Shown piece after piece: positions 1 to 64,000 of a DNA stretch of 64,000 nt. The notes beneath the pieces are model-generated. The model did no database searches, had not been told where the DNA came from, and was given only the letters and a program-made list of their open reading frames with translations. The translations under genes and the position numbers were made by a program. The DNA lies in contig JBLDXI010000036.1 of the NCBI GenBank assembly GCA_047495785.1, forward strand, positions 1,178,001 to 1,242,000. Reading direction: 5' to 3'. Positions within the stretch are counted from its first letter, which is position 1; the number at the start of each line of letters is the position of its first letter. The stretch is from Lepidodermella squamata (Eukaryota > Animalia > Gastrotricha).

Positions 1-261
1 TAGAGTATCCCGCTCTGAATTCGACTATTTTTGGGTTTTTCCTACTTTGCCAACCACGTGAAATTTTAGAAAATATTCGGCAAATACAGAATTATAGAGT
101 AGTTTTGGGCTATCCAATTGACCTCTGGGTCATCGCTAGATTGAGAAACTGGCGATTTTGTATACAAAATTTGCCCAGGAAGCATTTTTAGATGTGTCGA
201 ATAGGAACCCAGAAGTGCCGGAGTTGGGTCGCAGCGCCCGAACATAGGACGTGGCCGAATT

Positions 262-941
262 ATGGCATCTTATAGCAAATCAGGGGTTGAACAGAATTAC
301 TGCGCGAAGTGCGAGCGCGAATTCGGCGATGGCCGCGGCATAGCTCAACACAAATGTACCAAGACAGCGTTTACGGACGTTGTTCACACGAACAACGGCG
401 TGGAGGGCAATGACAGCCGCTACAACCGTGCCGCGCGTTGTTGTCACCTTGCCTTTTGGCGGTTTTGTCACCTTATCATCACCACCGAAGACCATATAGA
501 TAGCGATTTGCTACTGCAAGAGGCCGGTCAGCAGATCAAGAAGCATACGGCGAGATACCGCCGAATCGACGCCGCTATCAAGAAAATTACGGCAAAATAC
601 TCGAAGAAGCGCGCGGCTCTTATTAACGATGATGATGGCTGTTAAAAAATTAGCATTGAATACGCTTATTCGTTTTGAGTACTATTTTCATGACATGAAT
701 CGCCTAGTATAATCGCCATAATAAGGTTAATGAATAGCGCAATAAAATGACACGATGCAAGCTTCCCCAATAATAAGCAATTTTGTTACTAATGGTTCTG
801 GGTAAACTTGAATAAAATCTGCAGAGTGGGAAGCGGATTAGAAGGAAATGCGTGCGTAACTGCTCAATTGCATTTTGGAGTGAGTTTTACACATTGGTAA
901 ACTTGCATTGGGAAACTTGCATTGGGAAAGTTGAAGACACC
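262..941 (+). mobile_element. Decayed Mutator/MULE-type DNA transposon, 3' part (transposase C-terminal remnant and terminal repeats)
   Basis: ORF 262-645 contains HTNNGVEG..RYNR....HLAFWRF...YRRIDAAIKKITAKY, resembling the TNNxxEGxHxxxN/HPxxWxF motif of MULE transposase C-termini. A 14-nt tandem repeat (ATTGGGAAACTTGC-like x3, ~890-930) ending in GACACC looks like a terminus. Confidence 0.55.
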
Positions 942-3229
942 GTTTTTGATCATTCAAACTTCATGTCATAGCTCATTCCATGGATAATTTCTGCTGCAAG
1001 TCGCCGCAGCTGACCAGGTCATTTGATGAGGCCCGTGACCTAATAATGCCGCCGTCGAAGGTGTAATAATCCGCGATCCGCGCGCTCGTTTTATTACTGC
1101 TCTTTTATCACTAATCAGGTCATGATTGAGAGTGTGCGTGTTTATAGAAAGAACCGATTTTCCTCTGTGGACCTCCTGCTATCAAATTTTAGCACCCGGA
1201 GATTTCCATTGAAATAATCAAATTTTATAATTTTTTGGAGTTTTTATTTGTTTGTTATTCCGGGCCACCAGACTAGAATTTAATTACTATTGGCAAACGT
1301 TTTTATTCCTTACCCTCACCTGTGGCTGCTCCAATTTTCGGCGTTATGTGTCTTTCATCGGTCACTGTTTGCCTGGCTCCTATTACATGGTACGTTTCAA
1401 CTTCTATTTCTGCAGGCTTGAGATGGCGGGATGAATCAAATTAAATCATTACCCATTTTGTTGAGTGACAAAATTTCCGAGCATTGCTTTTTTCCCGAAA
1501 ATATTGAGGCATTTTCGCCCCCATGGGAATTTTTAATGATAGCATCGAAATCTAATCGTTGTCGAATTCGTTTATTCTTCTGCAATTACCGGTGCACCCG
1601 AAGGAGCCCGTTTACTCACTTATTTCGCGATAGCTATAAATAAGGTATCAGGTACTTTGCATTATTGAAAAAGGTTTCACCGGTTCTTCGATTTTTTTTA
1701 CCAATTTTTCCAATTTCCCACCTATGTTCGTAATTCTATCATTTTGAGGAGTATTCAACCTATTGAATAGCCATTATGATATCAGGAAATTAGCGAGAGC
1801 GTTGTGTCATTTATGCGCCGATGATCACCTGCATTTTATTATTTTATTTCAATTTTCTTGTATTTTTTTTCTCGCATTCTCGCAATTTTTTGTTCTCGGA
1901 CCGCTTTGCTTATTTTTAGCGAGATCATTTTGTGATCATTGTGTCTCGGGGGTGGCGCAAGATCAGATTGTTCTCTATCTAGTTTCATGAAACCCCTGTT
2001 ATTCAACAGAGGGAAGCGTTCCATATAAAAGCGATTTTATTCCATTCTCCATTATTTTCTATCAATTTCTCGAAAATATCGGGCAGCTTTTAATATGTAT
2101 CAATGTCTCTACGCTCACCTCTTCGCTGCGACTGGTAGCTAATGCGGGTAACTTTTACCCATTCAGATAACCCACCTTAATTAATTATTTGTAGCTGCCG
2201 TAAATGCTTCTGCTCTAACCAGTCGCTCATCAACTTCACCTCGCCGCGACGTCGGATTGCTCGGATTGCATTCTTGGATAATTTCAGCAAAATCATACTC
2301 AATTTAATTTTGGAATATTTTTGATATCAGTTCAGGCATCTCGCTTATGTTCGAAATGAAATATTTGTGTGGCATAGTCAATAAAATTGCCCCATCGTTG
2401 GGCTTTCAAAGGCTTATGACAATTATTACTTCGAACAATATGGATGATACTTCCATTCTCGGAGTGGGTAAATTTAGTTTTCATGATTAGCCTGATAGCA
2501 ACCGAATTCGGAGAGACAGTAAGTTACTAATTTAGAACGCAAACTTTCATCATAACACGATCTAGTATTTCAAGGTTCACCCATGAAAATTCCTGGAGTT
2601 TTGGAGCAAAGAAACTCGGAGTGCAAAAATCTTAGAGCAGATGAAATTTGAGCTACGGTTTAAAGAATTCAAATGAAATATCGCCTCTTCTTGCAGTTTC
2701 GCCTTGCAGTTTCAGCATCAGTGCAGCTGTTTTTGACCAAAATAGTAGGGAAATTTCAGTTGTTCCCGTCATGCTCAATCTAAGAAAATTATAATCAAAA
2801 ATCCAGGTTAAGCCTAGGAATATTTGCGAATTATTGCTTCTGAGCTTTCCCGATCGGTTATCATCGTTTTAATCCTAAATTCACAAATAACTTGTAATAA
2901 ATAATACAGGCTTTTTAGTGGACATTGATTTCGGTTTGAAAGACGCAAGATATTGAAGGTTTGAAAGATGGCGTAATGAAAAATTTGAATCGTGATTTTA
3001 ACTTATAACGAAATTAGACCGATTGATTAACTTCACTGGTTCAATGGCTTGAATGAAACAGGATGCAATGAGCTCTCCGATTCTAATCCGAGTTTGCTGA
3101 AAAATAATGAGTATCTCATAATATCTTGTATATTCGGTTCCGTGGTCAGAATTTTCAGCATTGAACTTTGTCAGTAAAAAATTCAAAAATGAACTATTAG
3201 CATCAATTTGAATAATCCTTGAAGACAAG

Positions 3230-3992
3230 TGGGCAGTTAAATTTCAGCAGCGACATCAGTGACAAATGAGCAGATGACACTTCCTCAATTTTTATTTATT
3301 AATCTCGGGCATTGAACTTGCACTTTTTGAGCTCAACTGCAATGTAGCACGTAGCCCTCCTGCAGAATAGGGCTAAAATCTCTTGATAGAATGTCTCCGC
3401 TAAAATGTAACTGCGCAAATTTCAGCGAAATAAATAAATAAATTTGTAAAAATGAATGAAAAATTGAAAAAAAATGGGTCTTCCTGTTACCGGAACCAAA
3501 TTTGCTGTATCGGAACCAAATATGCTGTTAGCGGAACCAAATTTTAGAATTTTCTAGTGGCCTGAAATCGCTTTTCGGATATTTATTGCATGTCAAAATT
3601 GGTCCCAATAATTCTAGAAAATTCACCAGTGAATTCAGCGCAACATTCTCTATAAGACGCAGTGTTCAATTCAGAATTCATGCTTAGCCTAAAATTCTTA
3701 GAAATATTCAAAAAATGACTCTTGGCATATTTCGAGTTTGGTTCCGCAAAAAGCAAATTTGGTTCCGCTACAGCATATTTGGTTCCGATACAGCAAATTT
3801 GGTTCCGCTCACTGTAAATTTGGTTCCGCTAAAAGATATTCCCAAAAAAAATCACTGCTGACTTATCACTGATGATTTGTCACTGCGCAAATGTCGCAGC
3901 TGAAATGTCACTGCTCATTTGTCACTGATGAAAAGTCACTGATGTTTTCACCCTCACTTGCTGAAATGTCACTGCTGAAAAGCTGTACAACC
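3230..3992. mobile_element. Degenerate foldback/MITE with short TCACTG-containing subterminal repeats; hosts the 3478-3842 element
   Basis: CATCAGTGACAAATGAGCAG (~3254-3273) is the reverse complement of CTGCTCATTTGTCACTGATG (~3911-3930). Tandem TCACTG units occupy 3850-3980. Confidence 0.5.
3478..3842. mobile_element. MITE with inverted arrays of a ~20-nt GCGGAACCAAATTTGCTGTA repeat, copy 1
   Basis: Three direct units on the left and five inverted units on the right; internal sequence near-identical to the copy at 7593-8190. Confidence 0.8.
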
Positions 3993-5788
3993 GTTCGGTT
4001 CGGTATTTTTATTTTTCCGTTCTAGTTTTCGAATTCTAATTTAGAATCCTGGCAGAAAATATTGAAAGAAATTAACGATTGTGTTTTTCGGGATTTGAAA
4101 TTCATTGAATCGAAAAATCGAAAGCCCCTGAAAATGCGTAGGATTCTGGAAAAAATTACGAAAATCCCCGATCGGGTATTTTCGGGATTTACCCGGTAAA
4201 TTTACCCGGTTAATATACTCGGTTAGCAGGTAAAACTCGTTGAAATAAGTTTACTCGAATGGTAAATATCTGGATTTTCGATCGCTCCGAGATATTCTAA
4301 ATTTTCTAATTTAATTTTAGAATTGTGCCAGTCGGTTCGTGAAGTTGCGAATGTCCTACTCGCCAATATCGCGACGCTGCTCAGGTACGTATTCTCGAAC
4401 ATGTTCATCGAATGAGACGGCGTCATCGACCTGGACGTGCTACTCGAGGCGTGTTCGATCTGCCTCACCGCTTGGGAACAGGCGGCCGGCTACACGTACG
4501 ACATGATCGGCTTCAACCTCGTCGTCGTCACCCGCCGCGGCATTAAGACCTATGTCGTGCTCGTTGAGGAGCAGATTCCGGTTAAGAAGGGTGATGTTTT
4601 CGGTTATAACTACGACTCGTGGGACACGTTCCAGTCGCGGGCGGTCATCCCGCACGCCGACAGGTTCAAGCCGTAGACGTATCCGGGCGATTTCTACGGC
4701 GGCTTTTCGTTTGGCACAGGGCAAACGCGTGGATTTTAACGGCTTCAAGCAGGGCAGTGGCGAGTTCCGGCACTGGCTGTCTATGTCAAATGTGAGTCAA
4801 GCATTTATTCGAAATTTTTGAAATTTTTAGAATACTATGCAAAATTCTTACGTTGACACTGCATCAAATAGAAAATGTGAAGTGATATGAACATTTTTCG
4901 AAATATGAAGCAACTGGGTTCAACTATAAGCACTATTAATATAAAATTAGGAAATATATAATATCTATTAATCAAAATATAAATTTAAATTTAGAATGTA
5001 TTATTATCGAAATTTCAGTATGAAATTTTTCAAATTTACGTTTTCATATTAACACTGGTTTTTCGTCTTGCTGAATCTACTGAGAACAGTCACGTGATTA
5101 ATCTTCAATTTTTTTGAAAAAATATATTAAAAAGAACGCGAGAAAAACTGTAGAGTGTAGGAAATGTCCCAGTAACATTCCATATTTTACCAGGTAATCA
5201 TTTCTCAGGTTATTTTTTTTAATTCTTCTTCATCAATTTTACTCATGCACTAGATTGAAATCACGGGAACTAAAGTGGAGTTGAATTTTGGAAATTTAAA
5301 ATTCACCAATTTTCTCCAGATTTTGTGGAGCTGAAAAAACCGATCGACATTTTTTAGGAAAATTTCCAGGTTTTGGAGAAGAAAATGCCCTTGTTTGAAA
5401 ACTGAACTGGTTTTGATTTGAATAATGGAATTTGCGATTGACTTTTCCGTCAGAAAATGTCTTATTTAATCCGAGAACCTAGCATATGACTGAACACAGT
5501 TCGCACTCGAAACCAAGTTTCACTGAATTTTGGTTCCTATTTGTTCCTATTTTAGAACAGTATTTTAGAATATAACAGTATTGGTTCCTATTTTATGCCG
5601 AATAACGTCATTTTTAAGTCTAGAATCTGCCAGCTAGAGGCTTCCCCTGACAATGCTTGAGCCTGGAATCGATTAGAACCACGGATCGATTCCTGGGCTT
5701 AGCGATTGAGCAGAGATGAGTTTGAACATAGACCAATTTGATATCTATTATTCCAAGCCACATATCAGGTTTCCGGATGAAATGAGAC

Positions 5789-6013
5789 CAGGGTGCGAAG
5801 TACAGGGCCAGTCATTTCATCCGTCGCGACACCCCAGCTCGGTCGGGCAGTAGAAAATTTTATGATTTCACAGGAATTTAGAAAAATAGTTATCTTCCAT
5901 CATTTTGGTTTGGAACTTCGGTAATTAGAGAAATATGAAGCCAATGGAGGAGTTTTGAAGCAATTTCCAGCTAATCCTAACACACCAGCTTAAAAATCCT
6001 ACTTCGCACACTG
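5789..6013. mobile_element. 225-bp hAT-type MITE
   Basis: TIRs CAGGGTGCGAAGTA / TACTTCGCACACTG; perfect 8-bp TSD AATGAGAC (5781-5788, 6014-6021). Confidence 0.85.
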
Positions 6014-6894
6014 AATGAGACATGCGTCTGAAAATTTTTGTTTGCATTTTCTGCTTCGAAGAAAATTTATAAAATATTTGAAATTATTAAAATGAAATTA
6101 AATATTTGAAATTAAAAAAAAATCGAAATTGAAATATTTTTATATTTTATTTGAATAATTTTTCCATTTTATTTTAGCGCCGTTTATGGATTGCGGCCCT
6201 GTGCCCGAAATCGACTGGCCGCGAACCCGGCGGACGGACACCAGTTTGACGGTGCGCGTCAGCTACGAGTCCGGCTTCACGCTCGAAGGCTCGTCGACGA
6301 TCATCTGCCAGGAGGCAAGTGGACAAGTGGACGCAGCCGCCCAAGTGCAAGGCGAGCAACGGCTGCGTGTGGGGCCGCGTCGTGTCCGACAAGCCGCTGG
6401 TGGAGCCGCGCGACAACGAGCTCAACTTGTACCCGAACAACCCCATCATGTACCAGGGCCTCGTCAAGAAGTGCACCATCTACTCGCGCCACTCGAGCCA
6501 GAATGTCGTCTACATGGACGTGTGGCGCCGCGAGCGCCAGACCTTCTACAAGCTTGTCAGCACCAACGTATTGACAGTCAGCAAAGTCGGCCTCAAAACA
6601 TTCAGTGTGCCCGATAAGGACCAGATTTTTGTTAAGGTGAGTAATTTTTCTTGAATTTGAATTTCCAAAATGTGTGAATTTTTTTGAAAATTATGCAATT
6701 TCAAATTTTTCAACTGAAAAATTGAAGAAAATTAAAAAACCGTTTCGAAATTTGCTGTGTGATAAATTGTAATTTTCTTAACTTTCATTTTTCAAATTAT
6801 TGCATTTTTTTGAAATTAGTTGAAATCGTCAAATCACTGCAATTTTTTCGAGACTGAAATTTTTCAATCGTTATTAATTTATGTTTTCGATTTT

Positions 6895-6924
6895 TCTAGG
6901 TCTAGGTCTAGGTCTAGGTCTAGG
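6895..6924 (+). repeat. (TCTAGG)5 microsatellite at a splice acceptor
   Basis: Directly visible at the end of the pyrimidine tract preceding the GDIVGF exon. Confidence 0.9.
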
Positions 6925-7592
6925 AGATATTGTGGGCTTCCGCTTCGACCGCAACGTCTCTCGTTATTCCATTCACCGAGGGAAAGGGTGGCTTGTACGA
7001 CAAGAACGACCTGCACGATACCATTGTGGCGGCCATGTACCACACGGATCTCATCTGCGGCTATTCGTACACGTTCGAGCGATCGAATTTCTTGCCAAAG
7101 AACCGCATTCCTTCAGTCCGTGTCCACGTCCTAAATGGTACGTTTTTATTTTTATGCACTCATTCGATCGGTAAAACGATCAAAGTTTGAAATGAATCGA
7201 TTATCGATCTTCCAGTTTAGAGAAAATAAAAAGAATCAATATTTTGTGAATATTGATTATCGACCTGGAAATAAATCACATTTTGAGAAAAATTCCCAAG
7301 CTGGGAAAAACAATCCGGAATATAGGGAAGTTTGCTGCAATTCACGGAACGCGTTCCGGAAAGATAATATTCTCGCTCAGCCGAGTCGGATATAGGCTTA
7401 TGAATGTGATTAATTTACTGCAAAATTTAACAAATTCAACCTCGTTTTTTCGCTTTTTAAATCCTTCATTTACGACTGGTAGAAAGTGGCCCGGTAGAAA
7501 ATAATAATCCGAATAACTATTAGGTCCTATAGCAGCCCGGGCTACAAATATTTCAATCTCGATATTATGAAAAGTTCAAAAACTATTTTTTA

Positions 7593-8190
7593 GGTCCTCC
7601 TGTTAGCGGAACCAAATTTACGGTGAGCGGAACCAAATATGCTGTAGCGGAACCAAATTTGCTGTTAGCGAAACCAAATTTTAGACTTATCTAGTGGCCT
7701 GAAATCGCTTTTCGAATATTTATTGCAGGTCAAGATTGGCCACAATAATTCTAGAAAATTCACCAGTGAATTCAACACAACATTCTCTATAATACGGAGT
7801 GTTGAATTCAGAATTCATGCTTAGTCTAAAATTCGTAGAAATATTCAAAAAATGACTAAATTCTAAATTCAAATTTATTTGTCCATCAGTCACAAAATTG
7901 GCATATTTCGTCTCTTGACTCTTGGCATATTTCGAATTGAGAGAAACCCAAAACGTCGCGCAAATTGATTCGAAATGTCGCGCAACATAATTTCAAGTGT
8001 CCCGCAAGTGCGTATTTCATGCCGCGCTCTGTTTAATCTGCGCACACCTTAATTTTTTGCGCGATGTTCGAATTAATTTGCGCGACGCCTGTCTAAGACC
8101 CGCAATTTGGTTCCGCTACAACATATTTGGTTTCGCTACAGCCAATTAGGTTCCGCTCACCGCAAATTTGGTTCCGCTAAAAGATATTCC
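7593..8190. mobile_element. GCGGAACCAAAT-repeat MITE, copy 2, with an extra ~165-bp internal segment (~7938-8103)
   Basis: Same inverted 20-nt arrays, core sequence and right end (CCGCTAAAAGATATTCC) as 3478-3842. Confidence 0.8.
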
Positions 8191-8771
8191 GCTATTTTTT
8201 TTTGAATCGTTTATTTTTTATGTTTTCGAACCGACCTGACCCCCAACCCGGGGCTACTATTTGGGATGGCGATTATTAGTGAATGGGCTAATATTGGAAC
8301 AAATAATACGGTAAATGTTTTCCAACTGAGTGAAAAAATTCCTAAAACTACCGAGCAAGTTAACACACGCTTTTTCCCGGCTTTCCCTGGTAAAATTTGT
8401 CATTTCTTCGGTGAAATTGCGGATCAATGACTTCGCTGGGGGCTAATGAGAGGTCGAATAATTTAGATAAATATTCGAATGCCCTGTGAAACTTTGAAAA
8501 TTTAAAAAGCTACCAACTCCGCTTTGAAAAGGCCGTGAATAGCTGCATACCTTAATTAGATCTCGGATAAAATCGAACTATTTGTTTCCGCTCGCTGTTA
8601 ATTTTTTTTAAAAAATAGGACATGAGTTCAGAGGCCATCCAAGGTAGTTTTTATACAATTTGCAGACCTAATGTTAGCCTTGGAGCATCGATACTCTGTC
8701 TAGAATCACTTTATATTAAGGACTTTCTGTAAGGATTTTTCTAATTTATTGTTTTTCATCGTTCTTTTTAG

Positions 8772-11010
8772 ATGGCGGGTCGCTATCTAACTCCGCTATC
8801 CATCTCAACATCGTCGCCATCTAGAGTAGGCACAACTCGGCGAAGACTGAGTGAGATAACTCCTCCTGCCCCATCAGCTGCTGCAGTGTGGCCTGGCAAC
8901 GCAGAAGCAGAAGCTGGCCCCTATGTCCGCTCAGTCGGATTTCAAATCGAATGGCGACCCGATCAAGGTTCTGGCTGTGATATCAGACGTAAATTTTCGT
9001 CGGCATCGATCAATGACCCATCGGTAATTATTTCTTCTGTTTTTTTCAGGCTTCTTGGAATTTGAAAATTTGAATTTTGAATTTCCGGGAATGGTAAATT
9101 TGTAAAAAATCGGTTTTTGATTTTGTCATCGCTCGGTCGTTTTTGGGACACGTTACGAGATAGGTAATCACAACTAATTAGCCGAATAACTGGAATGTTT
9201 CGATAATTTTTCCTATAGAATTTTAAAATCATAGGCTTGGCGTTGAACCCCTTTTCTCGTGAGTAGACAGTCTATACTAATATTATGTCGTATGTTAAGA
9301 ATTGATGAACGTCGAAAAAATAATCTCGCCGCAATTAAATAATTCAGACCCATGAATATTTTTTTCCGGGTAGATTGGTTTGATCGGTTGACTTTCATTG
9401 GCACAAGTTACCTAAAAATTGATATTCCCATTCAAGTGATGAATTATGATCGACGAAAATTGAATGAAAGACCGATCATAATTTTTCGGCTAACATGAGA
9501 GGTCTCAAATTTTACAATGTCCACAACGTTGAACGAAATTCCGGCTTCTTTGCGAGATATTTATGAAAATTTTCGTATGGGCCTCCACCTTCTCATTACA
9601 TCGCGGAAAAGCCAAGTCATTAAAGCTATTTTCTTATTTTCAGATGATTTTTCAAATTGTCGAGTCGATTGGAAAGTGGGACATTCTCGCGCTCAGCACC
9701 ATGACCAGCGAGCGTAGCCATCGTAGTATGCGTCAACACGGCGAGCGTGACAAAGCGACACCAGCGTCGACCACAACCGGCACCACCACCAGCCTTAGCA
9801 ACTCGAGGCGTGTTAGGCGGGTAACAAGGATTGCTAATCGAATAACAGGTTGACGAGTGAACTGGCTCCCATATCAAGCGTCAAGATACAGTCAGCATGT
9901 CCCAGCCATCGGTAATAATTTTCTTATTCCTTTTTCATCTGATTGACAAAAATATCAGCCGATTCCCTTTTTTGATTGATGCATCGAAAAAAAAATATAC
10001 CTGATTTTTATTTGACCGGTAGCAAGTGAAAAATGGGGTTTGGGGTATTTTCTATATTTTCCAACAAATGGCGAAAGGTGTGTTGACTTGAATAAGGACG
10101 ATTCTAGGATTCCAAGGTGTTTCTTAAAATGCAATGCCGTGCTATAAACAGGAATAGATGCCTTGAATCGAGGTTCAATTCTTTGACGAATGTCGCCCTC
10201 CGATTTCTTGACTCATTCAAAGCAATTTCCTTCGCGTTCCAAAATCGGTATTATGATTGGAAGATCAGTGCCTGCCAAATTTCATCAGATAATTTGCACC
10301 CTCTTTTCCGCATTAAAAAATGGGGTTACGTCGTCTGATTTCGTATTTCTCATTACAATTTCAAATTTTTTTTACAAAAATATATGTCCAGCTTTGAAAA
10401 GTGTGAAGAGATACATTTTTACCGTAACTGCGCATTATTACCACCTATTTCCTATTTTATATCCCTGGCTTTCTATCCTTCTATGACCGACCAAAATTCA
10501 GTGAAAGGCCATTGATTTTTCTAGGCAAGTTGAAGCTTTTTTATTCACCATGTCTACAAAATTCGGACAAAATTCGGGAAAAATATGGATCCCTTCGTAT
10601 GCATCTCGAACTTCGGACTTCTCGACAAAAATTGCATCATGAAAAAACCCACGTCATCAAAGCTATTTTCTCTTATTTTCAGATGCCGCATTTCAATTTT
10701 TCGAGTCGATTGGAAAGTGTTACATTCTCGCGCTCAACACATTGACCAGCGAGCGTGGCCTCCACAGAATGCGCCAGCACGACTACGGCGAGCGTGACAG
10801 AACACCGGCCCAAGCAACCCATGAAAGAGGATCGCGTGTTATTCGGGATGCAGGAATGTCAATTGAATGATTGGTTGATGAGGGCGCTGGCTCTATCATC
10901 CGTCGAGATCTAGTCAACATGCCTCATCGATGAATTGGTAAGAATTTGCTTATTTTTACCTGATGGGCAAAATTATCAGCCGATTAATTAAATATCATTT
11001 GTCATCGAAA
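8772..11010 (+). repeat. Three degenerate paralogous exon-like units spaced ~0.9-1.0 kb apart
   Basis: Units at 8772-9023, 9644-9911 and 10683-10937 each start ag|ATG and end G|GTAA. 9575-9990 and 10590-11010 align clearly (CGAGTCGATTGGAAAGTG, CATTCTCGCGCTCA, GACCAGCGAGCGT). Confidence 0.55.
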
Positions 11011-14000
11011 AAATGTGCGGGATCTTTGTGTTACCATTTGCCAAACATTTGCATCGAAAACACTCATAATTTGTCTAATTTCAGCAGCATGCATGCCCTA
11101 AATTTCAGAATTTATTCGTTGATAGCTTTAATGAAAATTCTGCAAAATTCGGTATTTTATTTTTAAAATTCCAGGGTTACTGAAACATTTCTCGGACTTT
11201 TCTCCGATATATTCCCGAAATTTTCATATAGATTGCCGAAGGCCGCCCCGCCATTTTTGGCAGGAACAATCTGATGAATCCAGATTAACTTCACTTAAGT
11301 TGAATATACCGATAATTCCCGATTAATTCCGATCGAGCTTTAGTCGTGGTTTCCTCGCAGTGAACTTATTTGTTTCCCGGTAAATCGGTGAGAATAGGTA
11401 CTGAAGTCTATTATTATGCGCCAAAATGAGGAAAATGCATTATTCTGAATTTATAAATTGAGAAAAACCGCGGGTAGAGGCACGGCCTGCCGCTGTCTTA
11501 GATAGGAATTTTCACATTTTTCCGCCGGCCCAAAAATTGTATCTAACCGGTATCAAAAATTCGTGGACGAAGGTATCCCATTTCGCTGGCTTCGTTACCC
11601 ATTTTTCAAATGTACCGCCCTCTCCAAATTGAATATATCCGGTCTAAATCAGGTGAATAGAAAAATCGTTTTTCGATCCCCTTGGTAGTAATTTTTCACA
11701 TTTTTCCGCCCGCGCAGAAAGTCAATAAAAACGTCAAATAATCGGGAAGAATTTACGGATGCCTCGTCACATTTTTTGCTGTCAATTTTACCCAAGTAAT
11801 ATTTTTTCCAATGCTAAATGCTAACTTTCTTGAATGCTGAACGCTTTTGAAAAACGCTCGAAAAACGCTATGAAATCGCATTGAATACATCGTATCTCAA
11901 CCATTACTAATTAGGTCCAAACATTTCCACAACTAAAAATGAAGATCCAGCACTAAATTTCAGCATCCTGGCACTAAATTTTTCTGATTCTTTCCGATTT
12001 TGGCGTTTTCGGTTTTCGATCGATACTGATGTCTTCCCTGATCCTTGGATTTTTGTATTGTAGCTACACGGTGCCCTAAGCTACGTAGAAAAATGATCGA
12101 TGTTAGGTTCCAAGACAGCTGATATCGGGAAAATTACTGATTTCTAAAATCGATACTTGGAATCGTTAAATTTACTAATTTCGAAAACTTTAATTGCGAA
12201 GGAATTGCTGTTACGCTTGAGTTTTATTCACTTGAAACGATTCGCATGGAAAAAATAAATTCTTCCATTTTTTGATTTGCATATTGCGAATAAATTTCGA
12301 ATAATTCTGACAAATTTAAGGGAATGAAAATGTATGGGAATTTCATTTGGAAAAAAATATCTTCTTCAGTTAATCCTCTCAAATCTCAAATTCAAAGATG
12401 TCCCTCTTGTTTAGTAACCCAAAATCGACTTTTTCGTATTCTGATATTTTGCCAATCAAAATTTTAATTTATTTCTCATTTTTTCATCGAATTTACAATT
12501 TGATGTGTTTCAGCCTTGTCGAAATCTATTTGCGAGTCGATTGTGAGTCGATAAGCCGCAAATTTCGAGGTAACTCAACAAATTCAACGCAGCCTGCGCT
12601 TCGCTTCGGAACTCTCTCGCCGAATGAAAACAGCCGTTCAATATAAAACTTCAGCTTCCTCTGGTGTTTTTCCAACTGCCGATACCTATTGCAGTGATGG
12701 CCGGTCTTATCTTTGCATTTGAAGCTTGCTATTGTTCCGTGTTTGCGACCTTGGATACCTGCTTTGATATAAGATTAGATCTATAATTTTTACAATTGAT
12801 ATGAATAACTTGGGTCAACAATTTTCTGCCTGAAAATCATAAAATTGGAGTGATTTCATCTATACGGTATTGCTTCACCCGCCGCCATGCCCTACCTGTT
12901 TTGCGCGATTGTTCTTCCTTTAGGACTGCGTCTCGTTGATTCTTCTTCCGCGAAATTTGTGAAAGGGCATGCTTAACTTATTTCTTGGTACTCGAAACTA
13001 CAGATTCCTCTGTGCAATGATGACATTTCGTGTTTTTTATTGGCTGCATCATTCGATTCATCTACCTGTTCTGAAATTCACTAGAGTTCATTAGCAAGGT
13101 TTTATTTGGAGTTGATAACAGTCATGAGGTGTCTGTCTGAAATTCGTTCAAAAAACATCGCCTCGTCTCCTCGTTTCTCAGTTGCTGGCTGCTGGTCTGA
13201 TTTCACTTGATATCTAACACTACTTAAGCTTCGTAATTCCTCGTTCCATCTTGATCAAATTTGGTCTATAATTTTGTGCAGCCAGCTGTCTTGAAGATTG
13301 TTTTTCACAGTATTGAGTCGTGCGATTTATCCATTAGCCATCACTGTTTCCTCTTTTTTTAATACGAAGTACAAAAAGCTTGGTGGGCAGATCATTTTTT
13401 ATTTATGTCACCTACGACTCCTTAGTTCCTGAGTTGAACGATACCTTGCTATGAGATCTTTCGCATAATCGATTAAATTCGCATTATAGATTTTCGATTC
13501 CTTGTTTGCATAGCCAATAAATGGATGTGAACAAAACAGAACTCGTAATCATTTCTTTTTCACCATCTTCAATGATGCAATGCAACTACGGATGATAATG
13601 GAAAGGATAATTTGTTTACTCTTGAGTAACAATACCGCATGTTTCACAGATACTTGTAAGATTGAGGAAGGCATATTGAGGCGTGCTGAACTTGGCTGGC
13701 TGTTTATACAATCTGAGGATGCTCAGGAGTAGGATCGTACACCTACAACACGGATATATCGGCCGATAACAAACAGGAAACGTACAAGTCCAGCTTAACC
13801 CACCTCACGTTAGCCACTTGACGCCTCAGCACCAGCAAACGCGAGGCGACGCGAGACTACTTCAGCCGATAAACAATTCCAGTCGCCATAGAAACGCGAA
13901 ATTTAATTATTTTCTTTATGAAATTAATAATAACTTTCATTAATTAATTGATTTACAACAAATAAATTAGAAACAATTGATTTTGCCGCAGAATCCCGTT

Positions 14001-14323
14001 CCGCTTGGTTGAAAACGGCCACGCAAAGTTGGCGTCACTATGCAACTTTTCCACCTCGATTCCCTTTTTGTGCCCACTGCCACCCCCGGCTGAAATACTG
14101 ATGCGTTCAGACTCTCCATGCCTTACCAGTACAGGTACAGCAAGACAGTGAGCGGGCAGTGGGTGAAGTATTCAGAAAATAGAAGAAAGGCATTAATAGT
14201 CCGACCTTTTTGTTTGAAGTTCAAAGTCCACGTTTATCTGAAACAGATTTCGTCACCTCGTCGTTTCGTCGTCATTGCCCCCTGAAAAAATAAAAAATTG
14301 AGTGGAGCTAAAAAAATTAATCC

Positions 14324-14390
14324 GATGGATGTGGTTTCGAACCGTGGAACCTTTAATTTAGCGCAGCACTACTAACCACTACCCCACCAT
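14324..14390 (-). other. tRNA-derived Pol III promoter-like sequence (SINE head or pseudo-tRNA)
   Basis: Minus strand reads A-box-like TGGGGTAGTGG and B-box GGTTCGAAACC at tRNA-like spacing; no convincing cloverleaf. Confidence 0.45.
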
Positions 14391-14626
14391 GTTCAATTGA
14401 TATTAAGGGCAATGAAGAAATAAGAAATACACATCACATCAATCGGCAGTGGGCGTTGGTTGAAGAACTTATACAATTTCACAGCAAACATTCATTTTTC
14501 ATCAGACTTGGTGGTGCAGTGGTTAAGGCTGTACTGTTTAGCCGTTCGAGCAAGTTCATTGGTTCCAATAATTGTTATAGTCATTAGCCATCTTTCCCAA
14601 TTAATGACGACGGCGAGAGGACGAAA

Positions 14627-15094
14627 CAGAGACTTTGATTTGATTTGATTTGATTGTGATTTGATTTGATTAGGCCATTTTTTGATGATTTGATTTACAA
14701 AATTTCAGGATGATTTGATTTGATTTCAATTTAGCCCACTTGATTTACTGCTGATTGAGAGAAATTATCAGAAATATCGGAATTCCACCTGTTAAGCATG
14801 AGAACTCGCATTTGCCTCGGAAACACCTGTTTTCCAAAGGCTGGAGCTATTCATCCTCTTTTAGACTCATTCTGTCAAAACCAGGCTTGAAATGTGAAAG
14901 AATCCTCAGATATATACCATGATACTCATGTTTCCCTATGCGAAAGATTTGATTTGATTTGATTTAAACTTTAAACTGGCCTGATGATTTGATTTGATTG
15001 ATTTACAATCGATTTTTGGGGGATTTGATTTGAAATGATTGATTTACAAAGACCTGTGATTTACCGAAGAAATCAAATCAAATCAAAGTCACTG
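14627..15094. mobile_element. hAT-type MITE with (GATTT)n subterminal arrays
   Basis: TIRs CAGAGACTTTGATTTGATTTGATTT / AAATCAAATCAAATCAAAGTCACTG; 8-bp TSD GGACGAAA / GGACGACA (one mismatch). Confidence 0.85.
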
Positions 15095-15189
15095 GGACGA
15101 CAGGGGGACCTGGTGGTCTGACAAATAAGAAGTTGAAAATATCCAAGGTCGAGGATCCTACTTTATCCACTGGCATTACATTAGAAAAG

Positions 15190-15535
15190 TTCACAGCCTA
15201 TTGAAATAATACCAATAGAGGTTTGAAATAATACCACCTCTTTGATCGCAAGGAGAAGCCGCGGAGGAAGCATTAGCATCGTCAGAAATCGATAATTAAA
15301 CGTCTGCGAGTACCGAGGTTGTAGTCTGGTTTGAGTTGAAATTCCTGGCGAGGACAGTCCGGCCTGAACCCCCATCGATTTTCAAACCATGTGTTGCCCC
15401 GTCAGGAGCGGATTCAATGACTGTTTTAGAAGCTGAGGCCGTGACGAAAAAGGCGAAAAAGGAAAGAAACTGCCGGTGCTGAACTTGATATTTTCGGCTG
15501 CCAGACTGATGGGATCTGTTGAGCTGTAATGATAG
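15190..15535 (-). pseudogene. Frameshifted fragment of an E-type second LamG domain exon
   Basis: STDPISLAAENIKFSTGSF / FFVTASASKTVIESAPDGATHGLKIDGGSGRTVLAR / FNYRFLT are spread over three frames and align to gene E ORF 47122-47859. Confidence 0.85.
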
Positions 15536-15988
15536 CAACAAATCAAGATGCTATTGAAATTCTCTTTAAAAACTTCCGGCAATCAGTCAACTTGATCAAT
15601 TGATCGGAATTCATCTGAATCGAATCATACGTTTCGGGCGACCAAGCGTGCCGGTATATTGCGAGTCGCGAGTCGCCGATCGCCGAGCGCCAATAGTTCC
15701 GTGGTGTTGCTCGCGTACGTGAATCCAGGGGTTCCGTTGTTTGGATCTGAGATACACTCGAAAATGAAAGAAATTGCGAGAGACAATGCGAAAATTTAAA
15801 ATGCTGTCGAATTCATCAGTAGCCTGGGTTTGAGGCTTTATTACGATTCAATGTGATATTTTATTGATTTAAAGTTGGCAGCTTTTCAATATATTAACTT
15901 CAAGTTAAGTTAAATGATTGAGATATCAATTAGAATAATTCATTAGGAGTCATTAGGATAAGGGCCGTTGATTATCGTTGTTCTTGTT

Positions 15989-18900
15989 TCAGCGCATGCC
16001 TGGAATAACGAACACGGCGCAGTTGATCTCGACAATGCGCAGCTGGTTCAAAGTGAGAACTTGGTTGAATATGTTCAGGCAGGTCAAACCTTCAAGATAC
16101 TGATCTTGCGGATTTGCCCAGGACCTGCAGGGAAGAGGATCAATTAGTTGCTCAATCAACTGCGTGTAATGATCAGAAACTTACCGCCCAATGATGAATT
16201 GGCCACTTTTCGTGATGGGCCGCTGGCCAGTCCCTATCAAGCCACCCTGGCCGTCGGCATGAAAGCTCAGCTTATCCCCGTCCGCATCGAGCGTGATTGC
16301 TAGAAACATCCAGTAATACTCCGGTGTAGTCGCGATGGACGTGAAATTCTGGCCGTATGGCCGAAAGCTGAAAGAGGTGGATGATTCTCCAACAACCTTG
16401 AGTCCCAGCGTCCCGCCGTCAGGGGCATATTCAAGTATCGGCCTGTTCTGCGTGAACGGACGCGTGGCGAAAAGTGCGATGGTGAAACTGCCACTGTCGA
16501 GCTTGACTTTATCGGCAGTCACCACAATAGGATCCGCCGATCTGTAAAAGAAGGTCGAGTTGTCTAATTCGAAAGGGCCCATAGAGATTGGCAGATGAGT
16601 GTTAGGAGGCGTGGCATCGGCCTTAGGATCGACAACATCTTTGAAATCGGACACCAGCGGCCAAATAGCTGTGTTCGAGGGCAGAAGGGTTGTCAAAGCT
16701 TCGGGCTGCCAAGTTTTACCGGCGTGAATTTGCAGACACTTCTTCCTCACAATCCACAATTGTTGGAACGATAGAGCTTGGTCGAAAATCGACACGCACG
16801 TTATTTGACCCGGAAGACTCAGGTTGCCGGCGAAATTTCTCCCAAATTTGATTTGATTGCTCGTAATGACTGAAACTTCATAGTAGTCATAATTCCAGTC
16901 GCAATGTACATACAATTGATTAGATGTACTATCGTAAGTGACGGCGATGAACACCCATCCTCCATTTAGCGACTTGCATGTGGCGTATTTCACCTTGGCC
17001 GCGTTGTCTGTAAACAAATTGTAGAAAATGAATACCTGTATGGTGTTCCCAAGTTAAAACAAATGGCCTTCAAAAAGTGAAAAGTGACGTTTGGCAAAAT
17101 TCGTGATTCGCAATTTTTACTCTAATAACTAATCATTGTAATGCTGAAAAAATCAGCTTCAAAGTTAAGTTTCAAAGTTAAGGCCATGGCGAAAATTTTG
17201 AAAACCTAAGAGTGGACGGATGCGCGTATGGGAGGGAATCCGGAAATTAAAAAACATCTAAGGGCTCTCTAACATTTAGGTAAACCCATGAAAAAGGAAG
17301 CTTTTTGGAACCCCACTTTTTTGAGATAGTTTTTAGCGGTCGGATTTTATCTAAAATATGATATCCCATCAAATTTACTTGCGTATGTCATCAAGTCGCT
17401 GATCGCAGGGTTGTAGTAGATTCGCAAGTGCGCCGCACTGTCGAAGAACTCGATGACTGGGTATGGCTTATCGGTAACTTCCACAAAGCCAGCATAAACA
17501 GATATTGAGAATGAACTATTCGGAACGATCTTGCTTTCTTCCACTTCAAAATAGCCGGCTGAATTTCCAACAGAAAGCGCTGCATTCGAGTAGTCGAACG
17601 GGCCGGTTACAAACGAGGGCGATGAGCCATCAAGGAAAGATGCTTCAACGTTATTGCCACTAACATCGTTGATGCCGTATTCCTGCGTCAGAGGGAAGAA
17701 AGCCAGGGCGATGGGTAACCCGAAAGGAGTAACTATTAGAAGACGTTTATTCGCACCAAAATGATAATTACTGATAGATTAAACTCACACTGGTTGCACT
17801 CTGTCAAGGTGGCGAACATGGTACCATTTGCTTGCGTCTGATTTGTTGTACAGTTTCGACATAATATGATTCTATAACTCGCAATTGGTGCTCACCAAAT
17901 CTTGAGGACAGTTTTCAGCCACAGAAACGCACATGGCCGCCATCAGAAGTTGATTCGTGCAGAGCTTGTACTGAAACTAAGAAAGGTATGGATTACGGAA
18001 TTTTCCTGGGAAGGGAACTGGAAATCTCTAAATCAATATCACTATAGAATCTAGAATCTTGAATTTCATTGCATGGTATTATTTCATCTCAAGGCTTTCT
18101 CAAGCCGCCCTAAACCCATCCTAAACACACACCCAGATTCGAGCTTTTTTGGCTATTTTCAAGCTTTTCAGACCACAACTTCGCAACTAACCATCCCGAA
18201 TAAACTCTTCCTACGAAATTGCAAATCTCAACTTGTCCCGTGCAGAGGTTTAGCAGGGGTACAAACTTGACTGATAGATTTGCTTGCCTGAAATATCCTG
18301 AATTATAAATTCAGATGCTTTTATCTTGTTTGAATTTTCTAATTATCTGATGTGAAATTAATAGATCTCACTTCATGATAACAAATACCTGAATGTCCGT
18401 CGTCTCCATCTTGCAGGCGTCATGATTGTTTTTGAAGGACGTTGAGTTGCCGTAGACTTTAACCTGGCAAACAGGAATTGCGTTACGTAGCTGCAGGCTG
18501 TAAACTATCATTAGCGTCATTGAAGAAGTGAGATTTAGGCCCATTTACAAGGAATTAATTTTAGATACCGCCAACGCTCAATCCAAACTACATTAGCTAT
18601 CTAGAGAGCGTCGCTGTCTCGCTTGTTAAGAACACCTTGACAAAATTTGCCCTCAGTAGACCTAGAGCTCACCTATCGATTTTAAAGAAGGGCAATGAAA
18701 ATCGATCGTGGGCAGGTCCTAATTATACAATACGATCAATTAAGCGTCAAACCCATACAACCTATCCCATAGTCAAATTTAGATCTAGCCTGGGTCTAAT
18801 TTGTAAGACTGCGTCAGAGCTTTGTAAGCCAGTTGCTTAAACACAGACGGTGAGATTGGACCATTTTGACTTCAAACCCATGAACCATGAATCCAATCAA

Positions 18901-20204
18901 CAACGCTAACGATATGACAAACTTACCCGGGTACCACTTGGAACAGTTCCATAGCATTGCTTGCCTTTGCTTGTGTCACATTGGACTGCTCTCTATTGAA
19001 GCATATACAAAAATAGCGAACATGGCATTCGAAAAGTTACCCCAGTTAAGCAATTTGCTTTGTTGCTGAACGTCGCAGGCGAAAATTCTCGCGTTTCAGA
19101 CCCAGCTTGGCAGCCGGTTGTCTCCAGGCGGCAATCGATGAAGCTCCCAGTGGACGCATTGAAGCACCTTACATGCGGCTTCTCGCTGTCTGGAACTTGC
19201 ACTGCAACAGGGCGTTAAAAGCTGGTTCATTAAATAATTATGAATTAACGAAAACCTACACGAGGTCCCTGAGATGCAGAGACTTAAACTAGCAAACGGG
19301 CTGCCACCTTCAAGCTACGGAAAAACACAGAAATTACGATCAGCTCGATGAGCATCGATTGTTTCTAACCCAGTTCTCAGGACACGTGTAGTTTAATGGA
19401 ACACAAGTTTTCACTACGCCATTGTCCGAGCATCGCTTGAAAGATTGATTCTGAACGTTAAATCAGTGAATTATTGCAACTATTCCAGATTATAGCGCCG
19501 GCTCATTAATTTACCTCAAATTTCGATTTCGCGGTATTGCAAGCGGCCAAGCTGTCCTTCAGCGCAGTATTTTTGAACCAATCAAGCTAAAAAATAAAAA
19601 ATACAATTAAAGTCAAATAGTAGCTAGATCCCCAATTTTACCTCGATTTCCCTGTCAGCAGCTGGTTCGCCGGTTAATTTGCAGTTTCCAAGGCCAGGAT
19701 TACAACGTGGTGTTAGGGCGCCGTATTTGTAGCACATTTTGGCATTCTGTTTTTGAGATGGATACAAGAAATTACCAGTAACAAGACGGAAATTGCTCAC
19801 CCCTGAACGGCATGATTTCAAATCTGGAAACAAGGGACCCCACTGGATTTTAGACAAATTATTTTACAATAAAATAAAAAAATGGAAAAATTATTTTTTT
19901 CAGGATTAAGATTTAAGAAATTAAATCATGTCAAAAGCTAACGTGAACAGCATCTTCATAGTTCTGAGTGATTTGAGAAAAAAATGTTCAAAATCCTTAA
20001 ATAGATTATCCTTCATGAAAATTAGATTATTTAAAATTATTATAAATAGAATACCTGATATTCGGTGATGGGATCACAGGTAGGGTTGTCATCGCGACAC
20101 GAAGCAAACGCGTTGTTGGTTGCCAAGAAGCATCGCTTGAACACCTGGCCCGAGGCCTGGCTGATACAATAGATCGAAATAACTGTTGAAATGAATGCTC
20201 TCAT
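15989..20204 (-). CDS. Gene A: secreted Cys-rich-repeat + two LamG/ConA-like domain protein, 14 exons, 747 aa
   Basis: Hand-spliced exons 20204-20055, 19842-19801, 19746-19642, 19586-19515, 19450-19370, 19314-19260, 19201-19041, 18992-18927, 18463-18389, 17970-17896, 17837-17789, 17732-17379, 17007-16185, 16124-15989 (2244 nt, all GT-AG, open frame). Signal peptide MRAFISTVISIYCISQASG. LamG motifs SFSIS, WVFIAVTYD, GQITCVSIFDQALS. Ends INCAVFVIPGMR*. Confidence 0.88.
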
Positions 20205-20666
20205 TGATTTATTATTTGAAAAAATAAATGACGTTAAAGAGTAAATAAATCTCAAATGAAAAATTGTTTTGTCTGGCTCGTGGCACGTGCGACCATTCAT
20301 TGTGCGAGAACATCACGTTATCCCCATTGAAAAGACAAAGACGCCAGAAAAACAACATCGAAACGGTTGAACCTGACCTGTTCAGCTGTGGACAAATGTG
20401 TTAAGTTCCGATTTGCACAGAGTCTATTCTTCATCACCATGCACCATGCTATGTGCCGAGCGCAAATCCCAAATACCTGAACGAATCACAAAGCAGCCGA
20501 ATAGTATCTAACCAACGACTAAGTTACGTAATCATCATCGGTAAATCGTGATTGAAAAGGACGGAAAAGGCTTCTGGGCGCATGAATTATCGGGATATTC
20601 CGCAGGTGAGATCTTTGGAAGGAAATACGAGTGAAAATTAGTTACTATATATACCTATAGTATATA

Positions 20667-21845
20667 TATGTCCCTTGTCTCCGCTACTCTTCATCGCAAC
20701 GTTCGATAAAATCTGCCGAAAATTGATGGACACCCCAGGTGGTTTCCCTATTAATACTGAACAATTTTTGAACCTGATTGCTTTCGCGGATGATGGAACT
20801 TTAATCGGTATGAGTCATGAAGAAATTAAATTATTATTGGATGTTTTCAATAAGGCATGTACGGAGCTAGGCTTGAAAATCAGCATTAGTAAAACACAAT
20901 ACATGGTGATCGGTGAGGATAGAAACTACCAACTTGAATTAGACGGCAAATTTTTGGAAAAAGTGACGTCTTTCAAATATTTAGGAAGCATCATCACTTC
21001 TGACGGGAAAATGGACGAGGAGATCAAGGCACGCATAGCGAAAGCTGGCGGCTGCTTTGGTGCCCTCAATAAACTTTTGTGTAATAGAAAACACGTGAGC
21101 TTAGCTACGAAATTGAAAGTCCTTAGATGCGTTGTTATTCCTACCGTCACTTATGCCTGCGAAACCTGGAACCTGACCACCCAACAAGAGCAAAGGTTAA
21201 ATGTCACCTTTATGCGATGGCTTAGAACAATTATGGGTCTGTTTAGGACAGATTATATTCCTAATGTTGATATTAGACTGATCTGCGACGTAATGGAATT
21301 GAGTAAATTGATTGAAAAATTTCGTCTGAAATATTTTGGCCATATAATTCGACAGGACGAATATGACCCTGAAAGTCTCACGAGTATTATGTATTATTGG
21401 AAAGCAGTCGACCCGAGTTGGTACTTGCCTCGCGGCAGGCCGCCAACCCGATGGTCTGACTGCCTCCGAAGAAGCCTTCTAAAAATCGGAATTTTTTATA
21501 TACATGAAAAACGTATCAGGGATCCAAATGAACCTAAAAAACGAGGGCGACCCCGTAAATCAACCTTATTGATGCGACGCATCGAAATTCACAAAATTGC
21601 GGATTTAGAATTGGCGGAAGTAACAGCTAGAGACCGGGGAGAATGGCAGCTACTATGTAACAGTATAGAAAATTATGAATTCATGGGAAAAAGCAGATTG
21701 TTCGCGACTGTTCCTGAAGCTGATCTCTCGTCGTCAGCCGTCCCCTAAACCCTCACGGGTAAGGCTTGTATATATATTACCATCACTTTTAGCCGAAGGT
21801 GGACGTAAAATAAAACATTTTCATTTGTTCATTTGTTCATTTGTT
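20667..21845 (+). mobile_element. 5'-truncated RTE-clade non-LTR retrotransposon (RT ORF 20675-21748)
   Basis: RT motifs LSPLLF, FADD, FKYLGS, YACETW, LKYFGHIIR, RGRPPTRWSD, ARDRGEW; 3' tail (CATTTGTT)3; 13-bp TSD CCTATAGTATATA (20654-20666, 21846-21858). Confidence 0.92.
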
Positions 21846-22778
21846 CCTATAGTATATAATGTTTTCACGCTGGGTACGAAGTACAGGGGTACTGGGACAC
21901 CCCATCTCTGGGATTCTCAGCAGAGGAAGGGTCAAAAAACCACACTTTGTCTTTGGGTTTTCCGGAAACCTTGAAATATTACGTTTTGCCTCTTGTCCGA
22001 TGCAATGGTTGTAGCTATCCTCATGAAAACCGCGCCTGCATCGCCTGGACGGCATATAAAATATAAAAGGGCTGATTCAATATATCGAAGGCGGTACTGA
22101 AGAGATAACAGCTCTTGGAGGTCATCAGTTGTTAATTTTTCTTTTGGGAATTTGAGCCACCTGAGTCCTGATTCTCAATGCTGATATGTGACTGAATTTT
22201 TCTGAATTCATCTCTAAATTTTCTCATTTATCTACTCGATCAGTAGCTCCAGTATTATTCGAACGGCGGTTTTTTCTTTTCAATTTCAGTTTTTTTTATT
22301 TACTAGTTAACTTCGTAGTGAGGCGCTCAGAAGTCTCGAAGATTTTCGAACAAAAATTGAACAATTTTATTTAATATTCTTTAGTTATAAATCAGCTCTG
22401 TGAAACGAAATGTCGCTGGCAGTTACACTTTGTCACTTCTGGGCGAAGCAATTTTTCCTACGTAACCAAAGCAAGCAGATTAGCCAAAATGAAAACGGGC
22501 AGAAGCTCCCGCCCACTTATTTTTTTATTTTTCACATAATAATTCAAGGTTACAAGAATATTGAGGAATAAACCAACATTTCAATAGCACATGCTCGCTG
22601 GGATAAATTGAGGCGATGTACAATGGGCACGGGGTATCCTAGCCCCAGCTCATAGTTTTATTTCCTTAAATCTTAAAATTATCGGAATTTGCCAATAAAT
22701 AACATTCGGATTATTATTTAAGATTGAGGATAGCAGTTAGCATAATTAAATAGCAGTCAGTAGCAGCTACGGTTCGTT

Positions 22779-25700
22779 TTAGCGTATGTTGGCAAATCGG
22801 AAAAAGGCGCAATTGATCTCGACAATTCGAAGCTGGCCGAAAGTGAGAACTTGGTTGAATATGCTCAAGCAAGTCAATTTTTGAGCATACTGGTCTTGTG
22901 GATCTGCCCAAGATCTGTCAAATGGATCAGCAAGTTTATAGTTGAAAATATATATTACTGTTTAATGATCAGAAATTTACCGCCCTAGGATGAATTGACC
23001 ACTATTTGTAATAGGCCGCTTTCCACTGCCTATCAAGCCACCCTTGCTGTCGAAATAAGCACTCAGCTTATCGCCATCTGCGTCGTGCGTGATTGCTAGA
23101 GACTTCCATTCATTCAAGGGTGGAGAGTCGAAGGAGGTCAGTGTATCGCCGTAGGGCCGAATGCTGAAAGACGTGAGGTTGCCTGCTATTATTTTAAGCC
23201 CCAGAGTCGTTCCGTCAGGGGCGAATTCAAGTATCGGCTTGTTTTGGTCATTAGCGGCAGTCGTGACGAACAGTGCGATAGTGAAACTACCACTGTCGAG
23301 CTTGACTTTGTTCGCAGTTACAACGATAGGATCAGCAGTTTTGTATATGAAGACCTGTTCACCAAAAGGCCCGGCATTTTGATCCAGTTTCGTGCTTGGA
23401 GGCGTCGCATCGGCTCTAGGATCGACAACATCTTTGAAATCGGAGAACAGCGGCCAAATAGCTGTGTTCGATGGCAAAAGGGCGATCAATGCTTCGGGGA
23501 GCCAAGTTTTGCCTGCGTGAATTTGCAGACACTTCTTCCTCAACATCCAAAATTGCTGCAGCTGTAGAACTTGATCAAAAATCGATAGACAAGTTATTTG
23601 CCCTGGAAGACTCGAGTCACCCGCGAAATTCCTGCCAATTTTCACTTTACTGCTCACCATGACCGAAGTTCTAACAGACTTGTATTCAACCACGTCGCAA
23701 AGTAGTTGGAATCGTCTCGATGGTCTATTGAAAGTGGCCGCGATAAAGACCCAAGGCTGAGCTGCCCCTAGTATCGATCTACATTGATACACTTCCATTG
23801 AAGCCGAGCTGCCTGTGAAAATATAATATTTGATTTAGGAAATGGGGACGGCCTATAATTCAACAGGCACTCTATTAGCGATCCTATAAAACTATTTACG
23901 ATAGGCAATGAAAATTGAACAATATACCTGTTTTAATAGACAATTCGTTCTTTCCAGGGTTGTAATAAATTTGAAAGAGCGCTTCGTTTTCAAAGAATTC
24001 AAGAACAGAAAATGTGGCATCGGAAAAATCCGCAAATCCAGCGTACAGAGAAATTGCGAATGAATTGTTGAGTAAAAGTCTGCTACTTGCCACTTCCAAA
24101 TAGCCAATCGAACTTCCGACGGAAAGTGCTGCGTTAGGGTAGTCGAACGGCCCAGGTACAAATGAGAGGGAGGAGTTACCAACGAAAACTGATTCAATGT
24201 TATTGCCACTAATATCGCGAATGCCGTATTCCTGCGTGAGAGGGTAGAAAGCCAAGTTGCGTGGTAGACCAAAGGAATCCTCTACAGGCAGAAGCTTTTT
24301 TGCTGAAAAAGCCGACGAATGATTGAAAAGTAAAACACACGCTGATTGCAATTTTCCAATGTGGCGTACGTGGTGCTATCGTCTTGCGTCTAAGTAGTCA
24401 AATGTTGTCACACAGTGAAGTATAAATGGGTCCAACTCACGGAATTTTGCGGACAGCTGTCCGCCACGGATACACACGCGGCCGACATCAGGAGATGATT
24501 TTTGCAGAGCTTGTACTGAAAAGTACGCATAATTTATTTGAAATTGGATTGCTTCAAATATTTGTAATAACTGAAACCAGTTCTGGTTATTTGTGAACAG
24601 CAAATTGTAAACAAATTGATAATGAGGCAACCGCAAACCATGTTTTCGCGCGAGAAACAACCAAGTTGCGTCCATTTTATCTGCGGCTCAAAAGTAAGAA
24701 TTCTAAGATTTGGCCAAAAGCTAAAAGAACCTGCTCAACCTTAGGAGGCGTTTTAAGGCAAGAGATAGTTGGGATTTCACAATCACAATCCGACTCGATA
24801 TCGCTGATTTCTTTAAAGGAAAATTTTACCAAATTTTATCTAATTAAATACCTTACCATTTATTAATCTTTTAACTTTTTAGATTTATATTAGGGCACAG
24901 AGAAAAAAATGAACGCTCAAGCTAAAATTTAAAATTTTGATCTGCATTATTAAATCGAGGCTGTGGAACTGCGAGGGAATTCTGGCGGGCTTGGCTAATG
25001 CAAACAGCATCTTGGTAAGTGTGATTTCGAAAGAAACCGTATTTTCAAGACGGGTCGAGTGGTAAGTGAAATTTCTCACGAAATCCTAGGTGCCACTGCT
25101 CAAAATTGGGAAAATTCTTAAGGAGCGGGTCCGTGATCCCCCAAAACAGCCATAGCTGGGTATTATAGGTGGATTTCGATGGGTAACTTATTTCATATTG
25201 TATAATATTTTCACCGAGTAAGCTTGGCTTAATCGTTAAGTTGAGAGTGACATTTTGAAAATTTGATATTATCCATTAAGAGGTTCTTAAACAATTACCC
25301 GCAATTCCATCCGACAGGCGTCATGATTTTCTTTGAAAGACGTTGAGCTGGCATAGACTTTAACCTGTGAATAAAACATAGCGTTACGTATATAAAGTCG
25401 AAAGAGTATTCGATATGTGACTGACTAACCCGCGTACCACTCGGAACAATTCCATAGCACTGCTTGCCTTTGTTTGTGTCACATTGGACTACTCTCTATT
25501 AAAGCATATAAAAAAAGCGACGATGATATGGCATTTACAATGTTACCCCGGTTAAGCAATTTGCTTTGTTGGCGAACGTTGAAGACGAAAATTCTCGAGT
25601 TTCAGAGCCAGCCTTGCAGCCCGTTGTCTCGAGACGGCAATCGACGAAGCTCCCTGTAGACGAGCTGAAGCACCTGACATGAGGCTTCTCGCTCTCAGCA

Positions 25701-26660
25701 ACTTGTACTAGTAAATGCATGAGGAAAATGAATTCAAACAATTTGAAGTTCAGGAAACCTACATGAGGTTCCTGTCATGCAGAGACTTAGACTAGCGTAA
25801 GAGCTGCCACCTTCAAACTGAGAAAAAAGAAGAAAAATTATGATGAGCTCGATGAACATCAAATGTTTAAAACCCAGTTCTCAGGACAGGCGAAGCTGGT
25901 TGGGACACATGTTTTCACCTCACTGTTGTCCGTACATCGTTTGAAAGATTGATCCTGAAGTGTAAATGATTAAACATATTTTTTAGCGCTGATGAATTTA
26001 CCGCAAATTTCGATTTCGCGTTATTGCAAGCGGCCAAGCTGTCCTTCAGCGCGGTATTTCTGAACCAATCCAGCTAATTAATTGAATAAAATCAACACAA
26101 AATAGTAGCCAGGATATTCACCTCGATTTCTCTGTCAGCAGCCGGTTCGCCAGTTAATTTACAGTTGCCAAGGCCAGGATTGCAGCGGGGTGTCAGGGCG
26201 CCGTATTTGTAGCACATTTTAGCATTCTGTTTTGGATAAAGATTATTAGCAGTTGCGAGACATGAATTTCAATTTTCTTACCCCTGATCGGCAGGATTGC
26301 AAATCTGGGAACGATGGACCCCACTGTATACAAAATGAATCAATTAAAAGTCAATAGAAAAATGAGAAAATTATATAAGGAATGAAGTCAGGGTGAAGAT
26401 TTACGCTAAGAATTGTCGTTGTACAATTTGATTCCAGAAAATTTAAAATCGTAATTTCACTTGTCCTGAAAATCTCTGTGGATTTATTTGAATAGTTGAT
26501 AAATACTTACCTGATATTCGGTGATAGGATCACATGTAGGGCTGTCATCGCGACACGAAGCAAATGCGTTGTTGGTCACCTGAAAGCATCGCTTGAACAC
26601 CTGGCCCGAGGCCTGGCTGATACAAAAGATCGAAATAACTGTTGAAATAGCTGATCTCAT
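22779..26660 (-). CDS. Gene B: A-type paralogue, 14 exons, apparently intact
   Basis: Exon-for-exon match to gene A; ATG at 26660 (MRSAISTVISIFCISQASG); LamG exons within ORFs 23896-24351 and 22977-23798; last exon ends INCAFFRFANIR*. Confidence 0.85.
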
Positions 26661-26702
26661 TGTTTTACTTGAAATAATAATAGCTCAATGGCAAATAGAA
26701 CT

Positions 26703-26750
26703 GAAAATTCCCTGATCTCGTCCGTTTTTGCCTGGCTTGTGGCTCGTGCT
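26703..26750 (-). promoter_or_regulatory. Conserved proximal upstream motifs of A-type genes (GCACGAGCCACGAGCCAG-like box; kappaB-like GGGAATTTTC)
   Basis: The box recurs ~70-95 bp upstream of the ATG in A (~20272-20290), B, C (~33693-33712), D (~45202-45222) and F (~56197-56217). GGGAATTTTC occurs in B 26703-26712, C 33673-33682 and D 45182-45191. Confidence 0.45.
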
Positions 26751-27200
26751 TCAATTTGATTCGAAAACATAATACGCAGTAGAAAAACAACATAAACTCA
26801 TTTAACCCGACCTGTTAAGCCATGAGAAATTGCTGGAAATTTCATTTCAGCCTTGAAAGTACGCCATAAATTACGCAAAAGTTATGAGAATGCAGTTTAA
26901 TGTACTAATATTATGTGAATACTGTCACCGTATGAGAAAATAATGGAACAGTCTATATCAGGCCAGCATTTTTTAGGCGACAGAGCTAACAACAGACAGA
27001 TTCATGATTCAATTTTTCGGGGTTATCAACGACTGGGAGTAAAAAATACTGAGATAAAACTCCGGTGTACCCACGCCGGGGGTACCGTATTTGCTCGTAT
27101 ATAAGGCTGACACTAATAAAAGGCGGACTCCCTATCGTCGGGGTAGCGGTTTAAAGTGCCAAGTGCCTTTTTCAAAATTTTCCAGGAGACGAAAATAAAT

Positions 27201-27952
27201 TATGCGTAATATTTTTTTTGCATCGCATTTTATCAATAACTTTTCAAACATGAGGAATGTTTTAAAATGGTTTTCGCCAGTCGATAGATCTAGTCTGCGG
27301 TAAACCTTCCTCAAATTTTCATTTGAATTGGGTGCGAGAGACAAAATTGGTGACGAAAATTCTGCCCGCGATTTTTATTGAAAATTTTCATTTTTGAAAA
27401 ATGGCATTTTACAGGATTTAAGGTTGGAAGACATCATCCTGTTGAAAGGCTTTATCGGAAATTTTTTTAGCAGGGAATTAGGTCAATAACGCGCTGTCAA
27501 CAAGGAAATTCGACTTAGCGGCCACAAAGAAGGTCTTATCCACCAACCGCGATCCGTAATGAATTTTCGGAATTTTGTGAATGATTTGTGCCAATTTTAT
27601 GAAGCCTTCAGTTTTGGATGGTTGTACAATGTTTTTTCAGGAATCGGTGACGTAGATCCATTACGGACCATCCTCTCAAAAAAACTTGAAGCCTCTGGCA
27701 AGAGAGACAATCAATTCAGACCTAATTCAAAACCTAATGCAAAAATAGCATTTTTCAAAAATGAGAATTTTCAATAAAAATCGCGGGCAGAATTTTCGTC
27801 ACCAATTTTGTCTCTCGCACCCAATTCAAATGAAAATTTGAGGAAGGTTTACCGCAGACTAGATCTATCGACTGGTGAAAACCATTTTAAAACATTCCTC
27901 ATGGTTGAAAAGTTATTGATAAAATGCGATGCAAAAAAAAATATTACGCATA
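27201..27952. repeat. Long inverted repeat/foldback element (~210-bp arms, ~330-bp spacer)
   Basis: 27201-27410 is the near-perfect reverse complement of 27742-27952; a diverged single arm occurs at ~57490-57605. Confidence 0.9.
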
Positions 27953-28386
27953 CTTTACATGTTTTCTCAAAATTGGCCCGGTAGTTTTTTGATACCTTCG
28001 AGTTGTAAGGGCTGTTTTACTCGCTGAACACGATGGCGGTGTTTTTTTCCTCAACAAATACCTGCAACTAGGTCATCCTATGGACATGGTACTTACATTA
28101 AAAAGAACAATGTTATTTCGCAATTAAAGTATAATCATCCACAATTTAAGTAAAATGTAATGAAATCAGCAGGATTTCGCCCAGTAGCGCGTTATTTTCA
28201 GAGGCTCAGCCATTGAGACTATTTTCGTGGCCTTAACGGACGCTTATTGCTCGAAGAAGTGGCCTTATTCGAAGGCTGAGTGTCAGTTGCTCTGCTTCGA
28301 GTTCGAAGAGATATGACTTCTTCTGGGATAGTCGACTAATTTTTACTTCTTTTGGCTTCTAAATCCCTTCATATTGCAATCGCAAT

Positions 28387-29560
28387 TTAACAGACAAAAG
28401 ATTGTAAGAAACTTTCGTGATTCATCTCCTCCTCCTTTTCCTCCTCGCCTTCTTCGCCTTCATCGTCATCAGGAATCGTTTCGAAAGGTTCAGCCTGTTT
28501 TTGAGAGTCATTTTCGTCGACGTAAGCTGCCATCTTCCCCAACTTCTCAGTCATTTGGGGACGCTTTTTAACGCTGCGCCAAATTGCATATGCCGATTTG
28601 AAGTTGAACAGTGCCACCGCAACGGCCGCCAAGCTGATGCGCATCAGCTGATCCAGATGGAAAGGAAGCAACATATTGCGGCGCTTGTTCTTGATCAAAT
28701 TCATCGTCGAGAAGCCGCGTTCGCAATCGCACGATGAAGCGCAAAAGGAGAGGTAGACCGCGGCGATGGTACGCATTGACTCAGGCATGTCGCCGCTGCC
28801 ATGCAGTCGCTTAAAAGTTGCCAGCAAAGACAATGCCTGATCGGCCTTGCCATTCTTTCCAGGGATATAGAAGGGTGGCAAAATCAAAGCCTGCTTCAAT
28901 CGCTGCCAATTCGCGAGAAAGTCGCGGCGTGATGATTGCAAAATTGTTGAACAATACTTCGCATGAATCTCCTCAATAGCGTCATTGCCAAATTGGTCTC
29001 TGAAAGTATGCAGAAAACGTCGACTACGCATTTTAAATTATAAAGATTATACCGGTCATCGGCGCTGAAGATGAGTTGAGGATCAGAAAAGCAAAGATTT
29101 AACAGAAATTCTTCATCGGGGAAGCGACGGTCAAGTTCTTCAGCTAACACTGAACACATCTTGCTGAAGCTAAGTCGAATTGAAATCTTGTCAGATTCCG
29201 CCAATGAATCGTCAACTTCACCGACTGCGTCTTCAAACCGCTTTTCCTGTGTCGAATTAAGGGCAACGAAATTGCGCACGCGCTTGACTTCGCATTGAGC
29301 CGAAGTAGGGTCCAGTTCCGATTTTTGTAGAAACCTGTTAAGCTCGCCCATTTCTTCCAACAGAGAGCCCAGGAGACGTAAGCGCAAATTGAATTTCACA
29401 TCTTTCATCTTTTTCGAAATGCCCTTCGCCAATTTGTCGTTTGACTTCGTTGCCCCTTCGTCAAAGTATTTAACCAAAAGGTTGTACTGGCGATAGCATC
29501 GCTTCTGGAGAGCCAACGAATAGCATGAATGCCCTTCACAGCAAAGTAATCTTCTTCCAA
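28387..29560 (-). mobile_element. 5'-truncated hAT transposase (ZNF862-like) with a 53-nt intron
   Basis: hAT C-terminal dimerisation motif ASSCDCERGFSTMNLIKNKRRNMLLPFHLDQLMRI, plus ELDRRFP. ORFs 28896-29516 and 28387-29031 join in frame via a GT..TTTCAG intron at 29052-29000. Confidence 0.88.
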
Positions 29561-30235
29561 TAGCTTGCCAAGCTCTTAACGAGTGGGGGCTTATATTTCG
29601 GTTATCACGGTAGAGTTTTCTTTGACGTACATGTTTTCGGTGTTGGTATTGTCAACCATGTTCATCCCTTAAAAAACTCTTGCGTATTGTTCATTTAAAT
29701 GAAGCCAAGCGAACCGACTCTAAAAGACCACATTGCCGCTGTTATGGTTATTATTTATTAACCGCTCTTATCCTAATTTACTCGACTTTGCATGGCGTTT
29801 TCGCCCGATCATAACGCCATGGTGACCCCTTACGTTTTATGCGCCAAGAATCGTTCCCTTACCAGCCACTCAGAGCGTGAAGCTGCGATGCGCGATTACA
29901 CCTATTTGTTGAGCTGTTATTGCAAACGAGACGCTATGTCTCGTCTCCTGAGGTCCTGAGGTGAGTCAAAATAATGTGAAATATTCGATAATTTTGGCTT
30001 ATCAGCATTCGACCGTGTCTTTACCGAATTGATTGTAACGTTGTGACGTAAAACCATGAAGATAAAACTGAAATGATAAGACAGGGGCAATGCATTATTT
30101 TATTTACTTAAATAAGTAGGCAGCCTTTCAATAAATTACTTTCGGATATAGTTTAGTTACTACAATCCAAATTATCATAAATCATTACGAGTCAGTAACG
30201 CCGATGGTCGGCCGATGGGTATCGTGTTACCAGGT

Positions 30236-33200
30236 TCAGCGCATGCCTGGAATTACGAAAGCGGCGCAGTTGATCTCGACGATTCGCAGCTGGTTCAAAG
30301 TGAGAGCCTGGTTGAAAAGGTTCAGGCAAGTCAAACCATTAATTAACTTAGATTGGGGATCTGCCCAGGCTCTGCCGGCAAGATGATCAACTTTAGTAGC
30401 ACAATTAGCTGCCTAATGATCAGAAACTTACCGTCCTATGATGAATTGACCACTTTTTGTGATAGGCCGCTGGCCAGTCCCTATCAAACCGCCCTGCCCA
30501 TCGCCATAATAGCTCAGCTTATTGCCGTCCGCATCGAACGTGACTGCTACAAACAGCCAGGTATATTTCGAAGAAGTGGCGATGGAAGTTACATTTTCGC
30601 CATACGGCCGAATGCTCAAAGAGTCGGCTGATTCTGCTATCACTTTCAACCCCAGCGTTGTTCCGTCAGGGGCGTATTCAAGTATCGGCCCGTTCCCCAA
30701 GATTGGACGTTCGGTGAATAGGGCGATTGTGAAACTGCCATTTTCGAGCTTGACTTTATCAGCGGCCACAACAACAGGATCAATAGGACCATTTCTTTCT
30801 CGAGAATTGAACAGGATTGACGTATTTTCAAAGCCGAAAGGCCCCGAAGTGAGTGGCATAAATGTAGGAGGCGTGGCATCGGCCCTTGGATCGACAACAT
30901 CTTTGTATTCAGACACCAGCGGCCAAAGACCAATATTCGATGGCAGAAGGGTGTTCAATGCTTCGGGTTGCCAAGTTTTGCCGGCGTGAATTTGCAGACA
31001 CTTCTTTCTCACAATCCACAATTGTTCGAACGATAGAACTTGATCGAAAATCGACACACACGCTAATTGACCTGGAAGACTCTCGTTTGTGGGGAGATTC
31101 TTTCCAAATCTGACTTTATTGCTCGTAATGACTGTAAATGCTTTCCAGGGGTACACTCGGTCGCAATACGTAGCTAATGTCTGCGATGTGATATTGTATG
31201 TAACGGCGATAAAGACCCATCCCCCATTTATGGGCTTGCATGTGAGGCGATAAGGATATTCCGGATATTCTATAAAATAATAAATCGAACATCATTCATA
31301 TTTTATAGACATTGTACTTGTATTTCCTTGTTTCAACTGTTTACCAAACATCTGCCTTTAATCATCCGACATGAAATTATCGATTTTCCCGTTGAAGTAA
31401 AAAAAATCTCGCGAGAAAATTCGGGGCGTATGCATTAACATGAAAAAAATATGTATGACTTAACCCTGTAACGACCCAATTTTTCATTTGTGGAAAAACA
31501 ACTATTTCGCAGCATTTCAGAGTGCTTATTCAAAGATCCCTATTGCCTTCTGCTATTTGTAAAATTCATCGAAAAAAATTGAGAAATAAAAATTAAATAT
31601 TAATCAGGATGTCAGATCTTCTAGATAATTTGCTCGGGAAAAATTCCTCAATTTACCCGAGGCGTGAATGAGCACCAAACCGTTCGTAGGATTGTAAGTG
31701 ATTCGCGATGGCGACACATTGTCATAGAACTCGAGGATTGGGTTGGCTGTATCAGAGAGATCCATCAAGCCAGCATAAACAGCGATTGAGAATGAAGTAT
31801 TGGGAACGAGCTTGCTGCTCGCCACTTCAAAATAGCCGGTTGAATTCCCAACAGAGATAGCAGTGTTAGAGTAGTCGAACGGGCCGGCCACGAACGAGGG
31901 AGAGGAACTACCAACGAACGATGGTTCAATGTTATTGCCACTAATATCACGGATGCCAAATTCCTGCGTGAGAGGGAAGAAAGCAACGGCAGGGGGCAAA
32001 CCGAAAGGAGTCACTATGAAAGAATATGTTTATATTCTGGGGAAAATGATTTTTGCTGAGTTAAACTCACGCTGTTTGCAGTCCTTCAAGGTGGCGTACG
32101 TGGTGCTATTGGCTTGCGTCTAAACCGTAAAATTTGGATATTCGGAAACTTGTATCCACTTTGAATTCAGGCTAACCATATTTTGTGGACAGCTTTCCGC
32201 CAAGGAAACGCACACGGCCGCCATCAGAGGCTGATTCGAGCAGAGCTTGTACTATAATATATAATAAATAGGAGTCTGAAAAGTTTTTCTCCGCGTTTTC
32301 ATAATTATATAACTAAGAAATACCGTTGTCTCCAGCTTGCACGCGTCGTTTCTTTGAAAGACGTTGAGTTGCCATAGACTTTAACCTGTAAACAAGAATT
32401 TCCACAAGTCGTGATTTCAAGTTTTGTAATCGATACGAACCTACCCGCGTACCACTCGGAACGATCCCATAGCACTGATTGCCTTTGCTTGTGACACATT
32501 GGACAGCTCTCTATTGGAGGACGAGAAAACATACATATTTTATGTGTCATTCGAAATTCGAACGTTTACCCCAGTTAGGCAGTTTGCTTTGTTGGCGAAC
32601 GTCGAAGACGAAAATTCTCGCGTTTCAGACCCAGCCTGGCAGCCGGTTGTCTCGAGGCGGCAATCAATGAAGTTCCCAGTAGACGAGCTGAAGCACCGTA
32701 CATGAGGCTTCTCGGCCTCAGCAACTTGCACTAATAAGTAAACGGGACACGAGTAGATTCAATAATTTTACACACAGAGAACTAACATGTCGTCCCTGAC
32801 ATGCAGAGGGTTAAATTCGCGTAAGAGCTGCCACCTTCGAGCTGTAAAAAACCAATTAGATTCAACTCATTAGCTCATGATCATCACAATTCTTTCGAAC
32901 CCAGTTCTCAGGACAGGCGAAGCTGGTTGGGACACATGTTTTCACCACGCCATTGTCCGTGCATCGTTTGAAAGATTGAATCTGAACGTTAGAGGAGAGA
33001 ATTATTTTAATATTTTAGCGCTGATAAAATTACCGCAAATTTTGATTTCGCATTATTGCAAGCGGACAAGCTGTCCTTCAGCGACGTATTCCTGAACCAA
33101 TCAAGCTAAAAATTGAATAGGATCAAATTATGGTGAGATAACAGATTCAACTGGAAATAAACCTCGATTTCCCTGTCAGCAGATGGTTCGCCGGTTAGTT

Positions 33201-33624
33201 TGCAGTTGCCCAGGCCGGGATTGCAACGTGGTGTTAGGGCGCCGTATTTGTAGCAAATTTTAGCATTCTGCTTTCGATATGAAAATAATTATAGTTGCGA
33301 GACGTAAATTTCGATTACCCACCCCTGATCGGCATGATGTCAAATCGGGGAATGATGGACCCCACTGTATTAAAAAAATATTTAAAAATTAATTGAAACA
33401 AGTTGGAATGATCAAAGAAATGAAGACCTCTATGAAAAGCTGTGATATCCTTGAATAATTTTTTGAGAAAATACCTGATATTCAGTGATGGGATCACAGG
33501 TAGGGTTGTTATCTCGGCACGAAGCAAATGCGTTGTTGGTCACCAGGAAGCATCGCTTGAACACCTGGCCCGATGCTTGGCCGATACAAAAGATCGAAAT
33601 AACTGCTATAACAAATGCTCTCAT
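30236..33624 (-). pseudogene. Gene C: A-type paralogue with a 4-nt deletion in exon 9 (probable pseudogene or truncating allele)
   Basis: All 14 exons present with GT-AG borders. Exon 9 (32385-32324) is 62 nt versus 66 in B and D, shifting frame to a TGA in exon 10. LamG exons remain open. Confidence 0.75.
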
Positions 33625-34911
33625 TGCTGTTTTATTTGAAAAAAAATAATTGCTTAATGGTGTGAAGGAGCTGAAAATTCCCGTCCGTTATTGCCTGGCT
33701 CGTGGCTCGTGCTTGATTTTGTTTTGAAAAACATCACGTGGGAATTTTATGTCGCCATTGAAAACATGAAACGTAGTAGAAAAACAATATCCAACTTATT
33801 GACCCCGACATGTCCAGCCGTGGACAACTCTTAGCAGGAAAGCGATTATTCAGGTCAAACTTCGAAAAATCCTTTTTATAACGGCCTATGACCCTGATAG
33901 AGTGGCGGCAACATATTTCAAAGATCGGATGGTCCCACCTGGAAAACTGGAAAACTGGAAGGAATTGAAGAATCAATGGAATGATACGCAATAACATTAC
34001 AATTTAAATCAGCGCTTCGCAGACTTAGCAACTTGTATGGCACAGTAAAGTCATATGGCCTTGCCTCTTAGGACTTAGGAAACAATACTAAAATGAATAA
34101 CATTTAGTTTGCAATGATTAGAATTTGTGGGAAATGTGATCATAGGTGCCAATTACCAGCAATTTGAACTAACTGCACGAGCGAAGCGAGGAAATTTCAG
34201 GACTTTGCGCTGAAAGGCGTCCTACAACCTCTAAAAGTGACACAAAGGTTTTCCAATAAATTTTGGAATTTCGGTTTTAATTTTTAATTAAATTAGTTAA
34301 TGATTAGGTAATATGTTATTAGAAGCTGTAACGAGGTTCCAGCGACTCTGGTCAGTTTTAAAATTATAAAATTCCCGCTTTTAATGGAAAAAGAAATGGA
34401 ATGAGATGCAATAAAATTGTAAGTAACAGGTAACAGGCTACTAAGACAGCAACAATACCATTTCAAAATCGAGCAATTTCACCCCAGCTTGATTCTCAAT
34501 TTTTGTACACTAATTGTCTTGATTTTCATGTAAAATGATACGAGTCTGAACGTTTTCGCTCTTTTTATGGTTGAAACCACTAGTCATTTTGGCAAATAGA
34601 GCAAAAAATTTTATCCATTTCTGGCAGCTCTAGCCAGAATAGCACCAGCTGTGTGACCATTGTGGTGATAAGTCGCACTATGAGCATATAAACAAGCGTT
34701 TAAGGACTTGCAAAGGAATCAGGCTTGGGACTGATTGTAGATCGACTCGACTGGTCCTATCTCCTATCTAACCCTAACGGATCACGGAGAGGCAAACATT
34801 TATTGGGCATTCGCTTTTGGAAGTTGGTTAAGAATTCGACCTTGCATGTTTTTATAGGAAATTTTTCATTGAATTTTGAATTTTGAATTTTGAAAGCTCT
34901 TCATTTTTTGG

Positions 34912-35040
34912 ACAATCGGGCGATCCAGTGAGTCAAAGCATCTGCCCTGACCTGATGTGTACCGATTGAGAGTCGATGCCCATAGTTGGCTAGGTAGGAG
35001 GAGGAATCAGCGTGAATTAAACCTCGCAATCAATTTCGAT
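34912..35040 (+). pseudogene. Inverted, degenerate fragment of E-type exons 5-6
   Basis: GCGATCCAGTG..CCTGACCTG..TGTACCGAT..ATGCCCA.AGTTGGCT..CAG|CGTGAATTAAA matches gene E exons 5-6 (~51596-51445) but on the opposite strand. Confidence 0.7.
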
Positions 35041-35576
35041 AATCCTAAAACAAAGGAATACCACCTTAATTTGTTAACTTGCTCATTTTCTGCAGAAGAT
35101 GCAAACATGTGTTACTGGGCGCCTGCGGCGCGTCGAAAAGATCCGCGGTGAATAATTATGTTGAGTACGGTGGATTCATCAACGGACCAAAGGCCGGACT
35201 CCTGTGTCGAATTTTCTAGTCTCTGCCAGTTCCGCGGTCTACTTCGCTCTATGGGTGTGAATGCCTTTGGCGGGAGTCAGATTTTTTAACAAAATGTTAA
35301 ATCAGCATTGTATGAGATTAGAGCCCGATTTTTCTATTTGAAGCGTGGCAACGTTACATTCTTATACATTCTTACATCATGAATTCATAGCCTATGTCGC
35401 GCCGATTATCAACAGATTACTTTGATACAGAAGACGACGGCAAGGAATTTTTTATTTCCCTAAATTTGTCAATTCCTAAATATTTAATATTCGGTGACTG
35501 CAATTCGAGTTAGCATAAGTATAATTCATTAGGATTCAGTAACGGCCGTCGCCCTATAGTTATCGTTTGTCTTGAT

Positions 35577-38500
35577 TTAGCGCATGCCTGGAATAACGAA
35601 TGCGGCGCAGTTGATCTCGACGATTCGCAGCTGGTTGAAATTGAGAGGCTGGTTGAAAATGTTCAGGCAAGTCAAACCATTATGAAATTGAAGATCTGGA
35701 TCTGTCCAGGATCTGTCGAAAAAAGCGATCAAGTTGCATATTCAGCTGCATAATGATCAGACACTTACCGCCCTATAATGAATTGACCACTGTTCGTGAT
35801 GGGCCGCTGGCCAGTCCCCATCAAGCCACCCTGGCCGTCGGCATAAAAGTTCAGCTTATCGCCGTCCGCATCGAGCGTGATTGCTAGAAACAGCCAGTAA
35901 TTTTCCCGTGTAATGGCGATGGAAGACATATTTTGGCCATAAGGTCGGATACTAAAAGTGGCTTCTCGATCTCCTATGACTTTCAGTCCGGGCGTCGTTC
36001 CGTCGGCAGCGAATTCAAGTATTGGCCTGTTCGATAAGTCGCTTTTCGTGGCGAAAATTGTGATAGTGAAACTACCACTGTCCAGCTTGACTTTGTCGGC
36101 AGTCACAACAATGGGATCTTGGGATCTGTAAAAGAACGTCGAGGCAGGAACTTTGAAAGGGCCCAAACTAATTGGCAGAGAAGAGTTAGGAGGCGTGGCA
36201 TCGGCCCTAGGATCGACAACATCTTTGAAATCGGACACAAGCGGCCAAAGACAAATGTTCGATGGCAGAAGGGTGGTCAATGCTTCGGGCTGCCAAGTTT
36301 TACCAGCGTGAGTTTGCAGACACTTCTTCCTCACAATCCACAATTGTTGTTCGGATAGAACTTGGTCGAACATCGACACACACGCTAATTGACCTGGAAG
36401 ACTCTCGTTTGAGGCGAGATTCCTTCCAAATCTGACTTTATTGCTTGTAATGACTGTAGATACACTCCAGGGGCTTACTCGGTCGCAATATGCAGCCAAT
36501 GTCTGCGATGTGATATCGTATGTAACAGCAATGAAGACCCATGCCCCATTCATGGGCTTGCATGTGAGGCGAGCCGGATATTCCGGATATTCTGCCAAAA
36601 AAATGTTTCGAAAACCATTACAATAGGTACATTCCCATTTGTTAATAGTTGATCGCCTTTTATTAAATCAAGGAAACAAACGAAAAGGAGTAGAATGCGA
36701 GTGTAGCGAGCTGAATTTTCGGCGATTCGCCTCGGAAAATTCGAAAAATGAGCATCTCGAAGCTGTTTTTTTCAAACAAAGGAAGGAATTTTCCGGGCTC
36801 CTTCTAACTTCCTTCCGGACAGATTACAGATCCCAGATCATTGAAAATTTTCGAAATGAAAGCACAAAATTTGCGAATTGTTAACTCGGGAAATCCCTAA
36901 ACCTGGCTGGCTTCATAAGGTCTTAAAAGTGTACGCCAATTAACTATACCCCTACCCCTTTTCTCAACAGTTTTAATAAGGAATATATTTTTTTGTGTCT
37001 ACCACTGAGCGTGGTCCAGTGGGCAAAAATCGGAACACTGTGCGAAGCATTGTTCAACAAAAATTCTTTCTATAAAACTACCAGAAAGGTCGACAGTCGA
37101 ACCTTGAATTAGCCACCGTTGCGTAATTCTCAATACAACCCGAAGGCGAGCGGAGCGAGATTTAGCTGACGATATTTTTGGCAATTTTAGCGTCAGGAAT
37201 AGCCGGAAATTGCTGTAAAACTCGGCTTCCATCGTCCTCCCAACGGGTGTTCTCTAATTACTTTGGTTCTATAATGGATTTCACAACTCCACATACATTT
37301 TTAAATGTTCTTCCGCTAGACCGAGCTGGGGTGTTGCGACACCCCAGCACCCCTGTTCTTCGCACCCTGGCTATACCCTATACCCCTTTCTCTCTATCCT
37401 TCGAGTAATGCTCACACAATTTAATGCTACTATGCGAGACTCTGTAGTGAATTTTTCCTGACCGGAGGCTGAAAAAGGGTTGCCTTAATTTGGTATAGAA
37501 ATTCTCCACTAGTTTGGACTTCATGAAAACCCATTTGTTAGTGCTAGCGCTCAGATACTTTCGAAAAAATCATCAAATTTACCCGAAGAGTGAATCATCA
37601 CTTTGCTGATCGCAGGATTGTAAGTGATTCGCGTTGGCGACACATTGTCATAGAACTCGAGGATTGGGTAGGCTGTGTCAGAGAAATCTACCAAGCCAGC
37701 ATAAACAGAGATTGTGAATGAAGTATTGGGAACGAGTTTGCTGCTTGCTACTTCAAAATAGCCAGTTGAATTTCCAACAGAAATAGCAGTGTTAGAATAG
37801 TCGAACGGGCCGGTTGCGAACGACGGCGACGGGCCACCAAGGAATGAAGATTCAATGTTATTGCCACTAACATCGCGGATGCCATATTCCTGCGTGAGAG
37901 GGAAGAAAGCAACGGCAGGAGGCAAACCGAAAGGAGTCTCTGCAAGACGAAGAAGTTTACGCTCGAGAAAATGATAATTAATGAATTAAACGCACGCTGT
38001 TTGCAATCCTTCAAGGTGGCGTACGTTGTATCATTGGCTTGCGTCTAAAATGTTAACATGTTGAAATTTGCATTATCAATAGAAATTGGGGCTCACCAAA
38101 TTTTGAGGACAGCTTTCCGCCAATGAAACGCACACGGTCGCCATCAACAGCTGATTCGTGCAGAGCTTGTACTGAAAAAATATTGGCATTGTTTGATTTA
38201 CTCCAGGAAGCGAATTCAAAATATCACAATCAAAATCTAACATCAACACTCGAACACTCGAAAGATGTCTGGCCGAGCAAATCAAAATTCATCTTAACAA
38301 TATTAGCTTTCTCTCGAACAACCAATATGGCTTTAGAAAATATCATTCTACCGAAACCTGCCTCAACAAAGTCGTCAGTGATTGGAAACTTGCTCTGAGC
38401 GAATCTGAAACCGTTGCCGCCGTTGCGATCGACTTGTCGAAGGCATTCGATTCCTTGCACCACGACGGTATAATATCATCGTTAGCTAGCGCCGGATTCG

Positions 38501-41500
38501 ACAACCAAGCTTTGAAAGTGATGAGATCATACTTATCTAACCGGTACCAAATCGTCAAAGTCAACAATAGTCTCTCGTCGCCGCTCAAAATCAACTTTGG
38601 AGTGCCTCAGGGAAGTGTTTTAGGCCCGCTGTTGTTTACAATGTATATAAACGAAATCTCATCTACAGTTCTTCATTCATCTATCGCGCAATATGCCGAT
38701 GACACCACTATCTATTACAGCCACGAATGCCCGGACATCGCTCAGACGCGCCTTCAAGCTGACTTGGACTCGATGTGTTCTTGGCTCGGACGAAACTGCT
38801 TGCAAGTGAACGGCAAGAAGTCTCAACTACTGGTCCTCTCAACCAAGAGAAAGAAACCGAACATCGAAGTGACAGTCGAAGGTGTGAAACTTGCAGATTC
38901 GAAGACCATGAAAATTCTCGGGTTAACGTTGGACAATGCGTTACTCCTGAAAACGCACATCAGCGAAGTTCGCGCTAAGGCGAACCGAGGTACCTACGCT
39001 CTTAAAATGGCTTCAAAACACTTGAACAGGAAATCTTTGGTCACGATGGCTAACGCAGTAGTATTGAGTCACTTGAACTACTGTGACACAGTTTTGGACC
39101 AGGCGTCTGACAGCAATCTAAAAGCTATTCAATCCGTCCAAAACAGAGTCATGCGCATCATCCTACGAAAAGACCGAACGGCTGACCCTAGCGAAATGCA
39201 AAATCAACTGGGTTGGCTTGACATGGCGGGCAAGCGAAAAGTGCACATCATCACAATGGTTTGGAAATGCTTGAACCAAGAAGCGCCTACAACTTTGCGC
39301 GATATGTTCAAATCGAAAGAACAACCACGCAACCTACGCAGCTATTTCGACCAAGCTTTGGAAGTGCCATTTTTCACTTGCAAACGTGCTCAATCAACTC
39401 TCGCTTTCAAAGGAGCTGTAGCTTGGAATGCTTTGCCTCGCCACGTACAAGAATCGAAATCAGCGCATGAGTGTCGACAAAATGTATATCTTTACCTTCT
39501 CGGCGATGCGCCATTCCAGTTTTCAAACGCGTCCCAAAAATTGTAAATTTTAATAGAAACTTTTTATATGAGCTTACCTTACATCTCATTCTCTCTAATT
39601 TTAACGTTAATGTGGAGCCAATTGTTGTTGTTGTTTTGTATTATCACTACCAAAATGAACAAATGGAATTTGAAACGGACTGAATATGACTCTGATTTTT
39701 CTGCCGGCTATGAGTGGATTGCCCGATTAACATTGTTGTGAGCGTTCGGCTACGGACTTAAGCTCTTAAATAAATAAAAATAAATAAATCAAATCTTGTC
39801 TAGGAATCCCTGCTCGCTTTTTCTTCAAAATTCAACTTCAAAACCCTGGGCGAGATCATTAGATATCTTATGAAAATTACAGATCACGGGTCCCCTACAG
39901 AGCAGCAGGCTTCAAAGCAGGATAAACTCAAAAAGCGGTGCAAACGCCACGCAACAATAAATCGAATTAATTACGATAAAATTCGGCGTAGTTTTCTGAA
40001 TATGGACTCATCATAACTTAAGTAGTCCGGCTTATGAATTTTGAAAAAATTTAGAAAAACGACTTTTTCGACCAAAGTGAGGTCTGAGTCACATTACGGA
40101 GGTTTGATGACTTATGTTCCTCAATTTTTGGTGTGAAAAGCTAGAATAGCTGACCATCATGTTAGTCGATTGGTGGAAAATCAGAGGCTAAGCCTGAGCG
40201 CTTGCTGAGAGGACTGTTTAGTGCGTTTTCCCTGCTTTGAAGCCTGCTGCTCTGTGGGGGACCCCAGATCACTGTTTCTTCAGACGAATCTGTGAGGAAT
40301 TATCTTTTCATCTAAGCTTTTTCACTTTTTTGATTCTCCGAATGCTAAGTTTTCATAATAACAAAAAAAAACAAATACCGTTGTCTCCAGCTTGCAGGCT
40401 GCGTAATTCTCTTCGAATGACGTTGAGTTGCCATAGACTTTAAGCTGTTGACAAAAAATTGCGGTAAGTATCTAGAACAGGCGTGCAAATATCGTTGTCT
40501 CGCTGAATAACTCGGATGATTTTAGCTACCGCCAACACTTCAGTATATATACACCTACCTAGGCCGTCTTGAACACCTGCACAGACTGAAAGAATCGATT
40601 TTGAAAATGATGTCGATGGCCATTCAACTCCATCGATCGGATAATCTTGTTTGCTAATCTTCACTCGCAAATATGCCCAAATCCGAGTTATTCAACGACA
40701 CTAACGATATGACCCACTTACCCTCGTTCCACCCGTACCAACTCCATAGCACTGATTGCCTTTGCTTGTGACGCTTTGGACTGCTCTCTATATTTGAAGA
40801 TAATAACCAACAAAATTTCTATGATTATAAGGAATTCATTTTGCAGAACAATATCAATTTGCAATATAGCTAATCTAAGAATAGAACAAAAATTTCCGAG
40901 CAAATGCAAAATTCAGTGCTCCCTCGATAAAAGCACTGGGTCGGGAGCCAGACCCGGTCTTTAAACAAGGGAAAGCTATAACGAGGGCTGTAATTGAATG
41001 CAGTAGCTAAAAATAGTTTCTACGTCTTAGGACAGTTGCCATGCCAACGCGCAGAAAGAGACGGACACGGATTACGTGTCATTGCAAATTTCGCTCGCTA
41101 AAGACTGTTAAACAATAACACTATTAATCACTAGTTCTTCGCCAAGTTTTTATTCTTATTTGCCAGGGCGGCTTTGATTTGACTGGATGACCTTGTTTTT
41201 TTACTCTGATTTTAAGTCCTGCCTGGGGTTAACGAACTCAGAATAAAAAAACCTGGAATCTCATCATTTCAATTTACTTCAAAAATGCCCAGCTCGTCCG
41301 ATTTCGCAAACAAATTTCATTTGAAATCACAGCTTAAAAAAATCGATCACCCTGGTCAAGATTGACCAGAATACTTCTGAATAAATCACCCGCAAATTCA
41401 GCCAAACATTCTCAAGATAATGCTGTGTTCAATTCATATAACTCATGCTTAGCCTAAAAATCGTAAAATTATTTAAAAAATAATATGAAATTTGAAACAA

Positions 41501-44500
41501 TTAGGATGACAAAATGTATTTTCGACAATTTTTTCCCGGTTAACCTGACTTTTCTTTTTTAAATTCATCGAATTAATGGTATTGAGCAATCTCGGACCGA
41601 TTTCAAGGCATAAGACGTGTGGTTCCGTCAAGAGGGTGTTTAGATTGAATGGAATAAATATCTTCTCAGGCGTGACCCTTTTCATTCGACTGGCCTATTA
41701 GGATCAAGGTAAAAATCGGGCAGAAGCTCCCGCCGCCCCTCCTCGGGATGTTGCGACTTTCAAAGTCAAAATCGAATTATTAAAAGTTTTACGAAAAACC
41801 CGTAAAATTGCCAAGGCGTTGAGCAATGAAATCGTAGAGTAGTGGCAGCCAGTTTCATGTTAGATCAGGCCTATCGACTATCGAAAATCGGCTAATAATC
41901 CAATAACTCAGGACAACTGGAACGATTGAAAACGGTCTAATTTTATGAGAATAAATCCATGTATCGAAATTAAAATAAATCGTAAAACAAGGACGCGTTT
42001 CTTCATGATTACGCAACACAGCCGGGAACAAAATTGGGAAAACTGAAGTTTCAGTTTCCCTATAAAAATCACGATTTATATCCTAATTTGATCATGCTAC
42101 ATAATAATGCTGGTAAATTTCAAGAGATTTTCTGGCCGGGAAAAAGCTAAAAATTGAAAAATGAAAAATCAGGGCAATTCAGATGAGTCTTTTAGTTGAT
42201 CAGCAATTGGCCTGAGGGAAAATCTGCAAATCAAGGAGAGCTAAGATTGACGGGCATTTTTATAGTTATTGAAATGAATCGCTGATTTTGTCTGATAAAT
42301 TGGCGTAATTTCTGATAGAAACGAACGAACGAACGATAGAAAAGTTTAACAAAAGTTTAACTCGCAGCACGACTTGAGTGGCAGCTAATCCTCACACTCT
42401 GTTGCATAATCACAGCCATTTCAAAGCCACAAGAACAGTTTAATGCACTGATGATCTTTCGGTTTGAACTTGACTTGAAATAACTGGATCTCTAAAAACC
42501 ACGACAACGCCCCGCTAGGTTTCTAGGAACGCTTTATTATTTTAATTTTTCACGCTCAATTTTTTTAATCTATCAAAAAATTATTATTTGTTTAATTAAA
42601 AATTTACAACTAATTTATTTAGCAGGGTCCCAAATTACGGTCTACAAACGAGGGAGTTCTTTTAAGGAGGGTGCCACTAACGAGGGAGCACTGTAGATCC
42701 GGCAATTTAGCCCACATGGGATGTGCGCTACACCAATGACCTGATATCCCTAGAATTGCCCATTCGAATGGGAAATTATTTTTGCGACAATACAAGTATC
42801 CAAGTAGTGCGAAGAACAGGTGTACACCTCACCTCGAGACAGGCAAGGATGTTTGGGCAAAACATTCAAGCTCAAATCATTTGATCAATTGATATAAATA
42901 GTTGATAGTTGCTCACCCCAGTTAGGCAGTTTGCCCTGTTGGAGAACGTCGCAGGCGAAAATTCTCGAGTTTCAGTCCCAGCCTGGCAGCCCGCTGTCTC
43001 GGTAATGCAATCGACGAAGCTCCCAGTGGATACGCTGAAGCACCTTACATGCGGCTTCTCGAAGTATGGAACTTGCACTGTTACGCGAATGTTCAAGCTA
43101 TTAATTTCTAAACCTATAGTTCAAAAACCTACGTTCCTCTGACATGCAGAGGCTTAAATTGGCGTATGGGCTGCCGTCTTCGAGCTGTCAAGAAAAAAGT
43201 AGGATCAGCTCGATGAGTTATAAATGTTTCAAACCCAGTTCTCGGGACACGTGTAGTTTACTGGAACGCATGTTGACACAAATCCATTGTGCTTACATCG
43301 CTTGAATGATCGATTCTAAACATAACGTAGATATAATATTTTGAATTTTTTAGCGTAGTTAAAATTACCGCAAATTGCGATTTCGCATTATTGCAAGCGG
43401 CCAAACTGTCCTTCAGCGTGGTATTTCTGAACCAGTCAAGCTAAAACAATTAAATTAAAAGAGATAAAAATTGTCAATGGTGAGAGAAGGATATTTACCT
43501 CGATTTCTCTTTCATAAGCTGGTTCGCCAGATAATTTGCAGTTGCCGAGGCCGGGATTGCAACGGGGTGTTAGAGTTTCGTATTTGTAGCACATTTTAGC
43601 ATTCTGTTTTTGATACGGATTAAAATAGTGTAGAGATATGAACCTGTATTTGGACTTCTTACTCCTGATCGGCACGATGCTAAATCCGGAAACAATGGAC
43701 CCCACTGTAATCAAATAAAACTGAATTATCAATAGAATGGAAAAATTGCATCAAATCAAACACATTTAATTTTTAATATAGATTATAGTGCAAGTGAAAT
43801 GTCCATGTATTGACAATGAACAAAATTTCCTCTTTTGTTTTGGATGAGTTGTCGCATCATTTGAAAAACCGACAACTCGAAAAATACTTTGTCATTTTTC
43901 TGAGCGACAATTCAGAAAGTGTCCCGGTAATTCAGAATTCTATTCTGAATTCTGGCCTGGCTCGGCCTCAGCAGAGCTGAAATGATCGGCTGCGAGATCA
44001 TATTCCTGACCTTCCTGACCTTCCCGGAAATTCCTGACCTTCCGCATGGACAGTTCAGGACAGTTTCTCAATTGTCGCTCAGAAAAATAGCCCTTAATTT
44101 TCTGAATTGTCTGATTCTAAGCTGTAGTTGCTCAGAAAAATGGCAAAATATGTTTCTGAATTGTCGATATGTATGTCTGTTCTAAATGCCGTTGCGCTGA
44201 AATTTCGACTGCGGTTTCATATTAATTTTGAACTAATTTTGGAACAAATAAAATGGGTCACCTACAGAGCTGCAGGCTTCAAAGCAGGATAAACTCAAAA
44301 AGCATTGCAAACGCAACTCAACAATAAATCGAATTAATTACGATACAAATTGCTGCGTAATTTTTTGAATATGGCCTCATCATAACTTTAAGAGCCCGCG
44401 GATGAATTTTGGAAAAATTACTTTTTCGACCAAATTGAGGTCTGAGCTAAATTATGGAGTTTTTATGACTTGTGCTCCTCAACAATATAATTGCTGACCA

Positions 44501-45133
44501 ATCGTGTTAGTCCATGGGTTGAAAATTAGAGGCTAAGCCTGAGCGCCTGCGGGATCAAAACAAAATAAATAAAAATAGATAGATAAATAAATTGTTCAAC
44601 AACTATCTGATTTTAACTAGAGAAAAGTTCAAATCTTCTTTTCATTTTTCAATGGATTTTAGAAAATGTTTCAATCGGCATATATTGAATTTGATCGAAA
44701 ATGAAAGAAAAAGTGGGGTTTCGCAAACCCGTACGAAAGAAGGAAGAGTTATTCAGAAGGGTTGCCGAGAAAATAGGCTTCACAATTTTCGAGCGTGTTT
44801 CAAGGAGGATAGCAGCATCCCAGAGGTCTGACATTGAAAATTTCAAATCCTTGGAACAATTCGCCTAGAAACCCCACTTTGCCCTTATTTAATATTTCAA
44901 CATCTATTTAAATGAAAGCTCTCCTATTTCTTCAATTGATTTGAAGCTGGATATTTATGAGTAATTACTGCTAAATAAAATACCTGATACTCAGTGATGG
45001 GATCACAGGTAGGGTTGTTATCGCGGCACGAAGCAAACGCGTTGTTGGTCACCAGGAAGCATCGCTTGAACACCTGGCCCGATGCTTGGCTGATACAAAA
45101 GATCGAAATAACTGCTAAAATAAATGCTCTCAT
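35577..45133 (-). CDS. Gene D: A-type paralogue, 14 exons, intact, introns expanded by transposons
   Basis: Exon 1 45133-44984; exons 2-7 ~43705-42917; exons 8-9 ~40788-40379; exons 10-12 ~38172-37582; exons 13-14 ~36592-35577. Spliced frame open; ends INCAAFVIPGMR*. Confidence 0.85.
37036..37369. mobile_element. Relative of the 225-bp hAT MITE family in gene D intron 12
   Basis: Ends CACTGTGCGAAG / CTTCGCACCCTG and internal GACCGAGCTGGGGTGT(T)GCGAC shared with 5789-6013; no clear TSD. Confidence 0.55.
38238..39788 (+). mobile_element. 5'-truncated CR1/L2-group LINE inside gene D intron 9, antisense to the host
   Basis: Frame open from ~38240: QYGFRKYHSTET, DLSKAFD, SYLSNRYQ, GVPQGSVLGPLLF, YADDT, WNALP; stop at 39546; 3' (TAAA)n tail ~39767-39788. 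Confidence 0.92.
39888..40264. mobile_element. 377-bp MITE with ~35-bp TIRs and 8-bp TSD
   Basis: TIR GGGTCCCCTACAGAGCAGCAGGCTTCAAAGCAGG mirrored at 40231-40264; TSD CAGATCAC (39880-39887, 40265-40272). Confidence 0.9.
40914..42693. mobile_element. Putative ~1.8-kb non-autonomous Tc1/mariner-like element in gene D intron 7
   Basis: TIRs CAGTGCTCCCTCG / CGAGGGAGCACTG followed by TA on the right (left flank TT). This intron is ~50 nt in A, B and C. Confidence 0.6.
43838..44172. repeat. Degenerate inverted-repeat element with repeated TTTTTCTGAGCGACAATT / AATTGTCGCTCAGAAAAA units
   Basis: Mirror-image units at ~43895-43912 and ~44070-44088, with further degenerate copies on each side. Confidence 0.55.
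44255..44552 (+). mobile_element. Truncated second copy of the 39888-40264 MITE in gene D intron 1
   Basis: Colinear match from the left TIR through GAGGCTAAGCCTGAGCGC; right TIR missing. Confidence 0.85.
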
Positions 45134-46931
45134 TGATGTTTTATTTGAAAAAATAACTGCTTGAAATGGCGTGAAGGAGCTGAAAATTCCCGTCCGTTAT
45201 TGCTTGGCTCCGTGGCTCGTGCCTGATTTTGTTTTGAAAAACATCACGTGGAAATTTTATGTCGCCATTGAAAACATGAAACGTAGTAGAAAATCAACAT
45301 TCAACTTATTGACCCCGACCTGTCCAGACGTGGACAACTGGCTGAAATTATGATTTTCGATTTTGATGCAAAAATCCGCCGTGATAAAATACGGCCAGAT
45401 AAATGGCAAATGTGATAAAACATCATGATTTCCCTTTTTTTAATTCCTCATAATATTTCCCTCTCGAATGCCGATTAGGATTTCCAGGCCTTAATGACGG
45501 ATGGGCAAAATTTCAGATTTATTTTTTTTCTGACCAATCCACCATTAGGTGCACTCGGTCCTTGAGTCAATGGAAGGGGATATATCATAATCACATCATT
45601 AATTGGAAACAAGACACAATATAATCGTTTTATACATGGTTGTTTTCGGGATATTTTTACTGTTTTAATTAACATTATTTGACTCTTGTCCTGCCGTCCG
45701 GTCCTGCGTGCGCCACTCCTGCGCCTTGTATTCTCCTTAATTAGCCAATTAAAAGTAACCGATTTTCAGAGTGTTTTACAATAATTTCTTCGTATTCTGA
45801 GAATTGTACCAAGGTGAACGTGGATTTTAGGTACTTATATAGGTACATGAGTCGTTCAAAAACAAAATCGCTCTATCATACGCCTTTCAAGTGAATTGAT
45901 TGAACCTCAGAGTTGAATCGACGATAGAAGAATGAAAAATCCACCATCAGTGACTAAGGACTAAGCATTGTATTGTTTGGTATGAGAATTGTATGGAATT
46001 CGTAAGGCCCAGAGTCCGTACAATCGAATGACCCCGCTGGCTGACGCATTCAATTCAAAATGATTTACGGGCAAATACACAGAAAAAAATAGAAGCAGAA
46101 AATCAAGGTGAGCTCGGAAAATTCCAGGTAAAATCCTGGGGCTTCATATTTGTATTCCGCTGCTACCTGTATCATTTCATTAATTTTTGAGCTCAGCCCT
46201 CAACCTGATTTTCTAAAAATTCTGCAAAGAGAGGCCCTACTTGAGGCATGTTTCGAGAGTGACCTTTAGACCCATTGTTTGAGATACTGTAAACTGAGTG
46301 ATAGATCTTAAACAAGATTGATATAGTCAGAGCGATTTCCAACCATTAATTCTGTCTGACCAGAAATTCGTTTTTTTTCAATCGCTAAAAGTCTCAAAAT
46401 AGGCTTCAAAAAGTCGAAAAGGCCAAAAAACGTTAAAGCTGAATTTTGCTGACAATTCAAGCCATATTTCAGTTCTAAATTCAACCCCGGCTTGTCTCAG
46501 GAGCCAAATTACGGGAGGAAAAAAATTGATACAAAGGATAACAATTGCGATTACACATAGTAACATTAGTATTTTCGTTATATTTTTTAGAATTACGACA
46601 AAAAAGTAGATTTTTCGTAACGCTTGGGCTATGTGAAAATAGTATTCAAAGCCGTTCCAAGGACAAATTCAGCTGAAATTTCGATTTTCCAAAACTAAAT
46701 TCTGCGCGCAGCAGCTCTTTAGCATCATCGCTCCTGAATAGCATTCACCAACAAAAGTTCATAGCCGCGTACAATGGGACATCTATTGGTCCGGTAATTT
46801 ATTTATAATAATTAGCTGTCTGAGCTTTCATCTCATCCGCCTGAAAATGTCACCATAGAATTATCTCATTCACGAAGGTAAAAATAAAGATAGGCGAACG
46901 GCCCAAGAACTCGAAGGCATCAATAGGAGGA

Positions 46932-49900
46932 TTAGCGCATTTCAGGAATTGAGAAGGCAGCACAATTGATTTCAACGATTCGCAGCTGGTTCTGGGTCAG
47001 AACTTCATTGAACATTGTCATGCACCCAATGCTTCCAAAGTACGTCGATGACGTATCAGCCCATGCTCTGCAAATAAGGTAAAGTGTAACAACAATAGAA
47101 GCAGGGGGAAAATGTGATTAATTACCGCGCCAAGCTGAGTTGTCCGCTCCCAGTAACGGGTCGATTGGCGTTTGAAATAACATTACCTCTTCGATCGCAA
47201 AGAAATGTCATTGCGGTAGTGTTAGCGTTGTAAGTCAATGTCAGATAGCGCCAATTAAAATTCTGCTGGCAGGTGAGTGAAGTCAGGCCGGAGCTGAATA
47301 CCTTGGCGAGGAAAGTCCGACCTGAACTACCATCAATCCTCAAACCTTGTGTCGTCCCGTTTGGAGCGTATTCGATGATTGTTTTGGTAGAAGTCGAGAG
47401 CGTGGCGAAAAATGCGATGGTAAAACTGCCGGTGCTGAACTTGATCTTTTCGGCAGACAGACTGATGGGACCTGTTGAGTTGTAATAAAACGCCGTGTTC
47501 GCTAAGCCAAATGGCCCCGAAACCTGAGGAAGAGCCGTGTTAGGGGTCGTAAAATTAGCCCTAGGATCGACTAAATCATTCAAATCCGAAACCAACGGCC
47601 AACTGGCTATGGTGGACGGGAGTAGAGCGCTCAAGTTCTCAGGAGACCACGTTTTTCCAGCGTGGATTTGAAGGCACTTCTTCCGAACAATCCATAGCTG
47701 CTTCACCGTGAGGGCGTATTTGAAAACGGACAGGCAGGACAGTTGACCTGCCAAGCTGACTGAGTTATCGAAATTTCGTCCAACTTTCATTTTCGTGCTG
47801 GTAATTGCGGGAGCTGTGACGCTCAAAGTAGACGTTTGGCTGTCGCATACCGCTATCACTTGGTTCGAATTTCTGTTGTAGGAAGCAGCGATGAAGACCC
47901 ATGTTTGAATGGTGTTACCGACAGATAAACAGCCAAGTGCGATTATATTGTTGGAATTATCTGAGAAAGGCAGACAATATACGATGAAAGGTGAAAATGT
48001 CCTAGAATTAACTTTTTGAGAATGTTAGTATTTCATAATTGTCTAATTTAGAATTAAAAAAGTGTACCCCTAGGTCACATAGCCAAGTTGGAAATCTCTA
48101 AAAGAACCACAGGGGGACCCTTTGGTCTTTGGTCATACAATTTGGTCCCAAAAATACCCCATAATTCGAGGATCTTACTTCGCGGGCTGCGCAGTACCGA
48201 TATTCTGTAAAAAACAAGCCACCAAACCGGGCGGAGCAAGTTCCCATATTTGTAAATAAATAGACCCTGGCTACATCCAAATTTGCAAATGTGATAGATA
48301 GTATGAGGAAGACTCTACGTAGATCGTAACGTTAAAATTAGATTTATGCCTATTGATCCAGCCTATTAGACCGAATTAAGCCATTTTTGACCAAATTTCC
48401 ACCCAAGTTTAGATAAATTTTGATCCTTGCGAACTCTCACCTCTATATATGTTCAAGACGTTCGTATTCGGGTTGTAAGTAATGCGGAACAGGGCTGAAT
48501 TCTCGTAAAACACAACAACCGGATAGTAAATGTTGGCGATTGTTACAAAGCGGACGTAGAGAGATATGGTAAATGGCGTGGTGCTGAGGTCTAGCTTGCT
48601 GTTGGTCACGTCAAGATAACCAGCCGTTGAGTTGATAGTGAGCGAAGAGGCTTGAAAATCGAACGGGCCAGTATCGTAGACAGCATCTTGTATAGCACCG
48701 CTGATTTGATTTCCGCTGATATCATTCAAGCCGTAAGTCTGGGTGAGAGGGAGAAACATCAAGTCTAGGGGTAGTCCGAAAGCAGATTCTAAAATCAAGA
48801 GTTCAACATTAAGTTGAGCTTTGAATTGGATATTGGGAATTCGACAAACGTTGTTGGCAAATTGCCAAACTGCTATGAGGCGAATCGATTGACGATGTCT
48901 GAGTTCAAGATATGCGTACACATTGTAACTCATCGATTCGGAGCTTACCCAGTCTTGAGGACAGTTGCCTGCTATGCATTTAGCGGCCATCAGCAGCTGG
49001 TTAGTGCACAGGTTGTACTATTTGAAAAATAACAAAAAAGTATCATCAAATGGGTCATAAGTCATAAAAATGCTACCAAAACCAACTAAAATTCTCGCAC
49101 TGTTTTATTCGAATTTAATCGATCAGTTCAAAAGCGCGCGTGGGAAAATTCTACATCCATTTAGCAACATAAGGAATAATATTCCAAAATTTCTAAATAA
49201 AAAGCTTGTTACCGGCATAGCTGCTAAGCAGGCAGCGTAATTGTCGGAAAAATTGCTATTCGAATAAACGCCAGACTAGAAAGAAATCCTGGGTTAAAGA
49301 AATTCGCTTGAAGTATTAGTTACAAATGAACCGTGGGCAATCCTTGCGGGCAGGTTGGCGAATCTTGGCAAACTCCAGCTGAAGCACATTGATAGGCGGT
49401 CTAGAATAAAAGGGATGCGAAGCGTTTAGGCAACAATTTAAATTCATACCGACGACATGCAGGCGTTACCGGACGAAAAGCTGACGCCTCCAATCTGCAA
49501 AAATTGCCAAAAATATCAAGCTTACCACAGTCTTTTAAGCATCAACTAACATTAACCAGAGGATTCGGGCAAGATGGGCCAATGTAGCAGCCTTTGAATG
49601 CCGTAGCGTTATTGTAACAGTGCACATACTCGATAGCTTGTAAACAAGATTCAATAAATCAATCAAATCTCAACAAATCGTGCAGGAAAACTAACTTTTG
49701 CAAATAGCGAAGGAGTCGTAAACAACGCCATCTGAACTAGCGATCTGATAAATTAGGTTCACGAGATCTGGAATTATGACAATGGGTTGAATGCTCACAG
49801 TCGACGCTGGACAAGTCGTGTTGACGGGAACGCAAATGGACAGGAAATTAGTATTGGAATCGAAACATCTTTTATGTTTTCCCTTGAAGAACCAAGAAAA

Positions 49901-52151
49901 ATGAGGAGGCGCAAGTGATCAACCTTCTAACCTGGATCGAAGCTACACATGTTTGGAAATTCGTCGTAAATTGCGTCGAGTTCGATCCGATGCTTCCAAG
50001 CTGAAGATATGAAACAATTTGAAATTCCCCAATACTAGACCACAGAATTGATGGTTAAATTTAAAAAAAAATCAAATCCATATGATAATTTTTATTAGTT
50101 TAAATCATTTTACGTCGAATTTCTCGGTCCCGTTCGGGCATGAATCAATGCAGCTACCACCGGTTGTAGTATCGTAGCACATGTTGATTGCCTATATTGA
50201 AACGTAAGATTGAATTATAAATGTAGGAGATCCAAAATCTATTATACCCCAGCTTCACAGGATGATTTTGTCGGGAATATTGTCATACCAGGTGTCTGTA
50301 GAAAGTATATCGAAATTTGGAGATAAAAAAAGGAAATTGTGAAAATAATTACATCTGTTCCATCGCATGCGATTTGAGCAGGCTTGCATCCGGAAAATCT
50401 CAGCCCTCCTGAGCCGAAGCAGCGTCGATGTGGGAAGAAAGACTGTGGTGCTGCAAAAATGGACCAATTATTTCAAAAATTTCTGGTTCAGTTATTTTAA
50501 CAAACCTGATTCGCATTCGCCGAGATCTGTAAATGTAACGCCGGTCGAAAATTGGTTGGTACTACCAGCTGGGCAACTTTCGTTGCCATCAGTGGGTATG
50601 CACTTGACCAGAGAATAGTTTTGCGAGTTCAGGCAGAATTTGTGCGGTTTCTAAATATGCCGTGAAAAAATCTAAAACTCGCAATCAACAAATGAATTTA
50701 CCTTGTATATTGGGAGATAACTCAGGCATTGAGCATAATTTTCGCCAAAATCTTTCCCGCTGTTGAAAGTTGTAACCTGAAATGAGACATCGAGGCGATT
50801 CTTTAAATCTATCTTAATTTCCTACCAGACTCATTGGCGATCGACATATTCCTTGGCAAAGCAATGCTGATGCAGATTTGCATAGGGCTGCTGGCTGCAA
50901 TGGAAAGACGAAAATATATATCTCGAAGCGAGAATCTCAAGCAATTAACCCCAGCAATGCAATGTTTTTTGTCAATGTATGATCCACTGCTGAAAGCCTG
51001 GAAAAGAGAAATTATTTGGTAATTGAAAGTTGAAGATTGAAAAAAATATTTCTAAAGCTGAAATATTTCTTTATCTTTAGCTTTATCTCGAATATTTCAA
51101 AAATTAAACGCCTCTACAAAATTTGATATTAGATTCCCAATAATTATTTTGATGAATCATGCATTTTGGTACCGTCTCCAGTTGGCTTTTAGCCATGTTG
51201 TTTCGCCATGAAGTTATAGTGGTTAAAGGATAAGATTAGACTACTTCACCTGTGACTGCGTTGATTCATTGCATCCTGGGGTAGCCAACAGGCAGCCAGC
51301 AAATGATCGATCCGCTTTCGAGAAGCATCGAACGTGCGGCGAATAATCAGAACCTCTTATTGCAGCTATAATACAATTGAACGTGTAACGAAGTTAAAAA
51401 ATTAGACCGTCAACCTTGGATTTGCGATAAGCAGTCAGACAAAGTGATTATGAGATTTAATTCACGCTGAAATACATCAAAGTTTAAACGGAAATGGAGC
51501 AAAAGGTACCATTCTCACCCAGCCAACTGGGCATTGGCTGTCTATCGGTACACAGGTCAGGACTGAACCTTTGCCGCACTGGATCGCTGGGTTGACCTGC
51601 GCAGAAAAATATAAAACTTTCATAATTCAATTTAGAAATTCAAAAACAGACCATATAAGGCCGAATTTTGACGAGGCAGGCATCATAACGCGGCTTGAAT
51701 AACAAGCCCGTAAAATCCAAATGCTGTTGGGAAAACAGGATAATTTCTAGATTTTTATTGAAATGGAAAATTACCGCAATTTCGTCCTTTGAACAAGAAA
51801 CCAGTTTGGGGAGGCATCTCAAAGTGAACAGCTGCGGGTTGTAGCAGCTGTGGGCTGACTGAATCAGAAACCCTGTATGAAAACTTTATAAAAAATCATC
51901 TTACAAACTCACGCCCTGTTTACAACTAGTGGAATCAGGAAGCGCTGGGCCAAGCTATTCCCATTAAATTATAGGAAAGTATTAAGTATTTTATAGACTT
52001 TATACAAGAAGCTTACCTGGAATTCTTCGAATAGGTCACACTCAGGTTTGCAGTCGACGAATGCGTCGTTCCATCGTGAAAAGCATCGCTTGAAACAGCC
52101 AACTCCGCTAAAGGCGAGCGTGACTAGCAAGAAAATTTTTAAACAATTCAT
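46932..52151 (-). CDS. Gene E: long-form paralogue, 26 exons, ~1010 aa, 12 Cys modules + two LamG-like domains
   Basis: Signal peptide MNCLKIFLLVTLAFSGVGC; 23 small GT-AG exons between 52151 and ~48850 splice in frame; LamG exons ~48788-48440, ~47961-47126 and ~47067-46932; ends INCAAFSIPEMR*. Confidence 0.85.
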
Positions 52152-52626
52152 AGTAATCTCCGCGGTCGAAAATTGATTGAATGAATCGTATCTATAGATA
52201 TGCCCTGAAATCACGTATTTTTTTTGAAAGGCGCGTGCTGTAAATAATAGATAATGCTCTAGTTTCTAACGACTCCATGAACTTCTCGAACTCGTCCAAG
52301 ATAGCTTGGCCTAGTTCTAACTAGGTTAAAAGAGTAACAAACATGGACAGTCATTGAATGTCGTTAACTTCAAATTGGCTGCCTCAGAATGGCCAGCAGG
52401 TCTCAACCAGTACGCTACCCAGCTTTTGAAAGGTTCTCAGAATTCTACTTCATCCACTGCCTGTATGAATGTTCAGGCATGCAACACACCTGATCTTATC
52501 TTATGTTAAGCTTGATCATATCAGCCAAGGAACCGAAGGCAAGAGGCGTGCTCCGGGCTCAGGGCTCAGAAGTTGAAGGCCTAATAATAGCAACAAGTTC
52601 CACGCAAGCACTATCCACAGCATGTT

Positions 52627-53861
52627 AGGTGCGCAAACTCGGTTTTTCTGGCCGCTTGCAGCCAGTCGAGGCAAATTTTGGCGGCCGGCTGGTCTTTGAG
52701 CTCAGTAACATTGCGTGCGGCCGGTTGAGGCTTATGCAGTCGACGATTTGGTTTTAAACAGAAGGAGGGAAGGCACCCAGCTTCAACATCTTTTAAAGTA
52801 ACCCATTGATCTAATGATCTTGATTTTAGGGTTTATGGGAAAATTCGGGGCATTTTTGCATGTTAAATGATGACTGAAATGCGCGACTATCGAAAATCTG
52901 ATCTATACGGAACATCGTGCTAGTTTTTAGAAGTTTGTTTGAATGCGATCCCACTTTTTCTTAGCCGTTTGCCGCTATCAAGTTGATAGAACGGAGAGAT
53001 TTCGTTGGCATTGGACCGTTAGATCCATGGGTTGGAATGTACCAATCGTGGTATACAATTTTGTATTAATTGGAAATTCTGTACTCTGCAAGCGGCCCTA
53101 AGAGTAAAAATTAGCACCATGGTGAGGGTTTTTTTTTATTCGCAACACTTCGAACAGTATATACTGTATTTTGTGTATTATCGTTCGAAAATAGCACTCT
53201 CTACAAAAAATGCAATAACTTTCTACACGTTCGAAAATTCACTATATTTTATACAGTATAAACATAGATAAATAAAAAAGAGAGATCTGACACGCAAGTA
53301 CATTTATGTGTGCCGAAATGAGTCATCAAGAGTTTTTGCTTTTTGGTCGCGTGACCTGAAAATCACTTGTCAACATCCTATAAAAAATACGGCATAATCA
53401 ACGCAAGTGACAAGTGATTTCGGGTGGCTACTTCACCTCAATTTATCTCAAAACACACCCCCTTCGATTTTCTCGAAAAAAATAGGACATGTAGATCTCA
53501 CCTTCAACTCAACGCTTGTCAAACCGGAATTTCCGGCCAGGGAACGGTTTTTGGTAGAAAAATTCTGAAAGAAGCACGTTTCCGCGCAGTGATTATTATT
53601 GCTTTTTCTAGCTTTGTGCAAAAAATTGCCTGATGAATCACGGCCTCATTTGCAATAATTATGATTCACGCCACCAAAAAAACTAGCTACCAGCCCCACG
53701 CCATAAAATTGATTGCTGAAATGCGGAAGATTTGAAAAATTCTAGAAAAATAACGGAAGGCCGGCCGCAAATTCGGAAAAAATGTGGGAGTGTCGCGGCC
53801 TGTTAGGGATATCTTGCGGCTGCCAAAATCGCCGGCAGTTAAAAAGGTTTGCGCAACCCAG
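52627..53861. mobile_element. Possible non-autonomous DNA transposon remnant between genes E and F
   Basis: Imperfect TIRs TAGGTGCGCAAAC / GTTTGCGCAACCCA with GCGGCC subterminal repeats on both sides; TSD not resolved. Confidence 0.4.
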
Positions 53862-54046
53862 TGTTAGAGCATGATTTTAAATCGATTAGAAGTCGATGAT
53901 TTAATAAGACAACGGCAATGCACCATATTTTATTTCCTTAAGATTGTCAGGATTTGCCAAAAAATAACATCTGAATAGAGTTTAGTGACCAATTGATTCA
54001 ATTTGGTATAATTTAACAGAAGTGAGTAACAGCCTTGGGTTGAAGT

Positions 54047-56122
54047 TTAACGCTTAGAACCATACGCATCGTCGTTGCACTCGTTCTCGGTTTCGTACCC
54101 GCCATTGTTGACTTGGAACTAAGTCGTTAAATAATGACATTAAACTCGAATTATCAAGAAGTCTCTCTCACCGAAAATTCCGGGCAGTTTTCCGCCAAGG
54201 TAAGGCATATATTAGCACCCGTGCCACTCGAGCAGAGCTTGTACTGAAATGTATAGAATATAGGCGATCAGATATTCTTTAAGGTATCGGTTTATCGAAT
54301 TTAAAGTGTATTCGAAACAAATACCTTGATAACCCTTATGTCCACCTTGCATGCGTGGTAATTATCTCCGAAAGAAGTTGAGTTGCCGTAGACTTTAACC
54401 TAACATGAAGAAATTACCTGACGAATCCAAAACATTGTTGAATGGCTTACCCGGGTACCACTCGGAACAATCCCATAGCACTTCGTGCCATTGCTTGTGA
54501 GACATTGGACGGCTCGCTATTTAAAACCAAACTTAATCAACAAATTCAATCGGAGATCGAAAGATAAAAAAATATTTAGGGTGAACTTTTTTTTATGACA
54601 AAACACCTTTCCCACTTATTTTTTCACTTAATTCGAGTTGGAAACTAGCGTACTAGTTTTCCGTTTTCAGTTTTCGGGGTTCTGAAAACGCAACCAATTG
54701 TTTTCGCTTCATAATAGTTATTGATGAAGTGCACGGGCCCTAAATATCGAACTTGAAAAAACTAACCCTGAACCCTAACCAAGCCCCAACCCTAACCCTA
54801 AACCTGACTCCCAAACCTAACCCATGAGCCAACTCCTAATGTAAAAAATTATCCTATTTATAAATTGTGTATGTCAGATGATTTTGCCTTACATTTATCA
54901 TAGACACTTCGTCCTTCGTCAAGAATATTTTTTAAATGGAAATTATGAATTCTGAAAATTTTAAATATTTGGATTTCAGCAAAAAGCTCCGATTATATAA
55001 TCGAAATGTTAATTTATTAGTGTTTACCCCTGTTAGGCAGTTTGCTCGGTTGGTGAACGTCGCAGGCGAAAATTCTGGCGTTTCAGCCCAAAAGTCACAG
55101 CCGGTTGACGCGAGGCGGCAATCGATGAAGCTCCCGTTATACTTCGTGAAGCACCTGACATGCGGCTTTTCACTGTCCGGAACTTTAACTGTTACCGTAC
55201 AGCATAAATAAGTAAATTCCATGGTTACAAAAATTGATTAAAAACTCACGTGAAGTTCCAGAGATGCAGAGGCTTAAATTAGCGTACGCGCTGCCACCTT
55301 CGAGCTATAACAAACAAATTATACGATCAGCTAGTAAAAACCCAGCTTCAAACCCAGTTCTCAGGGCAGGGGAAGGCGGTTGGGACACATGTCTTGACTA
55401 CGCCATTGTCCGTGCATCGCTTGAAAGATTGATTCTAAAATCAAAGGAGTCAAGTACAATAAATATTCCAGCGCTGATTAAATTACCGCAAATTTCGATT
55501 TCGCGTTATTGCAAGCGGCCAAGCTGTCTTTCAGCGTCGTATTTCTGAACCAATCCAGCTAAATAATGAAATAAAAATAAAATAACACAGTAGATAGCGC
55601 TGAATGTTTACCTCGATTTCTCTATCAGCAGCTGGTTCGCCAGTTAATTTGCAGTTTCCAAGGCCGGGATTGCAACGTGGTGTTAGGGCGCCGTATTTGT
55701 AGCACATTTTAGCATTCTGTGTTTGATACGGGTTAAAATAATGTAGGGAGCCAGACCAGAATTTCGATTTCTTACCCCTGATCGACACGATGCTAAATCC
55801 GGGAACAAGGGACCCCACTGTATTCAAATAAAAATGAATTATTCCAAAATCAATAAAAAAATGGAAAATTATTTGATCTCAAATAAATTAAATTTTCCGA
55901 TCGACTGCGAGTTTTGAAGAAATAAAATGAACTTGATTTAAAGCTGTGATTAAAATAATTCCTAAATAAAAATACCTGATACTCGGCAATAGGATCACAG
56001 GTATCGCGGCACGAAGTAAATGCGTTGTTGGTAACTTGGAAGCATCGCTTGAACACCTGGCCCGATGCCTGGCCAATGAACGCGAACGAAATAACGAGAA
56101 TTATCGAAATAAATCTTCTCAT
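54047..56122 (-). CDS. Gene F: A-type paralogue lacking both LamG domains, 11 exons, ~315 aa
   Basis: Exons 1-10 match gene A with an open frame; exon 11 reads FQVNNGGYETENECNDDAYGSKR* (TAA 54049-54047); AATAAA at 53934-53929. Confidence 0.85.
54762..54838 (+). repeat. Degenerate (CCCTAA)n telomere-like tract in gene F intron 7
   Basis: CTAACCCTGAACCCTAACCAAGCCCCAACCCTAACCCTAAACC... Confidence 0.7.
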
Positions 56123-56611
56123 TATCTCATTTGAACAGAAAACAAATGCTCAATGGCGTGAAAAAGTAGAGAAATCTGTTAAAATCACGTATTTTTGCCT
56201 GGCCCGTGGCTCGTGCCTGATTTTCTGTGTGAAACGACACGCATGTGATAGAACAACAAAAACAAAAACAAAACGCATTGAACACTGACCTTGTCACCAC
56301 ATAATCAGTCAACTATCGATTATTTATATGTATTCTACTCAGAGGAGGAATTATATTAGATTTATTATCATACTTCCGACTCTGGGTAGAATATTTCCAT
56401 AAATCACAAGTTACAGAAATCATCCCTGGGACCCGGGCGTTGGTTTACCTGGTAGACCCCGGTTTCGAAGTGTTCATTTTGAAAAATAAATCATCCGTTT
56501 TTTGCAAAACGGTTTACTTCCTCATGTTTTTTATTGAGCCTTAATTTTCACTCGCTTTGGGCGAATTGCTGCCGAAATTCTGCCCGGACTCTCGGCCCTT
56601 TCGTTTGTTTT

Positions 56612-57150
56612 TCATGTTGGTTTTAACTGGATTCTATCAACAATTCCCACAGTTTTTCGCTGTTTCAGGTTTTTTCGATGTTCCTTGACTCGTCGCAAGC
56701 TTCGTGACGGATCAAGACGCTGTGAATCGATGGCATGCGTTAGGTCCTGATTCAACAAAATCCGGAATTCTCTGGCGGAGCTGAACCGTGAACCACTCGG
56801 CCTTGTCGTTGTTACGATGGCGATTGTTGATCGATATCTGACTGGGCTATTATGTTGCGTGCGTTCGAAATTGAGTTCCACGTGGACAGAATCCAGCCCG
56901 ATTTCGTCGAAATTCGAGAGAATGCTGCCCGATTCGTTTCCAAGTTGAGCGGAGTTCTAGGCCGATTCATCAGGTTCTTCTCAAATTCTGGACGAAATTG
57001 TATGCGATCATGTCGAAATAGAAATATATCGCTGTTCGGTTTTGTCCCATCTGATCACAAGTCCTGTCGGAAATCTTGAAGCCTTGGCTAACTTCTGCCT
57101 GCCTGAACACTGATATTGTTCGAGACGGAAATGTTATTGGAAATCATGCA
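56612..57150 (-). mobile_element. Possible decayed LINE ORF1 fragment
   Basis: LNFERTQH...STIAIV...ILLNQDLT loosely resembles the ERAHR/PIIV/EDLT pattern of LINE ORF1 proteins; multiple stops upstream. Confidence 0.25.
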
Positions 57151-58480
57151 TTTCTCGCAACATATTAGGAATGACTACGAGGGAATGACTCACAAAAACA
57201 ATATTGCAGAGTTCATAGATTATACTTTCCTATAGTTCCTTTTCCTATAGCGTACGAGGGACAGGGGGAAGGGGTCGGATGAAAATAGCTTAAATTAACA
57301 AATTTTAACAAATTTCATGCGATCGCTATGTTTGATGCTCTTTCATCATTTTTTCACACGCTCATCTAATTTCCAATGCAGCCTTTTCACAGAATGATGC
57401 CATTCAGCCTCAAATCATGGTTTTTCACAAAGTCGCGGACAGCATTTTCCCCATCAATTTCCTCTCCCGAACCCCATTCTTACGAATATTTGTGGAAATT
57501 TCACCCCAGACAAGATTTATCGACTGGCGAAAACCGCATTGAAAAATTCTCCAAGGTTACAAAGTTGTTCAGAAAACGCGAGGCAAAAACAATTTAGCGT
57601 ATACTTTTTTTTAGATTGGTTGGATTTTAAATTTTAACAGTTTTAGATTGGTTTTTCCGCTAAAATCTATGAACGTTGATAAGAAGCTTTTAGAATTTTC
57701 GAAAAATTCGTCCAATTCACACTCAGATTCACCGGGTAAAACAAGAGGAAACAACACTTGAATCGTGCAAATACTAACCTCTAATTATGTTCATGATGTT
57801 CGATGATGGGCTGTAATAAATTCGGAACAGAGCCGAGTTCTCGTAGAACTCAATTATCGGATAAAAAATGCTGGGGACTGTGGCGAAACGGACGTAGAGA
57901 GATATGGTAAATGACGAGACGGTGAGGTCGAGCTTGCTGTTGGCCACTTCCAAATAACCGGCCACTGGGTTGATAGTGAGCGCGGAGACTTGAAAATCGA
58001 ACGGGCCAGCATCGTAGGCAGCAGTTTGTATAGTACCACCGATTTGATTCCCGCTGATGTCATTCAGGCCGTAAGTCTGGGTGAGCGGGAGGAACGCCAA
58101 GTCGAGTGGAAGTCCAAAGTAAGTTTCTGAAAAAATATCAAGTATTTTTTTCGAGTCAGAATTTCGAAAAACTGACGCTGCTTGCAGGTCTCCAAATTGC
58201 TGTAAGGCGAATTGATCGATGGCGTCTGAGTTCGCGAGAAATATGAGAAAATAGTCACTCATCGACTCGGAGCTTACCCAATCTTGAGGGCAGTAGCCTG
58301 CGATGCATTTATTGAAACTTGAAATTATACACAAAATATGGAATAAAATTACAAAAAATTACATAAAACGAAAAACTTACCGGCATAGCAGTTAGGCATG
58401 CAGCGTAATTGTCGGAGAAATTGCCATTCGAGTATACGCCAGACTAGAAACAAAATATAGGTTGAAAAAATTCGCTTGAA

Positions 58481-58706
58481 CACTGTGCGATCCTGCATCC
58501 TGGAGCTGCCAGGGTTGGAAAAAATTTGTTGCTGTATTTGCCAAAAAGGAGTAGTAACCAAAAAACGAGGAAAGCGAGGAAATTTTTCAGATTTTTTTCA
58601 CTAAAACAGGCTCTGAAACCTCTCGAAAATGACAAAACAGTAAGCTAAATTCTCATGTTCTCGTCCGGTCTGGCCGAGCTGGGGAGGAACGATAAGTCGC
58701 ACACTG
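58481..58706. mobile_element. 226-bp hAT-type MITE in gene G intron 20
   Basis: TIRs CACTGTGCGA / TCGCACACTG; perfect TSD CGCTTGAA; empty site present in gene E (~49305-49312). Confidence 0.9.
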
Positions 58707-59050
58707 CGCTTGAACGTCATTAAATTTACCGAGGATAATCCCTGCGGACAAGTCGGCGAATCTTGGCACACTCCAGCTGCAGCACATTGATAAGCGCTCT
58801 AGAAAGAAAAATAAGCAAAGCGTTCAGATCTTCACACAGATTTATTTTCGAACCGAGGTCATACACGCGCTCCCGGACGAAAAGCTAGCACTTCCAATCT
58901 GAAAAATTGGCCACAATTATTAAGCTCTCCAAATATGTTGAAGCCTCAACTAACATTAACCAGAGGATTCGGGCAAGATGGACCGATGTAGCAGCCTTTG
59001 TAAGCCGTAGTGTTATCGTAACAGTGGATGTATTCGACAGCTAGTAAAAC

Positions 59051-59626
59051 CAGTGCTTTGGATTTGATTTGATTTGATTTGATTTGATTTGATTTATAGG
59101 CGTTTTGGCTACCCGTGATTTGATTTGATTGATTTAACATCGTAATGCGATGATTTAGATTGATTTTGATTTAAGGTGCTTGATTTATAGCGATTTAATT
59201 GAGCCTACTTTACTTCTTGCGTGTACATGCATGTGTGCTCAAAAGGAGGAAGTAACAAAAAATCGCGTGCCAAACTCAATCCGCAGACCAAAAATGTGGC
59301 AATGTGAGGCGGTGTGGTGTTTATTACGGGCAATGATAGGCTCTTGCACGAGGCAGCACTCGTTTTGTTGCATTAGCAGCTAGGCTTTATAATTCTTATT
59401 CATCGCAAGTGCAATTTGATCGCATGTGATACTCTGATTGAAACACTCTGCTATGGTGAGATGAGGATTCGATGAATAAAGGATGATTTAATCCTGATTT
59501 ACATTCCCTTGTGATTGATTTTGATTGATTTAACTTGAAAAATTCCAGCAAATGATTGATTTTGATTGAGTTGAAGTGATTCGTGATTTAAGGTTTAAAT
59601 CAAATCAAATCAAATCCAAAGCACTG
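59051..59626. mobile_element. hAT-type (GATTT)n MITE in gene G intron 17
   Basis: TIR CAGTGCTTTGGATTTGATTTGATTTGATTT mirrored at the right end; perfect TSD AGTAAAAC (59043-59050, 59627-59634); absent from gene E. Confidence 0.92.
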
Positions 59627-62511
59627 AGTAAAACAAGACTCAATAAATCGATAAAGTCTTACGCATGAAAACTAACTTTTGCAAATATTGAAGGAGTCGT
59701 AAACAGCGCCATCCAAACTAGCGATCTGAAAAATTTGATCACGACAGTGGGAATTATGACAATGGGTTGAATACTCACAGTCGACGCTGGACAAATTGCG
59801 TTGACGGGGACGCAAATGGACAGGAAATTAGTATTGGAATCGAAACATCTTTTATGTTTTCCCTGGAAGAACAACGGAAAATGAAGAGACGCATTAGATA
59901 TTAGATTAATTTTCCCACCTGGATCGCAGCTACACATGCTTGGAAATTCGTCGCAAATTGCGTCGAGTTCGATCCGATACTGCCAAACTGAAAAATTTGA
60001 AAAAACGACCTTGAAATTCCAAAATATTACACCAAAATTTTAAAAATAAATTAAATGAAAATTAAATCCATCGGAATTTTATAATTTCTTGAAATCGTAT
60101 TACGTCAGTTTTGTTAGAGCAGGAATCAATGCAGCTGCCACCGGTTGTAGAATCGTAGCACATTTTGATTGCCTGTTGAAACAAATGATTGAGAAGCCTC
60201 AATTTTTGATACTCAAAGTCTAGTATACCCCAGTTTCACAAGATGATTTCGTCGAGAATATGGTCACACCAGATGTCTGTGTATTATAGATGTTAAAATA
60301 GGGGTAGGGAGCATTTAAAAAGAATACATCAGTTCCATTGCATGCGAGCTGAGCAGGCTTGCATTCGGAGAATGTCAGCCCTCCTGAGCCGAAGCAGCGC
60401 TGATGTGGGAAGAAGGACTGCGGAGCTGGTAAACAGTGAAATTTATGTTAAAGAGGTTGTTTTCAATTCCAGTTTAACAAACCTGATTGGCATTCGCCGA
60501 GGTTTGAGAACGTAACGCCAGTCGAAAATTGGTTGGTACTCCCAGCTGGGCAATTTTCGGTGCCATCAGTGGGTATACACTTGACCAGCGAATAGTTTGG
60601 CGAGTTCAGGCAGAATTGATGCGGTTTCTAAATCCAGTGGATGAAGCTAAAGAAATTCAATCAACTCATGGAATGTACCTTGTATATTGGGAGATAACTC
60701 AGGCATTGAGCATAATTTTCGCCGAAATCTTTTCCGCTGTTAAAAGTTGTAACCTGAAACGAGGAATTGAAGCGATTTGTTACTTCTCAATTTCCTATAC
60801 CAGGCTCATCGGAGATCGGCATATTCCCTGACAAAGAAATTCTGATGCAGACTTGCATAAGGCTGCAGGCTGTAATAGAAAGACGTGGATATTTTTCCAA
60901 AGTCTGAAATTTGCCACTGCAACCAACCCCAGCATTGCAACGTGTTTTGTCATTATAGGTTCCAGTGCTGATAGCCTGGAAAAGAAAATCAAAATTCCGG
61001 GTAGAAAAAAAGAAATATTACACAAAATCCAGTTACCCCAATATTTGAAGATTTGAATTTCATAACAAAATACTCAACCACCAACCTTGGTTTCCAATTT
61101 CTGGCAAATTATATATTCTAGCCGTCCTGTTTCGCTAAGAATTTAGAGCGAAGGTAAAGGATTTATCACCTGTGACTGGGTGGTAGCATTGCATCCAGGA
61201 GTAGCCAACAGGCAGCCAGCAAATGACCCATCCATTTTCGAGAAGCACCGAACGTGCGGCGAATAATCAGGAGCTTTCGAAGCTTCAATACAATCAAAAT
61301 TTAAAAAATCGAACAAATTGAACGAGAAACCTCTGATCCTAAATAAGCAGTCGGACAAGGTGATTATGGGGTATAATTCACGCTGAAATACATTACAGGC
61401 AAAATTGAATTGAGATAGACTGAAGAGTACCAAACTCACCCAGCCAGTTGGACATAGGCTTTCGATTGCAAAATACACAGCATTCAAAATGAAATGAAAA
61501 ATATCCCAAAACTAACCATATAAGGTCGAATTTGGACGAGGCAAGCTCCATATTGCGGCCTAAATTTCACACCCGTAAAATCCAAATGCTGTTGGGAATC
61601 AACATAATTTTTGAATTAATCATTCAAGTAAAAAATTACCGGAATTTCCTCCTTTGAACAAGAAACCAGTTTGGGGAGGCATTTCAAAGTGAACAGTTGT
61701 GGGTTGTAGCAGCTGTGGGCTGACTGAATCAAAGGCCCTTTGAAAATTTCTACTAACACCCTCATAATATCAACTCACGCCTTGTGTACAACTCGTGTAA
61801 TCAGGTAGCGCAGGGCCAAGCTATTTCCATTGATATGAAGCAAGTTGTATTGAATAGGCCAAGCTTACCTGAAATTCTTCGAATAAGTCAGTCAGATTTG
61901 CAGTCAACGAATGCGTCGTTCCATCTTGAAAAGCATCGCTTGAATAAACAATCAACGCCACTGAAAGCGAGCGTAACTAGAAAAAGGAATTCTAAAAAAT
62001 GCATAGTAATTTCTGCGGGCGAAAATTGTTTGAATGAATAGTTTTATAAATGTTGTTGATTTCACGTCTTTTTTTTAAACGTGGCGTTCCTTGGTCGCGT
62101 GCTGTGAAGAATAGCTGCTCTCATTTCCAACGGCACTGAACTTCTCGAACTCCAAGATAACTCGTCCTACCAGATTACAAATGATACAAAACGAACAAAA
62201 TAATTTTATTTGTAAACTTCAAATTTATTGCGCTATAGAAGGGCCAGCATCAGTTTGCGATTATCAGGGGCGTTTTTGAATGGAAATTCTCCACAGTTTT
62301 CTTCCTCCGCTCGTATTTGATTGAAATGAGGAACAATTCTGGGAAATTTAGAAAAAAGGAATTGTTCATCGCTCTTTGCCTTGCTTGTCAACTGAAGTTT
62401 TATTTTTATTTACCAATTTATCATTAATATCGAAAAAAAGAATTTCGTTGGATAATCACGAGATAAGGTTGAGCACTTCTATTTTACATTTTATGCTAGA
62501 TTAAGGTAGTT

Positions 62512-63730
62512 CTAACGCATGCCAGGAATCGAGAAAGAAGCGCAGTTGATTTCCACCATTCGCAGCTGTTGATGACTCAGCTCTCCCTTGAATAAGTTCA
62601 GGCAGGCAATACTCCCCATGAGTGGCTCAGCCTGATTCGCCCAAGACCTGGAATAAAACAATTTAAGCCTAATTTCTTAAAATTCATGGAAATTTGGAGG
62701 ACTAACCGTGCCAAACTGAGCGCTCCGCTGTTTGTCACAGGTCTCACTTGGCTCGCAATATCGCTGCCACTTCTGTCGCAGTGAACACTTAGTTTGCTGC
62801 TCGATGAGGAATAATACAGAGTCACATAGCGCCACTGGAAGGTCAGAGGACACGTGATATCCGAAACATTGCCACCAAATGCCCTGAGACGGATAATTTG
62901 GTTTGCATGAGCCGAGATTTTCAGACCTAGCGTTGTTCCATCAGGAGCGAATTCAAGAAGCGGCCTATCTGGTTGCGTTGAAAGCGTTGCGAGAAAGGCG
63001 ACAGTGAAACTGCCGCTGTTAAGCTTGATCTTATCATCAGAAATTACCAGTGCATCGCTCGAGTTGAAATAGAACGCTGTGTTCGAGATACCATACGGCC
63101 CAGGGACCGATAACAGAGGCGAGCTTGGGACGGAAAAATTAACAGCCGGATCGACGCGGTCATTCAAATCAGAAACCAACGGCCAAATAGCTACGTTCGA
63201 TGCAAGTAGAGTCTTCAAAGATTCTGGAGACCAAGTTTTGCCCGAGTGCATTTGCAAGCACTTTTTTCCACTTTTCCACTTTTCCACAACTGTTGAACAG
63301 ATAGGGCATGTTTGTAAATCGATAGGCACGATACGCGAGCACTAAATGTAACAGGGCTCATGGCATTGTTGCCAAATGACATGCTATTGCTGGTAACAGG
63401 CGGCGACGAGACATTCACCGTATAAATTGCGCTGTCACAAACTGCTGTCAGCTGATTCAGAGTTTTGTCTTATCATACGGCGAGAAAGACCCAAGATAAA
63501 GCATCGGTCGTCGGTCGAGCCAAAAGCTGGACAACTGAGAGTAGATGATTGAGTAGATCGTCTGAAAAAGAGAATTTGCCATCGCCGGAACCAAAGTCTG
63601 GAAAAGACGTAACCATGAAAATCTTGCATCTTGTTTGAAGAGTTGGTACTCGGTTCGTAATGAATGCGAAACAGCGCTTTAGCCCCATAAAACACAATAA
63701 CTGGAGAATTTTTGAAAGGACTGACAAAAA
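62512..63730 (-). pseudogene. Gene H: 3' LamG exons of a further, diverged and disabled paralogue
   Basis: LamG ORF 62598-63329 plus a last exon ending INCASFSIPGMR*. In-frame TGA-TAA after WVFLAV (63475-63470) and an extra TTTTCCAC unit (~63264-63287) shifting the frame. Confidence 0.85.
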
Positions 63731-64000
63731 GGCGTAAAATGAAATGGTGAATGAAGATTGGTTAAATCGAGGCAGCAGCGATAATTAAGAGAAGTTGAAA
63801 TATTGGAAAAATACTCGCCTTATAACAGGACGAAAGAGAAGTTTGCATATCAAACGGTTGTCACTCAGCGGTGGAGTAAGTTTTCCGGTAAACGCTATTT
63901 TGTAGCTCCAAGTTTTGTCAGCAGTCGGATGATCTTTTCAATTCCCGCCAATTCCCAGTTCCATCGGTATTCCGCTTTGCTGGCGATCGATAAAGCAGTG

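Follow-up and report, generated by a model that had tools for sequence, protein, structure and literature searches.

A tandem gene array in the gastrotrich Lepidodermella squamata encodes putative secreted proteins with a four-cysteine stalk and two LamG heads

The window, a 64,000-nucleotide stretch of the Lepidodermella squamata genome, holds a cluster of eight minus-strand paralogues (A-H) and two fragments (Table 1) with a common layout: a signal peptide, then 6 or 12 four-cysteine modules, then two LamG domains (PF13385). These genes have about an even chance of being a family of secreted, lectin-like recognition proteins specific to this lineage, with a putative FREP-like design of a stalk and a variable lectin head. 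An earlier, sequence-only reading of this DNA claimed a tandem array of at least eight genes, which modelling shows to be real, and sorted the copies into four intact full-length genes (A, B, D, E), one intact short gene (F) and three disabled ones (C, G, H), a sorting that the spliced models reproduce. Its further claim that each copy has two LamG domains applies to A-E, not to F, which has no LamG, nor to G and H, which are incomplete.

Table 1. Positions of array genes, fragments and selected exons in the window.
Feature	Position	Strand	Content	State
Gene A	15989..20204	-	14 exons, 747 aa; signal peptide, 6 four-Cys modules (2 triads), LamG1, LamG2	intact
Gene B	22779..26660	-	14 exons, 747 aa; layout as A; 70% identity to A	intact
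Gene C	30236..33624	-	14 exons, layout as A	exon 9 frameshift near 32352, rest open
Gene D	35577..45133	-	14 exons, 744 aa; introns long	intact
Gene E	46932..52151	-	26 exons, 1011 aa, 58 Cys; signal peptide, 12 modules (4 triads), LamG1, LamG2	intact
Gene F	54047..56122	-	11 exons, 315 aa; signal peptide and 6 modules only	intact, headless
Gene G	57779..62004	-	E-like, 78% identity to E; ends after first LamG exon	pseudogene
Gene H	62512..63713	-	divergent LamG1 half and LamG2	remnant; stops or frameshifts
E-like LamG2 fragment	15221..15534	-		with frameshifts
E-type stalk exons 4-5 fragment	34863..34995	+	inverted	
Gene A large exon	16185..17007	-	LamG1 second half and most of LamG2; most variable, positively selected sites here	
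A module 4	19041..19199	-	single-exon four-Cys module; predicted beta-hairpin, third strand, C-terminal helix; pLDDT 88.7	
E module 6	50507..50650	-	single-exon four-Cys module; element order as A module 4; pLDDT 72.7	

The open spliced models of A, B, D, E and F contain only GT-AG introns, and 10-25 splice junctions are conserved per gene. E represents a second subfamily, with about 44% identity to A over the alignable parts. LINE, hAT and MITE insertions are scattered through the array, including an antisense LINE fragment in intron 9 of D. F has lost its final donor site and has its own stop and AATAAA, with the LamG exons absent downstream. Exon 9 of C is 62 nt long versus 66 nt in B and D, and this copy is either a recent pseudogene or a null allele. 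G has a frameshift in exon 1, impaired exons 5 and 22, and a truncation point that adjoins a repeat; the 5' part of H is absent or lies outside the window. In B, C and D the ATG is preceded, at a distance of about 50 nt, by a kB-like motif, GGGAATTTTC, which is not counted as evidence: these three copies are homologous, and the 8 occurrences in the window versus 5 expected (11 of 100 shuffles) are not significant.

The array genes are transcribed and spliced. An RNA-like run, X1, has depth over exons and zero in the long introns, and the last exon and 3' UTR of gene A are matched exactly by contig pieces from reads. The earlier reading proposed RNA as the check on its gene models, and the joints in X1, which give introns of 55, 64, 58, 48 and 463 nt, are identical to the model of A. 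A DNA-like run, X2, gives summed depths at 85% likeness of up to 2460 over stalk exons, 180-370 over LamG exons and about 55 over introns, a profile which indicates a conserved stalk and a variable head, as does the comparison of paralogues. An assembly artefact was rejected: contigs from X2 match exactly along A, and the array is no assembly echo because its copies have diverged, with pairwise identity of only 44-78%.

The stalk modules are 41-59 aa long with four cysteines each, and are grouped in ordered threes whose edges are phase-1 introns. The fold of A module 4 is predicted with confidence, and the best structural matches to this model are MbtH-like proteins and an L9 N-domain-like mini-fold (TM 0.56-0.62); the MbtH-like match has a Z of 2.4-4.7, short of what the search tool counts as confident, and the second module, from E, is weaker. 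MbtH-like proteins, whose hallmarks are three conserved Trp and an SLWP motif, may share the hairpin, third strand and helix, but they are cytosolic bacterial chaperones without the disulfide pattern of the array module. Comparison with 11 enterobacterial YbdZ sequences gave hhalign probabilities of 0.1-1.9% over 6-9 columns, and with profile probability under 2% homology was rejected in favour of a likeness of shape only. Kunitz, Kazal and CBM14 domains were rejected on having six cysteines rather than four. In addition, the TM is 0.27 to the bikunin Kunitz domain and the Z 2.1 to an APPI variant, Kazal has no Pfam match and is absent from the fold-search listings, and the single-exon modules have no Pfam match to CBM14. 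An immunoglobulin stalk was set aside on the hairpin-strand-helix model and the lack of an Ig match for the modules. Searches of a protein database with the module alignment (among proteins of 29-93 aa) and of the JGI metagenomes returned nothing, the PDB sequence search returned only chance matches, and the ESM Atlas gave no usable match. Judged from these searches, the four-cysteine module appears to be of no described type and is absent from Pfam, the PDB and the ESM Atlas.

Small disulfide-rich repeats commonly serve as protease inhibitors or as prey-directed or defensive peptides, and the stalk modules could themselves be active in this way, with LamG as a targeting or carrier head. F retains modules alone, and the last helix motif looks Kunitz- or Kazal-like by eye. 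However, the structural match to Kunitz is negligible, there are no Pfam or PDB sequence matches, and the stalk is conserved without positive selection, whereas most toxin and inhibitor repeats differ. An active stalk is thus unlikely.

With regard to the family of recognition proteins, the stalk is a row of 6 or 12 disulfide-bonded beads, with three modules as the building unit. Module 5 of D has lost two of its cysteines, and from this one event the pairing in each bead may be C1-C3 and C2-C4; the beads would make a protease-resistant spacer. Mature cysteine counts in the intact copies are odd (29, 29, 29, 23 and 57), with signal-peptide cleavage set by eye and the parity of E dependent on its placement, and because they are odd they suggest disulfide-linked oligomers. 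One spare cysteine would join chains into dimers or oligomers, and F may be a headless stalk still able to enter them. No clear transmembrane segment was found in the intact copies, as the earlier reading held, the top 19-residue hydropathy past the signal peptide being at most 1.6; with a signal peptide and no anchor, the products are predicted to be secreted and soluble. The ligands of the heads would be varied glycans or surface proteins on microbes or on food particles, met in the gut, mucus, body fluid or on body surfaces, and the oligomers may agglutinate, trap or sort these microbes or particles.

A complete head is made of two exons, with a conserved cysteine pair at either end of each LamG domain. 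Five of the six large exons pass the Laminin_G_3 (PF13385) cut-off of 27.6 bits (28.6-50.6 bits), the large exon of H having no Pfam match to Laminin_G_3, and ESM Atlas features of the heads score 0.97-0.98 to LamG clusters. Membership of PF13385 does not prove sugar binding. Pentraxins (CRP, SAP and the long forms) are secreted, oligomeric proteins with a ConA-like jelly-roll head that act in pattern recognition in several animals. The array differs in having two tandem heads on a cysteine stalk, and a pentraxin identity was rejected: the Pentaxin profile (PF00354) is not reached (13-13.4 bits versus a cut-off of 25) and the signature HxCxS/TWxS is missing, the equivalent A strands being WVFIAVTY and WMFLAITL. 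Laminin_G_3 proteins of bacteria and invertebrates, and the LNS domains of neurexin and laminin, have the domain family in common with the array heads, and none of the Laminin_G_3 matches has the architecture of the array.

The large exon, singly and as an alignment, had no match among 5.8 billion proteins (those of 0.55-1.75 times the query length), and the head had none in the JGI metagenomes. Against 1.84 billion representatives the large exon gave 19 weak LamG matches (best 6e-10, 30% identity). Searched exon by exon, the 1.8 billion protein representatives and the metagenomes contain no close relative. The top matches are LamG proteins 24-31% identical to the head, and those with identifying features are bacterial; horizontal transfer from bacteria is unsupported given such low identity and the intron-rich genes. 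The sequence-only reading had described an uncharacterised family, and no named family or close homologue emerged; its picture of a secreted, lineage-restricted family under birth-and-death evolution likewise has support.

Among A-D, dN/dS is 0.19 and 0.33 in the stalk triads and 0.42-0.43 in the heads, and the stalk is under purifying selection. Site models (M1a versus M2a) gave p=0.92 for the stalk, p=0.02 for LamG1 and p=0.002 for LamG2; with gap-adjacent codons dropped, the heads gave p=0.02-0.04, and none of 60 neutral mosaic simulations exceeded a 2dL of 4.5 (observed 6.4-12.2). These results are modest evidence that both heads are under positive selection, because the test uses four sequences (A-D) with a mosaic history and a custom implementation. 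Faster divergence of the heads together with this signal fits recognition. A mostly neutral expansion, in which a dispensable gene was duplicated in tandem in transposon-rich DNA and its heads were relaxed, would explain the three dead copies among eight, the interspersed LINE, hAT and MITE insertions and an average head dN/dS below 1. It is made highly improbable by purifying selection on the stalk, the conserved splice junctions, the transcripts and a class of head sites with dN/dS above 1.

Among the likely selected sites of LamG2 are the loops that follow the FTI strand and those that lead into the W strand and into the last strands; these loops presumably meet at one rim of the fold. In neurexin LNS domains the ligand-binding surface is hyper-variable (PMC3084293), and by analogy the LamG2 rim would be its counterpart. 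LNS/LamG domains frequently bind proteins (PMC3084293) and positive selection is typical of gamete proteins, so the family might be ligands for self cell-recognition or signalling (neural wiring) or for gamete recognition. Core signalling, however, rarely has high gene turnover, and gamete recognition, which the earlier reading had entertained, loses the usual driver of gamete-protein divergence in L. squamata, which is listed as parthenogenetic (PMC12862867). Both readings are quite improbable.

A more serious rival, though still doubtful, is that these proteins belong to a structural or adhesive matrix, be it cuticle, scales, egg shell or the glue of the adhesive tubes. The cysteine beads would cross-link this matrix, and its glycans or the substrate would be ligands of the LamG heads, as they are of the LamG domains in Pif-type shell proteins of molluscs. 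Mollusc proteins of the Pif/BMSP type are secreted and combine small cysteine domains with a laminin G-type domain, and the shell matrix protein literature treats LamG alongside chitin-binding domains. Secretion, abundant N-glycosylation sequons (4-14 in the protein models), the putative spare cysteine, high copy number and headless F would suit a matrix, and differing substrates might likewise drive head divergence. However, Pif/BMSP proteins have a vWA domain, for which the array models have no room, and a six-cysteine CBM14 rather than four cysteines per module. The models also lack any low-complexity, Lys/Tyr-rich, mucin-like, vWF or chitin-binding part, and frequent pseudogenisation with head-focused positive selection better matches a changing partner than a self matrix.

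For secreted recognition proteins, the best works-like model may be the gastropod VIgL lectins (FREPs, CREPs and GREPs), which have stalk-like N-terminal domains and a C-terminal recognition head (PMC5433772). Like the array, they are a secreted, diversified multigene family; they differ in a stalk of one or two immunoglobulin domains, where the array has 6-12 small four-cysteine modules, and in a fibrinogen, C-type lectin or galectin head, where the array has two LamG (PF13385). A stalk with a variable binding head, and tandem birth and death, are already known in other invertebrates, and because this overall design is familiar the array extends a known theme and opens no new kind of biology. 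The novelty lies in the stalk module, an added small disulfide domain, and in its pairing with two LamG heads. A literature search turned up nothing on lectins, immune effectors or adhesive proteins of gastrotrichs, and this large secreted family provides the first testable gastrotrich candidates for a recognition or adhesive role. The genes A-D are mosaics, and array copies arise, recombine and die. Tentatively, the array may be a gastrotrich-specific combinatorial recognition system, an independent counterpart of snail FREPs with a universal oligomerising stalk of undescribed 12-cysteine triads, shufflable at phase-1 introns, and positively selected lectin-fold heads swapped by gene conversion; if so, it would place immune-type molecules in a phylum with none described.

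Repeated blocks, found by self-comparison of the window and a listing of open frames, span 15.2-63.7 kb and always have minus as their coding strand. Gene A was assembled by hand on GT-AG sites and the other copies were placed with a purpose-written spliced aligner; the joined models were used to check frames, align the copies and estimate rates, and database searches and structure predictions used single exons. Introns in A, B, D, E and F are canonical and mostly 47-66 nt long, and gene C is frameshifted, its exon 9 having 62 nt versus 66 nt in B and D. The sequence-only reading's tally of intact and broken copies agrees with these models, but the two LamG domains it gave to every copy are found only in A-E. 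Gene F ends early because AT has replaced GT at the donor following module 6; a short read-through tail runs to the stop, AATAAA follows 112 nt past it, and no LamG exons lie downstream. In module 9 of E, a 54-nt intron is in frame and stop-free, so its retention would add 18 residues and leave the protein unbroken.

Positions of array genes and neighbouring features in the window
Feature	Position	Strand	Description
Gene A	20204-15989	minus	14 exons, 744-747 aa class, open
Gene B	26660-22779	minus	14 exons, 744-747 aa class, open
Gene D	45133-35577	minus	14 exons, 744-747 aa class, open
Gene E	52151-46932	minus	26 exons, 1011 aa, open
Gene F	56122-54047	minus	11 exons, 315 aa, open
Gene G			pseudogene, E-like
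Gene H			LamG remnant
Array fragments	15221-15534 and 34863-34995		
Gene F terminus	54047-54118	minus	
Module 9 of E	49696-49882	minus	
C/D shared block	33468-33829 and 44977-45339		94% identical over 365 nt
Reverse transcriptase fragment	20642-21745	plus	LINE-type, Pfam RVT_1
Reverse transcriptase ORF	38197-39546	plus	LINE-type, 449 codons open
Broken hAT transposase near MITE-like element	28387-29651 and 27196-27957	minus (first)	Dimer_Tnp_hAT match weak
Related copy	57429-57612		
Exons of unrelated gene	~4300-9100	plus	GC-rich
Dispersed repeats	9607-9964 and 10644-10985		71% over 374 nt
Dispersed repeats	3491-3720 and 7628-7857		92% over 230 nt; third copy at 41355

The region of A is present in two public runs, X1 (2015), taken as RNA by guess, and X2, which behaves as DNA; both were compared over 15000-20500. 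In X1 exons are covered and long introns have zero depth. Once adjusted for intervening letters, the X1 joints imply introns of 55, 64, 58, 48 and 463 nt, identical to modelled introns 3, 4, 6, 7 and 8 of A; the check by RNA reads that had been proposed for the gene models, made here with an RNA-like run, reproduces five introns exactly. The majority of X1 contigs over this region come from paralogues, but 41 contigs are at least 99% alike to A. One shows zero differences from A across the final exon and 3' UTR, although a strand switch at its joint makes it weak alone. Gene A is spanned by exact contigs in X2, whose summed depth at 85% likeness (not a copy number) is ~55 in introns, 180-370 in LamG exons and up to 2460 in stalk exons, which suggests that numerous related sequences exist at other places in the genome, with the stalk more alike than the head.

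Each protein begins with a hydrophobic signal peptide, followed by a stalk whose modules, each 39-59 aa long, conform to C-x(5-10)-C-x(3-8)-C-x(15-28)-C. Modules of E that stand three apart resemble each other most (mean mutual score 31.5 vs 18.8, p=0.01), and in both A and E each block of three ends at a phase-1 intron; judged from these sequence patterns, the duplication unit is a 12-cysteine triad, present twice in A-D and F and four times in E and G. Module 5 lacks its third cysteine in A, B, C and F, and in D the first is gone beside the third, a single event that suggests C1-C3 and C2-C4 pairing. With signal-peptide cleavage sites set by eye, mature cysteines are odd in number in every intact copy (29, 29, 29, 23 and 57), which makes inter-chain disulfides plausible. 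It is possible, though doubtful, that the array products are matrix or adhesive proteins.

The module has no match in Pfam, PDB sequences or the ESM Atlas. Two modules encoded by single exons were folded: module 4 of A is predicted as a beta-hairpin, a third strand and a C-terminal helix (pLDDT 88.7), and module 6 of E has the identical order of elements (pLDDT 72.7). For the former, searches of three structure libraries rank MbtH-like proteins first (TM 0.56-0.62, Z up to 4.7), ahead of L9 N-domain and BRK domains; matches of the latter reach Z 3 at most. On these predicted models, the scores reflect a common small topology. Homology to MbtH was rejected by profile comparison against 11 YbdZ sequences (probability <2%), and a Kunitz or Kazal identity, suggested by eye from the sequence, is unsupported. 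Within the scope of length-filtered sequence searches, the module is treated here as an undescribed extracellular disulfide domain. That the modules act as inhibitors or in defence is unlikely.

Both C-terminal domains exceed the Pfam cut-off for Laminin_G_3, and neither reaches that of the Pentaxin profile. The large LamG exon of A, holding the second half of LamG1 and most of LamG2, was compared with 1.84 billion representatives and drew only 19 LamG proteins, all distant (best E 6e-10, 30%). None of them has the array architecture, and the ones that could be characterised by their features are bacterial (T9SS tails, Magnetoglobus). The remaining single-exon homologue searches were blank. 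As the sequence-only reading had stated, the models contain no clear transmembrane segment, and its failure to recognise a named family is matched by the single-exon database searches and by the literature, in which I found no paper describing this one. The array proteins are not members of the pentraxins or the Pif proteins, and they would resemble the snail VIgL lectins (PMC5433772) in way of working without their defining features. The array is real and undescribed, a lineage-restricted version of a known design; the stalk-plus-head plan is familiar and the module is the new part.

Stalk and head evolve differently. Mean identity among A-D is 84% and 76% in the triads and 89% in the linker, versus 61% in LamG1 and 67% in LamG2, with dN/dS of 0.19 and 0.33, 0.16, 0.42 and 0.43, respectively. 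Codon site models (M1a vs M2a, own implementation, A-D) detect a selected class in LamG1 (p=0.02) and in LamG2 (p=0.002; 16% of sites, dN/dS 2.7) but none in the stalk (p=0.92). Stalk and LamG1 give different best trees and informative sites are clustered (permutation p<0.0001), so the genes are mosaics. C and D share a block, exon 1 plus ~200 nt upstream, whose identity is far above the rest, likely a recent gene conversion that included the promoter. Because mosaicism and gaps can inflate site tests, gap-adjacent codons were removed (head p stays 0.02-0.04) and 60 neutral mosaics simulated (largest 2dL 4.5 vs 6.4-12.2 observed); the apparent positive selection in the heads is modest but holds. 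Neutral expansion of the array is very improbable. Many candidate LamG2 sites fall in three loops (611-615, ~660 and 710-713 of A) which, in this fold, presumably meet at one rim. This rim may be the counterpart of the one that binds calcium and ligands in neurexin LNS domains (PMC3084293).

The most likely reading, about as probable as not, is that the array products work in solution as recognition proteins. Each would carry its two variable heads on a conserved bead stalk, perhaps joined into oligomers by disulfides, and in gut or mucus the heads would bind the surfaces of microbes or food particles. The secretion signal, splicing, architecture, turnover of copies and contrasting selection are observed, while the cysteine pairing, oligomers, ligand and site of action are inferred. 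Self or gamete recognition is quite unlikely; parthenogenesis is recorded for L. squamata (PMC12862867).

Several mobile elements lie among the genes. The reverse transcriptase fragment between A and B sits ~440 nt upstream of the start codon of A; the longer ORF lies antisense within intron 9 of D, starting ~25 nt from the splice acceptor, and the reading frame of D is intact. The MITE-like element beside the hAT transposase has inverted arms of 216 bp (97% identical), and a related copy lies where gene G breaks off. A motif, CACGAGCCAC.(A/G)GCCA.GCAA, is common to A, B, C, D and F, 60-110 nt upstream of ATG; an ACGTGA box precedes C, D, E, F and G, and GGGAATTTTC precedes B, C and D at a window frequency not above chance. 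The unrelated gene has apparently interrupted frames and zero Pfam matches on its exons, one of which opens with a sushi-like C-G-P-V-P...C...W..P-x-C. Two pairs of dispersed repeats also lie upstream of the array.
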